DNA of 64,000 nt, from positions 172 to 64,171 of the forward strand of contig CADAGX010000013.1 in the NCBI GenBank assembly GCA_902787575.1, written 5' to 3'. Positions 1-64,000 of the stretch are shown here, piece by piece. The notes beneath the pieces are model-generated. The model searched no databases, was not told the origin of the DNA, and was given only the letters and a program-made list of their open reading frames with translations. Source of the stretch: an uncultured Bacteroidales bacterium. GTDB taxonomy: Bacteria; Bacteroidota; Bacteroidia; Bacteroidales; Bacteroidaceae. Numbering within the stretch: the first letter of the stretch is position 1; each line of letters starts with the position of its first letter. The position numbers were made by a program, and so were the translations under genes.

Positions 1-968
1 AGCACACGAAAGGTGGCGTTTTCATTGGCGTAGGCTTGCTGGTGCTGCTCTACACGCTTGTTTCGCTGACGAGCAACGTAGAAACGGCTTTCAACACGAT
101 TTGGTACGTCCGTTCGTCGCGAAACATCTACCGCCGAACGATTGACTACATCAGCATTTTCCTCTTCCTGCCGTTCCTCATTGTCATCACCAGCGGTCTC
201 AACATCTTTCTACACACCTTCGGCGGCCAGTTTCCGGACTATAAGTTCGTAAACGACACCTTGGAGTGGATGTTGCAGTACCTGCCCATGCTGCTAACCT
301 GCCTGGCATTCGTGTTCCTTTTTAAGCTGATGCCTAACACAGATGTGAAGTGGCGCAGCGTTCTTTGGCCCGGCGTGCTGTCCGGCATCATATTCCAGGC
401 TGTGCAGTTCTTCTACATACATTACCAGATTAAACTTAGCAGCTACAATGCCATCTATGGTTCCTTCGCCGCCATCCCGCTGTTCATGCTCTGGATGCAC
501 ATCTCGTGGTGTATTTGTCTCATCGGCTGCCAGCTGAGTTACGCCAACCAGAGTCTGGACAACTATGCTTTCGAGCGAAACAGCCTCGACCTGAGCCGTC
601 GCTACCGCGACTCGCTGAGCCTGCTGCTGATGTGCCGAATCTGCAAGCGGTTCGCAGCTGGTGGCACGGCCTTCACAGAGCGGACGCTGGCCAAGGATAC
701 GCATCTGCCAGAGACCATTGTTCGCATTTTGCTTGATGAACTGGTGAGCATGCAACTGCTGGCCGAGACGCACGACGAGAAGGGACGCCTCACATTCTAC
801 CTGCCAGCCATCGACATTAACCGCATGACGGTAAAAATGGTGATGAAACGCATCGACTGTCACGGCGCAGAAGCGTTGTCGCGTGTGTGGCAGACGGGTA
901 CGAGCGAATGGGAACGACTGCGCTATCTGCGCAGCCACGACGAAGACGCGTTGCTGACGGATGTCTAA
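1..968 (+). CDS. YihY/BrkB-family inner-membrane protein (5' end outside window)
   Basis: The frame is open from nt 3. The profile is multi-TM, with the NTIWYVRSSRNIYRRTIDYISIF-type segment typical of the YihY/virulence factor BrkB family. Confidence 0.7.
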   Translation, partial: HTKGGVFIGVGLLVLLYTLVSLTSNVETAFNTIWYVRSSRNIYRRTIDYISIFLFLPFLIVITSGLNIFLHTFGGQFPDYKFVNDTLEWMLQYLPMLLTCLAFVFLFKLMPNTDVKWRSVLWPGVLSGIIFQAVQFFYIHYQIKLSSYNAIYGSFAAIPLFMLWMHISWCICLIGCQLSYANQSLDNYAFERNSLDLSRRYRDSLSLLLMCRICKRFAAGGTAFTERTLAKDTHLPETIVRILLDELVSMQLLAETHDEKGRLTFYLPAIDINRMTVKMVMKRIDCHGAEALSRVWQTGTSEWERLRYLRSHDEDALLTDV

Positions 969-1840
969 AACGAGACATTCAGCGTGTCGCTCCAAGCATC
1001 ATCGACACTCAAGCGAAATTGTGCAGCCGCCTCGTCCTCGGCAAAGAAGTTGCCAGTGTAGCACGTTAAGCGGTTCACCTTCATTGGCACGTCGGCAAAG
1101 GTGCGACTCTTAATGACACTGCCGTCCGACTTGAGGGCATTCACGGTAATATTCATCGCGGCCTCCTCGGAGGGAAGAAAGGCATAGCAATTTACATCCA
1201 CACCAAGCTTACCTATCTTCGACGAAGGCACAGAAATATTGTAGGTGCGTTCTTTCTGTTCTGTGCAAAAGCCTGTTTGTGCATTCAGTGCTGTGCCGCC
1301 GCCACGATTGACGAACTGGAATGTGGCAAGTTCCTGTGGCAGCGCTTCATTAACCACCACCCGGAATGCAGCCACGGCACGTTTGAGCACCACGTTCTGA
1401 GTCTGTGCAGTTTTTCCGTCCACCGCCAGTTCAAAGCTGGATAGGAAAGTATGAGGCACATGTTCATTTCCGAAAGAAACAGCCGTAGAAGACGACATCT
1501 GACACGAATAGTTACCGTTGTAACCAATGAAAACAGCGCGATAACGGCCTTCGGGCAGAGAAACAGAGAATGTGCCATAGCTACTCTTCCCGTCCGCTTT
1601 GTTCTGAACCGTCACGCTGCCCACCACGGCATCGGTGGCAGCATCGAAGACGCCCATCACCAAATGGTCGAGCGCGTCAGCACCGGATGCACGCGTGAAC
1701 TCATCGAGGTCGTACTGCTCGTAATTTGTCACTTGGAACGTAATCTCATGCACAGTCGCAGCAGAGAATTCATCGTCGCTCTGGCAGGCACTCAAAAGGC
1801 CACAGACAGCAATTAGCGCGGAGAAAAGAACTTTTTTCAT
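965..1840 (-). CDS. Lipoprotein, possibly a FimB/Mfa2-like fimbrial anchor family member
   Basis: Signal peptide plus lipobox (LLSAC). The ~290-aa beta-rich protein ends ...CYTGNFF..., which resembles Mfa2-type subunits. The family call is from memory only. Confidence 0.45.
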   Translation of the reverse strand: MKKVLFSALIAVCGLLSACQSDDEFSAATVHEITFQVTNYEQYDLDEFTRASGADALDHLVMGVFDAATDAVVGSVTVQNKADGKSSYGTFSVSLPEGRYRAVFIGYNGNYSCQMSSSTAVSFGNEHVPHTFLSSFELAVDGKTAQTQNVVLKRAVAAFRVVVNEALPQELATFQFVNRGGGTALNAQTGFCTEQKERTYNISVPSSKIGKLGVDVNCYAFLPSEEAAMNITVNALKSDGSVIKSRTFADVPMKVNRLTCYTGNFFAEDEAAAQFRLSVDDAWSDTLNVSF

Positions 1841-1904
1841 CAGTTTAGCTGGTTTTAACTACGCAAAATTAGGCATTTTTCTTGATTGTAAAAAGAAAAA
1901 GTCA

Positions 1905-1912
1905 TACTTTTG
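1905..1912 (+). promoter_or_regulatory. Bacteroidetes -7 box (TACTTTTG)
   Basis: Matches TAnnTTTG 32 nt upstream of ATG 1945. Confidence 0.4.
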
Positions 1913-1944
1913 TGGGGAAAGTAAAAACGCTAACGCAAAACAAT

Positions 1945-2088
1945 ATGATACTGAAGTGCATTCTTGGCTGGCTCGCCTTTGATTTGATTGTCTACCTTGC
2001 AATGTGGTTCGACACAGCCTACTACAAATACGACCTGCCCACTGTTGCGCGTAAAATCATGGATAGTTTTACCGAGGAGGAAGAGTAA
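1945..2088 (+). CDS. Small (47 aa) putative membrane protein
   Basis: MILKCILGWLAFDLIVYLAMWF... has one hydrophobic helix and an acidic tail. Its stop overlaps the next ATG (TAATG), and a promoter box lies just upstream. Confidence 0.3.
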   Translation: MILKCILGWLAFDLIVYLAMWFDTAYYKYDLPTVARKIMDSFTEEEE

Positions 2089-2636
2089 TGCGGCGCATTC
2101 TGCCATACGTTTTCCTATTGTTGGCTGTCGCATGTGAGAAAGTGGACCTCACCAAGGAAGAAGCGACAGGAGGGAACGTTGAATGGAGCGGCCCGCCCGT
2201 TGGCACCGGCGAGGGAACAGCACAGAAGCCATACACAGTAGAAGAAATACAGACGCTGCCCATGGGCGAGACGGGGCAGTGTTGGGTCATTGGCTACGTG
2301 GTGGGAGCCACGTATCGAAGCATGAACGAAGCCATGTTCACGTCCGCCACTTCCTATACCAGCAACATCTTACTCTCAGGCGACTCGCTGTGCGAGGACA
2401 TCCGCAACTGCATCCCAGTGGAACTAAGCGGCAAAAAGATGCAGAAGGCCTTTGCCTTGCCGCAGAACCCAGCCGGGTTCCGCCAATGTGCAGTTTTTCA
2501 TGGCACTGCCGCACGCTACTTCAGCAAAAATGGCCTGCGAGAAATTGACGCAGGCCATTGGCTTTTGGGTTTTGACATTCAGGCTATCTGCCCCACTCCA
2601 CAGGAATGGGAAGACACCGTCATCGTGTTACGATAG
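2088..2636 (+). CDS. OB-fold-like surface lipoprotein (DUF6359-like)
   Basis: Lipobox LLAVAC. The KPYTVEEI...CWVIGYVVG...NILL...CIPVEL...YFSKNGLREI pattern is recalled from DUF6359 domains of extracellular nucleases and lipoproteins. Confidence 0.55.
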   Translation: MRRILPYVFLLLAVACEKVDLTKEEATGGNVEWSGPPVGTGEGTAQKPYTVEEIQTLPMGETGQCWVIGYVVGATYRSMNEAMFTSATSYTSNILLSGDSLCEDIRNCIPVELSGKKMQKAFALPQNPAGFRQCAVFHGTAARYFSKNGLREIDAGHWLLGFDIQAICPTPQEWEDTVIVLR

Positions 2637-3432
2637 CAACGATAGATACTACTGCCGTTATCAAGCTTAGGATGCTGGCTCCCGCCGAGAGGAACGTGTA
2701 GAAAGCACTGCTCTTTACGCTCTTGCTCTTGTTAGGCTCCACATATATCATGTCGTTTTGCTGCACGTAGTACGCGGGATTCTCAAAGACATCGGCCTTC
2801 GTAAGGTCTATCTCATACATCTTTCTGGTGCCGCCCTCCTCGCGGAAAAGTTTTACCTTCTGGCGAAGACCGGTATCATCCACGTCGCCGCACTGGGCCA
2901 GCACGTCGAGAATGGTATTGCGCTCGCTGGAAAGCGAAACAACACGCGGCCCTTGTACTGCGCCAAGCACTGCCACACGAGCGTTGAGCAAGCGTACCGT
3001 CACCTCGGGGTCGGCAATCAAACCTTTCTCCTTAATCCTATTTTCTATCAACACCGCGGCCTGATCTACCGTATAGCCCGCCACACTCACCGAACCGATG
3101 GCCGGAAGATCCAACTTGCCGTCGTTAGTCACCGTGTAACCGTAAACGTTGGTCATGGTATTGCCAGAACTCATACTATAGGTTGAGTTACCCAGCGTTC
3201 CCATCGTGACATCCTGTGCAAAGACCTGCAGCAACTCAGGATCGCTACATGTGACCTTCACTATCACCTGATCGGCAGGTTTCAACTTCATTTCGTACTG
3301 CTGAATGATGGTCTGCGCCTGCGCATATAGGCTGTCAGCGCCTTGGAAGTACACGATTTTCTTGGTAGAGACACAGCTGCTAACCGAAAATAACAGTGCC
3401 AAAAGCACGACGATGGAGGAAAACTTCTTCAT
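2620..3432 (-). CDS. Polysaccharide export protein (Wza-like, Poly_export + SLBB)
   Basis: Lipoprotein signal (SSC). Contains Y(F)QG...Y.LKPAD.V.V, an SLBB-like segment and a C-terminal TM helix. Confidence 0.75.
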   Translation of the reverse strand: MKKFSSIVVLLALLFSVSSCVSTKKIVYFQGADSLYAQAQTIIQQYEMKLKPADQVIVKVTCSDPELLQVFAQDVTMGTLGNSTYSMSSGNTMTNVYGYTVTNDGKLDLPAIGSVSVAGYTVDQAAVLIENRIKEKGLIADPEVTVRLLNARVAVLGAVQGPRVVSLSSERNTILDVLAQCGDVDDTGLRQKVKLFREEGGTRKMYEIDLTKADVFENPAYYVQQNDMIYVEPNKSKSVKSSAFYTFLSAGASILSLITAVVSIVAIVTR

Positions 3433-3451
3433 TTTAGACTTAATTTTGATG

Positions 3452-3459
3452 CAAAGATA
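3452..3459 (-). promoter_or_regulatory. -7 box (TATCTTTG on minus strand)
   Basis: Lies 19 nt upstream of the wza-like ATG at 3432. Confidence 0.4.
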
Positions 3460-3544
3460 ACGCTTTTATTCCGTTCCAAAAGAAAAAAAGCGAGTTTTTA
3501 TGAGAAGTTTTTCACAATGTGCCCTCGAAAAGCAGAAAAAGAGC

Positions 3545-3552
3545 TATCTTTG
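3545..3552 (+). promoter_or_regulatory. -7 box (TATCTTTG)
   Basis: Lies 23 nt upstream of ATG 3576. Confidence 0.4.
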
Positions 3553-3575
3553 CAAAAACGCTTAAAGAGAAAGAT

Positions 3576-3995
3576 ATGACCATTGCAGTAGATTTTGACG
3601 GAACGATAGTGGCGCACCGCTACCCAAAGATTGGAGAAGAACGGCCTTTCGCCACGCAGACGTTGCGCATGCTGATAGAAGAGCACCACAAACTCATTCT
3701 TTGGACAGTCCGCGAGGGTGAACTTCTGGACGAGGCCGTGGAATGGTGCAGGGCGCGTGGTGTGGAATTCTATGCAGTCAACAAAGATTTCCCAGAAGAG
3801 GATGAGACAAAGAACCGGCACTTCAGCAGGAAGATTAAGGCCGACATGTTTATCGACGACTGCAACATCGGCGGACTGCCGGACTGGGGCACCATTTACC
3901 AGATGATACATAACGGGAAGACCTACGAACAGGTGCTGATGGAAGAAATGGGCACCAACCGCGAGAAGCCGAAGAAGAAGTGGTGGCAGTTCTGA
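3576..3995 (+). CDS. Small HAD-superfamily-like protein
   Basis: Has an N-terminal DFDGT(I) motif right after the Met at 3576. The size (139 aa) fits small Bacteroides HAD-like proteins. Confidence 0.5.
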   Translation: MTIAVDFDGTIVAHRYPKIGEERPFATQTLRMLIEEHHKLILWTVREGELLDEAVEWCRARGVEFYAVNKDFPEEDETKNRHFSRKIKADMFIDDCNIGGLPDWGTIYQMIHNGKTYEQVLMEEMGTNREKPKKKWWQF

Positions 3996-4030
3996 GCCGC
4001 CGGCGCTAAAAGGCAAAAGCCGCCTCTCCG

Positions 4031-4135
4031 AAAACTACACGTGCCTATCACGAAAACTACACGTCGCAAAGAGAAATGCCACACGTCGCTTGAGCACTTG
4101 CGACGTGTGGCATTTCTGATAACTACGTGTGACGT
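4031..4135. repeat. Array A of the 22-bp phased ACRYGT-core repeat family (5 units)
   Basis: ACGT cores sit at 4039, 4061, 4083, 4103 and 4125 (spacings 22, 22, 20, 22). The array lies between convergent genes. Confidence 0.8.
4074..4115. terminator. Bidirectional terminator-like hairpin formed by two inverted repeat units
   Basis: AAATGCCACACGTCGC (4074-4089), a 10-nt loop, then GCGACGTGTGGCATTT (4100-4115). The 16-bp stem is perfect, has A/T tracts at both ends, and lies between two convergent stops. Confidence 0.5.
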
Positions 4136-4137
4136 TC

Positions 4138-5700
4138 TTACTTGGCATACGCCACAGAACGAGTCTCGCGGATAACCGTGATTTTCACCTGGCCCGGGTA
4201 GGTCATCTCGTTCTGTATCTTTGTGGCAATCTCGGCGCTGAGTTGCTCCGTCTGCTTGTCGTCAATCTTATCCGCGCCCACAATGACACGCAGTTCGCGG
4301 CCGGCCTGGATGGCGTATGTCTTCACAACGCCCGGATAGCTCATGGCAATGTTCTCCAGATCCTTCAGACGCTTGATGTAAGCCTCCACAATTTCGCGAC
4401 GGGCACCGGGACGTGCACCGCTGATGGCATCGCAAACCTGTACGATGGGAGCCAATAGCGTTGTCATCTCCATTTCCTCGTGATGCGCACCGATGGCATT
4501 GCAGATGTCGGGCTTCTCCTTATACTTCTCGGCCAGTTTGGCACCATAAAGTGCGTGCGGCATCTCGGGTTCCTCGTCGGGCACCTTTCCGATGTCGTGC
4601 AACAGACCTGCGCGCTTTGCCTTCTTGGGATTCAGTCCGAGTTCGCTGGCCATAACTGCACACAGATTGGCCGTCTCGCGAGCATGCTGCAGAAGATTCT
4701 GGCCGTAGCTGCTGCGATACTTCATCTTGCCGATGATGCGAACGAGTTCGGGATGAAGGCCGTGCACGCCAAGGTCGATGGTCGTACGCTTTCCGGTCTC
4801 CAGAATCTCCTCATCTATCTGCTTTTTCACCTTTGCCACCACTTCCTCGATGCGCGCCGGATGAATGCGGCCGTCGGCCACCAACTGGTGCAACGCCAGG
4901 CGAGCTATCTCGCGACGCACGGGATCGAATGCGCTGATGACGATTGCCTCGGGTGTGTCGTCCACCACGATTTCCACGCCAGCAGCTGCCTCCAGCGCCC
5001 GAATGTTGCGTCCCTCGCGGCCAATGATGCGTCCCTTCACCTCATCGTTGTCTATGTGGAAAATGGTCACACTATTTTCCACAGCAGTCTCCGTAGCGAC
5101 GCGCTGTATCGTCTGAATGATGATTCGCTTGGCCTCTTTGTTGGCTGTCATCTTTGCGTCGTCCATTATCTCGTTGATGTAGGCAGCGGCGCTCGTTTTG
5201 GCTTCGTCTTTCAGCGACTCAACGAGGCGTTCCTTGGCTTCCTCGGCACTGAGACCGGATATCTCCTCCAGCTTTGTACGTTCCTGTTCCAAGAGATTGT
5301 TCTGTCGCACATTCAGGTCGTCCTCTTTCTTCTGCAGCAGAGCCTGCTGAGTTTCGAGCCTCTGCCACAGGCCATCCGACTCCTGGCGCTTGCGCGTCAG
5401 CTCGTCCTGCTTCTGATTGAGACTCATCTCGCGCTGCTTGATGCGGTTCTCAGCCTGCTGAATCTGCTGGTTGCGGACACGCAACTCCTTCTCCAACTCA
5501 GCTTTTTTGCTGAGGAACTTCTCTTTTACTTCCAGCAGTTTGCGTTCTTTAATTACTTCGGCTTCTTTCTCGGCAGCCTCACACGCCTCTTTCTTCAGCG
5601 CTTTGCGCTTGGCTGGGACGAAGGCCACGTACCAGATCACCACAAGCAATGCAAACGCAACAATGCCTATGATTAAGGCTACAACTATGCTTGATGTCAT
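4138..5700 (-). CDS. rny: Ribonuclease Y
   Basis: N-terminal TM helix, long coiled coil, KH domain ([15 protein letters not shown]) and HD domain (LLHDIGK). Confidence 0.95.
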
Positions 5701-5740
5701 GAAATATAAGTTTAAATTATTAATAAATTGGGGTCATAAC

Positions 5741-6052
5741 TCACTGTTCCTGCTTTTCGTTCAGTGCGGACTCCAACTCTTCGAGCAGCGGCGCAAGCCT
5801 GTTTACAATGGGCGTTGCGTCCATAGACGTTTCCTTCTGCTTTAGCATCACGGCCACGTCAAGTACCGTCATAACCAAGTACATTTCGGTACTCTGATTA
5901 CGATAGTTGTTCGTATAAAAGCTGTACCTCTCCTTTATCAGTTTCTCGGCCTGCCGATAGATTTCCTCGTCTTGGCGACGAACGGTCATCGGCAAGGTCC
6001 AACTCCCGAAACGGAGGGTTATTGATAATGTATCGTTTTGCTTCTGATCCAT
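5741..6052 (-). CDS. zapA: Cell division protein ZapA
   Basis: ~100-aa protein with a ZapA-like N-terminus (ITL....Y.L.V..DEE), placed directly upstream of rny as in other Bacteroidetes. Confidence 0.7.
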   Translation of the reverse strand: MDQKQNDTLSITLRFGSWTLPMTVRRQDEEIYRQAEKLIKERYSFYTNNYRNQSTEMYLVMTVLDVAVMLKQKETSMDATPIVNRLAPLLEELESALNEKQEQ

Positions 6053-6351
6053 TACTCTGTTGTTTTAAGCATCGCGATGCATCGGTCAATGTCTCGCACC
6101 ATTTTGGATATTCGGCCGCGCATCTGCTTCATGTCGTCGTCGGCCATATCCAGGTATTTTGCCATCTTCAGATGGGCGTAATTCTCCTGTAGTTTTTTAT
6201 TCTCACTCTCGAGGTTTTGGATTTTCTCCGCAGCCTCTTGCAAGCGCCGCTCCAACTGGATGCACTCCTCCTGCCGCTGCTTGTGCAACAACAAAAGCTG
6301 ACGGGTACGCGTTTCGAGCCGCGAGACCAAATCTGTCACTTGTGCGTCCAT
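6052..6351 (-). CDS. Coiled-coil protein (ZapB-like?)
   Basis: 99-aa heptad-rich sequence. It overlaps the zapA start by 1 nt. Confidence 0.5.
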   Translation of the reverse strand: MDAQVTDLVSRLETRTRQLLLLHKQRQEECIQLERRLQEAAEKIQNLESENKKLQENYAHLKMAKYLDMADDDMKQMRGRISKMVRDIDRCIAMLKTTE

Positions 6352-6380
6352 GAGATACCGCTATTTGCTTATTTTCTGTA

Positions 6381-6388
6381 CAAAGGTA
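6381..6388 (-). promoter_or_regulatory. -7 box (TACCTTTG on minus strand)
   Basis: Lies 29 nt upstream of ATG 6351 (coiled-coil/zapA/rny unit). Confidence 0.4.
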
Positions 6389-6412
6389 AGTTTTTTTCTG
6401 CGTTACGCAAAA

Positions 6413-7036
6413 TTATTCCTCACTATTTTTGCGAGGTTCCTTTTTGGCAAGCATCACAATCGTGTGCACGTACTCCGTCATCCACGCTTCGGAGTACCCC
6501 AGCATCGACTGGTATTTGCGAAGCGCCACGCAAGTACGGCGCACACCATCGTCGCTCCAGTCGTTTTTAGTCATCACTTCGTGCACCTGCTTGGCCACCA
6601 TTTCCTTCAGAGCGTTACTGAAGAAACGCGGGAGACGAAACTTCCACTGCATCAAGTTTCCCATCAGCATCAGCAAGTCCTGACTGAAACCTTGGAACGC
6701 GTAGAGATATCCCTGCACATCCTGAATTTTGCGACAGCGTTTCTTCACACTCTGGTCCACCTCGTCGAAGAAACCGTCGCTCACCTTGTAGATATCCTGA
6801 ATCAGGCGCTTGCAATACTTCTTCTCGCCGACGCCAAGTTTGTTGTTCACGGTCTGCACGTGATACGTTTGCTTGAAAATCCGCAGGTCGGGCAAGGCGG
6901 CAAGATTGCTGATGCCCATCTGCGATGCTATTGCAGACTGATAGTAAACGCGTATCAGCAGCATGAAATCCTCCATGCCACCCACTCGCGGTTCGCCGTC
7001 ATTCTTTCTTCCGAATAGTTTACTCCAAAAAGACAT
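6413..7036 (-). CDS. Hypothetical protein
   Basis: 207-aa ORF with coding-like composition. I recognise no family. Confidence 0.5.
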   Translation of the reverse strand: MSFWSKLFGRKNDGEPRVGGMEDFMLLIRVYYQSAIASQMGISNLAALPDLRIFKQTYHVQTVNNKLGVGEKKYCKRLIQDIYKVSDGFFDEVDQSVKKRCRKIQDVQGYLYAFQGFSQDLLMLMGNLMQWKFRLPRFFSNALKEMVAKQVHEVMTKNDWSDDGVRRTCVALRKYQSMLGYSEAWMTEYVHTIVMLAKKEPRKNSEE

Positions 7037-7057
7037 TCCTTTTATTCCTTATTTATA

Positions 7058-8014
7058 TTATACACTTTGAGATTTCTCACTTCTGCGCCCCAGAAACTGC
7101 GTGAGGGAGCGCCACATGATACGCAAGTCGAGCCAGCACGACCAGTTCTGAAGATACCAGAAATCGTCTAACACCTCAGTCTCCAGTTCGCTGCGGCGAC
7201 ATACGTCCTGACTATGGTCGCAGACTTGCGCCCAACCGGTAAGCCCAGGCTTTGCGATGCAGCGGATTCTATATCGCGTTGCCTCACGCAGATACGATTC
7301 CATCTCTTCTGGCTGCCGCGGGCGGGAACCGACAAACGACATTTCGCCAAAAAAGACGTTGAGGAACATGGGCAGTCGGTCCACCCACGTTTCACGCACA
7401 GCACCTTCCGGCCGTCGGAACGTCAAACGCCGAAACACACGTCCCTGCCGTCCGACGCATCGTGTCCGCAGAAAGATGGGACCGGGCGACTTGCGTTTAA
7501 TTCGGATGCCACACACAACGCAGAAGAACGGGAAAAGCGTCAGCAAAAAAACAGCGCTCAGAAGAAAATCTGCCACACGTTTTTCCACTCGACGCCACAC
7601 GTCGTACAGCACAGAACGACGTGTCGTTTGCGCAGAAACAAAGCCTCTACGAACAAGAGTCATTCGACGGCGCACGAAGGGCAAACCGACTGGGAGAGAA
7701 TAGAAGCGTATGCCATGCTCCTCGCACATATAGAAAAGCGACTCTGCCGCGCCCTGCTCCATACAACTCATGCAACAGAAAACCTCGTCCACGTCTGGAT
7801 GCTCCGCCAAGAATTGCTCTGCATCCTGCGCCGCTCCACGATACGAGATCTCCACGCGAACGTCGCCCTCGGCATCGTCAGAAAACAATGCGTCCACGAC
7901 GAAAAGTTTGCCGCCAAGCCTCCAGGCGTCGTACCACTCGTGAAAGAGCCTCAACGGGCCTACAAATATGACGTGTTTACTACGTTTCATTCCCTTTTTG
8001 ACATTGAACTCCAC
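7058..8014 (-). CDS. Polyprenyl-phosphate sugar phosphotransferase (Bac_transf; WbaP/EpsB-like without N-terminal TM bundle)
   Basis: C-terminal motifs KRVADFLLS, SPGPIFL, FVGSRP and KPGLTGWAQV. The N-terminal part resembles the Rossmann-like domain of large PGTs. Confidence 0.8.
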   Translation of the reverse strand: MEFNVKKGMKRSKHVIFVGPLRLFHEWYDAWRLGGKLFVVDALFSDDAEGDVRVEISYRGAAQDAEQFLAEHPDVDEVFCCMSCMEQGAAESLFYMCEEHGIRFYSLPVGLPFVRRRMTLVRRGFVSAQTTRRSVLYDVWRRVEKRVADFLLSAVFLLTLFPFFCVVCGIRIKRKSPGPIFLRTRCVGRQGRVFRRLTFRRPEGAVRETWVDRLPMFLNVFFGEMSFVGSRPRQPEEMESYLREATRYRIRCIAKPGLTGWAQVCDHSQDVCRRSELETEVLDDFWYLQNWSCWLDLRIMWRSLTQFLGRRSEKSQSV

Positions 8015-8048
8015 TCGCGCCGAACGCAGAATCGCCCAATAATCGCCA

Positions 8049-8056
8049 CAAAATTA
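8049..8056 (-). promoter_or_regulatory. -7 box (TAATTTTG on minus strand)
   Basis: Lies 34 nt upstream of ATG 8014. Confidence 0.35.
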
Positions 8057-8149
8057 CACATATTTTTTCAGATTCCCGCATTTTACGCGGAAATAAACGA
8101 AATTTGCATCATTTCTTTTTAAAACTTTCTTCACCTCATTTTTTTTCCT

Positions 8150-8157
8150 TACTTTTG
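8150..8157 (+). promoter_or_regulatory. -7 box (TACTTTTG)
   Basis: Lies 51 nt upstream of the wzc-like ATG at 8209. Confidence 0.4.
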
Positions 8158-8208
8158 CACACGAGAAAAGTTTCTTAAAGAAGTTTCACGTTTAACACCA
8201 TAAAACTG

Positions 8209-10644
8209 ATGTCAGACTACATCGAAAAGAATACCTCAGAAGAGGAAGAGAACGGCGGGATTAAACTCTCCGATATCTGGACCATTATTGTGCTCAACTG
8301 GCAATGGATTGCTCTTTCCGCGTTCATTGCGCTCTGCATGGCCTTTGTCTATCTCAGATACACGCGTCCTGTCTACGCGTCAGCCATGAAGATTCTCGTC
8401 AAGGACGACGACAACAAGAAATTCAACGCCGGGCAGATGGGACTTGAGAACATGGGAGTCATCTCCAATAGCAACGGATTTGACAACGAGCTCGAGATTC
8501 TGCGAAGCACTAGCCTCAGCACCAGAGTTGTCAAAAGCCTGAAACTTTATACGTCATACTATATCGAAGGACGGATTCGCAAGCATGAGGTTTACAACCA
8601 GTCGCCCATCATCGTGGACATGCCACAGGACGAACTCGACAAGTTGAACTGCTCCATCGCACTTAAAATTATCCCCAAAGAGAAAGGATATCAAGTGGAA
8701 GGCAAAGTGTACATTCCCCATGTGAAAGAGCCCGTAAAGTTCGAACGCGAGGTAAACGAACTGCCTACGACCCTGAATACTCCAGCAGGAAGCGTCACCA
8801 TGCAACTTGACCCCAGCTTCGACCTCGACGGCCGCAACCTGTATGCCTACATTGTACCGCCGGTAGCTGCCGGCCGCAATTGCGCAGCAAGGCTCTCGGC
8901 TAACGCTTCAAGCAAAATGACAACCGTAGCCGACATTTCTTTTGTGGATACGCAAATCGACCGCGCTCAAGATTTCCTCGAGGAACTGCTGAAAGGCTAC
9001 AACGAGGACGCGAACGAAGACAAGAATGAAGTGGCGCGCAAGACGGAGGAGTTCATCAAAGAACGTATTGACGTCATCCGCCACGAACTGGACAGCACGG
9101 AAATTAACTTGGCGCAGTACAAGAAAAGCAATAACCTGATTAACTTGACAAACGACGCAGCCAATGCGCTGACCACCACCACCGAGTATCACAAGAAACA
9201 AAGCGAGCTGCAGATACAGATGAACATCGTGGAGTCACTTATCAGGTATATGAATAACCCAGCCAATGCGCTCGATGTGATTCCCGCCAACTTGGGTTTG
9301 GACAATCAAAACCTCAATAAGTTGGTTAGCGACTATAACACCTTGGTTCAACAGCGCAAGCGCCTGCTAAAGAGCTCGGGCGAGAACAACTCCTACGTGC
9401 AGCGTATCACGGCTGAGATTGAGGAAATGTGGCCCTCCATTAAGTTGAGTCTCGATGCCATGAAAGAAGACTTAAACATCCAGAAGCGTGGAGTGGATCG
9501 CCAGTACTCACAGTTCAGCGGACGAATTGCAGCAACACCCGACCAAGAACGTACTTTGAACAACATCGGCCGACAGCAGGAAATCAAGTCGGGCCTCTAC
9601 CTGATGCTTCTCGAGAAACGCGAGGAGAACTACATTTCCTTGGCCAGCACGGCAGCAAAAGCCCGTATCATCGACGCGCCGCAGTACGTTGGCCGCGTGT
9701 CGCCCAAGAGCAAAATCATTTGGCTTTTAGCATTGATCCTTGGCTGCTGCTTCCCCGTCGGCGTAATTTACCTGCGCAACCTCTTGCGTGTGCACATCGA
9801 AGGCCGGGCTGACATTGAGAAACTGACCAAAGCCTCCATCCTTGCGGACATTCCTTTGGCAGCAAATGAAAACAGCGCGGATAACGGACTCGTGGTGCGT
9901 GAGAACAGCAACGACATGATGGAGGAGGCCTTCCGTGGCTTGCGCACAAACCTACGTTTCATTCTGGATTCAGGCGAACGCGTCATAACGTGCACCAGTA
10001 GCATTCCTGGCGAAGGCAAAACTTTCGTTTCCACCAATCTCGCCATGTCTTTGGCCTTAATGGGGAAACATGTGATTATTGTCGGCCTCGACATTCGCAA
10101 GCCGCGACTCGTACGCCTCTTCGGACTTCCGAGCAACAAAAAGGGACTCACCACATTCCTCACCAGCAACGACACCAGTTACGAGCTGCTCAAAGAGCAA
10201 ATAAACGTTGGTGTGGTGAACCAGAACTTGGATATTCTGCCAGCCGGCATCATCCCGCCTAACCCCAGCGAGTTGATTTCACGCGAGCAACTGGATATTG
10301 CCATCAAGCACCTGCGCGATCACTACGACTACGTTATCCTCGACACGCCTCCCGTAGGCCTTGTAAGCGACACGCTCTCCATTTCACGTACCGCAGACAT
10401 GACTATTTTCGTTTGCCGTGCAGACTATACTCCACGCTCGTGCTTCGAGCTGATAAACAGCCTGAGAGACGAGAAGAAACTGCCGAAAGTAAACTTAGTG
10501 CTTAATGGCATGGACATGAAGAAGAAGAAGTATGGCTACTATTACGGCTATGGTAAATATGGCCGCTACAGCAAGTACGGCAAGTACGGACTTTACGGCA
10601 AATACGGTCACGACTCGTCGTCGCACAGCCACACGGAGAAATAA
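8209..10644 (+). CDS. Polysaccharide co-polymerase / tyrosine autokinase (Wzc/GumC-like)
   Basis: Wzz-type N-terminus with 2 TM helices and a coiled coil. Has a Walker A (SSIPGEGKT), a DTPP Walker B-like motif and a Tyr-rich tail. Confidence 0.9.
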   Translation: MSDYIEKNTSEEEENGGIKLSDIWTIIVLNWQWIALSAFIALCMAFVYLRYTRPVYASAMKILVKDDDNKKFNAGQMGLENMGVISNSNGFDNELEILRSTSLSTRVVKSLKLYTSYYIEGRIRKHEVYNQSPIIVDMPQDELDKLNCSIALKIIPKEKGYQVEGKVYIPHVKEPVKFEREVNELPTTLNTPAGSVTMQLDPSFDLDGRNLYAYIVPPVAAGRNCAARLSANASSKMTTVADISFVDTQIDRAQDFLEELLKGYNEDANEDKNEVARKTEEFIKERIDVIRHELDSTEINLAQYKKSNNLINLTNDAANALTTTTEYHKKQSELQIQMNIVESLIRYMNNPANALDVIPANLGLDNQNLNKLVSDYNTLVQQRKRLLKSSGENNSYVQRITAEIEEMWPSIKLSLDAMKEDLNIQKRGVDRQYSQFSGRIAATPDQERTLNNIGRQQEIKSGLYLMLLEKREENYISLASTAAKARIIDAPQYVGRVSPKSKIIWLLALILGCCFPVGVIYLRNLLRVHIEGRADIEKLTKASILADIPLAANENSADNGLVVRENSNDMMEEAFRGLRTNLRFILDSGERVITCTSSIPGEGKTFVSTNLAMSLALMGKHVIIVGLDIRKPRLVRLFGLPSNKKGLTTFLTSNDTSYELLKEQINVGVVNQNLDILPAGIIPPNPSELISREQLDIAIKHLRDHYDYVILDTPPVGLVSDTLSISRTADMTIFVCRADYTPRSCFELINSLRDEKKLPKVNLVLNGMDMKKKKYGYYYGYGKYGRYSKYGKYGLYGKYGHDSSSHSHTEK

Positions 10645-10645
10645 A

Positions 10646-12160
10646 ATGAACAAGTGGATTAGCACACTTTTTCTCTTTGCCATCCTCCCCTTGAAAGCTC
10701 ACGCACAACTGAGCCGTCTAGGGGAGGATGTGCAATTTAAGGCTGAGGCGATGGGTTCCGCAGCCAGCGGAGATATTGCGCCCTTTTGGTTTACCAACAA
10801 TCGATATGGCCTGGCTACGCCCGATGCAAGCAGCGGCTATTTGCGCGGCGCGATGTGGCGTGAAGCAGCGGCCGACAGCGCGAGGCGTTGGAAGGCCGGA
10901 TACGGCATAGACATTGCAGTGCCCTTTGGCATGGACAGCCACTTTGTCTTGCAACAGCTTTATGCTGACATCCAATGGAAGGTAATACGTCTCAGCGTGG
11001 GCCAGAAAGAGCGTCCGCTGGAGTTGAAAAATCAACTTCTTTCCAGTGGCGCCATGACTTCTAGCATCAACGCACGTCCCTTACCTCAAATACGCCTCGA
11101 GTTGCCTGAGTTCTGGACAATTCCGCGCACCAGAAACTGGCTCGCGCTGAAAGCCCACATTGCTTATGGCGCATATACCGACAACGGATGGCAACGGCAA
11201 TTCAATCAGCTCGGCCCGCAAAATCTATATACAGCCAACTCACTTTACCACACAAAAGCCGGATTTCTGCGCATTGGAAACGCAGAAAAGTTTCCACTTA
11301 GTTTGACGGGAGGCTTCGAGATGAGTTCACAATTTGCGGGCGAGGCATGGAATCTGAAAGACAGAGACGACCACGCCAACCCGAACTTCCAGCCGCATCA
11401 GAAAATGCCGCACAATCTGAACGCATTCTGGCACGCCCTCATCCCCGGCGGGAGCGATTCGAACGACGGTGACTACAAGAATGTAGAAGGCAACCAATTG
11501 GGAAGTTGGCACTTAAGGCTCGATTATAACGGTAAGGGGTGGTCCGCTGGCGTATACGCCGAGCACTTTTTCGAAGACCACAGCCAATTATTCTGGCAGT
11601 ACCCGTGGAAAGATATGCTATATGGCGTGGAAATCAACTTGCCAAAGAATCGTTTCCTCCAAACAATCGTTTATGAACACATTGGCACAAAAGACCAAAG
11701 TGGTCCCATTTATCATGATGGAACGGCTGTACTCCCCGATAACATTTATGGTGTAGACAACTATTACAACCACCAAGTGTACGGAGCATGGCAACACGCC
11801 GGCTTCAGCATGGGACATGCCGCACTACTCTCTCCTATATATAATACTGATGGGAACATCATGTTCCGAGACAATCGGATAAACGCCAACCATCTGGGAT
11901 TGTGCGGTACCCCGACTAATGAGATAAGCTACCGCATACTTCTGACACACGAGAAGAGTTGGGGCACATATCCCATTCCACGTCCCACCCCAGCCAAAGG
12001 CACGTTCCTGCTTGCCGAGTTGAGCCACGCTCCTCACCAAATAAAAGGTTTGAGTTTTACAGCCTCCTTCGGACGCAACTGGGGCACACTACTGGGCCAC
12101 ACAAACGGCGGAATGCTTAGCATTGTCTATTCCGGATGGGTGTCGAAAAAGAAAAACTAA
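10646..12160 (+). CDS. Capsule assembly Wzi-family outer-membrane protein
   Basis: Signal peptide MNKWISTLFLFAILPLKAHA starts 1 nt after the wzc stop. It has the APFWF.NNRYGL motif and a beta-barrel-like composition. Confidence 0.6.
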   Translation: MNKWISTLFLFAILPLKAHAQLSRLGEDVQFKAEAMGSAASGDIAPFWFTNNRYGLATPDASSGYLRGAMWREAAADSARRWKAGYGIDIAVPFGMDSHFVLQQLYADIQWKVIRLSVGQKERPLELKNQLLSSGAMTSSINARPLPQIRLELPEFWTIPRTRNWLALKAHIAYGAYTDNGWQRQFNQLGPQNLYTANSLYHTKAGFLRIGNAEKFPLSLTGGFEMSSQFAGEAWNLKDRDDHANPNFQPHQKMPHNLNAFWHALIPGGSDSNDGDYKNVEGNQLGSWHLRLDYNGKGWSAGVYAEHFFEDHSQLFWQYPWKDMLYGVEINLPKNRFLQTIVYEHIGTKDQSGPIYHDGTAVLPDNIYGVDNYYNHQVYGAWQHAGFSMGHAALLSPIYNTDGNIMFRDNRINANHLGLCGTPTNEISYRILLTHEKSWGTYPIPRPTPAKGTFLLAELSHAPHQIKGLSFTASFGRNWGTLLGHTNGGMLSIVYSGWVSKKKN

Positions 12161-12165
12161 AGTAT

Positions 12166-12588
12166 ATGAGAAGAATACTATACATCATATTCCTTACGCT
12201 ATTCTTTGTCTTATTCCCGTCCTGCGACAGCAAATGGGGAGAGAACGGCGATTTGGATGGGATGTGGCAGCTGACACAGTGGAAAGACATTGCAAGCGGC
12301 CAGTTCATCGAGAATGAATCAGAGGATATTTACTACAGTTTCCAGCTGAAACTCGTGAAGTTCCAAATGATTGGAAGCGGGAAATATTATCTTTCATACT
12401 TCACTCACCAAGGCAACGACCTGATAATTGGCAAGACCGTCCAATGGCCGAAAAACGAAGAACGTCCACTGAGCGAGCTGAAAACACTTGGCGTACCGGC
12501 AGACGGGCGCTTCCACATAGACGTCCTTAACGACAAAAACATGGTGCTTCGTAGCGAAACGAGCATTATTTCGTTTCGCAAATACTAA
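12166..12588 (+). CDS. Lipocalin-like domain lipoprotein
   Basis: Lipobox (FPSC) followed by G.WQL..W, which is typical of Bacteroidetes lipocalin-like domains. Confidence 0.55.
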   Translation: MRRILYIIFLTLFFVLFPSCDSKWGENGDLDGMWQLTQWKDIASGQFIENESEDIYYSFQLKLVKFQMIGSGKYYLSYFTHQGNDLIIGKTVQWPKNEERPLSELKTLGVPADGRFHIDVLNDKNMVLRSETSIISFRKY

Positions 12589-12649
12589 CTCGAAGGGCGA
12601 AACTGCCTATTGCAAGAAAGAATTCCCTTTTTTCCACAATAAAAAGTAA

Positions 12650-12657
12650 TATGTTTG
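12650..12657 (+). promoter_or_regulatory. -7 box (TATGTTTG) embedded in a 30-bp inverted repeat
   Basis: Lies 24 nt upstream of ATG 12682 and overlaps the palindrome ATGTTTGCGTT-N8-AACGCAAACAT (12651-12680). Confidence 0.35.
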
Positions 12658-12681
12658 CGTTATAATATAAACGCAAACATA

Positions 12682-14985
12682 ATGCCTCCTTACTTATACC
12701 TACTACTATCCATGTCCATCTCAGCAGTGTCAGCAATGATACTGATGCCTTGGCTGCTACGTTTGTGCTACAATAAAGGAATCTACGACAAGCCAAACGA
12801 GCGCAAAATACACAAGAGCACTATACCGCGGATGGGAGGAATCGTTTTTGTCCCATCCTCCTTGATTGGTGTTACCGCCAGTTTGGTCATTATGTTAGAA
12901 CGCGGGAACCTTGCGGACTCCATTCACGCCTCCACCATGCTTATCAGCGTCGGTGTGGCGCTTGTCTATTTCATTGGCCTGATTGACGACCTCTTCGGTT
13001 TGTCGGCAAACGTAAAATTTGCCGTTCAGACTATTGCCTCGCTATCTTTTCCAATTAGCGGCCTCTACTTCAACAACCTTTATGGCTTCCTTGGAATCGA
13101 AGAATTGCCCATGTGGGCAGGCTACTTGCTCACAATCTTCGTCACACTTTTAGTCATCAATGCCATCAACCTCATAGACGGCATTGACGGTTTGGCGTCC
13201 GGCATCAGTTTTATTGCACTCGCCGTATTCACAGAGTTCTTCTACATAAGAGGATATTACACTTACTGTCTTTTTTCTTCTGCGCTGATGGGCACCCTCA
13301 TCGTATTCCTTTATTATAATATATGGGGAAGCGTAGAAAAACAGAAGAAGACATTTATGGGCGACAGCGGGTCGCTCTTCTTGGGATTCGCCCTGACCTA
13401 TCTGGCTATCAAGTATGCGATGAAGAATCCCACGGTTATGGACAGCCGTTCTGACGGCATTCTGGTTGCATACACCGTGCTGTTTCTTCCCACCTTCGAC
13501 CTCATTCGTGTTGCCCTCTTTAGGAAAATTCGTGGAGGAAGCATGTTTGAAGCCGACATGACGCATGTCCACCACAAGCTCATGGCATCCGGAAAGACTC
13601 CGGCCCAGACGCTGATTGCCATCTTAGGGATGGACATTCTTTTTATCGCACTAAACTTTATATTAAATCACTTTGAACTCCATCTTTCGTGGATTGTTCT
13701 CATAGATATTGTCCTGTTCTGCGCCTGGCAAGTATACATCACACGACAGATTAAGCGTCACGAGGCAGAGCAAATTGCCAACATGGGCATCCGTGCAGAA
13801 TACGAGAATATTGCCAAGGACGCCAAAAAGATTTGCATCCTCACGCCGCGTTTCCCCATGCCAGAGAACGGAGGCGACGTACTGCGCATCAATAACATTG
13901 CCCGCCAACTTCGCAAGCAAGGTTACAAGCTTATCCTTGTCAGCTACCACGATGACGTAAGTCCGCAGATCTACGAAGCCGGACGCATCTATCACAAGAT
14001 ATATACCATTCCCCGAAGCAGATGGAAGTCCGTTCGGAACGCTCTTCTATTCATGTTCACAGGGCGTCCCCTCCAATGTGGCTATTACTATTCCATGGGC
14101 TTCAAGAACCTGCTGCAAGAGGTAAGGAAAAAAGAGAAACCCGACCTTTATCTCTCGCACCTTCTGCGAATGACACCATACCTAGAGGAGCTCAATCTGC
14201 AGCGCTGTTCTATCATAGAAATGACAGATGCGCTGTCAAAGACCTATTCCATGTCCGCGAAGGCCAACGGCGACGGACTCCTCCGCATTGCCTACTCTTT
14301 CGAGCATGGCCTCATCAAGAAGTATGAGCGGCACGTCATCGAGAGATTCCCAAAGTGCATTCTGGTTTCACAAGCCGACATCAACTATCTGAAGACGCTT
14401 ACGCCCTGCAATTCTTCGCTCGAGCTTCATGCAAACGGAGTGGACTGCATGAAAAAGATTCCGCAGCACTACAAGGAGAAAAAGATTTGTTTCGTCGGCA
14501 ACATGCGCACGCTGCAAAACAAAGACGCAGTGCTGTTCTTTGTGAACCGAGTGTTCCCACGCATTCTCAAGAGCGAACCCGATACCATATTATATATAGT
14601 AGGAGCTCAACCGCCACGCGAGATACAGAATCTGGCAAGCGACAACATTATCGTGACAGGCTTTGTGGATAATCTCGAAGCCACCATCTCCGACTCCTGC
14701 CTTTCCGTAGCGCCGGTACGAGTGGCCGCCGGAATCCAGAACAAAGTGCTGGTTGCAATGGGTTGCGGCCTGCCCGTTATTACCACAGACCTCATTGCGC
14801 AAGCCATACCCGAGCTGCAAAACGAACAGAACGTACTAATCCGCGACGAAGCAGCCACCATTGCCGAAGCCTGCCTAAGCATCATGCATAATCCGCAACG
14901 CCGCCTGCAACTCTCACAGAGAGGATATCAAGTAGTCCAGTTGAACTACTCGTGGCGCGAAAAGATAAAAGGCTACGTGCGCTGA
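12682..14985 (+). CDS. Fusion protein: WecA/MraY-family polyprenyl-phosphate HexNAc-1-P transferase (N-terminal) plus GT4 glycosyltransferase (C-terminal)
   Basis: The N-terminal ~360 aa is multi-TM with DDLFG, NAINLIDGIDGLASG, MGDSGS and HVHHKL. The C-terminal ~390 aa is soluble, with a GT4-like Rossmann pair (ICILTPRFP...GGD; VAPVRVAAGIQNKVLVAMGCGLPVITT). Confidence 0.8.
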   Translation: MPPYLYLLLSMSISAVSAMILMPWLLRLCYNKGIYDKPNERKIHKSTIPRMGGIVFVPSSLIGVTASLVIMLERGNLADSIHASTMLISVGVALVYFIGLIDDLFGLSANVKFAVQTIASLSFPISGLYFNNLYGFLGIEELPMWAGYLLTIFVTLLVINAINLIDGIDGLASGISFIALAVFTEFFYIRGYYTYCLFSSALMGTLIVFLYYNIWGSVEKQKKTFMGDSGSLFLGFALTYLAIKYAMKNPTVMDSRSDGILVAYTVLFLPTFDLIRVALFRKIRGGSMFEADMTHVHHKLMASGKTPAQTLIAILGMDILFIALNFILNHFELHLSWIVLIDIVLFCAWQVYITRQIKRHEAEQIANMGIRAEYENIAKDAKKICILTPRFPMPENGGDVLRINNIARQLRKQGYKLILVSYHDDVSPQIYEAGRIYHKIYTIPRSRWKSVRNALLFMFTGRPLQCGYYYSMGFKNLLQEVRKKEKPDLYLSHLLRMTPYLEELNLQRCSIIEMTDALSKTYSMSAKANGDGLLRIAYSFEHGLIKKYERHVIERFPKCILVSQADINYLKTLTPCNSSLELHANGVDCMKKIPQHYKEKKICFVGNMRTLQNKDAVLFFVNRVFPRILKSEPDTILYIVGAQPPREIQNLASDNIIVTGFVDNLEATISDSCLSVAPVRVAAGIQNKVLVAMGCGLPVITTDLIAQAIPELQNEQNVLIRDEAATIAEACLSIMHNPQRRLQLSQRGYQVVQLNYSWREKIKGYVR

Positions 14986-15016
14986 GATTTCCATTACCAA
15001 GCGTCACGGCTTCTAT

Positions 15017-15097
15017 TCCCACACGTAGAAATAATTTTGCGACGTGTCGCAGAGACACATGCCACACGTCGCAAACACTCTTGCCACGTGTGGTATT
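15017..15097. repeat. Array B of the ACRYGT-core repeat family (4 units)
   Basis: Cores sit at 15023, 15042, 15066 and 15086, between the convergent ends of the two EPS operons. Confidence 0.7.
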
Positions 15098-15121
15098 TGA
15101 GGTATGGAACGGAGCCCCGTT

Positions 15122-16210
15122 TCAGCGACACATCACCAATCGGCCACTGCCCACGGCCCGCAGAAAATCTGCTGCATCCACTGCTCCCTTGTACGTGCAG
15201 TGCGATTTTCCCTGCCCGCCACCGAAGGATTTGGGCTGATTGGCCCAGAAATTGATGTAGCTCACAGAGAATCCCTCCAGTGCAGGAAGTACCGCGCGCG
15301 ACCACCATTGCGGGTCGTCCAAGTTCTCGCCGCCTGATTCAGCCACACAAATAGGCATTTCCCAGCGCTGCCCCAGCCGTGCCACGACATCCAGATTCTG
15401 TCTGGCGCGACGAATGAAATCCGCACGACGTGCCTCGATGCCTGCGATACCGTTGTCGCGATACACTTCTGTGCCAAGCACGTCCACATACCTGCGCCCT
15501 GGGAAACGCTCCAGATAATTGTTCTCCGAAGTCGTCGAGCCACTCAAGGAAAAGCAGTAGAGCAGATTCGTACAGCCTTTGTCGGAGAGATATTGGCGAG
15601 TCAGACGCCACAGACGGCGATACTGACGAGCCGTACAATGGTCTCTGCCCCACCAGAACCAGCTGCCCTGCGCCTCGTGGAATGGGCGGAAGACGAGCGG
15701 AATCAGTTGGCCATCGTCGTCCCGCAGCGTGAAAATATAGTCCGCCGCTAGGTCGAGGTAATGCAGGAAACGCCGTCGGGCCTCTGTCTTTCTCAGAATC
15801 TCGCTTACCGTACGCGGATTTGACACGTCCCACGCGTTGCCGCCCGTCAAAGGATTGTACATATGCCACGAAATGGTGGTAATGCCTCCTCGGCGGTGCT
15901 GTTCCAGGATAGCCTGGCGGTGCTGCGCCCATGTGGAACCAGACATATAATAACCGTTCTCAAGTTCCAGCGGACAAAGATCTACGCTCAGCACCATCGG
16001 CCGGTGCCCAGAAAGTTCCTCCAGGTCGCTTCTCATGCAGGCTCCCGTGGCCCATCCGTGTCCGTAGAACGTGTCGTCGTGGTGCCCCATAAGCACCTGC
16101 CCGTCCGCTGCCGTTTGCAAGAGTCGCTGCCGCAGGCCCTCAGTACTTTGGGCGCAGATGACAGACACCGGAAGCACAAAGAAGAGGACAAAGAAGAAAC
16201 GCTTCATCAT
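15122..16210 (-). CDS. Glycoside hydrolase family 26 (beta-mannanase-like), secreted
   Basis: Signal peptide. Has WHMYNP and FRPFHEAQGSWFWWG (the GH26 RP.HE.NG.WFWWG signature). Confidence 0.75.
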   Translation of the reverse strand: MMKRFFFVLFFVLPVSVICAQSTEGLRQRLLQTAADGQVLMGHHDDTFYGHGWATGACMRSDLEELSGHRPMVLSVDLCPLELENGYYMSGSTWAQHRQAILEQHRRGGITTISWHMYNPLTGGNAWDVSNPRTVSEILRKTEARRRFLHYLDLAADYIFTLRDDDGQLIPLVFRPFHEAQGSWFWWGRDHCTARQYRRLWRLTRQYLSDKGCTNLLYCFSLSGSTTSENNYLERFPGRRYVDVLGTEVYRDNGIAGIEARRADFIRRARQNLDVVARLGQRWEMPICVAESGGENLDDPQWWSRAVLPALEGFSVSYINFWANQPKSFGGGQGKSHCTYKGAVDAADFLRAVGSGRLVMCR

Positions 16211-16223
16211 AGAATTGGCTCTT

Positions 16224-17333
16224 TTAATCTTTTATTTCACTAAACGCGTCCTTGAATACCTGCAACGACGCCTCTTGCGAGAAGTGACGGAGATAGATGT
16301 CTCGGATTCGGGCATTGAAGCGTGGCACGGGATGCTCGGCATAATACGTTATGGCATCGATGAAGTCCTGCGCTGTATTACACAGACGGGCGCTCCCCTC
16401 CACATATTCGCGATATCCTTCGAAGGTTTCATCGGTGCCAAGGATATTGCGTCCGTACATCATAGACTCACATGTCTTCACCTTCATCCCGCTGCCTGAG
16501 AAAATCGGCAGTACCATGAAATCGGCCCACAAATAATGCTCCGCCAGGTCGGGCACATTGCTGAAAACCTGCACGTCACGCAGGCAGGCATTTGCGGCCT
16601 GCAGCTTGTCCATGTCGCGCCCCACGATGCGGAACTCAGCATCGACATGCGGCAGCACGTGCTGCACGAACCACAGCACGCCTTCGTTGTTGGCCGTAAA
16701 ACTGCTGCCAAGGAAAAGCAGGCGCGGACGCGCCTCGGTCTGCGCCTTTGCATCAAAGTTGATGTGCTCGCATTGGTCCTTCAGCGCCACTGGCACCAAG
16801 TAGTCTGGGCGCCTTCCATACATTTTCTCCAGCAGAGCCGCATCACGCTCGTTCAACGCCAGCACCACATCGGCATACCGACAGCAGTATGCGTCGTTGC
16901 GGGCTGCACAATTGATTATCACGCCACGGAAGGGCATGTACTTTGGCAGGAGATGGTCGTAATATATGCTCTCCACATTGTGGAAATGAGCCACAATGCG
17001 CCCTCTGTATCCCGCAGCTTTCAGTTCGCGAGCCACGATACCGAAGATGGTTGTGCTAATGAAAACACAATCATAGTCGGCTGCCAAGCGCACAATCTCG
17101 CGCAGCCGCGAAGGCAACATCCCGTTAAAATGCCCGAACGGAAAGTAAAGTGCAGAGAGAAGCCAGTTGCCCAACGAGCGACGGCGTGCATCGTCATGCA
17201 CATAATAGACACGAACGTTTTCCGCGCCCAGCAGTTGTTCGGCCATCTGCATGTTGCGCTGATTCACCAGCCCGCCACCCTCGAGGATGCCTGTATAATG
17301 CTTGAACTGCACAAACAATACGTTCTTTATCAT
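16224..17333 (-). CDS. Glycosyltransferase (GT4/GT1-like)
   Basis: C-terminal Rossmann half with a GSGMKVKTCESMMYG (E-x7-E-like) motif. Confidence 0.7.
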   Translation of the reverse strand: MIKNVLFVQFKHYTGILEGGGLVNQRNMQMAEQLLGAENVRVYYVHDDARRRSLGNWLLSALYFPFGHFNGMLPSRLREIVRLAADYDCVFISTTIFGIVARELKAAGYRGRIVAHFHNVESIYYDHLLPKYMPFRGVIINCAARNDAYCCRYADVVLALNERDAALLEKMYGRRPDYLVPVALKDQCEHINFDAKAQTEARPRLLFLGSSFTANNEGVLWFVQHVLPHVDAEFRIVGRDMDKLQAANACLRDVQVFSNVPDLAEHYLWADFMVLPIFSGSGMKVKTCESMMYGRNILGTDETFEGYREYVEGSARLCNTAQDFIDAITYYAEHPVPRFNARIRDIYLRHFSQEASLQVFKDAFSEIKD

Positions 17334-17360
17334 GTCTGGTCACAATTCTTAGTTCACTAA

Positions 17361-18449
17361 TCACTTGGCGGCATACGCAGCCAAATATTTCTCCACGGTG
17401 CGGCTGATATGGTACGGCTGGAAGGAGGCCTGTGCCTGCTGCTTCATCCGAACAATTTCGTCGCGAGACAGCGCCAAGAAGCGCCGCATGGCCTGATAAT
17501 AATCTTCCTCGCCACTGCTTGCCGAAAGCAATCCGTTTCGTCCGTCCTCCACCACATTGACAATGCCACCCACGGGACTACAAACTGGAACGCACCCCAC
17601 GGCAAGACTCTCCAGCAGCGTAATGGGAAGTCCCTCCCAAACCGAAGGAAGGCACATGGCATCGGCCTTGGCAAGAAGAGATGGCACGTCGGTACGCAAG
17701 CCCAAATAGCAAATACGACCTGAGAAATAGGGACGCAGCTGCTGCATAATGTCATCGTCCTCTTCTTTCCCAACTATCAGCAACGCCACATCACAGCCTT
17801 CATCTATCAGGCGACGGAACACGCGAACCAGCACCATCTGGTTCTTGGCCTCCGTAATGCGGCCCGGATGAACGAAAACACGGGTTTCAGGCGTGACGCG
17901 TGCTTCATCTACTGGGTTCTGCGCACCATCTACGCGAGGCATCGGAATTCCGTTCTCGCACAGGTGGCTCCGGCAACCATACAACTCGTAGAACGACTGC
18001 TGGCTGGCCGGTGAAATGGTGATGGCACGAACGAGCCCCAGGCGGAAAGCCAACTTCTTCAGCAGGAAGAAACGGACGTCCCACTTGAAGTTTTCCCGCC
18101 GCGCATCGGAATGGAACGTGTAGAAGAACTTCTGCCGCGGCAACATCAGGACGGCAAAAAAGAAATAGTAGAAGAACCCGTGCAGTTGGACCACGTCAAA
18201 ATGTCCACGACGAATGTAGCGATAGACGGAGAACACTTCGCGAAGCGAGAACCCAGTGCTCTCTTTCCCCAGCGTGTCGCGATGGACATTGTCTGGCAGT
18301 TGATACCAGAAGATGTCGTCCGACTTGGGGCGATAAATGGAGCACACCGTGACATCGTGTCCCTGACGGGCCATTTCGCCCGCAATGGAGCAAATGACCG
18401 ACTCGATGCCGCCGCCAAGCATGGATGGATGAATATGTAGTATTCTCAT
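17361..18449 (-). CDS. Glycosyltransferase family 4
   Basis: MRILHIHPSMLGGGIES N-terminus and a C-terminal PSVWEGLPITLLESLAVGCVPV motif. Confidence 0.8.
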   Translation of the reverse strand: MRILHIHPSMLGGGIESVICSIAGEMARQGHDVTVCSIYRPKSDDIFWYQLPDNVHRDTLGKESTGFSLREVFSVYRYIRRGHFDVVQLHGFFYYFFFAVLMLPRQKFFYTFHSDARRENFKWDVRFFLLKKLAFRLGLVRAITISPASQQSFYELYGCRSHLCENGIPMPRVDGAQNPVDEARVTPETRVFVHPGRITEAKNQMVLVRVFRRLIDEGCDVALLIVGKEEDDDIMQQLRPYFSGRICYLGLRTDVPSLLAKADAMCLPSVWEGLPITLLESLAVGCVPVCSPVGGIVNVVEDGRNGLLSASSGEEDYYQAMRRFLALSRDEIVRMKQQAQASFQPYHISRTVEKYLAAYAAK

Positions 18450-18478
18450 TTGCGTTTATTCTTATTCCGTATCATTTC

Positions 18479-19651
18479 TTATATCGCTGCACCCACATAT
18501 GCTACATAGAACGAATACAGCAGGGCATATCCCGTGCTGGCGAGCGCAAACAGAAAGGAGAACTTGGCCAGACGTGTATACCGCCCATTCTGCCATGCCC
18601 ATGCCAACACGATACATGCCGGAATAAAGCCAAAGCGAAGGAAGCGGATGAAAAGGATACGTGTATTTACGCCCAGATTAAATGCAAAGACAGAGGCTGT
18701 GGCTACGATGTAGAACAGCAGCCGGCCAAAGAAACGAACGTCGGCAGGCACCGGATTCACCGGTTCCTCTTCGCCGCTCTCGTCCTCTGCGTCCTCGGTG
18801 AGAATGTTTAGCCGGTAGCCTAAATACGCCAACATATAATAAGGAATACACTCCAAGATAAGCTGCAGATTGTAGGCAAAGCCAATCTCGTCAGTGTCTT
18901 CGGTTAGATAAGTCATGCCTGCCGTGGCACCAGTATTACGCTCGGTGGGATCGACAAACGAGTCCATAAACTGAGCCAGTAAAAGCTCTGTGATGATCAC
19001 CACAAAAGGATAAATCATCAGCAGGAGAAGAAATGTACGTTTGTTGAGCATCTTGGGCAGAAATGCCAGCAGTATGAGAACCACACCATAGATAGACGAC
19101 TTGTGGAAGAAGAGAGAACTTATCAGCAGCACGGAGCCAAGGATCAGGGAGAGTAGCACTTTGCCTCGAACGGGCTTGCATATCACCGAGCCTCCCAGAT
19201 ACATTGCTGCATATGCCAAAGAGATTCGGCCGTAGCCGAAGTAGATAAGCCACACGGAACAGAAGAAACACAGTATAAGGTCGCCCCGCACCGAAGCATG
19301 CTTCATCAACAAGCACATAAGATAAAGCGCCGCGCCCCATATTATGGCACGAAACACCAGATAGTTCGGCGCCATGAGGTTGGCTATGTAATAATATACA
19401 TCTTCGAGCGATGTATTGAAACCATCCATATACACGAGGTTGAGGTACATCTCGGCGTAGTGAAACCAATCTGTACCCCAGAAAGAGAAAAGACAGAACA
19501 CAAGAGCCACCAGAATCATCAGATAGCGACGCCAGGGGCGAAGCATGAAAGGTTCCTTGAATCCCTTCCAACTCAGCAGGAGCAGGAGGACTACCATCAA
19601 GAGGTTTGAGAAAACCAGTATCGGCAGGGGTTCAAGGTTGGTAAATTCCAT
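18479..19651 (-). CDS. EpsG-family membrane protein (Wzy-type polymerase candidate)
   Basis: About 10-11 TM segments. The size and composition are typical of EpsG/O-antigen polymerases. Confidence 0.65.
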   Translation of the reverse strand: MEFTNLEPLPILVFSNLLMVVLLLLLSWKGFKEPFMLRPWRRYLMILVALVFCLFSFWGTDWFHYAEMYLNLVYMDGFNTSLEDVYYYIANLMAPNYLVFRAIIWGAALYLMCLLMKHASVRGDLILCFFCSVWLIYFGYGRISLAYAAMYLGGSVICKPVRGKVLLSLILGSVLLISSLFFHKSSIYGVVLILLAFLPKMLNKRTFLLLLMIYPFVVIITELLLAQFMDSFVDPTERNTGATAGMTYLTEDTDEIGFAYNLQLILECIPYYMLAYLGYRLNILTEDAEDESGEEEPVNPVPADVRFFGRLLFYIVATASVFAFNLGVNTRILFIRFLRFGFIPACIVLAWAWQNGRYTRLAKFSFLFALASTGYALLYSFYVAYVGAAI

Positions 19652-19684
19652 CTATTGCCTCGTTTATTGCAGGAAGTAGCGAGC

Positions 19685-20407
19685 CTACTCGATGAAGCCA
19701 ATCTTCAGAAGACCCTCGCAGGGTTTCTCCTCGTAGGTAAAATATATCACATTCTTGCGGTCTTTCATACCAAAGTTGGGGTTGGGAGTCATGTAGTCGT
19801 CGCCATATTGCGCCCGCAAGTGGACATCTGTATTCATCGGGATGCGAACCCGTACACCCTTGAACTCCACTTGCTGCATGTCGCTCAACGGAAAGTTCAC
19901 GCGCATAGTGCGGAAAGGCATCAGACGGTTCAAGCTCCAACGGAAAGTCATGTTCTTGAGCGGGGCGAATATGTTGCAATACATCACATCGCCCTCCACA
20001 CGGAAGTAGAAAATATCGATGGTCGTACTCATATCCCGATGTTTGTAGCATTCCTCACGTCCGCCATCGTCCTTTACATTATAGTATCTTACCAGTTCAA
20101 AGCCAGCCTGCTCAAGCACAGCCTGAATCTTGGGTTGGTCCTCCAGAAAGGCTCCTGTGTCTAAGTCGCAATCGTGGGATATGAAGTCATGTTCACGATA
20201 GTAGCCCAGCAAAGTGCCAAACTCAAGCCAGAAAGTAATCTGCGCCTCGTCCAACGCGGCCGAGAAGCGCTGCAGCACCTGCACGGCTTCACGTCGAAAG
20301 GCGGCCGACCGACGGCTATGCTTTCTCCGAGCCCTGCGTTCCATGACGGCACGATAAAGCGGATAGAGAGGAGTCTTGCGGAAAAAAGTGAGTAATACCT
20401 GCATCAT
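19685..20407 (-). CDS. LicD-family phosphotransferase
   Basis: FWLEFGTLLGYYREHDFISHDCDLD (the LicD D.D motif region). Confidence 0.8.
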   Translation of the reverse strand: MMQVLLTFFRKTPLYPLYRAVMERRARRKHSRRSAAFRREAVQVLQRFSAALDEAQITFWLEFGTLLGYYREHDFISHDCDLDTGAFLEDQPKIQAVLEQAGFELVRYYNVKDDGGREECYKHRDMSTTIDIFYFRVEGDVMYCNIFAPLKNMTFRWSLNRLMPFRTMRVNFPLSDMQQVEFKGVRVRIPMNTDVHLRAQYGDDYMTPNPNFGMKDRKNVIYFTYEEKPCEGLLKIGFIE

Positions 20408-20646
20408 AGCGATTCGTGTTTCTGTTTGGCCAAAAGATAACCCTCAAAAAGCAAGAGGTCTTCCTTGGTTGTGGTTTTGATATTCGTCTGGTCGCCCTTG
20501 GAGAAATAAATTGGGATACCTAAGGCAGCCATAAAGTTGGTGGTGTGAGGCTCCAGCTTGTCAAAGAGCCCCTTTGGTTTCTCGTACGTGAAGGGAGCAA
20601 AACGGTTTGACTTACCTGCAGCTAAAATAACGGCGTTTCTTTTCAT
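20404..20646 (-). pseudogene. Internally deleted cytidylyl/nucleotidyltransferase remnant (80 aa)
   Basis: The N-terminus AVILAAGKSNRFAPFTYEKPKGL matches an NTP-transferase P-loop. The C-terminus GDQTNIKTTTKEDLLLFEGYL matches the IspD/TarI-type end. About 150 aa of catalytic core is missing. There is a 4-nt ATGA overlap with licD. Confidence 0.55.
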
Positions 20647-20656
20647 ATATAATATA

Positions 20657-22189
20657 TTAATGTATCATACCAACGACTTTCTTAAACAGACCTTTCACCA
20701 AATCTTTCTCGGTTGCATTCAGAGCGAGAGAATATGCCGCGAGGGAAACGACAGCAAAGCTGACGGCACAGGTTAGGACGAAGCGGACGAAGCCAGGCTG
20801 CACAAGCATCTGTACGAAGTACGGCATCCAACATGTGGCAAGCACGACCAAGACAAAAGGCAACAGAATAGACCTGAGATAGTCTGCGATGGAATAATCC
20901 ACGATTGTCTTTAGTATTATCAGCGCCACGACCTGTGCCAGAAGCATCGACAAGAAAGACATCCAGAGAGCGCACTCGGCGCTATATCCCATTCGTAGCA
21001 CCACATACGCAAGTGGGACAGCCAGCATCACGGCCAGCGAGGAGAACACCTGGTAGTTGCGCATCTTTCCGGAAGCATGCACCACGGATGACACCGCGGC
21101 GTTCAGGCTGTTCAGGAAGGACACAGCTATGGTGATAACAAGGAAGGTGGCTGTATGTTCTGGCACGTAGTCGGCCAGCCACAACTTCAGAATGAAGTCA
21201 GTCTCATACACAATGGGGAGCGACAACAGGTACAGGACGAGACAGCTGAACTTGCTCGCGCTATACATCAATTTCATCGTACGCTCAGTATTTCCTACTG
21301 CATAGGATTGGACCACCTGAGGTCTGATGGGAATCGACACGTTCTGCACGAAACTTTCCAGACCCGCATTCACTTGTGCCGAAATGCCTCGGGCAGCGTT
21401 TACCACCGGGCCAAAGAACAAGTTGAGAACAAGGTTGATGCCCTGCTCCTTCATCATGTGTGAGAAGGAACCGAAAACATTCCATCCCGAGAAGGAAACC
21501 ATCTGGCGGAACACATCTGAGTGAAAGCGTGGGACGAAACATATCTCCGTAAACCTCCGCTTTGCGTACGCATAATAAAGGATAAAGTTTATCACGCTTA
21601 TCATGGCCAGCAGTACGCCGTACACAATCAGGCGGTCGGCCGCAACGTAAGGCAATAGGATGGCTATGCCCAGCTTCAGCACGGCATCCAGCACACCGAC
21701 AATGGCATAATAGTCCATTTTCTCATGCGCCATAATGGCTGCCGAGTAAGGAACCTGCAGAATGAGGAACACAAAAGACAGCACAGAGAACTGGAATATC
21801 CAGCCTGCCGCATACATTCGGTCCGCCGGAATGTTCATCTTGTGATGCAGATACCAGAGACCCAAGGTTTCGGTAAGCAGAATGACAAGCACCGCCAGAA
21901 TAATCTGGATGACGAGCGCCATGTTATAAACCTTCTTGACGCCTTCAATGTCGTTGCGCCCCAGTTCGAAATTAAAGAAGCGCTGTATGCCGTTCGACAT
22001 GGAGGTGTTCAGGAACACAAACATCGACACGAAACCGCACACGACATTATAAACGCCGAAGTCCGTCACGCCCAGCACAGAAAGAACCACACGTGTCGTG
22101 TACAGCGTTACCAGTAGTACCACTGTCATGCGGATGCTCATGTATATCGAGTTCCGCGCTATACGCTTGTTACTTTCTGCCGAAGACAT
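20657..22189 (-). CDS. Wzx-type flippase (MOP/polysaccharide biosynthesis protein family)
   Basis: 510 aa with ~14 TM helices and an N-terminal NSIYMSIRM...LYTTR motif. Confidence 0.8.
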   Translation of the reverse strand: MSSAESNKRIARNSIYMSIRMTVVLLVTLYTTRVVLSVLGVTDFGVYNVVCGFVSMFVFLNTSMSNGIQRFFNFELGRNDIEGVKKVYNMALVIQIILAVLVILLTETLGLWYLHHKMNIPADRMYAAGWIFQFSVLSFVFLILQVPYSAAIMAHEKMDYYAIVGVLDAVLKLGIAILLPYVAADRLIVYGVLLAMISVINFILYYAYAKRRFTEICFVPRFHSDVFRQMVSFSGWNVFGSFSHMMKEQGINLVLNLFFGPVVNAARGISAQVNAGLESFVQNVSIPIRPQVVQSYAVGNTERTMKLMYSASKFSCLVLYLLSLPIVYETDFILKLWLADYVPEHTATFLVITIAVSFLNSLNAAVSSVVHASGKMRNYQVFSSLAVMLAVPLAYVVLRMGYSAECALWMSFLSMLLAQVVALIILKTIVDYSIADYLRSILLPFVLVVLATCWMPYFVQMLVQPGFVRFVLTCAVSFAVVSLAAYSLALNATEKDLVKGLFKKVVGMIH

Positions 22190-22213
22190 TACTTCTCTCT
22201 GCCTATACCTTAT

Positions 22214-23278
22214 TTATATAAGTTCAGATATGATGAGTCGCCTCAAGTACCACATCGTGGTGCCCAATGCAGCGATGATGAGCATTGCCGCCACAAAAAT
22301 CATACGCTTCGGGCCGGCCGGTCTGATGGGAACCGTGGGGCTCTTGATGACGGTGAATGCCGGCGTCTGCTCCTGCACCTTGGCTTTGGCGTTCTCCAGC
22401 TGTCCGCTCATGGTCTGATATTTGGTAAGCATCATGCCCATGTCGTTCTCCAACTGGTCTCGCTTGGAGATTGCGGCCTGCAGGGTTGCGTTCTGATGCC
22501 TGTCGCAGTATGCACTGTAGGCATTCGTTGCCTCGCGGTATTCCATCAAAGCGCTGTCGCGCAGCACCTGATAGTGCGCTACATCCTGACGCGCCTTGCG
22601 TGTCCTGTACTCAATGATGAAATTCTGCAAGTGCTCACGGATGCTGTCGGCCATAGTTGCACATATCAGCGCGTCCTGATCCTTTACGGTAATGGAGACG
22701 ACATTGTTTTTCTTGTCCACGATGCAACGCACCTTGTCCGTTATCAACTTCATCACGCCGTAGTCTTTCTTGCTCAGATAGAAGGGATTCACCTTTTCTG
22801 TGTCGGCCGCGTTTCGTACATTCTTCTCCTCGAACGCTTTCTTCACGAGCGCAATGGTCTTTCGGATGGGATAAGTCAGCGGATTGCGCTTCTGGTGCAA
22901 CTTCAGATAGTCGTGATAGGTAGTGCGAAGGCTGCCGTCGATACGCGCCACTTCAACATCAAAGAGCGGCACCAGAAACTCCGGCGACTCGAACAGTTCG
23001 GGATAGAGCATCGGATAGATGGCATCCGAACTCTGCATGCTGCTCAGGTCGAAACCAAACGAGGCTGCTATCGAACCGATTCCTCCGGCGGGAACATCTG
23101 TGCCCCACTCGGGAGCCAACTTCACCTCGCAAGTATAGTATCTGGGCTGCGAGAGAATAATCACGCACGAGAGTACGAAGGTCGTGGCCAGTATCTTCAC
23201 GTACGCCTTCTTCTTTTGGCTCAGGATTTGAGCCACCTCTGTCAGAACTGCGAAATCCGATTTATTATTGTTGCTCAT
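22214..23278 (-). CDS. Chain-length determinant (Wzz-family) protein
   Basis: TM helices at the N- and C-termini, a central coiled coil and a Wzz-like N-terminus. Confidence 0.75.
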   Translation of the reverse strand: MSNNNKSDFAVLTEVAQILSQKKKAYVKILATTFVLSCVIILSQPRYYTCEVKLAPEWGTDVPAGGIGSIAASFGFDLSSMQSSDAIYPMLYPELFESPEFLVPLFDVEVARIDGSLRTTYHDYLKLHQKRNPLTYPIRKTIALVKKAFEEKNVRNAADTEKVNPFYLSKKDYGVMKLITDKVRCIVDKKNNVVSITVKDQDALICATMADSIREHLQNFIIEYRTRKARQDVAHYQVLRDSALMEYREATNAYSAYCDRHQNATLQAAISKRDQLENDMGMMLTKYQTMSGQLENAKAKVQEQTPAFTVIKSPTVPIRPAGPKRMIFVAAMLIIAALGTTMWYLRRLIISELI

Positions 23279-23304
23279 GCTGTATGCTTTCCACTTGTGT
23301 TACG

Positions 23305-25878
23305 TTATCTTAATATGCTTATCAGGGCCACCACGACGCTGGCCAACGAAGCGCTTCCGCTGGCTATGGCCATCACCTCGCCCGTGGACATGCGATTCGA
23401 CTGCTTCTTTGTGGGCACCACTATTTCGCAGCCGGGCTGCACGGCCTTCCCGCTGTGGTGATTCAGCTTCTCCACCGAGCCGTTCATGTAAATGGCATAG
23501 ACGCCTTTCTTCTTGGCGCGGTTGCCATAGCCGCCGGCACGTTTGATGTAGTACTTGAGCGACTCGCCCTTCTTGAAGTTCATGCTGATGGGATAGCTGA
23601 CCTCGCCGCTCACCTTCACCGTGTTGCTGAACTGCGGTATGACAAGTTGGTCGCCCTCGCGCAGCACGATGTCTTCCGGGCCGCCGGGATTCTCCATTGC
23701 CTTGTCGAGGTTCACTGCCACTGGGTAAGTTGCGCCCAAGTCCATCTTCATTTGCAGCAGCGAGTCGGCCTGCGCCATGTTGTAGTCCTTGTCGCTTTGC
23801 ATGGCCTCCTCGTACAGCTGAATCTGCGCAGCACGCAGCGAACTTTCGCGCTGCAGGCGCTCGTCGGGCGTCATCACGCGGTTCAGACGTGCGCCCTTGG
23901 TGTATCCAATGGCGGTGATGCCGCCAGCTGCTTTCACCAGGTCGGTGAGTCGGTAGCTCTTGCTGGTCATCGAGTACTGACCTTCGAAGTTCACACAGCC
24001 GGTCACGGAGACGCTACGTTGCTCGCTATACGTAGGACTGCGGCGCACGGCCACCACATCGTAGGGTTTCAGCGTAAACGAACTGTCGGCCACATGGAGG
24101 TCTGCGTCCAGGGCAAAGGAGAATGTCTCGGCCATCTCGCCCGTATTCTCTGTGGAGTTGGCGTCGTAGATGCGGCGGAACACGTCCACCTTGGCCAGCG
24201 AAGCTGCATCCGTCAGGCCGCCGGCCTGCAGGATAAGGTCGCCAATGGTGGTATTCTCTGCATAATGATACGTACCGGGGTAGAGTACTTCGCCGGCTAT
24301 CGTGAGTGTCTGCTCGCCCTTCATCTCGATGACGCTGGGCACGAAGAGCACATCGCCTTTCTTCAACGCGATGTCGGGCACGCGGCCTTCCATGATTCCG
24401 TCCACGTCCACCGTCACCATCTCCAGCGACAGGTCGTCCTTCTGGCGGTGCATCACGGCCCGTGTACGATAGGCGTCCTCGCGCAGTCCTTCTGCGGCCT
24501 GCAGCAAGCCTCGCACTGTCTGTATCTCGCCTCCCAACTGGAACTGACCTGCATGCATCACGGCACCGCGCACCTCCACCATGTTGGAGAAGCGGGCCAC
24601 CACGCTGTCCACGAAAATCGAGTCGCCATCCATCACTTGGAAGGCTGCCGACTGGAATTCGTCCACCGTATGCATGCTGTATTCCGAACCAGCCTTGCGC
24701 GTCAGGCGCACGTTCTTAGTATACGCATCGCCTGCGAAACCGCCGGCAAACGTAAGCACCTGCTTCACGTTCTCGCCCGTCTTCATCTCGTAGAACATAG
24801 GCCGCTTCACCTTTCCGCGCACGTTTACGAGACAATCGTAGGGACCGACCACTATCACATCGTTGTCCTGCAGTCGGACGTCGCCTGCCATGTTGCCGTT
24901 CAGCAGATAGTCATAGACGTCGATGACTGCAATATTCTTTCCGCCACGATAGACTTTGATGTCGCGCAGCGTACCGATGTCGTTGATACCGCCTGCCAGA
25001 TAGAGTGCGTTGAAGGCGCTCGACAGGCTGCTCAGTGTGTAGGTGCCCGGCGCCACGACTTCGCCCACCACCTGCACCTGGATGCTACGCACGTCGCCCA
25101 CCGAAAGGCTGAACTTGCAGTCGGCATAGTACTGCCCGAGCTTGCTCTTCACCACGCTCGTGGCTTGCTGCACCGAGAGGCCGGCCAGCTTTATCGGACC
25201 CACGCCTTCCACCACCACCACGCCGTCGGGCGAGATGGTGCTCTCGATGCTGGTCTGACTGGCACCCCACACGTCGATAATCACCTTGTCGCCTGCGCCC
25301 AGTCGATAGTTGGCGGGCGTGGCGATGTTTTGGCTGGGTTCGAACGTCAGTTGGTGATTGTTGAAGATGTTCCGCCCGAATACTTGGTTCTCGTCGCGGA
25401 AGTAGTTTTGATAATAGATGAGTGAGTCAATGTCCATGAAGGCTATCTCCTCGTTCATTTCGGCCAACTGTTCGTCGCGCGTCTTGCCCTGATTGGCATA
25501 CTGCGAGCGAATCATAAATCCGTTTTGCTGCTGCATTTTCTCCAGCGCCTTCTCCTTGTTGGTACGCTGACGGCTGGCACCTTGGTCCACGCGGGCGCCT
25601 GCCGTGGAGAGGTCTACGGCTCCCATCTGCGACTGCTGCGCTTCGACTTTCTTTTTCAGGCGGCGAAGCTGGTCCACCGTGACGCCTTTCTTCAGCAGTT
25701 TCCGCACGATGTCCTGCTGGCTCGAGCCGGCGGCTTGCTCTTTCTGTACGAACTGTATCACTTGGTCGTCGCTCATCGACTGGGCAAAGGCCACGCCGAA
25801 CTGGAAGTTGAGGGTTGTAAATTGGAAGTTGGCAACGCCTATCAGCATGGCCATCGACAGGAATAATCGTTTCAGCAT
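23305..25878 (-). CDS. Large polysaccharide export protein with multiple SLBB domains (Wza/BexD-like)
   Basis: Signal peptide, a Poly_export-like Y.LG.GD...I.VWG segment, several repeated SLBB-like G.V..PG.Y modules, and a C-terminal TM helix. Confidence 0.8.
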   Translation of the reverse strand: MLKRLFLSMAMLIGVANFQFTTLNFQFGVAFAQSMSDDQVIQFVQKEQAAGSSQQDIVRKLLKKGVTVDQLRRLKKKVEAQQSQMGAVDLSTAGARVDQGASRQRTNKEKALEKMQQQNGFMIRSQYANQGKTRDEQLAEMNEEIAFMDIDSLIYYQNYFRDENQVFGRNIFNNHQLTFEPSQNIATPANYRLGAGDKVIIDVWGASQTSIESTISPDGVVVVEGVGPIKLAGLSVQQATSVVKSKLGQYYADCKFSLSVGDVRSIQVQVVGEVVAPGTYTLSSLSSAFNALYLAGGINDIGTLRDIKVYRGGKNIAVIDVYDYLLNGNMAGDVRLQDNDVIVVGPYDCLVNVRGKVKRPMFYEMKTGENVKQVLTFAGGFAGDAYTKNVRLTRKAGSEYSMHTVDEFQSAAFQVMDGDSIFVDSVVARFSNMVEVRGAVMHAGQFQLGGEIQTVRGLLQAAEGLREDAYRTRAVMHRQKDDLSLEMVTVDVDGIMEGRVPDIALKKGDVLFVPSVIEMKGEQTLTIAGEVLYPGTYHYAENTTIGDLILQAGGLTDAASLAKVDVFRRIYDANSTENTGEMAETFSFALDADLHVADSSFTLKPYDVVAVRRSPTYSEQRSVSVTGCVNFEGQYSMTSKSYRLTDLVKAAGGITAIGYTKGARLNRVMTPDERLQRESSLRAAQIQLYEEAMQSDKDYNMAQADSLLQMKMDLGATYPVAVNLDKAMENPGGPEDIVLREGDQLVIPQFSNTVKVSGEVSYPISMNFKKGESLKYYIKRAGGYGNRAKKKGVYAIYMNGSVEKLNHHSGKAVQPGCEIVVPTKKQSNRMSTGEVMAIASGSASLASVVVALISILR

Positions 25879-25909
25879 CTCTCTATTTGCTTTTTTTCGT
25901 TGTTTAAAT

Positions 25910-26584
25910 TCAAATTTTCTTGCCGTAGCCCAGCAGGCTCACGGTGGTAAGTATTATCTTCAGGTCGAGCCAGAGGCTGCGCTTCTGCAGGTATTCCAAA
26001 TCCATCTGCAGGCGGATGAGCATCTTCTCCATCGTATCGGTGTAACCATTGTAGAGCGTTGCCATAGAGGTAATGCCGGGCCGCATCCTATACAGCAATT
26101 CGTAGTCCGGGTTCTGCTGCATTATCCGATCGATGAAGTATTGCCGTTCGGGCCTCGGGCCGACGAACGACATATCGCCCACCAGCACGTTCCAGAGCTG
26201 TGGCAACTCGTCCAAATGATGCTCACGGAGGAACTGTCCGAAAGGTGTCACCTGTTGGTCGCACTTCTCCGTCAGCTGTGGCACGCCGTCTTTCTCGCAA
26301 TCTACAGCCAGCGTGCGAAACTTCAGTATCTCGAAGGGACGGCCGCCCAGCCCGATGCGCTCCTGTCGGAAGATGACAGGCCCGTCGGCCTGACGCCGCA
26401 GCCGCAGATAGACGTACAGAAACACCGGCGAGAGGGCAAGCAAGCCAAAGGCCGCAGCCACCACGTCGAACAGGCGCTTGGCCACACGCTCCACTGCGTT
26501 CATTCCGTCTCGTATCTCGGTTTCGGTACTTATTTCCAGCGTCATTTCAGTTTGCTTCATTTTACATAATAACCGCAAACGCAC
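25910..26584 (-). CDS. Small phosphoglycosyl transferase (Bac_transf, WcaJ/PglC-like)
   Basis: AKRLFDVV, DGPVIFRQERIG, KFRTL, SFVGPRP and RPGITS motifs. Confidence 0.85.
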   Translation of the reverse strand: MRLRLLCKMKQTEMTLEISTETEIRDGMNAVERVAKRLFDVVAAAFGLLALSPVFLYVYLRLRRQADGPVIFRQERIGLGGRPFEILKFRTLAVDCEKDGVPQLTEKCDQQVTPFGQFLREHHLDELPQLWNVLVGDMSFVGPRPERQYFIDRIMQQNPDYELLYRMRPGITSMATLYNGYTDTMEKMLIRLQMDLEYLQKRSLWLDLKIILTTVSLLGYGKKI

Positions 26585-26770
26585 CCTTTTTATTGCGGGC
26601 GCGAGGCCATTTTTTTAGCGCGCGAGGCGGAATGTAAATTTTTCGGATGTGAGATTACACACTGCCGAACATTGGATTTCTCATCGCGACCCATGCTTTT
26701 CGACTCGTCGGCGCACCATTTCATCGCCGACTAAGCAAACCTTATAAACAACTCGTTATCAACGAAATAA

Positions 26771-26905
26771 AAACCACGTTTCGCAGCCACGATTTCCACG
26801 CGCAGTTTTGGCTCACGCCACACGTGGTTTTGCTTCACGCGACACGTGGTTTTCGCTCACGCGACGCGTCGCATTTTACTCCGCCACACGTCGCATTTCC
26901 AGAAC
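26771..26905. repeat. Array C of the ACRYGT-core repeat family (6 units)
   Basis: Cores sit at 26776, 26798, 26822, 26844, 26864 and 26888. Four well-conserved 22-bp units end in ...TTTT(N)CTCAC. Confidence 0.8.
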
Positions 26906-27063
26906 CTGCGGCACGGAGCTCAGAAAACCTCACGTCAAGCCAAGAAATTAGTAAGTATTTCTTACCCATCCTCACGTTTCTCTGTCTGATGCGGCGAAGG
27001 AAGAAAACAGCGCGGCCCACAAAAATAATGAAGCCAGTGGGCTGTAATCTGAATTTTATTCCC

Positions 27064-27071
27064 TACCTTTG
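27064..27071 (+). promoter_or_regulatory. -7 box (TACCTTTG) for ssrA
   Basis: Lies 23 nt upstream of the tmRNA 5' GGGGCTG. Confidence 0.5.
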
Positions 27072-27094
27072 CAACTGCAAAACGGCAGACACAC

Positions 27095-27496
27095 GGGGCT
27101 GACATGGATTTGACAGCAGGAGAGGTGCCTGTGTAAGCACGCAGTGAGCCGGTAACCACTCACTCTAATCAAGGTTTCCAACGAAATTTATCTGGCGAAA
27201 ACAATTACGCTCTCGCTGCCTAACCGAAGCATAGTAGGTTCTTGGCTTTATTTCGGCACCAGGTGCTGAAACGAGATGTCACTCTGGAGCTCTGGCTCCG
27301 AAGCGTCCAGGCAAAGTGGCACAGCAACGTCGGAGATAGCCCGTCGCAGCCTCGCGCGAGCGGGTGAAAACTTAGAGGATAAGGCGAAGGTTGGTGGCCC
27401 AGGTCTTGCCTCCGCTCGAAAATGCAGGCTGGGATAAGCGTGTAGAAAGCATTGGTCGTCCCTGTTTGGACGAGGGTTCAATCCCCTCCAGCTCCA
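27095..27496 (+). ncRNA. ssrA: tmRNA (SsrA)
   Basis: The 5' GGGGCTGA pairs with the 3' ...CAGCTCCA. A T-arm-like GGACGAGGGTTCAATCCCCTCC is present. The tag ORF GGCGAAAACAATTACGCTCTCGCTGCCTAA (27194-27223) encodes GENNYALAA*. Confidence 0.92.
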
Positions 27497-27659
27497 CTTT
27501 CTTTGTGACGAGGGTACGCGAGGCAGGCGCACAGGCAAGTGACGCACTGCCGCGCCCGGCCCTGACTCTCGCACAGGCGGTAGCAGTGCCACGGGAGCAA
27601 AGAAAAAGAATCTGTCACCGACACGTTTCAGGACACACAAATCATAAGATAGACCCCAC

Positions 27660-28841
27660 ATGAAAGAACTTCAACTCAAGTACGGGTGCAACCCCAATCA
27701 GAAGCCCTCGCGCATCTTTATGGAGCAGGGCGAGTTGCCAATACAGGTGCTCAACGGCCGTCCCGGATATATCAACTTTCTGGACGCACTCAACAGCTGG
27801 CAGTTGGTGAAGGAACTGAAGGAAGCCACAGGGCTGCCCGCCGCCGCCTCGTTCAAGCACGTGTCTCCGGCCGGCGCTGCAGTCGGCCTGCCGCTGAGCG
27901 ACACACTGGCTCACATATACTTTGTGGATGATGTGAAGCTGCCGCTCTCGCCCATTGCCTGTGCTTACGCCCGTGCCCGCGGTGCCGACCGCATGTCGAG
28001 CTACGGCGACTTCATCGCTCTGAGTGACACGTGCGACGAAGCCACTGCCACACTTATCAAACGCGAGGTGAGCGACGGCGTTATCGCGCCCGGCTACACA
28101 GACGAAGCGCTACAGATACTGCGCGAGAAGCGCAAGGGCACCTATAATGTCATTCAGATCGACCCGACCTACCGCCCGGAACCCATCGAGCGGAAGCAGG
28201 TGTTCGGCATCACATTCGAGCAAGGCCGCAACGAGGTGTGTCTTTCCGACCCGTCGCTCTTCGAGAATGTGCCCACACAGAACAAGGAATTCACGCCCGA
28301 GGCACGCCGCGACCTCATCGTGGCGCTCATCACGCTCAAGTACACACAGAGCAATAGCGTGTGCTACGTCAAAGACGGACAGGCCATAGGCATCGGAGCC
28401 GGACAGCAAAGCCGCATACACTGCACGCGTCTGGCCGGCAATAAGGCCGACATCTGGTGGCTACGACAACACCCGCAGGTGATGGCTCTCCCGTTCCGCC
28501 CCGACATCCGCCGCGCCGACCGCGACAACACCATCGACATCTATATCTCCGACGACTGGGAAGACGTGCTGGCCGACGGCGAATGGCAGAAATTCTTCAC
28601 ACAGAAGCCCGAACCGCTCAGTCGCGAGGATAAGAAAGCGTGGATTGCACGCAATACAGACGTAGCGCTGGGCAGCGACGCGTTTTTCCCGTTTGGCGAC
28701 AACGTGGAGCGCGCCCACAAGAGCGGTGTGCGCTTCATCGCCCAGGCTGGCGGCTCGGTGCGCGACGACCACGTCATCGAGACTTGCGACAAATACGGCA
28801 TAGCGATGGCATTTACCGGCGTGCGTCTCTTCCACCATTGA
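27660..28841 (+). CDS. AICAR-transformylase-domain protein (PurH-like, no IMP cyclohydrolase domain)
   Basis: LKYGCNPNQ, SFKHVSPAG and GIGAGQQSRIH motifs of the AICARFT domain. The length is 393 aa. Confidence 0.8.
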   Translation: MKELQLKYGCNPNQKPSRIFMEQGELPIQVLNGRPGYINFLDALNSWQLVKELKEATGLPAAASFKHVSPAGAAVGLPLSDTLAHIYFVDDVKLPLSPIACAYARARGADRMSSYGDFIALSDTCDEATATLIKREVSDGVIAPGYTDEALQILREKRKGTYNVIQIDPTYRPEPIERKQVFGITFEQGRNEVCLSDPSLFENVPTQNKEFTPEARRDLIVALITLKYTQSNSVCYVKDGQAIGIGAGQQSRIHCTRLAGNKADIWWLRQHPQVMALPFRPDIRRADRDNTIDIYISDDWEDVLADGEWQKFFTQKPEPLSREDKKAWIARNTDVALGSDAFFPFGDNVERAHKSGVRFIAQAGGSVRDDHVIETCDKYGIAMAFTGVRLFHH

Positions 28842-28854
28842 TAAGTTTTCAGTT

Positions 28855-29061
28855 ATGGCACACTTTGGAGGCGACGACATAGATGCCGTCATCATGGGCG
28901 GCATTACGTTTCGCGGCGGTGCGAAGAAGACCAAGGCGAAAGAAGAGGAGAAGGTGAAGACAAAGGCTAAGAAAAAGCAATACATCACCGGCGCCCACGG
29001 CTCTGCTTCGGCCAAGAAGAAAGCCGACATCCGCCAGCGGCGCGCCAACCGACACAAGTAA
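28855..29061 (+). CDS. Small lysine-rich hypothetical protein (68 aa)
   Basis: The ORF is followed by a clean intrinsic terminator. I recognise no family. Confidence 0.35.
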   Translation: MAHFGGDDIDAVIMGGITFRGGAKKTKAKEEEKVKTKAKKKQYITGAHGSASAKKKADIRQRRANRHK

Positions 29062-29071
29062 GACACTGACA

Positions 29072-29106
29072 GGGCGGGCAACCAAAAGGTTGTCCGCCCG
29101 TTTTAT
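29072..29106 (+). terminator. Rho-independent terminator
   Basis: GGGCGGGCAACC-AAAA-GGTTGTCCGCCC (12-bp stem with 1 G-U pair) followed by GTTTTAT. Confidence 0.6.
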
Positions 29107-29172
29107 CTCCCTTCGCTGCCACATCAGAGAAATTGCGCCTCGAACCAGACGAGGCGACGCAGGGCCTTTTAT

Positions 29173-29817
29173 CTACTCAGCCTTGCCACTCTTCTCGGGC
29201 TCGACATGCGATATCTGCAACGTGCCGTTTGGTTTCTTCTCGAAGACAAAAACTCCCTGCCGCAGCATGTTTTTGTCATGGTCGAAAATGATGCTGCTGT
29301 CGAACGCCTTTCCGCGCACACGCGTCTCGAAGTGGAGATGCTCTGTGGTGGCTCGCCCTGTGCGTCCCTCCAGTGCCAGCGGGTCGCCCGCATGCACCCA
29401 CTGCCCCACTCGCACTAAGATTTTGGAATGATGGCTGTAGAGTGTCTCGAGGCCATTGGCGTGACGCAGCACTACGCAGTTGCCGTAACCGTAATGTACA
29501 CCGGCCAACATCACCTCGCCGGCAAAGGCAGCGCGAATGGTGTCGTTCGGGAATGTTTTCACATCGGTGCCAGCGTGGTGGCGCGCCCCGCCGTAAGGAC
29601 TGATGACGCGTGCACCGGGCAGCGGATAGTGCCACTCCTCGACAGTGTAATTGGCAAAATTGATGGTAAACTGGTTCTGCTTTGCAAATGGATCCTTGGC
29701 CGCTTCTACGCGCAGCACCTGCCATTCGTCGATGTCTGCCACCTCCTCATCCTTCTGTGCGTGAGACGTCAGGAATGCGAAGGAAAGCAAGAGTGAAAAG
29801 AAGATTTGCTTTTTCAT
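29173..29817 (-). CDS. M23-family metallopeptidase
   Basis: HHAGTD and GRATTEHLHFE (H.H) motifs, plus a signal peptide. Confidence 0.85.
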   Translation of the reverse strand: MKKQIFFSLLLSFAFLTSHAQKDEEVADIDEWQVLRVEAAKDPFAKQNQFTINFANYTVEEWHYPLPGARVISPYGGARHHAGTDVKTFPNDTIRAAFAGEVMLAGVHYGYGNCVVLRHANGLETLYSHHSKILVRVGQWVHAGDPLALEGRTGRATTEHLHFETRVRGKAFDSSIIFDHDKNMLRQGVFVFEKKPNGTLQISHVEPEKSGKAE

Positions 29818-30611
29818 GGTTTGAGCATTATTCCGTTTAATATTCTACCCGATTCCGTTCCCAGCCGCCGCGCACTGAAGAAGCGGTCGGCATTGTTGTA
29901 GGTGCAGATGCCGCTCACTTGGACGTCCTCGACGCCCAGTTGCTGCAACTGCCAGCGGTTGGCCTCCCAAAGGTCGATGTGCCAGCGCCCCATGCGACGA
30001 GCAATGCGCTGCATAGGGAAGTCTGCTGCGCGGAATGCCTCGTACACTTCGTCGCCAACCTCGAATGCCTCGAGCGAGATGCCGGGACCGATGACGGCGC
30101 GGAGTGCCGACGGACGAGTGCCGAGCCGGGCCGTCATCTCGGCTATGACCTTTTCCACAATGCGAGCCGCAGTGCCGCGCCAACCAGCATGAACGGCAGC
30201 CACGGATTTCGTCTCGGCATCGTAGAGCAGAATGGGGATGCAATCCGCCGTGCTGACGCATATACAGAGACGCGCCTGCTGTGTCACCAGCGCATCGTAG
30301 CCTTCCAGATTTTCCCCACCGGCAACGAAAGCCACTCGCGTGCCGTGAACCTGATGCGGGAGGAGTATGTTTTCGGTGCCAAGCCACGCAGAGAGTCGGC
30401 GGCGATTCTCCGACACATCGGCCGGCACATCGCCGCAATAAGGATTCACGTTCATCGAAGCGTAGGTGCCACGGCTCACGCCACCGAAACGACACGTGCT
30501 AAAGGCAAAAACTGCAGGTGATAAATCATAAACCACGGCTTGCAGGGAATTTTCTGCCTGCAAGTTTCTGGAGGTACGGCCCTCGGCATTTATGGAAAGG
30601 AAGGGCGTCAT
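29814..30611 (-). CDS. pgeF: Peptidoglycan editing factor PgeF (YfiH/DUF152 family)
   Basis: [16 protein letters not shown] and AVHAGWRG motifs. Confidence 0.85.
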
Positions 30612-31786
30612 TCGTCGTCTTCCACGTCCACAATCTCGAAGTCATCCTCGTCTAAAAATTCTACTTCCTCATCCGGCACAACAATTTCCTCGTCTTCGCC
30701 CTCATCCTCCATTTCGCGGGCGAGGAACGAAAGGTCCTTGTTGCGGTGAACAAGCGTGTCTTGCTGCGTGATGGCCTTCAGTTTGTTACTCTCGCTGTTC
30801 AGCGCACGCCACAGCACGTCTTTGAGTTCGGCAATGCCACGGCCAGAAACCGCACTGATGAACACCGTCGGGACGCCTTCTGGCAGGTCGGCCGACAGCA
30901 TCTCCACGAGTTCGTCGTCTAACAGGTCGCACTTTGTCACGGCCAACACGCGCTGCTTGTCGAGCAACTCGGGATTGAAGGTTCCCACCTCGCGTAGAAG
31001 AATTTCATATTCCTTGCGGATGTCGTCCGTATCGCCCGGCACCATGAAAAGCAACAGGCTGTTGCGCTCGATATGTCGCAGGAAACGCAGGCCAAGGCCA
31101 CGTCCCTCGCTGGCTCCCTCGATGATACCCGGAATGTCTGCCATGACGAAAGACTGGCCGTCGCGGTAGGGAACGATGCCAAGGCTGGGCTCCATTGTGG
31201 TAAACGGATAGCCGGCAATCTTGGGCTTCGCGCTGGAAACGGCGCTGAGCAAGGTGCTTTTTCCGGCGTTTGGGAAGCCCACAAGTCCTACGTCGGCCAG
31301 CAGCTTCAGTTCCAGGATGACGGTCAGCTCGCGCATAGGTTCGCCGGGCTGCGCAAAGCGTGGCGTTTGGTTGGTCGACGTACGGAAGTTCCAGTTTCCC
31401 AACCCGCCGCGTCCGCCTTTCAGCAGCATCACTACCTGACCGTCCTCTGTGACATCACAGATGTATTCGCCCGTCTCGGCGTTATAGACCACTGTTCCGC
31501 ACGGGACATCGATATACTTATCTTCGCCCTGCGCACCGGTGCTGCGACTTTGGCCGCCGTTTCCGCCGTGTCCGGCAAAGACATGACGTTCGTAGCGCAG
31601 ATGGAGCAGCGTCCAGTAGTTGTGGTTTCCGCGCAAGTACACGTGGCCGCCACGTCCGCCATCGCCGCCATCCGGCCCTCCGTTGGGCACATACTTAGCG
31701 CGATGCAGGTGCATACTTCCGCGGCCACCCTTGCCCGAGCGGCAACATATCTTCACATAATCTACAAAGTTGCTTTCCATTGCCAA
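30608..31786 (-). CDS. obg: GTPase Obg/CgtA
   Basis: Obg fold N-terminus (FVDYVKI..RSGKGG..., GGDGG), G-domain GFPNAGKST, and an acidic tail. Confidence 0.95.
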
Positions 31787-31840
31787 GATTGTAATTCAGC
31801 TTTTTGGATGTCAGACGCAGGAAACCGGGGGCAGCACGCG

Positions 31841-32422
31841 CTACGCGTTTTCCTCTTCGATGACCTGGAAGACGCGCGCTATCATTTCCTCCTTGCTGGG
31901 ATGCTCCTCCCACGAAACGATGTGGCGTATGCCTTCTTTCTCGAACCATTCGGCCAGCGGAGCCGTCTGCGTATGATAGACATTGAAGCGCTTGCGGATG
32001 GTTTCCTCGTTATCATCCGCGCGGCCCTGCTCGATGGCACGACGCAAAAGGCGCATGAGCAGAATATCTTCGGTCACCACAAGCTCTATCATCATGCCCA
32101 TCTCGTGTCCGCGCTCAGCCAGCATCTTTTTCAGTGCCTCAGCCTGTGGTATCGTACGCGGGAAGCCGTCGAAGATAACACCTTTGCCGGCCGGCATTTC
32201 GTCGTACACTTTTGCCAAAATGTTCACCATCAACTCGTCGGGAATGAGCTGCCCCTGATCGATGTATCCCTGTGCAATCTTTCCCAACTGCGTGCCTTGT
32301 TTAATCTCGGCACGCAACACATCGCCCGTGCTGATGTGTCCCATGCCATACTTCTCCATGATGGCCTCGCTGTAAGTGCCTTTGCCCGAGCCGGGCGCAC
32401 CGAAAATAATGATATTTTTCAT
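31841..32422 (-). CDS. adk: Adenylate kinase
   Basis: GAPGSGKGT P-loop and the short lid-less form (193 aa). Confidence 0.95.
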   Translation of the reverse strand: MKNIIIFGAPGSGKGTYSEAIMEKYGMGHISTGDVLRAEIKQGTQLGKIAQGYIDQGQLIPDELMVNILAKVYDEMPAGKGVIFDGFPRTIPQAEALKKMLAERGHEMGMMIELVVTEDILLMRLLRRAIEQGRADDNEETIRKRFNVYHTQTAPLAEWFEKEGIRHIVSWEEHPSKEEMIARVFQVIEEENA

Positions 32423-32468
32423 TCTGCGTATTTATTCTTTGGGAGTGTGCCTCCCGTCTTTTCCATAT

Positions 32469-33023
32469 TTACTTTTCTCCGTTCTCGGGGATCAACGTGT
32501 AGATGTCCTTCGTGTTGCGTCCGAATCCGTCGTAATCCAAACCATAGCCCACAATGAAGTCGTTGGGAATCTGCATGCAGCAGTAGCGCACATCAAGGCT
32601 GACTTGCAGTTTGCCAGGCTTCAGCAGTAGCGCGCAGATGTCCACGCTGGCAGGATTCTGGCTCTTCAGCGTATCGAGCATGTGCGCCATCGTCAGTCCC
32701 GTGTCCACAATATCCTCTACCACAATGACGGGCCGTCCGGTTATATCCGTATTAAGTCCGATGACTTCCCTGATTTCTCCGGTGGTGTTCACGCCCTGAT
32801 AGGAAGCAAGTTTCACAAACGAGATTTCGCAGGGAAGCGTTATTTCGCGCAGCAGGTCGGCGGCAAAAATAAACGAGCCGTTGAGGACTGCGAGGAAGAC
32901 CGGCTGCCGGCCTGCGTAATCACGATTTATTTCTTGCGCCACGCGGCAAACTTCTTTTTGCAGTTGCTCGGCAGGAATCGACACGGCAAATTCCTTGTCC
33001 TTAACCTTGATTGTCTTCGTCAT
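32469..33023 (-). CDS. hpt: Hypoxanthine phosphoribosyltransferase
   Basis: VIVVEDIVDTGLT PRPP-binding motif. The size is 184 aa. Confidence 0.9.
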   Translation of the reverse strand: MTKTIKVKDKEFAVSIPAEQLQKEVCRVAQEINRDYAGRQPVFLAVLNGSFIFAADLLREITLPCEISFVKLASYQGVNTTGEIREVIGLNTDITGRPVIVVEDIVDTGLTMAHMLDTLKSQNPASVDICALLLKPGKLQVSLDVRYCCMQIPNDFIVGYGLDYDGFGRNTKDIYTLIPENGEK

Positions 33024-33055
33024 GTTCTTTTGGATTATACGTTATCACGCTTGCA

Positions 33056-33063
33056 AAGTTACA
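33056..33063 (-). promoter_or_regulatory. -7 box (TAACTTTG on minus strand)
   Basis: Lies 32 nt upstream of the hpt ATG at 33023. Confidence 0.4.
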
Positions 33064-33180
33064 ACATTTTCTGTCTCCACCAAAACGAACGCAGCCATTT
33101 TATTTCCCGACGAAAGGCGAAGGCTGTCAAAAAGGCGAAAGAAATCTGCACTTTCCTTTGAAGAATTCAGTCATTTAACG

Positions 33181-33188
33181 TAACTTTG
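33181..33188 (+). promoter_or_regulatory. -7 box (TAACTTTG) with a -33 TTTG at 33156-33159
   Basis: The box ends only 5 nt before ATG 33194, which implies a leaderless or near-leaderless mRNA. Confidence 0.4.
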
Positions 33189-33193
33189 CACCC

Positions 33194-34024
33194 ATGAAGT
33201 CCGAGATTCGGCCACAGGACATAGCCACCATGCTGCACATCCGACCGCGCGATGCGCACAAGGGAACGATGGGTCACGCCCTGCTCGTGGCGGGAAGCCA
33301 CGGAATGGCAGGTTGCGCCATGTTGGCCGCCGAGTCGTGCTTGCGCAGCGGTGCTGGAAAAGTAACCGTATGGACCGCCGAGGCCAACCGCATTCCACTG
33401 CATTGCGCAGTGCCGGAAGCCATTCTTTGTCTGCGGGAGACGTGCGATGCCACCGGTTTTCAAGCACTGGGCATCGGGCCAGGCATGGGACTTAGCGAAG
33501 AGGCGGCCCACCGGCTGCATTGCCTCCTTGCGCACTCCGAGGCGCCCCTTGTGCTGGATGCCGATGCGCTGCACTTGCTGGCAGCACATACCGAGTGGGC
33601 AGAATTGCTGGCCGAGCGGGCCATCCTAACACCCCATGCAGGGGAGATGCGACACTTGTCTGCAGGATTCGGACTCGAGGCAGACGTGGCTGAAAGCGCA
33701 TGCAAGCTGGCTGCGGCGAAGCGTCTGACGATTGTGCTGAAAGGCCACCCGACGCTCATCTGCTTCCCCGATGGTTCCGCCGTAGAGTGCATGCAAGGCA
33801 ACCCGGGGATGGCCACAGCCGGCAGCGGCGACGTACTGACGGGACTAGTAGCAGGCCTGCTGGCACAGGGATATACGACAGCCGAGGCTGCGCAACTGGC
33901 CGTTTGGCTACACGCCACAGCGGGCGACATAGCTGCCGAGGAAATGGGCGAAGAGTGTATGCTGGCGCGCGACATCCTGCGCCACTTGCCCGACGCCTTC
34001 AGAAGTTTAAAGAACAGATTATAG
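33194..34024 (+). CDS. nnrD: ADP-dependent NAD(P)H-hydrate dehydratase (YjeF C-terminal domain only)
   Basis: HKGTMGHALLVAGS and ATAGSGDVLTG motifs. Confidence 0.85.
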   Translation: MKSEIRPQDIATMLHIRPRDAHKGTMGHALLVAGSHGMAGCAMLAAESCLRSGAGKVTVWTAEANRIPLHCAVPEAILCLRETCDATGFQALGIGPGMGLSEEAAHRLHCLLAHSEAPLVLDADALHLLAAHTEWAELLAERAILTPHAGEMRHLSAGFGLEADVAESACKLAAAKRLTIVLKGHPTLICFPDGSAVECMQGNPGMATAGSGDVLTGLVAGLLAQGYTTAEAAQLAVWLHATAGDIAAEEMGEECMLARDILRHLPDAFRSLKNRL

Positions 34025-34038
34025 CATCGTACATACAC

Positions 34039-35103
34039 ATGAAAAGGAAACTATTATTCGCATTTTGCGCGCTGAGCGCCACCCTGCTCCACGCACAGAC
34101 CGAAGTGGAGCCGTTCGTACCGGGAACCACACTGGAGGGCGTCTCGTACTTCCTGCCTCGCACAGCATTCCGCGTAACTGTGGTAGCCGAGAAGACCGTC
34201 ACGCGGCCCGGCGATTTCTTCCGCTACGCCGAGCGCTACCTCCGACTGAAGGATGTGCCGCAGGCAGAGAACGTCGAATGGAGCATCAAGAGCATTACGC
34301 TGGAGCCATACGGAGTGCCGGACAAAGAGAAAGCATACAGCATAAAGATAAAAAGCAAGACCGTGGCACCGCTGGTGGGCCTTAGCAAGGACGGCATTCT
34401 GCTGAGCATCAATGCCGATGCCGAAGAGGAAACATTGCCTGCTCCGCCTAAGGGCGAGGCTGCCGCCAAGTTGGAGAATCCACGCGACTACATGACACAG
34501 GAGATTCTGGCCGCAGGCAGCACGGCCAAGATGGCCGAACTCTGCGCGCAGGAGATTTACGACATTCGCGAAAGTCGCAACGCACTGATACGCGGTGAGG
34601 CCGACAACACACCGAAAGACGGCGAGCAACTGAAACTCATGCTGGAACAACTGGACAAACAGGCTTCCGTTCTGGAATCGTTGTTCCGCGGAACGCAGCA
34701 GACCAGCAAGGAGGTATTTACGCTGCATTTCGTACCGACCAAGGAAACCGACCGAGAGGTGCTCTTCCGCTTCTCGTCGCGACTGGGACTGGTGGATGCC
34801 GACGACTTGGCCGGCGAGCCTGTATATGTAAGTGTCAAGCGCACGGAATCGCTGCCCGAGGCAGTGCCGAACGAGCAGACGGCCAAGAAGAAAGAGAAGA
34901 TGGAGCGAGGCGTATATTATAATGTTCCCGCGCGCACGAAAATCACACTCTTCAGCGCACAAAAGAAGTTCATCGAGACGGAAATCCCCATGGGACAGTT
35001 CGGCTCGGTGGAGATACTGTCGAACACGCTTTTCGACAAGAAGGCAACCACACGCGTCACCTTCTTCCAGTCCACAGGCGGCACAAAGGACGTGATGGAA
35101 TGA
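34039..35103 (+). CDS. Secreted protein, DUF4831-like
   Basis: Signal peptide MKRKLLFAFCALSATLLHA. The Y.LP.T...V.V and YAERYL segments are recalled from DUF4831. Confidence 0.5.
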   Translation: MKRKLLFAFCALSATLLHAQTEVEPFVPGTTLEGVSYFLPRTAFRVTVVAEKTVTRPGDFFRYAERYLRLKDVPQAENVEWSIKSITLEPYGVPDKEKAYSIKIKSKTVAPLVGLSKDGILLSINADAEEETLPAPPKGEAAAKLENPRDYMTQEILAAGSTAKMAELCAQEIYDIRESRNALIRGEADNTPKDGEQLKLMLEQLDKQASVLESLFRGTQQTSKEVFTLHFVPTKETDREVLFRFSSRLGLVDADDLAGEPVYVSVKRTESLPEAVPNEQTAKKKEKMERGVYYNVPARTKITLFSAQKKFIETEIPMGQFGSVEILSNTLFDKKATTRVTFFQSTGGTKDVME

Positions 35104-35162
35104 GTGCGACAGGTCGCCTTCGTTTCTAAGACATTAAAACCCAAAAACAAAACACAACGCGT

Positions 35163-35936
35163 ATGAAAAAGTTGTTACTGCTTGCAGCCGTAGCCATTGC
35201 CACGACAAGCACACTGAATGCACAGGAGAAGAAAGACTACCCAAAGCCCGAGGCCATGCGGCCCGGCATGTCTGAGTACTGGACTCCGCAGCCCGAAATC
35301 GTGACGCCTGGCGATGCCCGCACCTGTGCGGCACCCAGCGACGCCATCGTGCTCTTCGACGGAAAGGACCTTTCGGCGTGGACCAACGACAAAGGCGAGG
35401 CAGCCGGCTGGAAAGTGAAGAACGGCGTGGTGACGGTAGACAAATCGAAAGGCGACATCATCACGCGGCAGAAATTCGGCAGCTTCCAGCTCCACATCGA
35501 ATGGTGCGTCCCCAAGGACATCGAAGGCAGCAGCCAGGCACGTGGCAACAGCGGTGTCTTCCTACAGGACAAGTACGAAGTGCAGATTCTCGACTGCTTT
35601 GGAAACGAGACGTACGTCAATGGCATGACCGGCAGCGTGTACAAACAGACGCCGCCACTGGTGAACGCCATGAGACGACCCGGAGAATGGAACGTCTATG
35701 ACATCATCTACACGGCTCCCATCTTCAAGGAAGACGGCACCTACCTCTATCGCCCGTACGTTACCGTGATACAGAACGGCGTACTGCTGCAGAACCACAC
35801 CGAGATACAGGGCACCACCGAATACATCGGCTTCCCACGCGTGGAGAAGCACGGCGACGGCCCCATCCGACTGCAGTCGCATGGCGACCCAAGCAAGCCC
35901 ATCAGCTTCCGCAACATCTGGATTCGTCCGCTCTGA
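35163..35936 (+). CDS. DUF1080 / 3-keto-disaccharide hydrolase-like secreted protein
   Basis: W.VKNG...GDIIT...F..F.L..EW, NSGVFL, EVQILD and a C-terminal I.LQ.HG....FRNIWIRPL. Confidence 0.75.
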   Translation: MKKLLLLAAVAIATTSTLNAQEKKDYPKPEAMRPGMSEYWTPQPEIVTPGDARTCAAPSDAIVLFDGKDLSAWTNDKGEAAGWKVKNGVVTVDKSKGDIITRQKFGSFQLHIEWCVPKDIEGSSQARGNSGVFLQDKYEVQILDCFGNETYVNGMTGSVYKQTPPLVNAMRRPGEWNVYDIIYTAPIFKEDGTYLYRPYVTVIQNGVLLQNHTEIQGTTEYIGFPRVEKHGDGPIRLQSHGDPSKPISFRNIWIRPL

Positions 35937-36271
35937 TGCGCATCATCTACAACCGGCTGTTCCCCTTCGGCTCGTATTGGGCCATCAACCTCTGCGGCAT
36001 CATCTTGGCGCGAGGCGACAAAGGACGGCTGGGACCACAAGAAATGCGCCACGAATACATCCATACGCTGCAACAGCGCGAGATGCTCTTCGTGGCGTTC
36101 TATGTTTTCTATCTTGCCGAATGGTTCGTACGGCTGCTGTATTACCGCAACGCTAGGACTGCCTACTGGAATATCTCGTTCGAACGCGAAGCCTATCACT
36201 GTCAGGCACAGCTGCGCTATCCCGCCAAGCGCAAACCTTTTGCGTGGATACACTATCTGCGCCACGCATAG
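35936..36271 (+). CDS. Small membrane protein with an HExxH motif
   Basis: HEYIH motif between two hydrophobic segments. There is a TGATG overlap with the DUF1080 gene. Confidence 0.45.
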   Translation: MRIIYNRLFPFGSYWAINLCGIILARGDKGRLGPQEMRHEYIHTLQQREMLFVAFYVFYLAEWFVRLLYYRNARTAYWNISFEREAYHCQAQLRYPAKRKPFAWIHYLRHA

Positions 36272-36275
36272 ATCT

Positions 36276-36360
36276 ACAAAAGTTACGTGTAGTTTTTCGA
36301 GATGCGACGTGTAGTTTTCGATGATGCCACGCGTCGCATTTCAGCAGCCACGAGGCAACG
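36276..36360. repeat. Array D of the ACRYGT-core repeat family (3-4 units)
   Basis: Cores sit at 36285, 36307 and 36329 (ACGCGT), with a degenerate 4th. The array lies between convergent genes. Confidence 0.7.
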
Positions 36361-36446
36361 TTCTGCATACAAAGAGGAGGAGACACTGCCGCGGCAATGT
36401 CTCCTCCTTACTATGAGCGCTGATAAGTGCGCCTATGAGCCGACAA

Positions 36447-37445
36447 TCAGAGTTTGTTGTTGCTGCCCAATACCTCCACAATCTTGTGGATGTACATTTT
36501 CTTCATGTTCTCGCGAGCAGGCTTCAGGTACTGACGCGGGTCGAAGTCGCCGGGCTTCTCGTCGAAGTGCTTGCGAATGGCGGCTGTCATGGCCAAACGG
36601 CTGTCGCTGTCAATGTTAATCTTGCAAACGGCGCTCTTGCTGGCTTCGCGCAGCTGCTCTTCGGGAATTCCCACTGCGTCGGGCAACTTGCCGCCATGGG
36701 CGTTGATGGTGTCCACCTCGTCCTGAGGCACGCTGCTGGAGCCGTGGAGAACGATGGGGAAGCCGGGCAGACGCTTCTCTATCTCGTGCAGAATGTCGAA
36801 TGCCAAAGGAGGCGGAACGAGCTTGCCCGTCTTCGGGTCGCGCGTGCACTGCTCGGGAGTGAACTTATAAGCGCCGTGGCTCGTACCGATGGAGATGGCC
36901 AAGCTGTCGCAACCGCTACGGGTAGAGAAGTCCACCACTTCTTCGGGCTTCGTATAATGCGACACCTCGCTTGCTACCTCGTCTTCCACACCGGCCAGCA
37001 CACCAAGCTCGGCCTCTACGGTTACGTCAAACTTGTGAGCATACTCCACAACCTTCTTCGTGAGAGCAATGTTTTCCTCGTAAGGAAGCGACGAACCGTC
37101 AATCATCACGCTCGAGAAGCCGTTGTCGATGCAGTCCTTGCACAGTTCGAACGTGTCGCCATGGTCGAGATGAAGCACTATCTGCGGATTCTCGCAACCA
37201 AGTTCCTTTGCATACTCCACAGCGCCCTGAGCCATGTAGCGCAGGATGGTGCCATTGGCATAGTTGCGAGCACCCTTGCTCACCTGCATGATGACGGGCG
37301 ACTTGGTCTCGACTGCTGCCTGCACGATGGCCTGCATCTGCTCCAGCGTGTTAAAGTTGAACGCAGGAATGGCGTAACCGCCAGCCACTGCCTTTGCGAA
37401 CATTTCACGGGTGTTCACCAGACCCAATTCCTTGTAACTTGTCAT
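36447..37445 (-). CDS. fba: Class II fructose-1,6-bisphosphate aldolase
   Basis: AFN...LEQ, LHLDHG and HGSSSVP motifs. The length is 332 aa. Confidence 0.95.
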   Translation of the reverse strand: MTSYKELGLVNTREMFAKAVAGGYAIPAFNFNTLEQMQAIVQAAVETKSPVIMQVSKGARNYANGTILRYMAQGAVEYAKELGCENPQIVLHLDHGDTFELCKDCIDNGFSSVMIDGSSLPYEENIALTKKVVEYAHKFDVTVEAELGVLAGVEDEVASEVSHYTKPEEVVDFSTRSGCDSLAISIGTSHGAYKFTPEQCTRDPKTGKLVPPPLAFDILHEIEKRLPGFPIVLHGSSSVPQDEVDTINAHGGKLPDAVGIPEEQLREASKSAVCKINIDSDSRLAMTAAIRKHFDEKPGDFDPRQYLKPARENMKKMYIHKIVEVLGSNNKL

Positions 37446-37469
37446 AATTCTTTTATTATTAAAAGGTTT

Positions 37470-38519
37470 TTAGTTCTTCATTTCCATCACAAAGTAAGTG
37501 ACCGTCGGCAGATGGTCGCTGAAGCCGTCGAGCCACACACCGCCCGCATGGGTGCGAAGCGGACTTCCTTTGTATTTTCCGTCCTGCTGTATTAGATAGT
37601 CGCGGCGGAAGATATGGTAGTTCCAAAGTTTCAGATGACGGTAATCCTTCTTACCTTTTGCATCTATGAGGTTGCGACTCATCACGATCTGGTCAAAAAG
37701 ATTCCAAGCGCCTTGGAAAGTAAGCGTTCCTTGCCCCTTTGAACGGAGCACATCCCACCAGGGATTATAGAAATCACCATCGCCCACATCTTTCATTTTG
37801 CGCTTCGCACCAAGGTATTTGGCCATAGAAGTATTGTCGGGGTCGTCGTTCATATCGCCCATGACGATGATGCCAGTGTGCTTGTCTGCCCGTCGGATGC
37901 TGTCGGTCAGATGGCGCACCTGCTTGCCTCCCCAGTCGCGAAACTTACCCTCGGCTGCGCGGCTCGGCCAGTGGCACACAATTACCGTAAGCGGGTCGCC
38001 GGCCAGCGTTCCCTGCACCGTGAGGAAGCCACGCGTGGTGTGCTCCGTGTCGCCGTTTTCATAGACATAGGGCTGCAGGAACCACTTCTCGGGCTTAAAA
38101 AAACGTGGGTTGTAAATCAGCGCGCAGTCCACTCCGCGCTTGTCGGGCCCTTCGATGTGAATGTACTTGAAGCCACGCTCTTTCATGGCAGGCTGTGCAA
38201 CCAAGTCGTCCAGCGCGCGGCTGTTTTCAACCTCCGACACGCCTATGATGCTGGCGCCGATGCCGGGCAACTTATCCGTACCCATGTCGAGCAGGACGCG
38301 CGACATGTTGGCCAGCTTGTGTTCGTATCTCAACTTGTTCCATCTGTAGGAACCATCGGGCAGGAAGTCGTAGTCGTTTTTTCCCGCATCGTGCAGCGTG
38401 TCAAACAGATTCTCCAGGTTGTAGAACCCCACAGCATACACGCCATACTGCCGTTGCTGAGCCCGCGCCCAAAAAGCCGCGAGCAAAAGAGCCAGCACGA
38501 AAAAGCCTATTTTCTTCAT
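37470..38519 (-). CDS. Secreted endonuclease/exonuclease/phosphatase (EEP)-family protein
   Basis: Signal peptide MKKIGFFVLALLLAAFWARA at the internal ATG 38519. Has the N.ENLFD start, GDMND and a C-terminal SDHLP motif of the EEP fold. Confidence 0.75.
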   Translation of the reverse strand: MKKIGFFVLALLLAAFWARAQQRQYGVYAVGFYNLENLFDTLHDAGKNDYDFLPDGSYRWNKLRYEHKLANMSRVLLDMGTDKLPGIGASIIGVSEVENSRALDDLVAQPAMKERGFKYIHIEGPDKRGVDCALIYNPRFFKPEKWFLQPYVYENGDTEHTTRGFLTVQGTLAGDPLTVIVCHWPSRAAEGKFRDWGGKQVRHLTDSIRRADKHTGIIVMGDMNDDPDNTSMAKYLGAKRKMKDVGDGDFYNPWWDVLRSKGQGTLTFQGAWNLFDQIVMSRNLIDAKGKKDYRHLKLWNYHIFRRDYLIQQDGKYKGSPLRTHAGGVWLDGFSDHLPTVTYFVMEMKN

Positions 38520-38561
38520 GTCTTTACTTTTAACCTTCAAGTTTTCTCTCCAATTCTTGTG

Positions 38562-38569
38562 CAAAGATA
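38562..38569 (-). promoter_or_regulatory. -7 box (TATCTTTG on minus strand)
   Basis: Lies 42 nt upstream of the EEP ATG at 38519. Confidence 0.4.
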
Positions 38570-38785
38570 GGGCAAATGCACGAAACGGCAAAAGAAAACC
38601 GCAGTTTTTATTCTTTGGCGAGCGAATACTTCTTCGCCTCGTCCTTCGCAATCGGCGGGAGGCTGTGTGCCAAAACCGCTACACGAAGAGTAAGCCCTAA
38701 AGGTCGACGCCCCTCGGAATACATCCCGCTACCAAATACGGCAAAGAAAACTGCACTTTTCTTTTGCCATTTCATGCTTTTCGAT

Positions 38786-38793
38786 TAACTTTG
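38786..38793 (+). promoter_or_regulatory. -7 box (TAACTTTG) with a -33 TTTG at 38763-38766
   Basis: Lies 32 nt upstream of the TonB-dependent transporter ATG at 38826, with a 19-nt spacer between the two elements. Confidence 0.5.
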
Positions 38794-38825
38794 CAGCATA
38801 TAAACTTAATTTAACTACCTTTTAT

Positions 38826-41390
38826 ATGAGAAAAAAGCTATTGCTATGGGCACTGATGAGCATCGCAGCGTCCCAAAGCTACGCCCAGACAGAAACGACG
38901 GAAACGGAGAAAGACCAGAAGCAGGACAATGCTGCCTTCGTTTTCACCGAGTCGCAGCTGGGCGAAGACGATGAGATGACGCAAAACGTCATCATGGTAG
39001 GCTCGAATACCGACGTCTACAAAAGTAATGTGGGCTACCTGTGGAGCCCCGTACGCTTCAAGTTCCGCGCGTACAACAGCCGTTACAACGACATTTACAT
39101 GAATGGCGTGCAAGTAAACAACGCGGAGCACGGACAATTCAACTACTCCACAATCGGCGGAATGAACGATGCAATGCGCAGCATCGACGCCACAAGCCCG
39201 TTTGAGGACAATAGTTTCGCCATGTCCGGCGTGGGCGGGAGCAACAACTACAACCTGCGGGCAAGCAACTACGCAGCCGGCAACAAGATTACGCTCTCGG
39301 GCGCCAACCGCAACTACACGCTGCGCGGCATGTACTCCTTCGGGACAGGCGTGTTGCCAAAGGGATGGGCCGTGTTCGGCACAGTTGGCTACCGCTGGGC
39401 CAACATGCAGACGGCAGCAGTGGAAGGAACGTTCTACAACTCCCTCTCCTACTTCCTCGCCGTTCAGAAGATATTCAACGACCGACACGCGCTGAATCTG
39501 TCCACCTGGGGCAACCCCACGGAGCGCGCACAGCAAGGCGCCTCGACAGACGAAGCCTACTGGCTGGCCAACGACCGCCAGTACAATCCCTACTGGGGCT
39601 ATCAGGACGGCAAGAAGCGCAGCAGCCGCGTGGTGAACAACTACGAGCCGTCGGCCCTCCTCACTTGGGACTACAAAATCAACGACAACATGAAGCTCAC
39701 CACGAGCGCATTTGCCAAGTACGCCATGTATAGCAGCACGAAGCTCAACTACAACGGCACAAATCCCGCGCCCGACTACTGGAAGAACTTCCCGTCGTAC
39801 AACTACGATGTTTGGGGAGAGACGGACGGCACGAACAACAACATCGATGCCTACTGGACGAGCTACAACTTCTGGAAAGGCGGACGCCACAATCGCCAAA
39901 TCAACTTTGACGAGTTGTACTTCGCCAACCGCCAGCTTAACAAGACCGGCACCGACGCTGTGTACTACATTCAGGCAAGACACAACGACCACTTGGCCAC
40001 AAACCTCAGCAGCACTTACAACTGGAACATCGATCGCAGCCGCAAGTTCACAGCTGGCATCCAACTTACCAGCCACAAGGGAATGCACTACCAGACGATG
40101 GAGGACCTGATGGGAGCTGAGAACTTCCACAACGTGAACACCTATGCTATCGGTACGTACCCTGCCAGCGACAACCGCGTGCAGTACGACCTAAACAAAC
40201 CTAACGGCCAAGTTCGTGAAGGCGACCGCTTCGGCTTCGACTACAACATTCTGGTGCAGCGTTTCAACGCATTCGCACAATACTCGCTCGACAAGGGAAT
40301 CGCTCATTCCTTCCTTACCGGAAAGATTGGCGGCGAGCAGATGTGGCGCGATGGCAAGATGCGCAACGGTCTCTGCGCCGACTACAGTTACGGCAAGAGC
40401 GGCAAGGCTCGTTTCCTCGACGGCGGCTTCAAGATGGGAAGCACGCTCAACTTGGGCGCCGGCAATACCATCACGATGGGCGTGGGCTACGAAACACGCG
40501 CTCCGCAAGCCAGCACTGCATTTGTCAGCCCCGAGATGAACAACAACTTCGTGGAGAATCTTAAGAACGAAAAGATGTACTCCGCAGAATTGAGCTACGC
40601 AGTGAACGTAAGCTGGCTGCAACTGAACCTGAACGGTTACTTCAGCCACACGTACGAAGGCACGGAATGGCAAAACTACTACGATGACAACGAAAACAGC
40701 TTCACATACGTGAGCATGACAGGCGTTGAGAAGAATTACTACGGTGCAGAGTTGGGCGCCAAGTTCCGCATCACCAGCAACTTCAGTGTGAATCTTATCG
40801 GAACCATCTGCGACGCAAAATACGTGAGCGACACAGATGTCCGCTATATGTTGAGCAACGAGGGCACAATGCAAGCAACGCGCTGCTTCAACAAAGGCAT
40901 GCGCGAAGGCGGCACACCGCTCACAGCCCTGAGCCTCGGCTTGAACTATCGTGTCGGACGCGGCTGGTACTTCAACTTGGCAGGCAACTATTACGACCGC
41001 ATCTACCTCTTCTACACTCCTGTTACACGTTTCGAGAGCACACAGCAGCTGTGGGCCCGAAACAACTACAACGGAGCAACGCTCGACAACGCCACGGGTG
41101 AATACATCTACAACGTTCCCGACCAGGCAAAAGGCAAGGGCGGCTTCATGCTCGACGCCAGCATCGGTCACACATTCTACGTGGCACACCATCCGCTCAA
41201 CGTAAACTTGATGCTCACGAACATCACCAACAATACAAAGATTACCACGGGCGGCTACGAGCAGAGCCGTATGAACTACAGCGTCAGCGACCAGGAAATA
41301 AACACCCGCACGTACAACTTCACTCGCAACCCCAAGAAGTATTACGCACAGGGCATCAACGGAATGCTGAACATCAACTATCGTTTCTAA
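38826..41390 (+). CDS. TonB-dependent outer-membrane transporter (no SusD partner)
   Basis: Signal peptide, a plug-like N-terminus (NV..VGS...Y.....L.S..RF..R), a long Tyr/Asn/Gly-rich beta-barrel and a terminal aromatic residue (...NINYRF). Confidence 0.8.
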   Translation: MRKKLLLWALMSIAASQSYAQTETTETEKDQKQDNAAFVFTESQLGEDDEMTQNVIMVGSNTDVYKSNVGYLWSPVRFKFRAYNSRYNDIYMNGVQVNNAEHGQFNYSTIGGMNDAMRSIDATSPFEDNSFAMSGVGGSNNYNLRASNYAAGNKITLSGANRNYTLRGMYSFGTGVLPKGWAVFGTVGYRWANMQTAAVEGTFYNSLSYFLAVQKIFNDRHALNLSTWGNPTERAQQGASTDEAYWLANDRQYNPYWGYQDGKKRSSRVVNNYEPSALLTWDYKINDNMKLTTSAFAKYAMYSSTKLNYNGTNPAPDYWKNFPSYNYDVWGETDGTNNNIDAYWTSYNFWKGGRHNRQINFDELYFANRQLNKTGTDAVYYIQARHNDHLATNLSSTYNWNIDRSRKFTAGIQLTSHKGMHYQTMEDLMGAENFHNVNTYAIGTYPASDNRVQYDLNKPNGQVREGDRFGFDYNILVQRFNAFAQYSLDKGIAHSFLTGKIGGEQMWRDGKMRNGLCADYSYGKSGKARFLDGGFKMGSTLNLGAGNTITMGVGYETRAPQASTAFVSPEMNNNFVENLKNEKMYSAELSYAVNVSWLQLNLNGYFSHTYEGTEWQNYYDDNENSFTYVSMTGVEKNYYGAELGAKFRITSNFSVNLIGTICDAKYVSDTDVRYMLSNEGTMQATRCFNKGMREGGTPLTALSLGLNYRVGRGWYFNLAGNYYDRIYLFYTPVTRFESTQQLWARNNYNGATLDNATGEYIYNVPDQAKGKGGFMLDASIGHTFYVAHHPLNVNLMLTNITNNTKITTGGYEQSRMNYSVSDQEINTRTYNFTRNPKKYYAQGINGMLNINYRF

Positions 41391-41426
41391 CAGGACACCT
41401 TATATAATTATAAAGACACAAACATT

Positions 41427-42254
41427 ATGAAGAAGATATTGATGACAATTGCTTTTGGAAGCCTTGTAATGGCTGGCTGCATGGACGGCGATTGGGACGT
41501 GCCGCAGTCCATCCAAGACAATCCTCCCTACGGCAACAACACGATAGAGAAGTACGAAGCGGCCAAGGTGATGACCATCGCTCAGCTGAAGACGGCTAAC
41601 AAGTCGGCCATCGAAGGCAACAGCGTGGCTGAAATCACAGACGATGTGCAGCTGCAAGTGGTGGTTAACGGCAACGACGCCGGCGGCAACCTTTACAAAC
41701 AAGTATCCGTACAGGACGAGACAGGCGGCATCATCATTGGCATCAACGCCACCGACCAAGCCGCTTTCCTGCCCGTAGGCCAGAAACTCCTCATCAACCT
41801 GAAGGGTCTCTGCATTGGCGGCTACGGAAAGCAGCCCCAACTGGGCTCGCTCTACAACGGCGGCATCGGCCGCATGGAACTCGAGACGTGGAAGCAGCAT
41901 GTGCGGCTCGTAAAGGACGATGTGGTGGCAGCCAAGGCAGACACCATCGATTTCAACCCGAGCGCTGACGTGATGACACAGACGGGACGCATCGTTCGCA
42001 TTTCTCCGGCCACCATCACGGGCGAAGGCACACAGACGCTGGCTCCCGAAGACGGCTCCGTTCGTCTGACCAACAACTGCGCCAACCGCACCATCAACGG
42101 CAACTCGAAAGTGGTGCTGCGCACCAGTTCCTACAGCGACTTCGCATCCCTGCCCATCCCCACCGGTCCCGTAGACGTTTATGGCGTTTGCACCACCTTC
42201 AACGGCACGTGGCAGATACTCATGCGCACCGAGACAGACCTTAAATCAGAATAA
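41427..42254 (+). CDS. Surface lipoprotein with an OB-fold-like domain (DUF5689-like)
   Basis: Lipobox MAGC. The segment VQLQVVVNGNDAGGNLYKQVSVQDETGGIIIG...GQKLLINLKGL.IG.YG resembles DUF5689 / tRNA_anti-like OB folds. Confidence 0.55.
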   Translation: MKKILMTIAFGSLVMAGCMDGDWDVPQSIQDNPPYGNNTIEKYEAAKVMTIAQLKTANKSAIEGNSVAEITDDVQLQVVVNGNDAGGNLYKQVSVQDETGGIIIGINATDQAAFLPVGQKLLINLKGLCIGGYGKQPQLGSLYNGGIGRMELETWKQHVRLVKDDVVAAKADTIDFNPSADVMTQTGRIVRISPATITGEGTQTLAPEDGSVRLTNNCANRTINGNSKVVLRTSSYSDFASLPIPTGPVDVYGVCTTFNGTWQILMRTETDLKSE

Positions 42255-42278
42255 CAAACAATAAAACATACACACAAA

Positions 42279-44375
42279 ATGAAAAAGATTCTCAAGACAT
42301 TGGCACTTGCCACATTGGGCATTTTCGCTCTGGCAAGTTGCGAAGACGTGCCCGCACCCTACGTCGTTCCGGGAAGTGGGAACGGCAGCAATGGAACTCC
42401 CAATGCTGACTACATCATCAATCAGACTTTCTCCTCCAGCCTCGGTACATTCCAGTCCGAAAGCGAAAGCGGTCAGATTGCATGGAAAGGTGACAGCCGT
42501 TATGGCGCAGTCGTTAGCGGATACGACGACTGGGACGGCAGCGGAACCAAGACAAACCAAGCTGGCGTAACTTATCTCGTCAGCCCGGAAATTGACCTGA
42601 CCGACGTAGACAGCGCATACGTCACCATCGAGCAGGCCATCAACTACGCCAAAAGCACATTGGCCGAAGACAACAAACTGATGATTCGTGTAGGCAATGG
42701 CGAATGGGTCGAACTCCCAATGAACTACAACGGACTGGGCTCCTCGTTTACTTACACAACACAGGACATCCAGATTCCGCAGGAATACATGGGCAAGAAA
42801 GTGCAGTTGGGTCTGAAGCACACGGCACACGACACTTACTCTTCCACATGGGAAGTAAAGAGCCTCAGCGTTTCCAAGGGACAGGCTCCCGTTGAAGAAG
42901 CACCGACGGGCAAGGAAGTGACTTGCGCCGAGGCTGTTGAACTGACCAACGCACTGGCCGATGGAGCTACTTCCACCGAGACCTATACCGTAACAGGTTA
43001 CATCACAGAAGTTGTGGGTGCTGTGAGCAACAACCAGCAGACCTTCTGGATGGCCGATGCAAAGGGTGGCGGCCGAGTATTCGAGGCATACTATGCAAAC
43101 CTGCCCGAAGGTGTAACAGAATTCAAGGCTGGCGCCAAGGTGAAAATCACAGGCAGCCTTACGAAGTACGTCAATAAGAATAGCGGTCAGGTAACTGCCG
43201 AAATCAAGAACGCCACAGTAGAAATCCTCGAAGATGGCGAAGGAGGCGAGACACCTGCGGGCACAGAAGTGACGTGTGCACAGGCCGTAGAACTGACCAA
43301 TGCATTGGAAGACGGCGCTACTTCGGCAGAAGTTTACAGCGTAACGGGTTACATCACCGAAGTTGTCGGCAACGTAAGCAAGAATCAGCAGACCTTCTGG
43401 ATGGCCGACACCAAGGACGGTGGCAAAGTCTTCGAAGCATTCTACGCAAATCTGCCCGAAGGAGTCACAGAATTCAAGGCTGGAATGAAAGTTAAGATTA
43501 CCGGCAACCTGATGAAGTTCGTCAAGAACGAGCAGGTTACGCCCGAGATTAAAAACGCCACTGTAGAGATTCTCGAAAACGGAGGCGACACGCCAACTCC
43601 CACCATTGAGGGCGGCACGATAGAAGACCCCTATACCGTAGAGGAAGCGCTGCAAATCATAAATGATGGCACGTACACAAGTGCAAAAGTGTATGTTACA
43701 GGCAAGATTTCGGAGATAAAAGAAATCAATACCGAGTATGGCAATGCGACTTACTTCATTTCAGACGACGGCACCAAAACTACACAACTGCAAGTTTTCC
43801 GCGGAACGAGCTTGGGCGGCGAGAAGTTCCAAGAGACAGACGAACTGGCGGTAGGCGATAAAGTTACCGTGTATGGAATACTTACGATGTACCAAAATAC
43901 TACGCCCGAAATTACAGGAAGCCAGCTATACGAGCTCAATGGAGAGATTGCAGGTGGAGGAAATGGTGGCAACGGAGGTAACGACGGAGACGCCACGTCA
44001 ATCACTTTCTCCGACAAGGGTTACACGAATGCACAGGACTTTGAAGGAAAAGATATTACCGTAGGAGAAGCCAAACTTACATGGTCTAAAGGAACTGGTA
44101 GCACCACTCCGAAATACTACGATACTGGTGCTGCAATGCGTCTGTACGGAGGCAACACGCTGACTATCTCGTCCAGCAAGAGTATTTCCAAAGTCGTCTT
44201 CACCTACAACGGCGCTGACTATACTCCCACTTCGGAGAGTGCTACCGCAACTCCTGGCTCGTACGATTTCAGCACACACACTTGGACAGGCAATGCCACA
44301 AGTGTGGTATTGAAGAACACGGCCAGCAAGGGACACTTCCGCATTGTTAGCGTAAGCATCACCTACGCCGAGTAA
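42279..44375 (+). CDS. Large surface lipoprotein: choice-of-anchor-J-like N-domain plus three tandem OB-fold (DUF6359-like) modules plus a C-terminal domain
   Basis: Lipobox LASC. The N-domain resembles the module in the Endonuclease I gene (..YLVSPEIDL..). It has two ~117-aa near-identical repeats and a third divergent copy (DPYTVEEAL...VYVTGKISEI...). Confidence 0.6.
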   Translation: MKKILKTLALATLGIFALASCEDVPAPYVVPGSGNGSNGTPNADYIINQTFSSSLGTFQSESESGQIAWKGDSRYGAVVSGYDDWDGSGTKTNQAGVTYLVSPEIDLTDVDSAYVTIEQAINYAKSTLAEDNKLMIRVGNGEWVELPMNYNGLGSSFTYTTQDIQIPQEYMGKKVQLGLKHTAHDTYSSTWEVKSLSVSKGQAPVEEAPTGKEVTCAEAVELTNALADGATSTETYTVTGYITEVVGAVSNNQQTFWMADAKGGGRVFEAYYANLPEGVTEFKAGAKVKITGSLTKYVNKNSGQVTAEIKNATVEILEDGEGGETPAGTEVTCAQAVELTNALEDGATSAEVYSVTGYITEVVGNVSKNQQTFWMADTKDGGKVFEAFYANLPEGVTEFKAGMKVKITGNLMKFVKNEQVTPEIKNATVEILENGGDTPTPTIEGGTIEDPYTVEEALQIINDGTYTSAKVYVTGKISEIKEINTEYGNATYFISDDGTKTTQLQVFRGTSLGGEKFQETDELAVGDKVTVYGILTMYQNTTPEITGSQLYELNGEIAGGGNGGNGGNDGDATSITFSDKGYTNAQDFEGKDITVGEAKLTWSKGTGSTTPKYYDTGAAMRLYGGNTLTISSSKSISKVVFTYNGADYTPTSESATATPGSYDFSTHTWTGNATSVVLKNTASKGHFRIVSVSITYAE
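42915..43590 (+). repeat. In-frame tandem duplication (2 x ~351 bp) inside the lipoprotein gene
   Basis: GAAGTGAC(T/G)TG(C/T)GC... restarts at 42915 and 43266. By eye the translated units are about four-fifths identical. Confidence 0.85.
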
Positions 44376-44462
44376 TCAAAAATGCGACGCGTCGTTCTGC
44401 TTGATGCGACGCGTCGCAAACGCTCAAGGCACGCGTCGCATCGGACACAGCGACGCGTGCCT
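44376..44462. repeat. Array E of the repeat family (4 ACGCGT cores exactly 22 bp apart)
   Basis: ACGCGT occurs at 44386, 44408, 44430 and 44452. Confidence 0.85.
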
Positions 44463-44468
44463 TTTTTA
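44425..44468 (+). terminator. Rho-independent terminator built from two inverted repeat units
   Basis: AAGGCACGCGTCGC, a 10-nt loop, then GCGACGCGTGCCTT, followed by TTTTAT. Confidence 0.65.
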
Positions 44469-44520
44469 TGCACCACAGCGATTTTTTTCAAAAAGGTTTG
44501 GTGGAAAGGAGAAAAACACG

Positions 44521-44528
44521 TATCTTTG
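44521..44528 (+). promoter_or_regulatory. -7 box (TATCTTTG)
   Basis: Lies 87 nt upstream of the rpmE2 ATG. Confidence 0.4.
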
Positions 44529-44615
44529 CACGCCGAATTGAATAAATTCAGACCATTACACATATAGTTACCAGCTATACGAAACCAAAGAATATAATTA
44601 AAACAAGCAAAAGAT

Positions 44616-44867
44616 ATGAAACAAGGAATCCATCCCGAGAACTACCGCCCGGTAGTATTCAAGGACATGAGCAACGGCGACATGTTCCTGAGCCGTTCCA
44701 CTTGCAAGACGACTGAGACCATCGAGTTCGAGGGCGAAACGTATCCCCTCGTGAAGCTGGAAATCTCCAGCACCTCGCACCCCTTCTATACGGGTAAGAG
44801 CAAACTGGTGGACACCGCCGGTCGCGTGGACAAGTTCATGAGTCGCTACGCCCGCAGCAAGAAGTAA
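44616..44867 (+). CDS. rpmE2: 50S ribosomal protein L31, type B (no CxxC zinc ribbon)
   Basis: [10 protein letters not shown]...HPFYTGK. It has only one Cys. Confidence 0.9.
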
Positions 44868-44891
44868 ACTTTGGGGCTCAACGCATCACAC

Positions 44892-44945
44892 AGCCCTCTC
44901 CTGCCATCCCACACTTGGGAAACCGACGGAGAGGGCTTTTATTTT
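44892..44945 (+). terminator. Terminator-like hairpin between rpmE2 and the nuclease gene
   Basis: AGCCCTCTCC (44892-44901) pairs with GGAGAGGGCT (44928-44937), followed by TTTTATTTT. The 26-nt loop contains an inner TCCCA/TGGGA hairpin. Confidence 0.5.
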
Positions 44946-44951
44946 CTCCGC

Positions 44952-45884
44952 ATGAAAACAAGAATCCTCACCGCACTCCTGCTCGGCGTCCTCGTCTGGA
45001 CGTCTTGCGGCGACGACCTACCCTCGCCGGCACCCACGCCACAGGAGAAAACAGACAACGCAAACGCGAACACGCTCTTCAAGAACTACTCGCGTCGCAT
45101 GGAGATGCCGCACCTCATAGGTGGGCCGATGGACCTCTTCCGCGTGAAAACCGTATCGGAGTTCGGTGTAAACTTCAGTTACGAGTTCAGTTGCGAAAAG
45201 CGTGCCACGTACTGGATTGCCTACCGCTGGGACATAGACAACACGGCAGACAACAACATCGGACGCAGCGAACAGTGGGACGAAGATACTGAGTTGCCCG
45301 ACCAGTACCGCGTGACGACCTACATGCACAGCAGCAACGGATACGACCGCGGCCACATGCTGGCCAGCGAAGACAGGCAGAACTCGTGGGAGGCTAACGC
45401 GCAAACTTTCCTGATGAGCAACATGCATCCGCAGTACAACCGCTTCAACGGTCAGGACTACGTGTGGTACAACATGGAGATTCGCGTCCGCCAGTTCTAC
45501 GCCAACTGGACGCGCAAGGCAAATGCAGAGGACACCATCTACGCAGTGAAGGGCGGCACCATCGGCACCGAAGGCGGCAGCATTGCGGCGAAGGACCAGA
45601 TTATCGAAGTGACGCCCAAGGGCCTCATCGTGCCGAAATACTTCTACATGGCTTTCCTCTACAAAAACAAGCAGGCCAGCCAAGGCGGCTACAAGGCCAT
45701 CGCCTTCTGGGTAGAACACACAAATGGCGTGGACCGCACGAAGGGCAACGAGCTGAAGAAGTACGCCATCAGCATCGACGAGCTGGAGCGCCGCACGGGC
45801 ATCGACTTCTTCTGCAATCTGCCCGACGACATCGAAAACGTGGTGGAAGCCAACGCCGTGCCTGCGGCGTGGGGCTTCAACTAA
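44952..45884 (+). CDS. DNA/RNA non-specific endonuclease (beta-beta-alpha-Me, NucA/Serratia family) lipoprotein
   Basis: Lipobox WTSC. Has the YDRGHMLASEDR active-site motif and SNMHPQ...FN. Confidence 0.85.
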   Translation: MKTRILTALLLGVLVWTSCGDDLPSPAPTPQEKTDNANANTLFKNYSRRMEMPHLIGGPMDLFRVKTVSEFGVNFSYEFSCEKRATYWIAYRWDIDNTADNNIGRSEQWDEDTELPDQYRVTTYMHSSNGYDRGHMLASEDRQNSWEANAQTFLMSNMHPQYNRFNGQDYVWYNMEIRVRQFYANWTRKANAEDTIYAVKGGTIGTEGGSIAAKDQIIEVTPKGLIVPKYFYMAFLYKNKQASQGGYKAIAFWVEHTNGVDRTKGNELKKYAISIDELERRTGIDFFCNLPDDIENVVEANAVPAAWGFN

Positions 45885-45890
45885 ACGATT

Positions 45891-46511
45891 CTACGGCTGG
45901 CGCACGAACTTGGCGCCGTCCCAACGGAAACGGAGAGGTTGCACAAAACGTTGTGCCACCTCTCTTTCTTTTTTCTCGAGTTCCGAAGTCTGCAAGCTAA
46001 AGGTGAGCACCGGTTCGTCGGCCGAAGCCTGAATGCGCACAAGCCTTAGTGCGGCGAGCGACTGCTGCACGAAACCGACTTCGCGCTGCAGGCTGTCAGG
46101 CACCGAAGCAAAGAATTCCTCCACCCGAGGCTGTGGACAATCCAACGGCTGAGGCTTCCATGTCGTATCGAAGAAGCGCACACGGCTGTCGGGCGCTGGG
46201 CCCTGATAAGTATATATCAGACAAAAGAGGCTGTCGCTGAGCAGACGCATCTCGGCGGTGCTATGGGCTGAGACCTGAAGCAGCAGGTAGCTATCCGTGA
46301 GCGTGCGCAGTTCGGCCACATCGCCGAGGCGGTTTCTCACGCGGGCCGTCATCTTATTCTCGACGAAGTCGATGCAATCCAACCGGTTGTTTTTCGTCAG
46401 CAGCGGGAAGATGCTGTCGGGCGCAGCTGCAAAGATGTCGCGCATACGCACCTGGCCACAAAGACTGCCCGCAGCCTGCATCAAAAGAAGTATCAAGACG
46501 AAACGTTTCAT
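45891..46511 (-). CDS. DUF3256-like secreted protein
   Basis: Signal peptide. Has the FP.LTKN.RLD.ID segment recalled from DUF3256. Confidence 0.5.
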   Translation of the reverse strand: MKRFVLILLLMQAAGSLCGQVRMRDIFAAAPDSIFPLLTKNNRLDCIDFVENKMTARVRNRLGDVAELRTLTDSYLLLQVSAHSTAEMRLLSDSLFCLIYTYQGPAPDSRVRFFDTTWKPQPLDCPQPRVEEFFASVPDSLQREVGFVQQSLAALRLVRIQASADEPVLTFSLQTSELEKKEREVAQRFVQPLRFRWDGAKFVRQP

Positions 46512-46524
46512 ATCTCAAACTTTA

Positions 46525-46570
46525 AACTATGAACTATGGACTATGAACTATGAACTATGAACTATGAACT
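46525..46570. repeat. Heptanucleotide microsatellite (AACTATG)x6.5
   Basis: Units start at 46525, 46532, 46539 (GACTATG), 46546, 46553 and 46560, plus a partial unit. It lies between the eamA stop and the DUF3256 start. Confidence 0.95.
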
Positions 46571-47467
46571 CCCCAACCAGAGGCAGAGCATTCCGAGCAG
46601 CACAAGCGCCAAGTCGACGGCCTTGCTGCGAAGATTCTTCTCGCGAAAGAAATATGCGCCCAGCAGAAAGCTGACCACCACACTGCCGCGCCGCACCATG
46701 CTGACGACACTCACCAGCGCTCCGTCGAGCGACAGCGCGTAGAAGTACGCAAAGTCAGCCAGCGAGAGAAAGACGCTAACGAGGAAGATGGGCAGCAGAG
46801 GCAGCGACGTGCACTTCCATTCGCGTGTCAGCAATAACACCAGCCCCATCATCAGGCACTGATAGAAGTTGTAGTAACTCTGCACCGTCATACGGTTCAA
46901 GCCCACGCCACCCGACTCAGCTGGCGCCATCAGATATTTGTCGTAGAGTCCGCTCAGCGCGCCCAGCACGGCAGCCACCACCACAAAGGCGATCCAGCGA
47001 TTGTGGCGAAAGTCGATGCCTTCCTTTTTGCCGCTGCGGCTGAGCAGGAAGAAGCTAAGCACCGACAGCAGCACACCCGCCCACTGCCAAAGGTTCAGCC
47101 GCTCGCCAAAAATTATCAGCGCACCCAGCAGCACCATCACGGGCCGCGTGGCATTGATGGGGCCAACGAGCGTCAGCGGCAGGTGCTTCATGCCCAGATA
47201 GCCGCAATACCAACTGCTGAGAACAATAAAACTCTTCAGCAGAATGTACCGCTGCACACCCCATCCACCAACGGGGACAAAGAGCATGTCGCCCTCGCCA
47301 AGCGCGCCGATGGCCGAAAGCGTCACAGGTACGAGAAAGAAAAGGCTACAGAAGAGCGTGTTGAGAAAGAGCACCGGCACCACGTCCGCGTGACGCAACG
47401 CCTGCTTCTTGCAGACGTCGTAGCAGCCAAGCAGGGCGGCCGACAGGAAAGCAAACACTAACCACAT
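46562..47467 (-). CDS. EamA/DMT-family transporter
   Basis: 10 TM segments arranged as two EamA-like halves. Confidence 0.8.
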   Translation of the reverse strand: MWLVFAFLSAALLGCYDVCKKQALRHADVVPVLFLNTLFCSLFFLVPVTLSAIGALGEGDMLFVPVGGWGVQRYILLKSFIVLSSWYCGYLGMKHLPLTLVGPINATRPVMVLLGALIIFGERLNLWQWAGVLLSVLSFFLLSRSGKKEGIDFRHNRWIAFVVVAAVLGALSGLYDKYLMAPAESGGVGLNRMTVQSYYNFYQCLMMGLVLLLTREWKCTSLPLLPIFLVSVFLSLADFAYFYALSLDGALVSVVSMVRRGSVVVSFLLGAYFFREKNLRSKAVDLALVLLGMLCLWLGSS

Positions 47468-48222
47468 GCGAGGGCCTCCTTATCGTATCGAACGTCCACG
47501 AGGAAAAGTCCACAGGCAGGCGCACTGCTGCTTGCCAGCGAACGGTCTTGACGTTCTATCACACGCCTGAAATCGGCAACCGACATGCGCCCTCGCCCTA
47601 CATCCACCAGCGTGCCGACAATGGCACGCACCATGTTGCGCAGGAAGCGGTTGGCCGTAATGGTGAAGCGCCAGCAGCCAGGCTCTGTCTCGTCCCAGTG
47701 TGCCTCGGAAACGGTGCAAAGATTCGTCTTCACGTCCTCGCTGATTTTGCTGAAGCTCGTGAAGTCGGTGTACTCGAGCAGCGTGGCTGCCGCCTCGTTC
47801 ATGCGCTGGAAGTCCAGATTGGCGAAGCACTTCCAGCTGTAGCTGCGGCGGAAGGGGTCCTTGGCGAGGTGCAGAAAATAGTGATACGTACGGCTCGTGG
47901 CGCTGAATCGCGCGTGCATATCGGAGGCGACAGGTTCGATGCGGTGCACCACCACGTCGGGCGGCAATAGTTTGTTGAGTTTATAGACAAGCTGCGGCGC
48001 ATCGAACGGCTCCGGCCAGTCGAAGTGCGCCACCATCAGGCGGGCATGCACACCGGCATCGGTGCGTCCCGCTCCCACGATGTCCATTTCAGGCGCACGC
48101 AGAAGCAGGGCCAAATTGCGCTGCAGGACTTCCTGCACCGACAGTCCGTTGGGTTGTATCTGCCAGCCGTGATAGAGAGTCCCGTCGTATGAAAGGTAGA
48201 TAAAATATCGCACAGCCGTCAC
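47458..48222 (-). CDS. truA: tRNA pseudouridine(38-40) synthase
   Basis: YDGT.YHGWQ.Q, GAGRTDAGVHA and RSF..HQIR-like (NRFLRNMVR) motifs. Confidence 0.95.
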   Translation of the reverse strand: MTAVRYFIYLSYDGTLYHGWQIQPNGLSVQEVLQRNLALLLRAPEMDIVGAGRTDAGVHARLMVAHFDWPEPFDAPQLVYKLNKLLPPDVVVHRIEPVASDMHARFSATSRTYHYFLHLAKDPFRRSYSWKCFANLDFQRMNEAAATLLEYTDFTSFSKISEDVKTNLCTVSEAHWDETEPGCWRFTITANRFLRNMVRAIVGTLVDVGRGRMSVADFRRVIERQDRSLASSSAPACGLFLVDVRYDKEALACG

Positions 48223-49712
48223 TTTACATAAACCTTGGATGTCCGACTGCCGCGCCGTACGACGTAGACTCCGTGGGTCGGCCGTTCTATACGGCGGCCC
48301 GAGAGGTCAAACACCACGTCGGGCGCATCCTCTGTCGGCACCTCGATGCCCGTGACGTCCGTCTCAGCCTGCAGCGTGAGTTTGCGCATCTCCCACGCCC
48401 AGCAGTGGCTGGCATCCGACTGATAGCGGAAGGCCAAACGTATCTTCTCGCCTGCGTAATCGTTCAGGCTATAGTCGCTCACAGAGACATACGGCGTGAA
48501 GTTGCCCGATGTCGGTGCGCCCGGGAATGTAACGTCCAGTTCGTCCCAGTTGGCGGCACTCGGCACTCCCTCGTAATCCGTGCTTACATAGACCTGGAAC
48601 TGCTCGCGCACATTGTTCGTACCATGATAGCCGGCAGCGTGCTCGAAGCTCAGACGGATATTCTTCAAGTTCGCCAGATCCACCTCGGGCGAGATGAGCC
48701 AGTCGTCGGCCACCTTACCTTTGGAGTAAGCATTGGCCGTGGCTCCATAAGAGCCGTTGGCAGCCCACATGGTGCTGGGCTCACCGGCAGACGTCACACA
48801 CGTGAAGGTGCCCAAATCCGTGAGGAACGACTCGTCGAGCAGCATCACGTCTTCGCCGTCCTCCGTGCCGCCACCGCCACCAGTCTGACTTCCCGTCACA
48901 GAGAACGCGTATTCGATGCTGTCGCCCCAAATATATTCGGCCAGGTTCGGGAAATCCACAAAAGGATTCCTGTTGCCCTGAATCTTATACACCGCCTCGT
49001 TGCGAGCCACCTCTATTGCGTCCACCGGGTCCTTACGGCTCCAGTTCAGCAGCAGTTTGTAAGCCCACTGCTGCAGGGTCGGCCAGTCGTCGTTCTCCAA
49101 CATATCGAGGCCGGCACTCGTCCATGTGAGGTTGCTGTAGGTCGTAACCATGTAGAAATAGCTGCGGGCGAAATCGCCTTTCCACTCGTCGGCCGGCTCC
49201 CACAAAGAACACATCTGCCCCGACGAGGTTTCTCCCCTGCCGACTTTCGTACAGCCGTTATTCGTCGAGACAGACGACACCACGCCCATCGCATAGTTAC
49301 TCTTGCTCGAGTTAATTTTCTGCTCGCAGGGCATCAGGTTGAAAAGGTCTTTGTACGCCTGATTGTTGGAGCCGCCCCACCAACTCTTGGGAAATGAATG
49401 CTCAATGTTCATGCCGCTGACGGCCGAACCGACGTTCCCTCCGAAGTAAAACACCTCGTAGCTGTAACGGTCGCGCACTCGGTCGTTCTCCATGCGGTCT
49501 GTCTTATAGAACCCGCTCCACGTGCTCTCGGCGCCACTACCGTATGACAGCACTTTTGCCTCGCTCACGATGGCCTTCATCGCCAGTTTCAAAGCCGATT
49601 TCTTCTTCCCGTCCGCATTTTTGTAGTAGCCCTCGGGCACTCCGGCTGCAGCCTCCACTGCAAACCCGACAAACAGCATCAGAAAAAGTATGCTATAAAA
49701 TCCTTTCTTCAT
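48219..49712 (-). CDS. Endonuclease I-family extracellular nuclease with a choice-of-anchor-J-like module and a T9SS C-terminal sorting domain
   Basis: NIEHSFPKSWWGG, NLMP, WEPADEWKGDFARSYFYM and GNRNPFVD motifs. The middle has ADDWLISPEVDL. The C-terminus ...GVYVVRRGSRTSKVYVK is typical of a T9SS CTD. Confidence 0.85.
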   Translation of the reverse strand: MKKGFYSILFLMLFVGFAVEAAAGVPEGYYKNADGKKKSALKLAMKAIVSEAKVLSYGSGAESTWSGFYKTDRMENDRVRDRYSYEVFYFGGNVGSAVSGMNIEHSFPKSWWGGSNNQAYKDLFNLMPCEQKINSSKSNYAMGVVSSVSTNNGCTKVGRGETSSGQMCSLWEPADEWKGDFARSYFYMVTTYSNLTWTSAGLDMLENDDWPTLQQWAYKLLLNWSRKDPVDAIEVARNEAVYKIQGNRNPFVDFPNLAEYIWGDSIEYAFSVTGSQTGGGGGTEDGEDVMLLDESFLTDLGTFTCVTSAGEPSTMWAANGSYGATANAYSKGKVADDWLISPEVDLANLKNIRLSFEHAAGYHGTNNVREQFQVYVSTDYEGVPSAANWDELDVTFPGAPTSGNFTPYVSVSDYSLNDYAGEKIRLAFRYQSDASHCWAWEMRKLTLQAETDVTGIEVPTEDAPDVVFDLSGRRIERPTHGVYVVRRGSRTSKVYVK

Positions 49713-49736
49713 CGCATCAAAACCTTATTCTTGCAA

Positions 49737-49744
49737 CAAAGGTA
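49737..49744 (-). promoter_or_regulatory. -7 box (TACCTTTG on minus strand)
   Basis: Lies 24 nt upstream of the Endonuclease I ATG at 49712. Confidence 0.45.
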
Positions 49745-49850
49745 ATGCAAATGCGCGACGTTTGCAAGAGAAATCCACAATTTCGACCCACTTTTTCAGC
49801 CACGAGAAGAAAACCCGACGTTTCCTCGCAACTGCAGCCGAGTCAGCTAA

Positions 49851-49990
49851 TCTTGCGCGTGCCACGCGTCGCTTTTTCACAGCCACGCGTCGCATTCGCT
49901 CACGCCACACGTCGCAATCACTCACGTCACACGTCGCATTTTCACTTGTCACACGTCGCAAGAAAGACCGCCACATGTCGCATCACAGTT
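49851..49990. repeat. Array F of the repeat family (6 same-orientation units)
   Basis: CAC(G/A)(C/T)GTCGC cores start at 49863, 49884, 49906, 49928, 49950 and 49972 (spacings 21, 22, 22, 22, 22). Confidence 0.9.
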
Positions 49991-50182
49991 TTCCCACGAG
50001 TCAAATGTTAAAATGGCATGTAATTGCAGGCAAAACCTACACGATTCTGCCTTGCCTACACTCGAACCTACACTACCGAAACGCGCTGTTGCACAATCGG
50101 ATAAGTGCTCCGAGTGTAGGTTTGTAGGTTTTTTCAGAGAAAAAATCACTGGGTACAAGCCGCCCTTCGCCGCCAAGATGAG

Positions 50183-50226
50183 AAAAGGGCAAAAGAAAAC
50201 GAACGCCCCGAAGCTTTCTTCGGAGC
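50183..50226 (-). terminator. Rho-independent terminator of the rpsF-rpsR-rplI operon
   Basis: On the minus strand: GCTCCGAAG-AAAG-CTTCGGGGC followed by GTTCGTTTTCTTTTGCCCTTTT. Confidence 0.55.
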
Positions 50227-50260
50227 GCTCGCTTATAATAATATTGCTGTGTTGCGCTGT

Positions 50261-50794
50261 TTACTCCTCAGCAGGAGTTTCCTCTGCAACGGGCTCTGCA
50301 ACAGGTGCCTCCTCCACAGCGGGAGTCTCGGCTACGGGTGCTGCCACAGGAGCGCCTTCGGCAACAACGGTGAAAGGTACGTGTGCAGCAACTTCCTTGT
50401 GCAGCTTCACGGTTGCTACGTAGTTGCCCACTTCCTTTACGTCCTTCACTACGATAGTCTTGCGGTCCACCTGGAAACCAAGTTTCTGCAGTTCCTCTGC
50501 AATCTGCAGGCTGTTGACACTGCCATAGATGACGCCAGCGGAGCTCACCTTCGTGGCAATCGTCAGCGATACAGCGTTCAGTTTCTCGGCCAGTGCCTCG
50601 GCATCAGCCTTAATCTTGGCCAGTTTCACTGCTTTCTGCTTGAGGTCTTCGGCAAGCTGCTTCTTGGCACTCTCGCTGGCAATGACGCCTTTTCCGAAAG
50701 GAATCAGATAATTGCGGCCATAACCAGGCTTCACATTTACGATGTCGTTCTTGTAACCCAAGCCGATGACATCTTCTTTCAGTATAATCTCCAT
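50261..50794 (-). CDS. rplI: 50S ribosomal protein L9 with an Ala/Pro/Glu-rich C-terminal extension
   Basis: MEIILKEDV..LG......VKPGY.RNYL. The ~30-aa tail is APVAAPVAETPAVEEAPVAEPVAEETPAEE. Confidence 0.9.
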   Translation of the reverse strand: MEIILKEDVIGLGYKNDIVNVKPGYGRNYLIPFGKGVIASESAKKQLAEDLKQKAVKLAKIKADAEALAEKLNAVSLTIATKVSSAGVIYGSVNSLQIAEELQKLGFQVDRKTIVVKDVKEVGNYVATVKLHKEVAAHVPFTVVAEGAPVAAPVAETPAVEEAPVAEPVAEETPAEE

Positions 50795-50812
50795 ATCTTA
50801 TTCCTCCTTTTT

Positions 50813-51079
50813 TTACTTCATCAAGTCCGTTACGAAAGGCAGCAGAGCCAAGTGGCGAGCACGCTTCACGGCCTGAGCCACACGACGCTGATACTTCAGC
50901 GAGGTTCCGGTGATACGACGGGGAAGAATCTTTCCCTGCTCGTTGAGGAACTTCTTCAGGAACTCGGGGTTCTTGTAATCAATGTACTTGATACCGCTCT
51001 TCTTGAAACGGCAGTACTTCTTCTTTTTGACATCAATTGCGGGAGCTGTCAAATAGCGGATTTCTGATTGCTGTGCCAT
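50813..51079 (-). CDS. rpsR: 30S ribosomal protein S18
   Basis: KKYCRF.K.GI.YIDYK....L..F....GKILPRR.TG conserved core. Confidence 0.95.
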
Positions 51080-51082
51080 GAT

Positions 51083-51418
51083 TTAGTCCTCCTTTTGATT
51101 GTTTCTTCTCTTTTCAGCGTAAGCTGCTGCGTATTTCTCCATCTTGACAGTGAGATAACGCAATACTCTCTCATCACGGCGATAGGCAGTCTCTAACACC
51201 TTGACGTTCTCCGGTGCTGTTTTGAACTCTATCAGCACATAGAATCCCGTGCTCTTCTTCTCAATGGGATAAGCCAGTTTCTTCAAGCCCCAGTTCTCCT
51301 CATTGATGATTTCAGCACCCATCTCGGTGAGAACGCCTTTGAACTTGTTTACCGCTTCCTTCATCTGATCGTCAGACAAAACGGGAGTTAAAATGAAAAC
51401 GGTTTCGTATTGATTCAT
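51083..51418 (-). CDS. rpsF: 30S ribosomal protein S6
   Basis: [12 protein letters not shown]...NWG.KKLAY.I. The start is at the internal ATG 51418. The longer ORF upstream is antisense to the esterase gene. Confidence 0.95.
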
Positions 51419-51465
51419 AATACGTTTAATTAATAAAATGGTTAATTGTTGTGCAAAATGCGGTG

Positions 51466-51473
51466 CAAAGGTA
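51466..51473 (-). promoter_or_regulatory. -7 box (TACCTTTG on minus strand)
   Basis: Lies 47 nt upstream of the rpsF ATG. Confidence 0.45.
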
Positions 51474-51546
51474 AGATATTTTTGCGAACTGGCCAAACGT
51501 TTTAATATATTTTGTGTTATCGTGAGTGCGACTCGTCTTTTTTCCT

Positions 51547-51554
51547 TATCTTTG
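51547..51554 (+). promoter_or_regulatory. -7 box (TATCTTTG)
   Basis: Lies 29 nt upstream of ATG 51584. Confidence 0.4.
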
Positions 51555-51583
51555 TACACAAAGTAAAAGAACGAAACGACGGA

Positions 51584-52399
51584 ATGCGATTCACCAAGTA
51601 TATATACCTTATTATATACGCATACGCGTGCGCGTGTCTGCCGCTCGGAGCACAAAACGATGTGCTCGCGGCCCAAAAAGGTGTCATAAAAGGCGGCTAC
51701 GACTTCTGGGTCTATACGCCTGCCGACTACGAGACGACACAGGACAGCACGCCCGTCATTTTGTTTCTGCACGGCGCGAGCCTCTGCGGCCGCGATTTGA
51801 GTCGCGTCCGCCGCTACGGACCACTGCACGCGCTGCAGATGGGACGCAACATTCCGGCACTCATCATCGCTCCGCAGAATCCGGGCGGCGCGTGGAATCC
51901 AAAGAAAATAAACGACGTGCTCGACTGGACGCTGTCGCACTACGCAGCCGACACGACACGCATATACGTCATTGGCATGAGCCTGGGCGGATACGGTACG
52001 ATGGACTACGCTGGTACGTACCCACACCGCGTGGCTGCGGCTATGGCCTTGTGCGGAGGATGTACGCTGCGCGATGTGCAGGGATTGGGCGAGTTGCCAC
52101 TCTGGATTCTGCACGGAACGGCTGACCGTGCCGTGGGAATCCGACATTCGCAGACCGTAGTGGAAGCACTTCGCCGCGAGAAGAACGACCAACGACTGAG
52201 GTTCGACTGGCTCAACGGGCAGTCGCACGGCGCGCTGGGACGGTTGTTCTACATGGAGAAGACGTACGACTGGCTTTTTGCACACACTGTGGCAGACTCC
52301 GGACGCGTGGCCGACCGGCTGATTACCATCACGAATGCAGATCTGAAGCAAGCTTACCGCAACATCACACGCAGAAAGGAGCCAATGCACGTGAAATAA
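51584..52399 (+). CDS. Secreted alpha/beta-hydrolase (carboxylesterase/peptidase S9-like)
   Basis: Signal peptide, GMSLGG nucleophile elbow, and LHGTADRAV (Asp/His region). Confidence 0.7.
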
Positions 52400-52445
52400 C
52401 CCAGAACTCTCAGGAACGATAAGACAATTAACACATCGAATCACT

Positions 52446-53939
52446 ATGAATCAGCAGTATGTTTTAGCCGTAGATCAGGGCACCAGCAGTTCGCGCGCCA
52501 TCATTTTCAACAAGCAGGGAGAGAGCTGCGCCGTGGCACAGAAGGAGTTTACGCAGTACTTCCCCACGTCGGGCTGGGTGGAACACAATCCGAAAGAGAT
52601 TTGGGCTACCGAAGCCACCGTGATCTTCGAAGCGATGGAAAAGTTGGGAATCAATGGCAGCAACATCGCAGCCATTGGCATTACCAACCAACGCGAGACT
52701 ACGATTGTGTGGGATGCCGAGACGGGCGAGCCTGTCTATAATGCCATTGTCTGGCAAGACCGCCGCACGGCGGAGTTTTGCGACCAGCTGAAAGCACAAG
52801 GGCTGACGGAGATGATTCACCATAAGACGGGCCTCATCATCGACGCCTACTTCAGCGCCACGAAAATAAAATGGATTCTCGACAACGTATCTGGTGCCCG
52901 CGAGCGTGCCGAGCAGGGCAAGCTTCGTTTCGGCACTGTGGACTCGTGGCTCGTCTGGCAGCTCACAGGCGGCAAGCTGCACATCACAGATGCCACCAAC
53001 GCATCGCGCACCATGCTCTTCAACATCCACACGCTGCAGTGGGACGAGGAACTGCTGCAAATCTTCGGCATCCCACGCTCCATGATGCCAGACGTGAAAT
53101 CGTGCAGCGAAGTGTATGGCTACGCCGGCCCCACGCTGTTTGGCTGCCAAGTTCCGATAGGTGGCATAGCCGGCGACCAGCAGTCGGCACTCTTCGGCCA
53201 GCTGTGTACGGAGCCGGGCAGCGTGAAGAACACGTACGGCACGGGCTGTTTCCTGCTAATGAACAGCGGCGAGAAACCCATCATGTCGGCCAACAATCTG
53301 CTCACCACCATTGCCCTGCAACGCGATGGCAAAGTGACGTATGCCTTGGAGGGCAGCATCTTTGTGGGCGGCAGCGTGGTGCAATGGTTGCGCGACGGGT
53401 TAGGCATAATCCGTTCGTCGAGCGAGATTGAGGCGTTGGCAGCCAGCGTGCCCGACACCGGCGGCGTGTACTTTGTGCCCGCACTCACGGGAATGGGTGC
53501 TCCCTACTGGGATCAGTATGCACGCGGCAGCATCACGGGCATCAGTCGCGGCACCACAGCGGCGCACATAGCACGTGCTGCGCTGGAAGGTATCGCTTTC
53601 CAGACACTCGACATCGTGCAAGCCATGCAGCGCGACGCGCAGATACCACTGAAGGAACTGAAGGTGGACGGCGGAGCTTCGCGCAACAACCTGATGATGC
53701 AGTTCCAGGCAGACATCCTCGACACTAAAGTCATCCGCCCACGCGACACTGAGACCACGGCGCTGGGCGCTGCCTATCTGGCCGGACTTGCCGTGGGTTA
53801 TTGGGACAGCGTGGAAAGTATCCGCCAGCAATGGACGATTGATTCCACCTTCCTGCCCACCGAAGACCGACAGCGCGTACAGGCCGCCGTACAGGGATGG
53901 CAAGCAGCCATACAGCGGACACTGACGCCAGAGAAGTGA
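52446..53939 (+). CDS. glpK: Glycerol kinase
   Basis: [22 protein letters not shown] and the FGGY-family C-terminus. Confidence 0.95.
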
Positions 53940-53967
53940 CATTTACTAACCTATAACACGAAGAAAG

Positions 53968-54690
53968 ATGATAGAGAAAATGATTTTTGAGTTCCTCGGA
54001 ACCATGATTCTGATTCTGCTGGGCGACGGAGTGTGCGCCAACACATGTCTCGAGAAATCTAAGGCCAAGGGTGCTGGATGGGTTGTTGTTACCTTTGCAT
54101 GGGGTCTGGCTGTGATGTGCGGCGTTTTCGTAGCCGGCCCGTACACCGGAGCACACCTCAACCCGGCTGTCTCTGTAGGTCTTGCCTTGGCTGGCAGCTT
54201 CGACTGGAATTTGGTGCTGCCCTACATCGCCGCACAGATGCTGGGCGGTTTTGCCGGTGGCGTGCTGGTGTGGATGTTCTTCAAGGATCACTACGATGCC
54301 ACACCCGACGGCGACACCAAGCTGGGCACGTTCTGCACCATTCCGGCCATCCGCAACAAAGGCCGCAACCTGCTGAGCGAAATTGTGGGCACGTTTGTGT
54401 TGCTTTTCTGCATTCTTGCCATCGGCAACAAAGCCAACACGCCCGAGCTGGGCTTGGGAAGTCTCGGAGCTTTCCCTGTCGCTTTCCTGATTGTGGCCAT
54501 CGGAATGTCGCTGGGCGGCACGACAGGCTACGCCATCAACCCGGCTCGCGATCTGGCTCCACGTCTGGCCCACTGGCTGATGCCCATCAAAGACAAGCGC
54601 GACAGCGACTGGGGCTACGCTTGGGTGCCGGTGCTCGGTCCCATCATTGGCGCAGCCATTGCCGCCGGCCTTTACATCCTGGTATTCTAA
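53968..54690 (+). CDS. glpF: Aquaglyceroporin (MIP family glycerol facilitator)
   Basis: Two NPA boxes (HLNPAVS, INPARD) and 6 TM helices. Confidence 0.9.
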   Translation: MIEKMIFEFLGTMILILLGDGVCANTCLEKSKAKGAGWVVVTFAWGLAVMCGVFVAGPYTGAHLNPAVSVGLALAGSFDWNLVLPYIAAQMLGGFAGGVLVWMFFKDHYDATPDGDTKLGTFCTIPAIRNKGRNLLSEIVGTFVLLFCILAIGNKANTPELGLGSLGAFPVAFLIVAIGMSLGGTTGYAINPARDLAPRLAHWLMPIKDKRDSDWGYAWVPVLGPIIGAAIAAGLYILVF

Positions 54691-54729
54691 GGCGGGCCAG
54701 TCCGAGAGACAGCTAATATAATAAGGTAT

Positions 54730-55503
54730 ATGGAGAAGAAGTTCACCGGAAAAGTGTTCCTGATTGCAGGCAGCGAGCCACTGGGCAGCGCTGGCGTGCA
54801 AGCCGACATCAAGGCCATTACGAAGTTGGGCGGCTGGGCCGCGGCAGCATTGACGTGCATCGTGGATGAAGACACCTCGCACATCAAGAGCATCACGCCG
54901 CTGTCGCCCTCGCTCATTGCCTCGCAAGCCGAATCGTTTTTGGGAAGCGTGGGTGCCGACTGCATCAAGACGGGCGTGTTGCCCAGCGTGGAAATCATAG
55001 AAGCCGTGGCCGAAGTGCTGGCTCATCACAAGGGCGTGCCTACGCTGGTGGACCCCGTGGTGGTAAACTTTGCAGGCGAGCAGTTGGTCAGCGACGCTGC
55101 CATCGACGCGTACAAGCAGTTGCTTTTCCCGCTCTCGACACTCATTACGCCCAACCGTCGCGAGGCCGAAGTGCTGCTCGGACACGCCATCAGCGATGTG
55201 GAGAGCGACCTGCGCGAATTGTCGCGATGGGGCTGCTCGGTACTTATCAAGTCGGTGGAGCAGGGAAAGTACCTCGTGGATTATCTCTATGAGGTGGCAA
55301 CCGACACGGTGACGCCCTTCCCAAAGAAGCGCCTCGTGCTGACCGACCGAAACGGCACGGGCGACACGCTGGCCTCGGCTATCGCCACGCACCTGGCGCT
55401 TGGCTGCGACCTGCAGACGGCACTGTCGCGAGCCGAGGCTTACATGCACTTCTTCCTCGCCAACCCGCGCTACGTAATCAGTGTCGGCGAGCATGGGAAA
55501 TAA
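54730..55503 (+). CDS. thiD: Hydroxymethylpyrimidine/phosphomethylpyrimidine kinase-like (ribokinase superfamily)
   Basis: AGSEPLGSAGVQADIK, VDPV and GTGDTLASAI motifs. Confidence 0.7.
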   Translation: MEKKFTGKVFLIAGSEPLGSAGVQADIKAITKLGGWAAAALTCIVDEDTSHIKSITPLSPSLIASQAESFLGSVGADCIKTGVLPSVEIIEAVAEVLAHHKGVPTLVDPVVVNFAGEQLVSDAAIDAYKQLLFPLSTLITPNRREAEVLLGHAISDVESDLRELSRWGCSVLIKSVEQGKYLVDYLYEVATDTVTPFPKKRLVLTDRNGTGDTLASAIATHLALGCDLQTALSRAEAYMHFFLANPRYVISVGEHGK

Positions 55504-55567
55504 CTACACGTAGTTTTACGGAAAGCCACGTGTAGTTTCAGCCGAAGCGACGCGTCGCATTTTTCAA
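55501..55567. repeat. Array G of the repeat family (3 units)
   Basis: Cores sit at 55508, 55528 and 55550 (ACGCGT). The array fills the gap between the thiD stop and the ptp ATG. Confidence 0.7.
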
Positions 55568-55572
55568 AACGC

Positions 55573-56046
55573 ATGAAGAAAAAAATCCTTTTTGTCTGTC
55601 TCGGCAACATTTGCCGCAGCCCAATGGCCGAAACTATCATGCAGGCAATGGCAAAAGAGGCTGGCCGCGAGGCCGAATTCGAACTCGATTCGGCAGGTCT
55701 CATCGCCTATCACGAGGGCGAAGAGGCCGACCCACGCATGAGACAACATGCCGCACGACACGGATACCGAATCACACACCTCTCGCGGCCCATCAGAGAA
55801 AGCGACTTCAGGTATTTCGACCTCATCCTCGGCATGGATGACAGCAACATCGACCGCCTGAAGCGGCTGGCACCCGACTTGGAAACAGAAGCAAAAGTGC
55901 AACGCATGACGGACTACTGCTGCCAAAGGATGGAGGACCACGTGCCCGACCCATATTACGGCGGTGCGAGCGGTTTCGAACATGTCATCAGTTTGCTCGA
56001 AGACGCGTGCCGCGGACTTTTAGAAAACCTTAAGGCCGATGATTAG
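55573..56046 (+). CDS. Low-molecular-weight protein-tyrosine phosphatase
   Basis: CLGNICRSPMAE (C-X5-R-S) P-loop and a DPYYG Asp loop. Confidence 0.9.
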   Translation: MKKKILFVCLGNICRSPMAETIMQAMAKEAGREAEFELDSAGLIAYHEGEEADPRMRQHAARHGYRITHLSRPIRESDFRYFDLILGMDDSNIDRLKRLAPDLETEAKVQRMTDYCCQRMEDHVPDPYYGGASGFEHVISLLEDACRGLLENLKADD

Positions 56047-56608
56047 CGAACGTCACCCGTTGGAACCGTTCATTCCGGAGAATGCACGCGTGCTCTTCTT
56101 GGGTAGCTTTCCCCCACCCAAGAAGCGATGGTGCATGGAGTTCTTCTACCCAAACTGGCTGAACGACCACTGGAGAATAGAGGGACTGGTGTTCTATGCC
56201 GACCGCGACCATTTTGCAGACACCGCACGCAAAGTGTTTCTCAAAGAGAAGATTGTGGAGCACTGCACACGGCTTGGCATCGCCTTCTACGACACAGCCA
56301 CGGAGGTAAGGCGCATCAAAGAGAATGCCTCAGACAAGTTTCTCGAAGTCGTGCAACCGACAGACATTGAAGCACTCATCAGCCGGATTCCCACGCTGCG
56401 TGCCATCGTCACCACGGGCGAGAAGGCCACTGAGACGTTGTGCGAGACGCTCCGCATTGCCACCATACCTAAAGTAAACACATGCGTATCCATTCCGTCG
56501 CATCCCAAACTCGACCTCTACCGCCTGCCCTCCAGCAGCCGCGCGTATCCGCTCTCGTTAGAGAAGAAAGCCGAGGCATACGACGCGATGTTTTCTCGCT
56601 ACCTATAA
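56039..56608 (+). CDS. Uracil-DNA glycosylase superfamily protein (hypoxanthine/deoxyinosine glycosylase-like)
   Basis: Has a LFLGSFPP-type motif and a C-terminal LPSSS. The size is ~190 aa. Confidence 0.65.
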   Translation: MISERHPLEPFIPENARVLFLGSFPPPKKRWCMEFFYPNWLNDHWRIEGLVFYADRDHFADTARKVFLKEKIVEHCTRLGIAFYDTATEVRRIKENASDKFLEVVQPTDIEALISRIPTLRAIVTTGEKATETLCETLRIATIPKVNTCVSIPSHPKLDLYRLPSSSRAYPLSLEKKAEAYDAMFSRYL

Positions 56609-56620
56609 AAGTACCACACC

Positions 56621-57307
56621 ATGCACATTCATGTTTCGCCCGAGATACACGAGGCTTGTCCACACTTTGTGGGCGCGGCCGTGCTGGCAGAGTTCAGAAA
56701 CTCCGTCCGCTCCGAAACGCTTTGGCAGGAGATAGACCGCTTTCTGACCAGCTACCGCCAACGTTTCACCACCGAAAGCATCAAAGAAATGCCCGCCATT
56801 CAAGCCACGAGGCAAACCTACAAGCAGTTGGGGAAAGACCCCAGCCGTTATCGTCCGTCCGGCGAATCGCTCGTCCGCCGCGCACTGCAAGGAAAAGAAC
56901 TCTATCAGATAGACACAGCTGTCGACCTCATCAACCTGGCCAGCATCGCGTACGGCTACAGCATCGGCGGCTTCGATGCCGACAAGATTGCAGGTGACAC
57001 GCTCACACTCGGAGTAGGCTGCGAGGGTGAACCATACGAGGGAATCGGGCGCGGACAACTGAACATAAGCGGTCTGCCCGTCTATCGCGATGCTACGGGA
57101 GGCATCGGCACACCAACCAGCGACCACGAACGCACAAAACTGGAGTTGCAATCCCATCGTCTGTTGGCCATCGTGAACGGATACGACGGCAACCGAGAAC
57201 AGGTAATAGCCTGTGCCAACTACATTCAGCAACTGCTAATCCAGTACGCCCAAAGCGACGGAGGAAGAGTTGCGACATTCTCTTTCGACGAAGAAGGCCT
57301 TTTGTGA
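56621..57307 (+). CDS. B3/B4 tRNA-binding domain protein (PheT-related)
   Basis: Y..LGKDPSRYRPS.E.L.RR and N.VVD..N..S.......G..D pattern. Confidence 0.7.
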   Translation: MHIHVSPEIHEACPHFVGAAVLAEFRNSVRSETLWQEIDRFLTSYRQRFTTESIKEMPAIQATRQTYKQLGKDPSRYRPSGESLVRRALQGKELYQIDTAVDLINLASIAYGYSIGGFDADKIAGDTLTLGVGCEGEPYEGIGRGQLNISGLPVYRDATGGIGTPTSDHERTKLELQSHRLLAIVNGYDGNREQVIACANYIQQLLIQYAQSDGGRVATFSFDEEGLL

Positions 57308-57347
57308 TTTTTTCTTCGTACCTTTGCAGCCGAGAAAACAAACGCCA

Positions 57348-59210
57348 ATGATTGTATGCATCGCCGAAAAACCGTCCGTAGCACGTGACATCGCCCACGT
57401 CTTGGGCGCAGACCGCAGCATGGAAGGCTACATGGAAGGCAATGGCTACCAAGTAACCTGGACTTTCGGCCACCTGTGCGAGCTAAAGGAGCCGCACGAC
57501 TACACGCCTATCTGGAAGCAATGGAGCTTGGGACAGCTGCCAATGATTCCACCACGCTTCGGAATTAAGCTGAAAGCGGACAAAGGCATCGAAAAACAAT
57601 TCGGCATCATCGAAAAGCTGATGAGTCAGGCCGACGAGATCATTAACTGCGGCGATGCCGGACAAGAGGGAGAACTGATTCAGCGTTGGGTAATGCAGAA
57701 AGCACAGGTTACTTGCCCCGTCAAGCGGCTTTGGATTAGCAGCCTTACGGAAGACGCCATTCGCGAAGGCTTCCAGACGCTCAAAGACCAAAGCGAATAC
57801 CAAAGCCTCTACGAAGCAGGGCTGATGCGCGCCATCGGAGACTGGCTGTTGGGAATGAACGCGACACGCCTTTACACGCAGAAATATGCCTACGGCCGCC
57901 GCCAGGTGCTCAGCATCGGGCGAGTGCAAACGCCCACGCTGGCACTCATCGTACGCCGCCAGCAGGAAATCGAGAACTTCGCGCCCGTGCCGTACTGGGT
58001 GCTGACAACACAGTATCGGCAAGTCACGTTTTCGGCAATCATGGAAGAAGGCGACCGCGGCTTCAAGTCGCGCGAAGAAGGCGAGCGGGCGTTGGAAAGC
58101 ATACGGCAGCAGCCTTTCACTGTCACCGACGTTCAAAAGAAAAAAGGCACCGAGGCACCGCCCCGACTCTTCGACCTGACAAGTCTGCAAGTGGAGTGCA
58201 ACAAACGTTACGGCTTCAGCGCCGAAACCACTTTGCAGCTGATACAAAGTCTCTACGAAAAGAAGTTAACCACTTATCCACGCGTCGATACCACGTTTCT
58301 CTCGGAGGATATTTATCCCAAGTGCCCGCAGATAATGAACGGACTGCGTGCATATTTCCCACTAATGGAACGCATCAAAGGGAAGCCACTGCCTAAGACA
58401 AAGAAGGTATTCGACAACAAAAAAGTCACGGATCACCACGCAATCATCCCAACGGGCCAAGAAGCCAAGAATATGACAGAGATGGAAGCGAAGGTTTACG
58501 ATATGGTAGCCCGACGTTTCATAGGCGTTTTCCATCCCGACTGCGTGTTTAATACCACAACCGTGCTGGGGCAAGTGGCAGAAATAGGCTTCAAAGCCAC
58601 CAGCAAGGAGATTGTAGATCCGGGCTGGAAGGTTGTAGAACAAGCGCCTACGCCCGACACTTCAGGCAGCGACAGCCCGGAGAATACAGACGACACGCCG
58701 CAGATTTCCAGCAAAGACGTCACTTTCACCAAGGGTGAGAGTGGGCCGCACACACCCGACCTTGCCGAAAAACAAACCACGCCACCAAAACCATACACCG
58801 AAGCTACGTTGCTGCGCGCAATGGAGACGGCAGGAAAGACAGTGGACGACGACGAGTTGCGCGACGCGCTGAAGGAGAACGGAATCGGGCGTCCAAGCAC
58901 CCGTGCCGCCATTATCGAGACACTTTTCCGCCGCCACTACATCGCAAAGAAAGGCAAATCGCTCTACGCCACACCTACGGGAGTAGAACTTATCGGCCTC
59001 ATCCGTGAGGAATTGCTTATGAGCGCCGAACTTACCGGCCGCTGGGAGAAGAAGTTGCGACAGATAGAACGGCACGAATACGAGGCTCGCACCTTTCTGG
59101 AGGAACTCAAGCAGATGGTCACGGACATCGTGCTGACCGTGCTGCGTGACAACACACCTCGACAGATTACCGTCACCGCCGAGAATCCGAAACGCGGCAA
59201 AAGACAATAA
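57348..59210 (+). CDS. topB: DNA topoisomerase III (type IA)
   Basis: Toprim start M.V.IAEKPS.A..IA, WTFGHL, DAGQEGELI, and active-site region LTTYPRVDT. Confidence 0.9.
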   Translation: MIVCIAEKPSVARDIAHVLGADRSMEGYMEGNGYQVTWTFGHLCELKEPHDYTPIWKQWSLGQLPMIPPRFGIKLKADKGIEKQFGIIEKLMSQADEIINCGDAGQEGELIQRWVMQKAQVTCPVKRLWISSLTEDAIREGFQTLKDQSEYQSLYEAGLMRAIGDWLLGMNATRLYTQKYAYGRRQVLSIGRVQTPTLALIVRRQQEIENFAPVPYWVLTTQYRQVTFSAIMEEGDRGFKSREEGERALESIRQQPFTVTDVQKKKGTEAPPRLFDLTSLQVECNKRYGFSAETTLQLIQSLYEKKLTTYPRVDTTFLSEDIYPKCPQIMNGLRAYFPLMERIKGKPLPKTKKVFDNKKVTDHHAIIPTGQEAKNMTEMEAKVYDMVARRFIGVFHPDCVFNTTTVLGQVAEIGFKATSKEIVDPGWKVVEQAPTPDTSGSDSPENTDDTPQISSKDVTFTKGESGPHTPDLAEKQTTPPKPYTEATLLRAMETAGKTVDDDELRDALKENGIGRPSTRAAIIETLFRRHYIAKKGKSLYATPTGVELIGLIREELLMSAELTGRWEKKLRQIERHEYEARTFLEELKQMVTDIVLTVLRDNTPRQITVTAENPKRGKRQ

Positions 59211-59240
59211 AAAGCGACGTAAGCCGTTATTATTAATGTA

Positions 59241-61355
59241 ATGGCACGCTCAAAGCACATCATATCACTGCATACATTGCGTACATTGCATTCCTACCAC
59301 ACACTGGCAGGAATGCTTTTTGCGCTCGTTTTCTGCGCATGCGGCGCCGAGAAGAATATGAAGAAGGGCGACGCCTTCTACGCCATCGGCGAGTATTTCG
59401 ACGCGGCGGCCGAATACAAGAAAGCTTACTCGCGCACGCCCACCAAAGACAAGGAGAAGCGTGCCGAAAGAGCATGGAAGATGGCCGAATGCTACCGCCC
59501 GATAAACTACAGTGCCAAGGCCGCCGGTGCATACCAGAACGCTATCCGCTACAAATACCACGACTCGCTGGCAATTTTCTACCTTGCACAAATGCAACAG
59601 CGACAGGGCGATTATAAAAATGCCACGAAGAACTACGATGCATTCTTACAGCTCGCACCCAAACATACGTTGGCACAGAACGGCAAAAAGGGCTGCGAGT
59701 TAGCTCCGCAGTGGAAGGCAAAGCCAACACTTTACACGGTCAAGAAAGAACCAATCCTCAACAGCCGCCGCTCAGACTTCTCGCCAGTTCTTTACGGCGA
59801 CGAGTGGGACCAACTTTATATCACCAGCACACGTCCGCAATCTTCGGGCAACGAAGTGAGCGGCATCACGGGAACCAAGAATGGCGACATCTTTGTTTCC
59901 AAGAAAGACGACAAAGGAAAATGGGGACAGCCCGAGAGTATCGAATCGGAACTCAACACAGACTACGACGAGGGGGCCTGTGCGTTCAGTCCCGACGGCA
60001 AGACGATGTATTTCACACGCTGCACGTTCGATGCCGACTATCCGCGCTTTGCAGAAATATTCTCATCCTCACGTTCCGACGCTTCGTGGGGCAGCGGCCA
60101 AGCTGTAACGCTTACGAAAGACACGCTATCCAGCTACGCACATCCCGCAGTTTCGCCCGACGGACGTTGGCTTTACTTCGTCAGTGACATGCCAGGCGGA
60201 CTTGGCGGCACTGATATCTGGCGTATCGCACTCAGCGAACACGGCTTGGGCGGTGTGGAGAATCTGGGCGAGCCTATCAACAGCGAAGGCAACGAGATGT
60301 TTCCAACTTTCCGACCCAACGGCGACCTCTATTTCTCGTCCGACGGCCACGCGGGCATGGGCGGATTAGATCTCTTCTGCGCTCAGTCTGATTCAGCGGG
60401 CCACTGGAGCATCGAAAACTTGCGTTATCCCATGAATTCCAGCGGCGACGACTTCGGTATGACCTTCGAGGGCCTGCATAATCGCGGCTTCTTCTGCACC
60501 AATCGCGGCGACGCCCGAGGCTGGGACCATATCATGTCCTTCGAATGTCCCGAGATTCTGCTCACTGTCAAAGGTTGGCTTTACGAAAAGGACGGCTACG
60601 AACTGCCAGAAGGACTGGTCTATATGGTGGGAAACGACGGCACTTACCTCAAACTCAGCATGCGAAGCGACGGTTCTTTCACGCAGGAAATAAAACCTAA
60701 TGTGGACTACGTATTCCTTGGCACGTGCAAGGGTTACCTCAACCACAAGGAAGAACTTCGGATCGACACGAGTTCTGTCAGCCGCGAATACGTACTACAG
60801 TTTCCTCTCGCCAGCATAAATAATCCCGTTCTCATACGAAATGTTTTTTATGAGTTCGACAGCGCTGCACTTACGGAGTCCAGTACGCAAGCTTTGGACA
60901 GCCTGGTAGATTTGTTAAATGAGAACCCAAACGTCACTATCGAACTTGCCAGCCATTGTGACTACCGCGGTCGCGACGAATACAATATGCGGCTGAGCCA
61001 GCGCCGCGCCGAGAGTGTGGTGAACTACCTTATCGAGCACGGAATTGACTCGGTGCGGCTCACGCCCATCGGGTACGGAGAAAGCCGCCCAAAGATTGTG
61101 ACGCGCAAGATTGCCGAGCAACAACCATTCTTACACGAAGGAGACACACTCACCGAAGCCTTCATCCTCGCCATCGAAGACGAGGAGAAGCAGGAGGTGT
61201 GCAATGCCCTGAACCGCCGCACTGAGTTTAAGGTCCTCCGCACGACGTACGGACTCTTCGACGTGCCTCAGAAGAAGGACGAGAAGGCGGCGAAGAAAGA
61301 AGAAGAGGGAAGCACAGAAGACACCGCACCCGAAGAATCCACCGACGGAATTTGA
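59241..61355 (+). CDS. OmpA-family protein with TPR, beta-propeller (TolB-like) and OmpA_C domains
   Basis: N-terminal TPR-like segment, repeated FSPDG/VSPDG propeller motifs, and C-terminal NR..L.F...SA.L...........L.......I.L..H.D..G...YN..LS..RA..V. An alternative start at 59313 gives the lipobox FCACG. Confidence 0.8.
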   Translation: MARSKHIISLHTLRTLHSYHTLAGMLFALVFCACGAEKNMKKGDAFYAIGEYFDAAAEYKKAYSRTPTKDKEKRAERAWKMAECYRPINYSAKAAGAYQNAIRYKYHDSLAIFYLAQMQQRQGDYKNATKNYDAFLQLAPKHTLAQNGKKGCELAPQWKAKPTLYTVKKEPILNSRRSDFSPVLYGDEWDQLYITSTRPQSSGNEVSGITGTKNGDIFVSKKDDKGKWGQPESIESELNTDYDEGACAFSPDGKTMYFTRCTFDADYPRFAEIFSSSRSDASWGSGQAVTLTKDTLSSYAHPAVSPDGRWLYFVSDMPGGLGGTDIWRIALSEHGLGGVENLGEPINSEGNEMFPTFRPNGDLYFSSDGHAGMGGLDLFCAQSDSAGHWSIENLRYPMNSSGDDFGMTFEGLHNRGFFCTNRGDARGWDHIMSFECPEILLTVKGWLYEKDGYELPEGLVYMVGNDGTYLKLSMRSDGSFTQEIKPNVDYVFLGTCKGYLNHKEELRIDTSSVSREYVLQFPLASINNPVLIRNVFYEFDSAALTESSTQALDSLVDLLNENPNVTIELASHCDYRGRDEYNMRLSQRRAESVVNYLIEHGIDSVRLTPIGYGESRPKIVTRKIAEQQPFLHEGDTLTEAFILAIEDEEKQEVCNALNRRTEFKVLRTTYGLFDVPQKKDEKAAKKEEEGSTEDTAPEESTDGI

Positions 61356-61410
61356 TATACGAATTCCGTCGCGCTACAATCAAAAAGACGCTCGACTCTT
61401 CAGCCTTTTT

Positions 61411-62163
61411 TCATACGATATCACGTTCAGCGAGCGAGGTAAATTTCTGACGGAAGTGACGCAACGCTGGAATGTCGATGTCAGCAGTCAGCGACGATGC
61501 CACTCCATCGGGGCATTCCTTCGCCTCCCCATACGGATTCACGAAAGCACTGCCGCCAAAGTATTCGCAGGCCGGGTCTTCCCCCACACGGTTTACGCCC
61601 AAGACATAGCACTGATTTTCGATGGCACGGGCACGAAGTAGTATGCGCCATGCGTCGGCACGTGCCGTGGGCCACGACGCCACACAAATCAACGCGTCGT
61701 AATCCTCGTGACAGCGCAACCAAAGAGGGAAGCGCAAGTCGTAACAGACAGATAAGAGAAAGCGTACGCCACGCCACTCGGCCACCACGCGCTTGTCGCC
61801 GGCCAGGAACTGACGGTCTTCGCCGCTATAGGAGAAAAGGTGATGCTTGTCGTAGAAGAACGTTGCGTCGGGCGTGACAAAATAGAGGCGATTGCGATAG
61901 TTGTCGCCTTCGCACACTGCCATGCTGCCCGCCACAGCTGCATCCAGTCGGCGTGCCATCTGTTGCATCCAACGCAGGGTTTCTCCGTCGGGCGCCTCGG
62001 CTATTTCCTGCGGCTTCAATGCGAAACCAGTGTTCCACATCTCAGGCAGCACATAGAGGTCGCTTCCGGCCGATGCAAGCATCTGTTGCTCGGCACGCTG
62101 GCGGTTGGACGCCACATCGCACCACGCGATATCCATCTGAACAAGTGTTACCTTCATCTTCAT
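61411..62163 (-). CDS. Carbon-nitrogen hydrolase family amidohydrolase (omega-amidase YafV-like)
   Basis: LPEMWNTGF (catalytic Glu) and SVCYDLRFP (catalytic Cys). The start is chosen at ATG 62163. Confidence 0.8.
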   Translation of the reverse strand: MKMKVTLVQMDIAWCDVASNRQRAEQQMLASAGSDLYVLPEMWNTGFALKPQEIAEAPDGETLRWMQQMARRLDAAVAGSMAVCEGDNYRNRLYFVTPDATFFYDKHHLFSYSGEDRQFLAGDKRVVAEWRGVRFLLSVCYDLRFPLWLRCHEDYDALICVASWPTARADAWRILLRARAIENQCYVLGVNRVGEDPACEYFGGSAFVNPYGEAKECPDGVASSLTADIDIPALRHFRQKFTSLAERDIV

Positions 62164-62170
62164 TGCGTGG

Positions 62171-62178
62171 CAAAGGTA
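62171..62178 (-). promoter_or_regulatory. -7 box (TACCTTTG on minus strand)
   Basis: Lies only 7 nt upstream of ATG 62163, implying a near-leaderless mRNA. Confidence 0.35.
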
Positions 62179-62202
62179 CAAAGATTATTTCAGAATCTGA
62201 AG

Positions 62203-62240
62203 AAACGACACGTGCTTTTCTGTTTCCCACACGCTGCAGG
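62203..62240. repeat. Array H of the repeat family (2 degenerate units)
   Basis: AACGACACGTGCTTTTC and TTTCCCACACGCTGC, with cores ~21 bp apart. Confidence 0.5.
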
Positions 62241-62244
62241 AAGT

Positions 62245-62285
62245 TGGACAAAAAGTCCATTTTTGTCGTGACAAAGTGTCCATTT
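62245..62285 (+). promoter_or_regulatory. Candidate enhancer (UAS) dyads upstream of the sigma-54 promoter
   Basis: TGGAC-N5-GTCCA (62245-62259), TTTGTC-GT-GACAAA (62262-62275), and a direct repeat GTCCATTT at 62255 and 62278. Confidence 0.35.
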
Positions 62286-62292
62286 CCAGCTC

Positions 62293-62308
62293 TGGCACGC
62301 AGTTTGCA
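62293..62308 (+). promoter_or_regulatory. Sigma-54 (RpoN) -24/-12 promoter
   Basis: TGGCACGCAGTTTGCA compared with the consensus TGGCACG-N4-TTGCW. The GG and GC are 10 nt apart, and the element lies ~83 nt upstream of the hsp20 ATG. Confidence 0.6.
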
Positions 62309-62376
62309 GAATATGGGGTGAACGCCAGAACGAAAGCGAAGGCCGAAAACGAATGTTTAACCTTTAAAAAATAATT

Positions 62377-62383
62377 AGGAGGT
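62377..62383 (+). promoter_or_regulatory. Strong Shine-Dalgarno sequence (AGGAGGT)
   Basis: Lies 7 nt before ATG 62391. No other gene in this window has a comparable SD. Confidence 0.6.
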
Positions 62384-62390
62384 AGTGATT

Positions 62391-62819
62391 ATGTTACCAG
62401 TAATGTTTAAAAACAGTTGGATTCCGACAGTGTTTAACGATTTCCTGAACACAGATTTCATGCCTCGTGCCAACAGTACCGCACCCGCCGTGAATGTCAG
62501 GGAAGATGAGAAAGCCTACACAATGGAAATGGCAGCGCCGGGTATCAAGAAAGAGTACTGCAGAGTTAGTCTGACGCAAGAAGGAAATCTCTGCATCTCC
62601 ATTGAAAACAAGATGGAACACAAGGAGGAAAGCAAGAAACAGCACTATGTTCGCCGCGAATTCTCCTACAGCAACTACGAGCAGTGTTACACGCTGCCTG
62701 AAGATGTGGAACGCGAAAAGATTTCTGCAAAGGTGGAAGACGGCATTCTCACCGTCACACTGCCCAAACAGACCAAGGAAGAAAAGCAGAAGACATCGCG
62801 CAGCATTACGGTGGCCTGA
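62391..62819 (+). CDS. Hsp20/alpha-crystallin small heat-shock protein
   Basis: The alpha-crystallin domain has PAVNV.E.E..Y..E.A.PG..K, F.R.F.LP..V and A....GIL.V.LPK. Confidence 0.85.
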   Translation: MLPVMFKNSWIPTVFNDFLNTDFMPRANSTAPAVNVREDEKAYTMEMAAPGIKKEYCRVSLTQEGNLCISIENKMEHKEESKKQHYVRREFSYSNYEQCYTLPEDVEREKISAKVEDGILTVTLPKQTKEEKQKTSRSITVA

Positions 62820-62857
62820 CGCATAGCGAAGAGCAAACGCAAGACATCTGTCCATAC

Positions 62858-62900
62858 GAGGGGCGACAATCTCTGACGAGGTTGCCGCCCCTCTCTTTTT
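62858..62900 (+). terminator. Rho-independent terminator
   Basis: GAGGGGCGACAA, a 12-nt loop, then TTGCCGCCCCTC (1 mismatch), followed by TCTTTTTCGTTT. Confidence 0.6.
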
Positions 62901-62962
62901 CGTTTGACGGAAAATGAGACACGTGTATCGGCCAAATGGTTTGCGGTTTAAAAAGAATGTAG

Positions 62963-62970
62963 TATCTTTG
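62963..62970 (+). promoter_or_regulatory. -7 box (TATCTTTG)
   Basis: Lies 37 nt upstream of ATG 63008. Confidence 0.4.
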
Positions 62971-63007
62971 TCCTCAGAAACGCAAAAAAGAAGAAAAACC
63001 TTAGACG

Positions 63008-64000
63008 ATGAAAGAAAAAAGTTTCAGACACACCGGAGCAGCCATCCTGTGCGCCATTGTTCTCACCGTGACGGCCATTGGCTGCCAGACGAAGCACGCT
63101 TCCACACCCATCAGCTTCGAGCGGGGAGGATGGGACTCGTTGGTTTATGCAGAACTGAGCCAACTAATTGCAGATAATGCGCACAAAGGCAATTATGCCG
63201 TGTTCGACTTCGACAAAACCACCATTGCGCACGACATTTCCAACGCCGTGATGATATACCAGATTGAGCATCTGCGCTTCGGCGACGCAGTGCAGTGTGC
63301 TTTTTCCAACGGCATACCGTCGATAAAAGAACCCCTCAACGGCATCGGCATCTCGTCGGCCGAGATGGGATTGGACATCAAGAAAGATTACCGCCAAATG
63401 CAGGCGATGATGGACCGAGGCATGACACTGGAGGAAGTGCAGCAGACGGACGTGTATCTCGACTATCGCGCTCGCTTTATCTCGTTTCTCGATGCGCTGA
63501 ACCAGACGTTCCCCGTGGAGGTATGGTACGCGTGGATGCCCGGTCTGCTGGGCGGTTTCACGCGCGAGGAAGCCAAAGCTGTAATACGCGACGCGCTCTA
63601 CGAGCATTACGGCAAGGAGAAAGTCTGCGTCGAAGAGTGGCGCTCGCCCGACGGCCGCTGGGGCGGCAAGGTGGAAAGAGGTGTTTACCTGCCCGACGAG
63701 ATACGGAATCTCTACCGCGCACTGGACGAAAACGAAATAGATGCCTACGTATGCTCAGCCTCGTCTGAACTCATCGTGGAAACCTTTGCCTGCGACACAG
63801 TTCTCGGCCTTGGTTTGCCAGAAGATCGCGTCTTCGGACTTCGATTTGAGGACGCCGACACTGTAACTGCGGACTACGAAAAAGACTATCCCCAGTCTAT
63901 GTTTGCAGGGAAAGTGCAGTGCATCCGCACGTGCATCGCACCTCAATACGACGGGCGCGACCCAGTGCTGGTGGCAGGCGACAGCAACGGTGACGTGGCC
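63008..64000 (+). CDS. HAD-superfamily (IB-like) hydrolase lipoprotein, 3' end outside window
   Basis: This ORF is not in the supplied track because no stop is reached. I translated 331 codons by hand with no stop. It has a lipobox TAIGC, motif I FDFDKTT, and motif IV GDSNGD at the window edge. Confidence 0.7.
   Translation, partial: MKEKSFRHTGAAILCAIVLTVTAIGCQTKHASTPISFERGGWDSLVYAELSQLIADNAHKGNYAVFDFDKTTIAHDISNAVMIYQIEHLRFGDAVQCAFSNGIPSIKEPLNGIGISSAEMGLDIKKDYRQMQAMMDRGMTLEEVQQTDVYLDYRARFISFLDALNQTFPVEVWYAWMPGLLGGFTREEAKAVIRDALYEHYGKEKVCVEEWRSPDGRWGGKVERGVYLPDEIRNLYRALDENEIDAYVCSASSELIVETFACDTVLGLGLPEDRVFGLRFEDADTVTADYEKDYPQSMFAGKVQCIRTCIAPQYDGRDPVLVAGDSNGDVA

Follow-up and report, generated by a model that had tools for sequence, protein, structure and literature searches.

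In arrays of phage-repressor sites and plasmid-centromere sites dimers bind side by side, and BIMEs are reported to be bound by the host proteins gyrase, IHF and Pol I. A single REP unit is an imperfect palindrome that forms a stem-loop, with stems of 5-13 bp and loops of 2-20 nt (Table 1, PMC3733652). The BrickBuilt element of Porphyromonas gingivalis is built from a 23-nt repeat with the consensus AGAYCATARTATCCTCTCRTRTG, is present in 19 copies per genome, and has a leader of up to 285 nt and a tail of up to 318 nt, with small terminal inverted repeats (PMC4596501). PINSR is a 188-bp repeat of Prevotella intermedia and Prevotella nigrescens, with 184 copies in strain 17 (PMC4755523).

Prevotella-like Bacteroidales of the rumen rank among the most abundant bacteria of the gut, are mostly uncultured, and have non-coding DNA that is hardly described. 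The 64-kb stretch of DNA from an uncultured rumen Bacteroidales bacterium analysed here (the window) carries eight arrays with together 32 units, 3-6 units each, namely seven arrays A to G and one intragenic array N. The preliminary description had listed eight intergenic arrays, A to H. All eight regions hold the described sequence and A to G hold units as described, but H (62200..62240), which lies between a CN-hydrolase gene (minus strand) and the divergently oriented hsp20 (plus strand), is a decayed remnant with one good unit (core 62208, PWM 14.5 bits) and one degenerate unit. The core hexamer ACRYGT occurs 104 times in the window, as compared with 69.6 ± 8.2 times in dinucleotide shuffles. 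Adjacent cores 20-24 bp apart form 25 pairs, against 0.40 ± 0.65 in the shuffles (maximum 3). In 22 of these pairs the distance is exactly 22 bp, in two it is 21 bp, and the single pair at 23 bp is intragenic and unrelated to the arrays. The pattern SACRYGTS, repeated three times at 22-bp steps, gave eight matches in the window and none in 100 shuffles. The core density is 6.4 per kb in non-coding and 1.18 per kb in coding DNA, a 5.4-fold difference (Fisher P=7e-13), and both the 22-bp phasing and the intergenic bias proposed earlier are borne out. The arrays take up 12% of the non-coding DNA of the window and occupy about half of its larger intergenic gaps.

Each unit consists of a dimer-type site of ~17 bits, AAATGCGAC-RY-GTCGCATTT, and of an 8-bp spacer after it, and the PWM of the array units is symmetric (about 17 bits). 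In its extended form the site covers ~16-18 bp and reads (A/T)(A/T)TGC(G/C/T)AC-RY-GT(C/G/A)GCA(A/T)(A/T). The strict 12-bp dyad GCSACRYGTSGC of the preliminary description fits only 13 of the 32 array cores. What does not vary is AC-RY-GT, with the flanks forming a symmetric preference, (A/T)(A/T)TGC(G/C/T)AC. The half-sites GCGAC, GCCAC, ACTAC, GTCAC and GGCAC are freely combined within units and show no co-variation. This independent variation indicates that the unit is not maintained as a hairpin. The identity between spacers is near random, 0.47 within arrays and 0.41 between arrays compared with 0.35 for random sequence, yet the spacer length is 8 bp in 22 of 24 cases within the arrays of the window (core spacing 22 bp). 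In other Bacteroidales lineages, whose spacers are of quite different sequence, a value of exactly 22 bp was obtained for 46 of 53 unseeded spacings. Thus, the length of the spacer is constrained and its sequence is not. The flanks of the arrays in the window share nothing beyond A/T runs, and neither a leader nor a tail is present there. One unit sub-family, CGAAAACTACACGT, is common to A and D and occurs in a weaker form in G, another, CTCACGCCACACGT, is common to C and F, and three units of D and G match in order with 67% identity, which shows that sequence has been copied between loci.

The conservation of the cores was assessed on one orthologous array with three units, Array G (55498..55563, plus strand; cores 55506, 55528 and 55550). 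It takes up the 69-bp gap that separates thiD from a co-directional low-molecular-weight phosphotyrosine phosphatase gene and ends 10 nt before the ATG. Its orthologue was found in a relative, L178, with a neutral 4-fold divergence of 0.35 from the window. Of the 30 positions in the 10-bp cores, 3 are changed (binomial P=0.002), whereas about half of the spacer positions are changed. All three core changes lead to variants allowed in the family (CTAC to CGAC, ACACGT to ACGCGT, and GTCG to GTAG). The RNA fold of Array G is lost in L178, with a z of 0.2 compared with -2.75 in the window. Polymorphisms between strains within cores are likewise confined to degenerate positions. Selection maintains the cores and their two-turn spacing, an indication of an undescribed DNA-binding system and not of junk or a catalogued repeat family.

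The reading that we favor, albeit tentatively, is that the arrays are phased sites of a putative dimeric DNA-binding protein with a REP/BIME-like lifestyle, and that inverted neighbours have been co-opted as 3'-end terminators. Sites for a dimeric protein had been among the interpretations first offered, and the symmetric PWM, the independent half-sites, the 22-bp register over free spacers, and the cores that are kept where the RNA fold is lost all argue for it. As in operator arrays, a symmetric site of 14-20 bp is repeated at integral helical turns, and the constraint acts on the site and its spacing but leaves the spacers free. A sequence-specific protein of two-fold symmetry would read rows of ~16-18-bp sites that follow each other at two helical turns (22 bp or occasionally 21 bp). 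Because of this spacing, neighbouring dimers would sit on the same face of the helix, where contact between them, and hence cooperative binding, would be possible. The family is amplified in one lineage and grows and shrinks by whole 22-bp units. At the 3' ends of genes, neighbouring units are now exact inverted copies, and their hairpins with flanking T-runs may double as (bidirectional) terminators that replace the ordinary ones of relatives. Counting against a binding-site reading, the 64-kb window contains no candidate binding protein, no DNA-binding gene lacking an explanation, and no transposase. Furthermore, eight arrays in 64 kb would amount to hundreds per genome if this density is genome-wide, which is far above any ordinary regulon and typical of selfish repeats. 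The copying of units between loci is not required by a pure binding-site model, and the excess hairpin potential is equally expected of an element at the level of RNA or single-stranded DNA.

An alternative is that the arrays are a mobile palindrome of the REP/BIME type, acting on RNA or single-stranded DNA and spread by a transposase in trans; in the transcript, hairpins of paired neighbours would bring about termination or shield the 3' ends of mRNAs. We consider this unlikely. The fold of every array is more stable than that of shuffled sequence (z -2.2 to -6.1) and comes from pairing between neighbouring units, not within one unit. Perfect complementarity of at least 12 bp was found for 5 of 22 neighbour pairs, compared with 1.4 expected, and all five belong to the 3'-end arrays A, B, and E, which equally supports the terminator use that is part of the favored reading. 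Array A (4029..4138; five units, cores 4037, 4059, 4081, 4103 and 4125) fills the 142-bp convergent gap between a 139-aa ORF (plus strand) and rny (minus strand) and is kept in 10 strain contigs. Its third and fourth units are perfectly inverted relative to each other and form a 17-18-bp hairpin (4073-4116; fold z -6.1/-5.4), and on the minus strand an 18-bp stem is followed by TTTCTCTTT, which has the sequence features of an intrinsic terminator. In the relatives L180 and L181 ordinary terminators stand in its place, which fits both the mobile palindrome and the terminator use in the favored reading. Array B (15013..15100; four units, cores 15021, 15042, 15064 and 15086), located between a convergent glycosyltransferase gene (plus strand) and GH26 gene (minus strand), forms a nested hairpin in which unit 1 pairs with unit 4 and unit 2 with unit 3 (z -5.1/-4.8). 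Array E (44379..44466, plus strand; four units, cores 44387, 44409, 44431 and 44453) directly follows the stop of a 698-aa gene and lies upstream of the rpmE promoter; its third and fourth units pair into a 14-bp hairpin with T6 behind it, again the shape of an intrinsic terminator (z -6.0). Array D (36277..36364; three units, cores 36285, 36307 and 36329, and a degenerate fourth) directly follows the stop of a 111-aa ORF (plus strand) and is convergent with fba (minus strand), which has a separate hairpin terminator of its own.

The shape of an intrinsic terminator is absent from C, F, G, and the orthologue of G. Arrays C and F are of a direct, poorly pairing type and lie outside transcription units, which a mobile palindrome acting on RNA does not explain. 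Array C (26768..26899) has four good units (cores 26820, 26842, 26864 and 26886) and two degenerate ones upstream (26776 and 26798), all in direct orientation, in the divergent gap between a Bac_transf gene (minus strand) and the tmRNA gene (plus strand). It precedes the tmRNA promoter box TACCTTTG (27065) by 170-290 bp. Array F (49856..50013) consists of six direct units (cores 49864-49973) and a degenerate seventh, and is closed by the 12-mer CAAATGTTAAAA (50002-50013). C, F, G, and H had been placed upstream of genes in the preliminary description, which needs amendment for F, as this array has the rplI terminator on one side and the promoter of endonuclease I (TACCTTTG, 49745-49738, minus strand) on the other. 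The relatives L182 and L183 have a gap of 70-100 bp with only a promoter at this place. Array N (7567..7632; three units, cores 7575, 7597 and 7619), missed earlier, lies within an intact Bac_transf-like sugar-transferase gene (7058-8014, minus strand), encodes ...TTRRSVLYDVWRRVEKRVAD... including the conserved KRxxD motif, and was found in 10 of 10 strain contigs. The gene has the same length as its orthologues without cores, and the change in length that a mobile palindrome would leave on insertion is thus not seen. The L178 orthologue of G with cores but no fold, the lack of co-variation between half-sites, and a strict 22-bp register that a hairpin does not need all speak against this alternative as well. 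A search of 33 other loci with 38 arrays revealed no Y1 or other transposase and no recurrent gene at up to 2.5 kb from the arrays, and the window contains no RAYT (IS200/IS605-type Y1 transposase) flanked by units. As judged by eye from the sequences, the strand that allows G-U pairing is not consistently related to the direction of the flanking genes across other loci.

The array family is specific to this lineage. The syntenic loci of the nearest relatives contain no arrays, nor does 1 Mb of more distant Bacteroidota DNA. Since close relatives manage without arrays, any function must be dispensable or lineage-specific. Arrays with the same core and a 22-bp period occur patchily in ~35 other Bacteroidales MAG loci, and core and period persist across genera with unrelated spacers. 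Two related MAGs differ by one 22-bp unit, with four units in L045 and five in L058, and arrays of identical units are present in the further MAGs L040, L082, and L072. In MAG RGIG6721, six of six examined arrays open with the same 12-13-nt leader (CAAATGTTAAAAA), which occurs once in the window, at the end of Array F. The lineage-specific amplification with patchy occurrence, the shared unit sub-families, the unit indel, and the common leader all fit a mobile palindrome. In line with the favored reading, three phage contigs (L199, L203 and L204) contain palindromic CGAC-RY-GTCG sites at 22-23-bp steps; judged from the sites alone, these rows look like operator arrays.

A functionless selfish or neutral minisatellite, in which a seeded 22-bp repeat spreads by replication slippage and ectopic gene conversion and homogenisation gives the appearance of conservation, is an improbable explanation. 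It would account for copy number changing by whole units, for the arrays of identical units, for sister species without arrays, and for the tolerance of any intergenic context. Slippage or conversion would, however, homogenise the spacers too, and these are near random while the cores and the 8-bp length are kept. Nor does it explain why the core changes in L178 are confined to allowed variants, or why core and period are the same across genera whose spacers are unrelated.

AflIII cuts ACRYGT and MluI cuts ACGCGT, and the invariant part of the unit is exactly ACRYGT. The preliminary description had pointed to a restriction or methylation target, and clusters of such targets could serve as epigenetic marks or as sites for a methylated-DNA-binding protein. 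The central polymorphisms are CpG to TpG or CpA transitions, as favoured by cytosine methylation, but transitions are the commonest substitutions anyway. Outside the arrays the hexamer is at its expected frequency (~69 compared with ~70) and is thus neither avoided nor enriched, the window contains no methyltransferase or endonuclease of this kind, and the symmetric flanks, the 22-bp register, and the intergenic bias are left unexplained. We therefore regard the suggestion as very improbable. Operator arrays of an ordinary transcription factor with a downstream regulon would fit palindromic, phased sites, the reported position of C, F, G, and H upstream of genes, and the finding that some arrays, in L045 and L058, precede a Bacteroidetes -7 box by 60-130 bp, but are most unlikely, since convergent genes flank three of the eight arrays of the window, arrays are present in about half of the large intergenic gaps, the flanking genes (rny, fba, tmRNA, rpmE, capsule genes, and thiD) share no function, and no orthologous gene is flanked repeatedly across genomes.

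Within the window the arrays occur in convergent, co-directional, and divergent settings, in two untranscribed spacers (C and F), and in one coding region. In other genomes ten contexts are co-directional, seven convergent, and four divergent. This range of contexts also argues for binding sites. If the arrays are phased sites of a dimeric protein, as we favor, they could play a part in termination, insulation or domain structure. A more far-reaching and rather doubtful version is that they serve to load or anchor a hitherto undescribed nucleoid-organising system that marks topological or transcriptional domains in some uncultured rumen Bacteroidales. The dimeric protein would then polymerise on rows of 3-6 sites, placed evenly about every 5-12 kb, and selection would have given rise to the arrays in situ, or have preserved them after their spread, even within coding sequence. 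A protein that reads the arrays would provide a new and easily testable model of a dispersed repeat used by, or imposed on, a bacterial chromosome, with a single motif family in about half of the larger intergenic gaps and constraint on its core and two-turn spacing. In practical terms, the arrays give rise to spurious Arg/His/Thr-rich ORFs, may break short-read assemblies, and are a clean sequence marker of the lineage.

The family had initially not been assigned to any described element, and this still holds after searches of the literature and Rfam, in which no matching paper or Rfam family was found for the 22-bp arrays. CRISPRs, with direct repeats of 23-47 bp, unique spacers of about the same length, a leader and in most cases cas genes, were considered and rejected, since here the whole period is 22 bp, the spacers are 8 bp, the orientation is mixed, and cas genes are absent. 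The arrays resemble the REP/BIME elements of Enterobacteria and Pseudomonas in being short, high-copy extragenic palindromes in regular arrays, with inverted neighbours that form long hairpins, a frequent location at 3' ends, a lineage-specific consensus, and intragenic copies (PMC3733652). They differ in the 22-bp unit with its loopless dyad, in the strict 22-bp register over unconserved spacers, in the direct-repeat arrays C and F, in the location of some arrays outside transcription units, and in having no RAYT nearby. The REP/BIME likeness put forward earlier applies to lifestyle (abundant, extragenic, lineage-amplified, with 3'-end hairpins) and not to membership. A single unit forms no stem-loop, as the dyad (GCGAC and GTCGC around RY) has no loop and its half-sites usually differ. 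The unpaired terminal GTAG/CGTC tag of REPs is also absent, with CGTC or GTAG lying inside the dyad in both arms (ACGTCGC, ACGTAGT). Instead of the strict alternation and conserved linkers of BIMEs, A, B, and E are inverted, C and F are direct, and the spacers are near random.

Like BrickBuilt, the arrays are a Bacteroidales-specific, dispersed intergenic tandem repeat of near-equal period, with a unit number that varies between strains, all gene-orientation contexts, and spurious ORF calls (PMC4596501). BrickBuilt is, however, a strictly intergenic, non-palindromic MITE or minisatellite with an unrelated consensus, whereas the arrays are palindromic with a period of 22, and no leader or tail with terminal inverted repeats is present in the window. 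In their palindromic 14-18-bp sites about two helical turns apart they resemble phage-repressor operator arrays and the type Ib/II plasmid centromeres (ParR/iteron-like). Those occur as one or a few per replicon and adjoin the gene of the binding protein, whereas the arrays described here are dispersed every 5-12 kb on a chromosome, with no cognate gene nearby. With PINSR they share the restriction to a lineage, the high amplification, and the lack of terminal inverted repeats and of a known transposase (PMC4755523), but PINSR is a single 188-bp unit, whereas the family described here is made of phased rows of short palindromes.

The preliminary description had placed tandem repeats of about 22 bp in eight regions, A to H, and examination of each region found them there. 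The hexamer ACRYGT, which forms the core of every unit, occurs 104 times in the window compared with 69.6 ± 8.2 times after dinucleotide-preserving shuffling. There are 25 pairs of neighbouring cores at a distance of 20-24 bp, against 0.40 ± 0.65 in the shuffles (largest 3). The tandem phasing is thereby borne out, as 22 of these spacings measure exactly 22 bp; two of the others are 21 bp and one, from an unrelated core pair inside a gene, is 23 bp. A three-unit pattern matched eight times in the window and never in 100 shuffles, and Tandem Repeats Finder independently reported period-22 arrays at A, B, C, D and F. The claimed intergenic excess was also confirmed, core density being 6.4 per kb outside coding sequence against 1.18 per kb inside it (Fisher P=7e-13); 12% of the window's non-coding DNA is array sequence, and arrays occupy 7 of the 16 gaps of at least 130 bp. 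Region H consists of one good and one degenerate unit only and is therefore a remnant rather than a tandem array. An additional array, N, was absent from the earlier list.

When the 32 units were aligned on their cores, the profile was symmetric, carried about 17 bits and had the consensus AAATGCGAC-GC-GTCGCATTT. AC and GT are invariant and the centre is always purine-pyrimidine (ACACGT in 14 units, ACGCGT in nine, ACGTGT in eight and ACATGT in one), and the base preceding AC is G, C or T. The 12-bp dyad proposed earlier does not hold in its strict form, GCSACRYGTSGC, which only 13 units fit, but the symmetry of the units within the arrays does. The two half-sites of one unit are mostly unlike variants, so the unit is not kept as a hairpin. 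Identity of the 8-bp spacers is 0.47 within arrays and 0.41 between arrays (0.35 for random sequence), yet despite this near-random sequence their length is exactly equal in 22 of 24 cases.

The arrays were placed on a gene map built from codon-usage scoring and Pfam. A 139-aa ORF and rny converge on array A (five cores, 4037-4125), glycosyltransferase and GH26 genes on B (four cores, 15021-15086), and a 111-aa ORF and fba on D (three cores, 36285-36329); fba has a separate hairpin terminator. Array E (four cores, 44387-44453) begins immediately past the stop codon that ends a 698-aa gene and precedes the rpmE promoter, and the 69 bp separating thiD from a phosphotyrosine phosphatase gene are filled by G (three cores, 55506-55550). 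A sugar transferase gene and the tmRNA gene diverge from the gap that contains array C (four cores, 26820-26886, plus two degenerate units upstream); the array lies 170-290 bp ahead of the -7 box of the tmRNA, TACCTTTG. On the minus strand, F (six cores, 49864-49973) lies past the canonical rpsF-rpsR-rplI terminator; the endonuclease I gene has its -7 box, TACCTTTG, 120-250 bp further on. Given these positions relative to terminator and promoters, C and F lie in spacers outside any obvious transcription unit. A role of the arrays as promoters was rejected, the tmRNA and endonuclease I promoters being well apart from them; a sigma-70/terminator consensus scan was uninformative owing to its loop limit of 8 nt.

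The seven intergenic arrays have midpoints at 4081, 15053, 26840, 36307, 44420, 49918 and 55528. Their intervals of 5.5-11.8 kb have a coefficient of variation of 0.31, and equal evenness was found in 0.3-1% of random picks of seven intergenic gaps, a regularity noticed post hoc in a single window.

The genes of the 64-kb window are housekeeping and capsule genes, and neither a transposase nor an unexplained DNA-binding protein is among them. Capsule/exopolysaccharide genes flank rny on both sides (1-26600) and include Wza-like, Wzz/tyrosine-kinase-like and Wzi genes, several glycosyltransferases, two Bac_transf genes and a MATE-like flippase, a set that differs from those of two syntenic relatives. 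The tmRNA gene (27095-27499) encodes the tag peptide GENNYALAA and has its Bacteroidetes-type -7 box at 27065-27072. The genes rpsF, rpsR and rplI are organised as the expected operon, whose canonical terminator is at about 50190-50232; a 453-aa ORF at 51083-52444 (minus strand) is spurious, rpsF being its C-terminal part only and the upstream part covering an alpha/beta-hydrolase gene on the opposite strand (51512-52399). A 7-bp tandem repeat, AACTATG, at 46525-46570 (6.6 copies, 94% identity) has no relation to the family of 22-bp units; it covers the short stretch separating the DUF3256 gene from the EamA transporter gene and enters the 3' end of the latter.

Array N (cores 7575, 7597 and 7619, span 7567-7632) lies inside an intact Bac_transf-like ORF on the minus strand (7058-8014). 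The full-length protein aligns without gaps to orthologues in two related contigs, which have similar residues without the cores, so N is not insertion-like in length. Its cores encode TTRR, YDVW and KRVA, the last overlapping an invariant KRxxD motif. A chance triple is unlikely, as fewer than 1e-3 triples at such spacing are estimated to be expected. The gene has atypical codon usage, with a low score for its length.

Every array folds better than its shuffles (z -2.2 to -6.1) because neighbouring units pair. Perfect complementarity over at least 12 bp was found in 5 of 22 neighbour pairs, compared with 1.4 expected, and all five pairs are in A, B and E, none in the direct arrays C and F. 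Array E ends in a 14-bp stem followed by T6, and on the rny strand A forms an 18-bp stem and then TTTCTCTTT. In relatives, ordinary hairpin terminators are found at the rny loci at the position of array A. Most likely the inverted neighbours and T-runs of 3'-end arrays double as predicted terminators, and array hairpins would replace the ordinary terminators of the relatives. A REP-like element acting via RNA hairpins explains part of the data, namely the folding and the 3'-end cases, but it leaves C, F, the 22-bp register and the state of G in one relative unexplained.

In this relative, L178 (ThiD 93-94% identical), G is present at the orthologous place. Divergence from the window at 4-fold sites of glpK, glpF and thiD is 0.35 (173/498), whereas the three 10-bp cores of G differ at only 3 of 30 positions (binomial P=0.002), each change yielding a variant allowed in the family. 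About half of the spacer positions have changed, both spacings are 21 instead of 22 bp, and the excess folding (z -2.75 in the window) has gone (z 0.2 and 0.0). Thus, the cores are kept where RNA structure is not, which, for this one orthologous array, is suggestive of selective constraint on the cores.

Units are also gained or lost and copied. Two related MAGs have an array in common with four and five units, respectively, a clean 22-bp indel, and some MAGs carry arrays of identical units. A neutral minisatellite leaves free spacers alongside fixed cores and a fixed length unaccounted for. Unit sub-families are common to distant arrays of the window, and over three units D and G agree at 67%, compared with 43 ± 8% across all in-register comparisons. 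In MAG RGIG6721, CAAATGTTAAAAA begins all six arrays examined (L040, L051, L062, L069, L070 and L075). The 12-mer CAAATGTTAAAA at the end of F (50002-50013), unique in the window, is identical to the leader of this distant MAG, which hints at a shared composite element. The common sub-families and 12-mer indicate that sequence has somehow been copied from one locus to another. In the vicinity of 38 arrays examined, neither a transposase nor any other recurrent gene was found; candidates recurring beside arrays (sulfatase, DAHP synthase/aminotransferase) were orthologous loci of related MAGs or stood at inconsistent positions.

Rumen metagenome contigs from studies tagged STEW18/19 and XIEF21 encode the exact RNase Y protein, and in ten of them A and N are conserved, with point changes only. 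Core polymorphisms among the window, these contigs and L178 are mostly CpG to TpG/CpA transitions that affect the central RY step or ACGT, several of them at the core centre or a degenerate position in the ten contigs. Cytosine methylation could favour such transitions, yet they are also the commonest kind of substitution anyway. The earlier idea of ACRYGT as a restriction/methylation target is not supported, because the site is not avoided outside the arrays.

A genome collection without the window's species was scanned for two ACRYGTCGCA units 22 bp apart. Among 57 loci, 21 were scattered across unrelated phyla, compared with about 17 estimated by chance; the remaining 36 were in Bacteroidota, nearly all in rumen/gut Bacteroidales MAGs and Hallella multisaccharivorax DSM 17128. 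The Bacteroidales matches are true 22-bp arrays that have the same core but differ by lineage in spacers and half-sites (a reindeer MAG, for instance, has TGCGACGCGTCCCT), and with the seeded pair excluded 46 of 53 spacings are exactly 22 bp. Ten arrays in other genomes have co-directional, seven convergent and four divergent contexts. Arrays were absent from 1.02 Mb surrounding Bacteroidota GlpK genes (59-77% identity), from the surroundings of ThiD homologues (75-81%) and from the region upstream of endonuclease I in relatives at 64-69%; in relatives whose RNase Y is 90-91% identical, the syntenic rny loci contained only one weak two-core chain in 43 kb. Across orthologous loci reached via these four proteins, either synteny is lost past the 94% relative or there are no arrays. 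The family has therefore undergone massive amplification in this one lineage and has a patchy distribution elsewhere. In a relative with 83% identical ThiD (L184), a cobalamin riboswitch (974-1145, Rfam RF00174, 80.8 bits) precedes the gene after thiD, and array G and the phosphatase gene are absent.

Scans of viral contigs yielded no evidence for a viral origin. A generic four-core pattern matched only unrelated perfect 22-bp or 11-bp tandem repeats; the family-specific pattern matched 14 copies of one conserved stretch on 4-6-kb contigs, which is probably coding and matched by a chance pair of cores, and three operator-like phage arrays. These (L199 5084-5150, L203 5440-5560 and L204 500-600) have 3-5 palindromic CGAC-RY-GTCG-type sites in 22-26-bp steps and, from their sequence, look like repressor operator arrays.

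Taken together, the arrays are best explained as double-stranded DNA sites of a putative dimeric protein, whose dimers would occupy adjacent sites along a single helix face. This reading best accounts jointly for a symmetric site of about 17 bits whose half-sites vary independently, the two-turn register kept over free spacers and across genera, the cores conserved where the fold is lost, and the occupation of untranscribed gaps and one coding region. Ordinary regulon operators are contradicted by the convergent contexts and unrelated flanking genes. That the arrays mark a new chromosome-organising system is given a minority chance.

The preliminary description could assign the family to no described element, and none was found in Rfam or the searchable literature. 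An Rfam scan of the window placed tmRNA alone above the gathering threshold, and a permissive scan of the F region gave only a chance sub-threshold match on the rplI terminator. When the literature was searched by sequence, the 12-mers turned up solely in primers and control oligos. A gyrase-cleavage paper contains GCGACGCGTCGC, but it serves there as a control oligo for CD and therefore gives no link to gyrase. Within this scope, we rate the family as dispersed palindromic repeat arrays of a hitherto undescribed form. The proposed likeness to REP/BIME elements, the closest in lifestyle, stands in that respect but fails in the defining features: CGTC/GTAG-tagged REPs are a structural mismatch, the family having no terminal tag or unit stem-loop, and it lacks the alternation and conserved linkers that define BIMEs. 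It likewise fails the defining features of CRISPR. Closest within Bacteroidales is BrickBuilt, a 23-nt minisatellite of P. gingivalis, whose consensus, leader and tail the family does not share; BrickBuilt and PINSR are analogues rather than relatives. In mechanism, the family resembles cooperative operator and centromere arrays.

Follow-up and report, generated by a model that had tools for sequence, protein, structure and literature searches.

Nuclease genes lie on both sides of a SusD-less transporter gene in a 64,000-nucleotide stretch of DNA from an uncultured Bacteroidales bacterium, hereafter the window. This arrangement raises two questions: whether the locus captures, cuts and imports nucleic acid from outside the cell, and whether such a system is new. 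Our analysis supports the first idea but not the second. The locus is a real cluster for the capture, cutting and import of outside DNA in a gut or rumen Bacteroidales bacterium, yet it adds one more example to a known type of system, because one of the same kind was demonstrated experimentally in Bacteroides thetaiotaomicron in 2025. The initial annotation knew of no described counterpart, a view made out of date by reports in PNAS (2025 and 2022) and Front Microbiol (2021). The interpretation is supported, and the system already described, on the strength of matches to ddbABCDEF, to BT3560-3563 and to a Riemerella gene pair.

Organization of the locus

Every open reading frame of the initial annotation was recovered in place. 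Three forward-strand genes, separated by gaps of 36 and 24 bp, form an operon. They encode an 854-aa outer-membrane protein with a TonB-dependent transporter (TBDT) fold, DdbC-like by AlphaFold2 and Foldseek (38826-41390), a DdbD-like DUF5689 lipoprotein whose gene begins after the first of these gaps (41427-42254), and a 698-aa lipoprotein in the DdbE position (42279-44375). A sigma-70 promoter scan found sites no more common than in shuffled sequence, and we replaced it with a search based on the Bacteroides -33/-7 motif, which matched the window 11 times where 0.64 matches were expected. One of these, TTTG-N19-TAACTTTG (38763-38793, forward strand), lies 33 bp 5' of the transporter start codon, and the promoter previously placed at 38763/38786 therefore stands as a motif. 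A second Bacteroides-type motif found by pattern search (TTTG ... TAnnTTTG; 38562-38592, reverse strand) is oriented toward the divergent EEP gene. Downstream of the 698-aa gene, two GC-rich forward-strand hairpins with U6 after the second (44383-44469; RNA fold -53.8 kcal/mol, z = -7.2) are the likely intrinsic terminator of the operon.

Secreted nucleases of both types, SPI and SPII, are predicted in the locus. The divergent gene (37470-38519, reverse strand) encodes the secreted EEP-fold protein that had been annotated there (PF19580 Exo_endo_phos_3, 5e-89). Its translation begins with an SPI signal peptide, MKKIGFFVLALLLAAFWARA, and has no lipobox cysteine; the enzyme is predicted to be secreted or periplasmic, in a DdbB-like position. 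EEP genes in loci of Segatella, Elizabethkingia, the Bacteroides group and Phocaeicola match it at 40-54% identity. On the other side lies a NucA-type DNA/RNA non-specific endonuclease (44952-45884, forward strand; PF01223 Endonuclease_NS, 1.5e-36). Its translation contains a lipobox, a CGDD lipoprotein export signal and the DRGH active-site motif, in agreement with its earlier description as a lipoprotein nuclease. However, it sits outside the three-gene operon, from which it is parted by the terminator, a type B ribosomal protein L31 gene (44616-44867, forward strand; NF002462, 2.7e-38) with its own promoter motif (44497-44528), and a further hairpin. The L31 insertion recurs in related loci L001 and L002 and is absent from L003 and L081-L083, where the NucA ortholog directly follows the accessory lipoprotein gene. 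We rejected a functional tie between L31 and the locus, as L31 has a housekeeping role, carries a promoter motif of its own and is missing from these last loci.

The initial annotation also counted a T9SS-exported Endonuclease I (48219-49712, reverse strand) as part of the system. The enzyme itself is clear (PF04231 Endonuclease_1, 4e-44) and is joined to a choice-of-anchor J (CoAJ) domain (NF038128, 2.7e-17), but NCBIfam detected no T9SS C-terminal signal on it, and its linkage to the locus was seen only in L088, a near-identical assembly of the same organism. Genes for DUF3256, EamA and TruA separate it from the locus. The nearest other species, represented by L001-L003, showed no such gene, though their loci reach just ~4-5.6 kb past NucA. 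By eye, its tail resembles a shortened CTD.

A transporter recognized by its fold

The 854-aa protein matched nothing in Pfam or NCBIfam even at E = 10, the PF00593 and PF07715 signatures included. Its AlphaFold2 model (pLDDT 87.7, pTM 0.86) is confident and overall indicates the TBDT fold, in which a beta-barrel carries an N-terminal plug. Foldseek matched this model to Fiu (4e-28) and also to PqqU, FecA, FhuA and BtuB, at target TM scores of 0.6-0.72 over ~800 aligned columns. The identification as a TBDT thus holds by fold but not by domain signature. The top structural matches (Fiu, PqqU, FecA) are classical siderophore/cofactor TBDTs and not SusC. A profile of the family gave weak matches only, with OprC at 1.3e-3; among the homologues, one carries a precomputed PF00593 and one a weak Plug match. 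NCBI labels an identical protein (MBQ3991890.1) "TonB-dependent receptor". At the conserved N-terminus, residues 22-60 are predicted to be disordered (pLDDT <50) and hold AAFVFTESQL and QNVIMVG. No canonical TonB box was found in this N-terminus, and neither segment clearly matches the consensus.

Sequence comparison placed the transporter in a widespread family of ~1,650 clusters at 50% identity across Bacteroidota, as estimated by a representative search. Over 824 aa it shares 33% identity (E 4e-124) with a Bacteroides-group cluster (P0521) whose members include B. acidifaciens WP_175630809.1 and B. congonensis. Identity is 31% with a Phocaeicola homologue and 33% with one from Elizabethkingia. 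The Bacteroides-genus homologue's locus reads Endonuclease_NS / lipoprotein / TBDT / DUF5689 / EEP, and the Phocaeicola homologue likewise lies in a nuclease/DUF5689/EEP locus. Most distant homologues carry an N-terminal CarboxypepD_reg domain that the window transporter lacks.

Two surface lipoproteins

Both operon lipoproteins had been described as OB-fold proteins of the DUF5689/DUF6359 type. The 275-aa protein is a DUF5689 lipoprotein (PF18942, 5.9e-56; lipobox VMAGC), while no DUF6359 domain was detected among the proteins of the window. We found no sequence-level link of DUF5689 to OB folds or to any solved structure. OB modules are recognized in the 698-aa protein, whose domains comprise a choice-of-anchor-J-like beta-sandwich (aa 45-200), three OB modules (aa 212-320, 329-433 and 452-553; PF01336 at aa 471-551, 2.5e-10) and a C-terminal beta-sandwich (aa 574-698). 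Modules R1 and R2 share 80% identity and R2 and OB3 share 32% (E 2e-4), with an hhalign probability of 100 between OB modules, and the gene contains a 351-bp tandem repeat. The count of OB modules in the accessory lipoprotein differs between near-identical genome assemblies, with two or three R-type modules and hence three or four OB modules in total, which may be true variation or an assembly collapse. The N-terminal domain also matches the CoAJ domain of Endonuclease I (3e-13). Searching Foldseek with the full-length AlphaFold2 model (pLDDT 76.8) returned MAM, gingipain cleaved-adhesin-domain and CBM matches in addition to RPA, in a ranking driven by the MAM/CBM-like N-terminal domain, with RPA first appearing at rank 28.

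The DUF5689 lipoprotein is presumed to be the substrate-binding partner of the transporter. For the B. thetaiotaomicron pair DdbC-DdbD, a confident AlphaFold3 interface has been reported, along with a resemblance to the p202 DNA-binding domain (Sharan et al., PNAS 2025; PMC12478041). Composition lent no support to the expectation that the OB modules would present basic grooves. With pI values of 4.2-4.6, the OB modules are acidic overall, as is the DUF5689 protein (pI 4.8), and this acidity is a poor fit to simple electrostatic DNA binding.

Conservation across Bacteroidota

The initial annotation had proposed genome-neighbourhood statistics as a check on the link between this transporter and nucleases. 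To this end, we collected 80 related loci from Bacteroidales, Sphingobacteriales, Chitinophagales and Elizabethkingia. A DUF5689 gene lay at most 1.8 kb 3' of the transporter gene on the same strand in 73/75 loci with enough downstream sequence, and an EEP nuclease was present in 41/50 fully flanked loci, an outcome that upholds the linkage. EEP matches were also tightly localized. Of the 58 found across the 80 loci, 57 were no more than 3 kb from the transporter; the one exception lay beyond 6 kb, and the flank from -10 to -3 kb held none. NucA-family genes were sparser (15/80 loci). The gene order EEP< TBDT> DUF5689> lipoprotein> Endonuclease_NS> recurs in an abundant 1821-member cluster and in Segatella copri, for example in HDD05 (locus L002).

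Identity and proposed mechanism

Taken together, these results make it very probable that the locus is a DNA-utilization locus of the ddb type, PUL-like in its logic but acting on nucleic acid. Its assignment to this type is based on DUF5689, on synteny and on indirect homology via Bacteroides-group, Phocaeicola and Elizabethkingia homologues. In B. thetaiotaomicron, deletion of ddbABCDEF abolishes DNA depletion; the transporter of that locus is DdbC, its DUF5689 protein is DdbD, and DdbA, DdbB and DdbF have nuclease activity (PMC12478041). The deletion strain also no longer turns DNA into uracil and xanthine, whereas its conversion of nucleosides to them persists, from which the authors infer a requirement of the locus for DNA uptake (PMC12478041). 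Membership in a known ddb subtype (Bt1, Bt2, Pv1 or Pv2) requires that a reference DdbC be matched at >50% identity with >75% coverage. The window transporter probably falls outside these definitions, given its 31-33% identity to the Bacteroides-group and Phocaeicola homologues compared. Cluster look-ups and a Phocaeicola-seeded homology search returned Bacteroides-genus relatives, among which the reference DdbC proteins WP_008762511.1 (Bt1), WP_055220680.1 (Bt2), WP_005843284.1 (Pv1) and WP_117829583.1 (Pv2) did not appear.

We propose that the surface NucA-type endonuclease would cut extracellular DNA, and probably RNA too, while the CoAJ-(OB)3 lipoprotein would retain the polymer on the cell surface. 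The DUF5689 lipoprotein would take SusD's place, sitting on the transporter and binding substrate for it. Oligonucleotides, the likely transported species, would then be carried into the periplasm by the 854-aa transporter, presumably with TonB dependence, and degraded further by the SPI-exported, divergently transcribed EEP nuclease for salvage or catabolism. Surface binding, cleavage and import through a SusD-less TBDT with a DUF5689 partner, as first suggested for the locus, are supported and coincide with the published ddbABCDEF model. The suggestion that the locus supplies phosphorus, nitrogen or carbon is weak, as DNA served B. thetaiotaomicron poorly as the sole supply of C, N or P, and uracil and xanthine were the measured output (PMC12478041).

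A more speculative extension, which we regard as unlikely, is that a ddb-type system of the Prevotella/Segatella lineage gained a CoAJ-(OB)n surface lipoprotein, with module number varying between near-identical genomes, which could choose the nucleic acid captured (ssDNA/RNA versus dsDNA) in place of DUF5689, or that the same machinery is an unrecognised natural DNA uptake route in rumen or gut Bacteroidales.

Alternative explanations

We considered whether the transporter and DUF5689 protein might instead form the outer-membrane step of natural transformation, importing long DNA for recombination. This idea comes from Riemerella anatipestifer, where RA0C_RS04915, an outer-membrane protein with CarboxypepD_reg, and RA0C_RS04920 (DUF5689+DUF5017) are required for transformation (Front Microbiol 2021; PMC8459023). 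According to the ddb paper, these two are homologous to DdbC and DdbD, and a DdbB-homologous nuclease adjoins them (PMC12478041). The family studied here also includes an Elizabethkingia locus (L053) ordered TBDT> DUF5689> EEP>. However, the two nucleases flanking the transporter/DUF5689 pair would destroy incoming DNA, and the scanned genes of the 64-kb window included no ComEC, DprA or ComEA-like genes. The window transporter also lacks CarboxypepD_reg, and its DUF5689 partner has no fused CoAJ/DUF5017. Transformation is therefore an unlikely main role.

Alternatively, the nucleases might mainly remodel extracellular DNA, whether in biofilm matrix or host extracellular traps, with import through the transporter secondary or absent. 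In B. thetaiotaomicron VPI-5482, the homologous BT3560-3563 operon combines lipoprotein nucleases with a TonB-dependent receptor and a hypothetical protein (Bechon et al., PNAS 2022; PMC8851478), and its DNase BT3563 degrades matrix eDNA and is needed for bile-dependent biofilm formation (PMC8851478). We judge remodelling very unlikely as the principal function, since it leaves unexplained the tight joint conservation of the transporter, its DUF5689 partner and a periplasmic-type nuclease, and since the ddbABCDEF deletion phenotype described above concerns conversion of DNA and not of nucleosides. It is extremely improbable that the ligand is a glycan or protein bound by the beta-sandwich/OB-like modules, with nucleases as chance neighbours: the MAM-, CBM- and gingipain cleaved-adhesin-like N-terminal domain, the acidity of the OB modules and the presence of PF02018 CBM_4_9 in some homologues would fit such a ligand, but the nuclease linkage is far above chance and spans four orders, PF01336 is a nucleic-acid-binding OB family, the locus has neither glycoside hydrolases nor SusD, and B. 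thetaiotaomicron genetics are contrary.

Implications and comparison with known systems

Viewed as a ddb-type locus, the window reveals no new kind of system. It indicates that Bacteroidales DNA-utilization machinery reaches Prevotella-like rumen and gut lineages, in a form where the transporter is NTE-less, the accessory lipoprotein carries several OB modules and the surface nuclease is NucA-type. The diversity of the family could help find what sets substrate preference among ddb subtypes, a question left open in the 2025 paper.

The closest counterpart is ddbABCDEF. Both loci pair a SusD-less TBDT with a DUF5689 protein encoded after it, and in both, SPI and SPII lipoprotein nucleases are joined by a further SPII accessory protein in a PUL-like logic. 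They differ in that the accessory protein of the window is CoAJ-(OB)3 and that an L31 gene and terminator part NucA from the operon. The window transporter also lacks the CarboxypepD_reg N-terminal domain of the Bacteroides-group and Phocaeicola homologues examined. Function was shown in B. thetaiotaomicron for ddbABCDEF and is predicted from sequence and models for the window locus.

BT3560-3563 likewise unites a TonB-dependent receptor with lipoprotein nucleases, and its synteny is reported to extend to Prevotella, Alloprevotella and other genera (PMC8851478). In contrast to the reading preferred here, its description centred on an extracellular DNase and on biofilm formation. There may also be a difference in nuclease families, as the figure legends of that study (PMC8851478) name EEP, whereas the lipoprotein nuclease of the window is NucA-type.

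The Riemerella genes form a homologous pair of outer-membrane barrel and DUF5689 protein, and the neighbour in the related Elizabethkingia locus is an EEP gene. Unlike the window barrel, the Riemerella barrel has CarboxypepD_reg. Its DUF5689 is fused to DUF5017/choice-of-anchor J, whereas CoAJ is encoded by the next gene in the window, and the function demonstrated there is transformation, not catabolism.

Finally, the locus resembles SusC/SusD PULs in combining lipoproteins that bind at the surface, hydrolases both there and in the periplasm, and a TBDT with a lipoprotein partner. Domain searches of the locus proteins gave no matches to SusD, the SusC N-terminal extension or glycoside hydrolases, bearing out the earlier view that a SusC/SusD pair and glycoside hydrolases are missing. 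The locus therefore differs from these PULs in its lack of a SusD fold, a SusC-type N-terminal extension and CAZymes, while sharing their overall plan.

Transporter and partner genes

All open reading frames named in the initial annotation were found where it had placed them. The 854-aa protein (38826-41390, + strand), which it had called a TonB-dependent transporter (TBDT), had no Pfam/NCBIfam match even at E = 10 and no PDB match by sequence. A representative search placed its relatives in 1,646 clusters (~1,650 at 50% identity), and the profile of this family touched classical TBDTs weakly (OprC at 1.3e-3). AlphaFold2, run with 60 diverse homologues, gave a confident model (pLDDT 87.7, pTM 0.86), and Foldseek aligned this with Fiu (4e-28), PqqU, FecA, FhuA, and BtuB over ~800 columns, confirming the TBDT fold at the level of predicted structure. 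No TonB box could be pinned down in the protein. Most distant family members carry an N-terminal CarboxypepD_reg domain of ~75-100 aa, which neither the window transporter nor its close relatives have (homologue clusters P0249-P0390 compared). Pfam has no model for the barrel of this ~1,650-cluster family. The protein exactly matches MBQ3991890.1, from a MAG labelled Bacteroidaceae bacterium.

Pfam/NCBIfam searches assigned the surrounding genes. On the minus strand lies an Exo_endo_phos_3 (EEP) protein with an SPI-type signal peptide (37470-38519; 5e-89). The plus strand carries a DUF5689 lipoprotein (41427-42254; 5.9e-56, in line with the domain previously claimed) without a choice-of-anchor J (CoAJ) fusion, a 698-aa lipoprotein (42279-44375), ribosomal protein L31 type B (44616-44867), and an Endonuclease_NS lipoprotein (44952-45884; 1.5e-36) with a DRGH motif and a CGDD lipoprotein export signal, making the surface nuclease of the locus NucA-type.

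The sole confident domain match in the 698-aa lipoprotein was a PF01336 OB fold (aa 471-551). Its structural model (pLDDT 76.8) has five domains: an N-terminal beta-sandwich resembling MAM, CBM, and gingipain cleaved-adhesin domains, three OB-like modules, and a C-terminal beta-sandwich. Pfam and model together bear out the OB folds proposed for this product. Modules one and two are 80% identical, while module two and module three (the PF01336 module) are 32% identical (E 2e-4; hhalign probability 100). The N-terminal domain is homologous to the CoAJ domain of a neighbouring Endonuclease I (3e-13), giving the architecture CoAJ-(OB)3. In L088, a homologous locus from another assembly, the lipoprotein has 813 aa rather than 698 (two R-type modules, i.e., the first two, plus OB3), owing to one extra 345-bp module (repeat region at L088 10550-11545 and window 42901-43528). 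The two assemblies are otherwise 99.9% identical in DNA, with all flanking proteins 100% identical, and the difference reflects either a true change in copy number or the collapse of a tandem repeat in one assembly.

Operon structure

The window contains 11 matches to the Bacteroides -33/-7 pattern, versus 0.64 expected. One copy precedes the 854-aa gene (38763-38793, + strand), upholding the earlier promoter claim as a motif; pattern search placed others before the EEP gene (38562-38592, - strand) and L31 (44497-44528, + strand). Two adjacent long GC-rich hairpins lie just 3' of the 698-aa gene (44383-44463; -53.8 kcal/mol, z = -7.2), of which only the second has a U6 tail. GCGACGCGTCG and its complement recur in both. 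One more hairpin, this one also with a U-run, separates L31 from NucA. The promoter motifs and hairpin pair make the proposed three-gene operon well supported. However, NucA is not immediately downstream as had been described: L31, with its own promoter motif and hairpins on either side, intervenes (44497-44951), and NucA is outside the three-gene transcript in this genome.

The same insertion was present in Segatella copri HDD05 (locus L002) and an uncultured Prevotella (L001). It was absent from L003 and from L081-L083, an abundant 1,821-member cluster, where the nuclease lies directly 3' of the accessory lipoprotein. A four-gene operon therefore looks ancestral and, judging from these gene orders, L31 looks like a lineage-specific interruption of it.

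Conservation across Bacteroidota

A scan of species-representative genomes gave 80 loci, which came from Bacteroidales, Sphingobacteriales, Chitinophagales, and Elizabethkingia and were then searched by phmmer with window proteins as queries. The anticipated co-occurrence held: a DUF5689 gene lay on the same strand within 1.8 kb downstream of the transporter in 73 of the 75 loci with enough sequence, and 41 of 50 fully flanked loci had an EEP gene. Nearly all EEP matches (57/58) fell within 3 kb of the transporter; the remaining one was more than 6 kb away, and the flank from -10 to -3 kb contained none. Fifteen of the 80 loci had NucA-family genes, and a few had Endonuclease I nuclease domains.

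The window's order, EEP< TBDT> DUF5689> OB-lipoprotein> L31> NucA>, is repeated in the closest loci, L001 and L002. In Elizabethkingia, Sphingobacterium, Porphyromonas bennonis, Phocaeicola, and a cluster that has members bearing Bacteroides species names, the genes follow another layout: NucA> (lipoprotein>) TBDT> DUF5689> EEP>. One Paludibacteraceae contig (L040, 2857-14059) carries two tandem EEP< TBDT> DUF5689> modules side by side.

Endonuclease_1 fused to a CoAJ domain (48219-49712, - strand) sits 2.3 kb past NucA, with DUF3256, EamA, and TruA between. It was present in L088 and not found in L001-L003, which reach just ~4-5.6 kb past NucA. We treated it as a neighbour outside the system, departing from its earlier inclusion. 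Its short tail (...VVFDLSGRRIERPTHGVYVVRRGSRTSKVYVK) resembles by eye the end of a T9SS C-terminal domain, which NCBIfam did not recognise. The rest of the window holds housekeeping genes and, at 2620-25878, a large capsule or exopolysaccharide biosynthesis/export cluster unrelated to the locus described here (Poly_export/SLBB, Wzz-GNVR tyrosine kinase, Wzi, several glycosyltransferases, GH26, LicD, and a MatE-like flippase).

Proposed function and relation to known systems

The best explanation, which we consider likely, is that nucleic acid would be captured and cleaved at the cell surface, oligonucleotides imported via the transporter/DUF5689 pair, and digestion completed in the periplasm by the EEP enzyme. 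The initial interpretation is supported, and its mechanism matches the published, experimentally supported model of ddbABCDEF, a DNA-utilization locus of Bacteroides thetaiotaomicron (Sharan et al., bioRxiv March 2025; PNAS September 2025; PMC12478041). There, DdbA, DdbB, and DdbF are active nucleases, DdbC is a TBDT, DdbD a DUF5689 protein, and DdbE an SPII accessory protein; AlphaFold3 predicts a DdbC-DdbD complex. Without the locus, the bacterium no longer depletes exogenous DNA or makes uracil and xanthine from DNA, in culture or in gnotobiotic mice.

DdbC and DdbD are also homologous to RA0C_RS04915 and RA0C_RS04920, which Riemerella needs for natural transformation (PMC12478041; PMC8459023). 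DNA uptake for transformation is nonetheless improbable here; no competence genes were seen in the window. Still less likely is a purely extracellular role in remodelling matrix DNA. That a transporter so closely linked to EEP genes handles some ligand besides nucleic acid is most unlikely. Within the preferred reading of capture and import, the suggested use as a nutrient source needs care, since DNA served B. thetaiotaomicron poorly as its only source of C, N, or P (PMC12478041).

Like ddbABCDEF, the window locus has a DUF5689 gene beside the transporter and encodes nucleases of both the SPI and the SPII class, together with an accessory protein of the SPII class. Sharan et al. explicitly liken ddb to PULs, and Bechon et al. 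(PNAS 2022; PMC8851478) had earlier described the BT3560-3563 operon, with synteny conserved in Prevotella and Alloprevotella. The system is therefore already known as a kind and is not new, contrary to the earlier remark that no experimentally described example was known. Four ddb subtypes are defined (Bt1, Bt2, Pv1, and Pv2; PMC12478041). Across more than 800 aa, the window transporter shares 31-33% identity with Bacteroides-group, Phocaeicola, and Elizabethkingia homologues from loci of the same make-up, a level of sequence identity suggesting that it lies outside at least the subtypes of the Bacteroides-group and Phocaeicola homologues compared.
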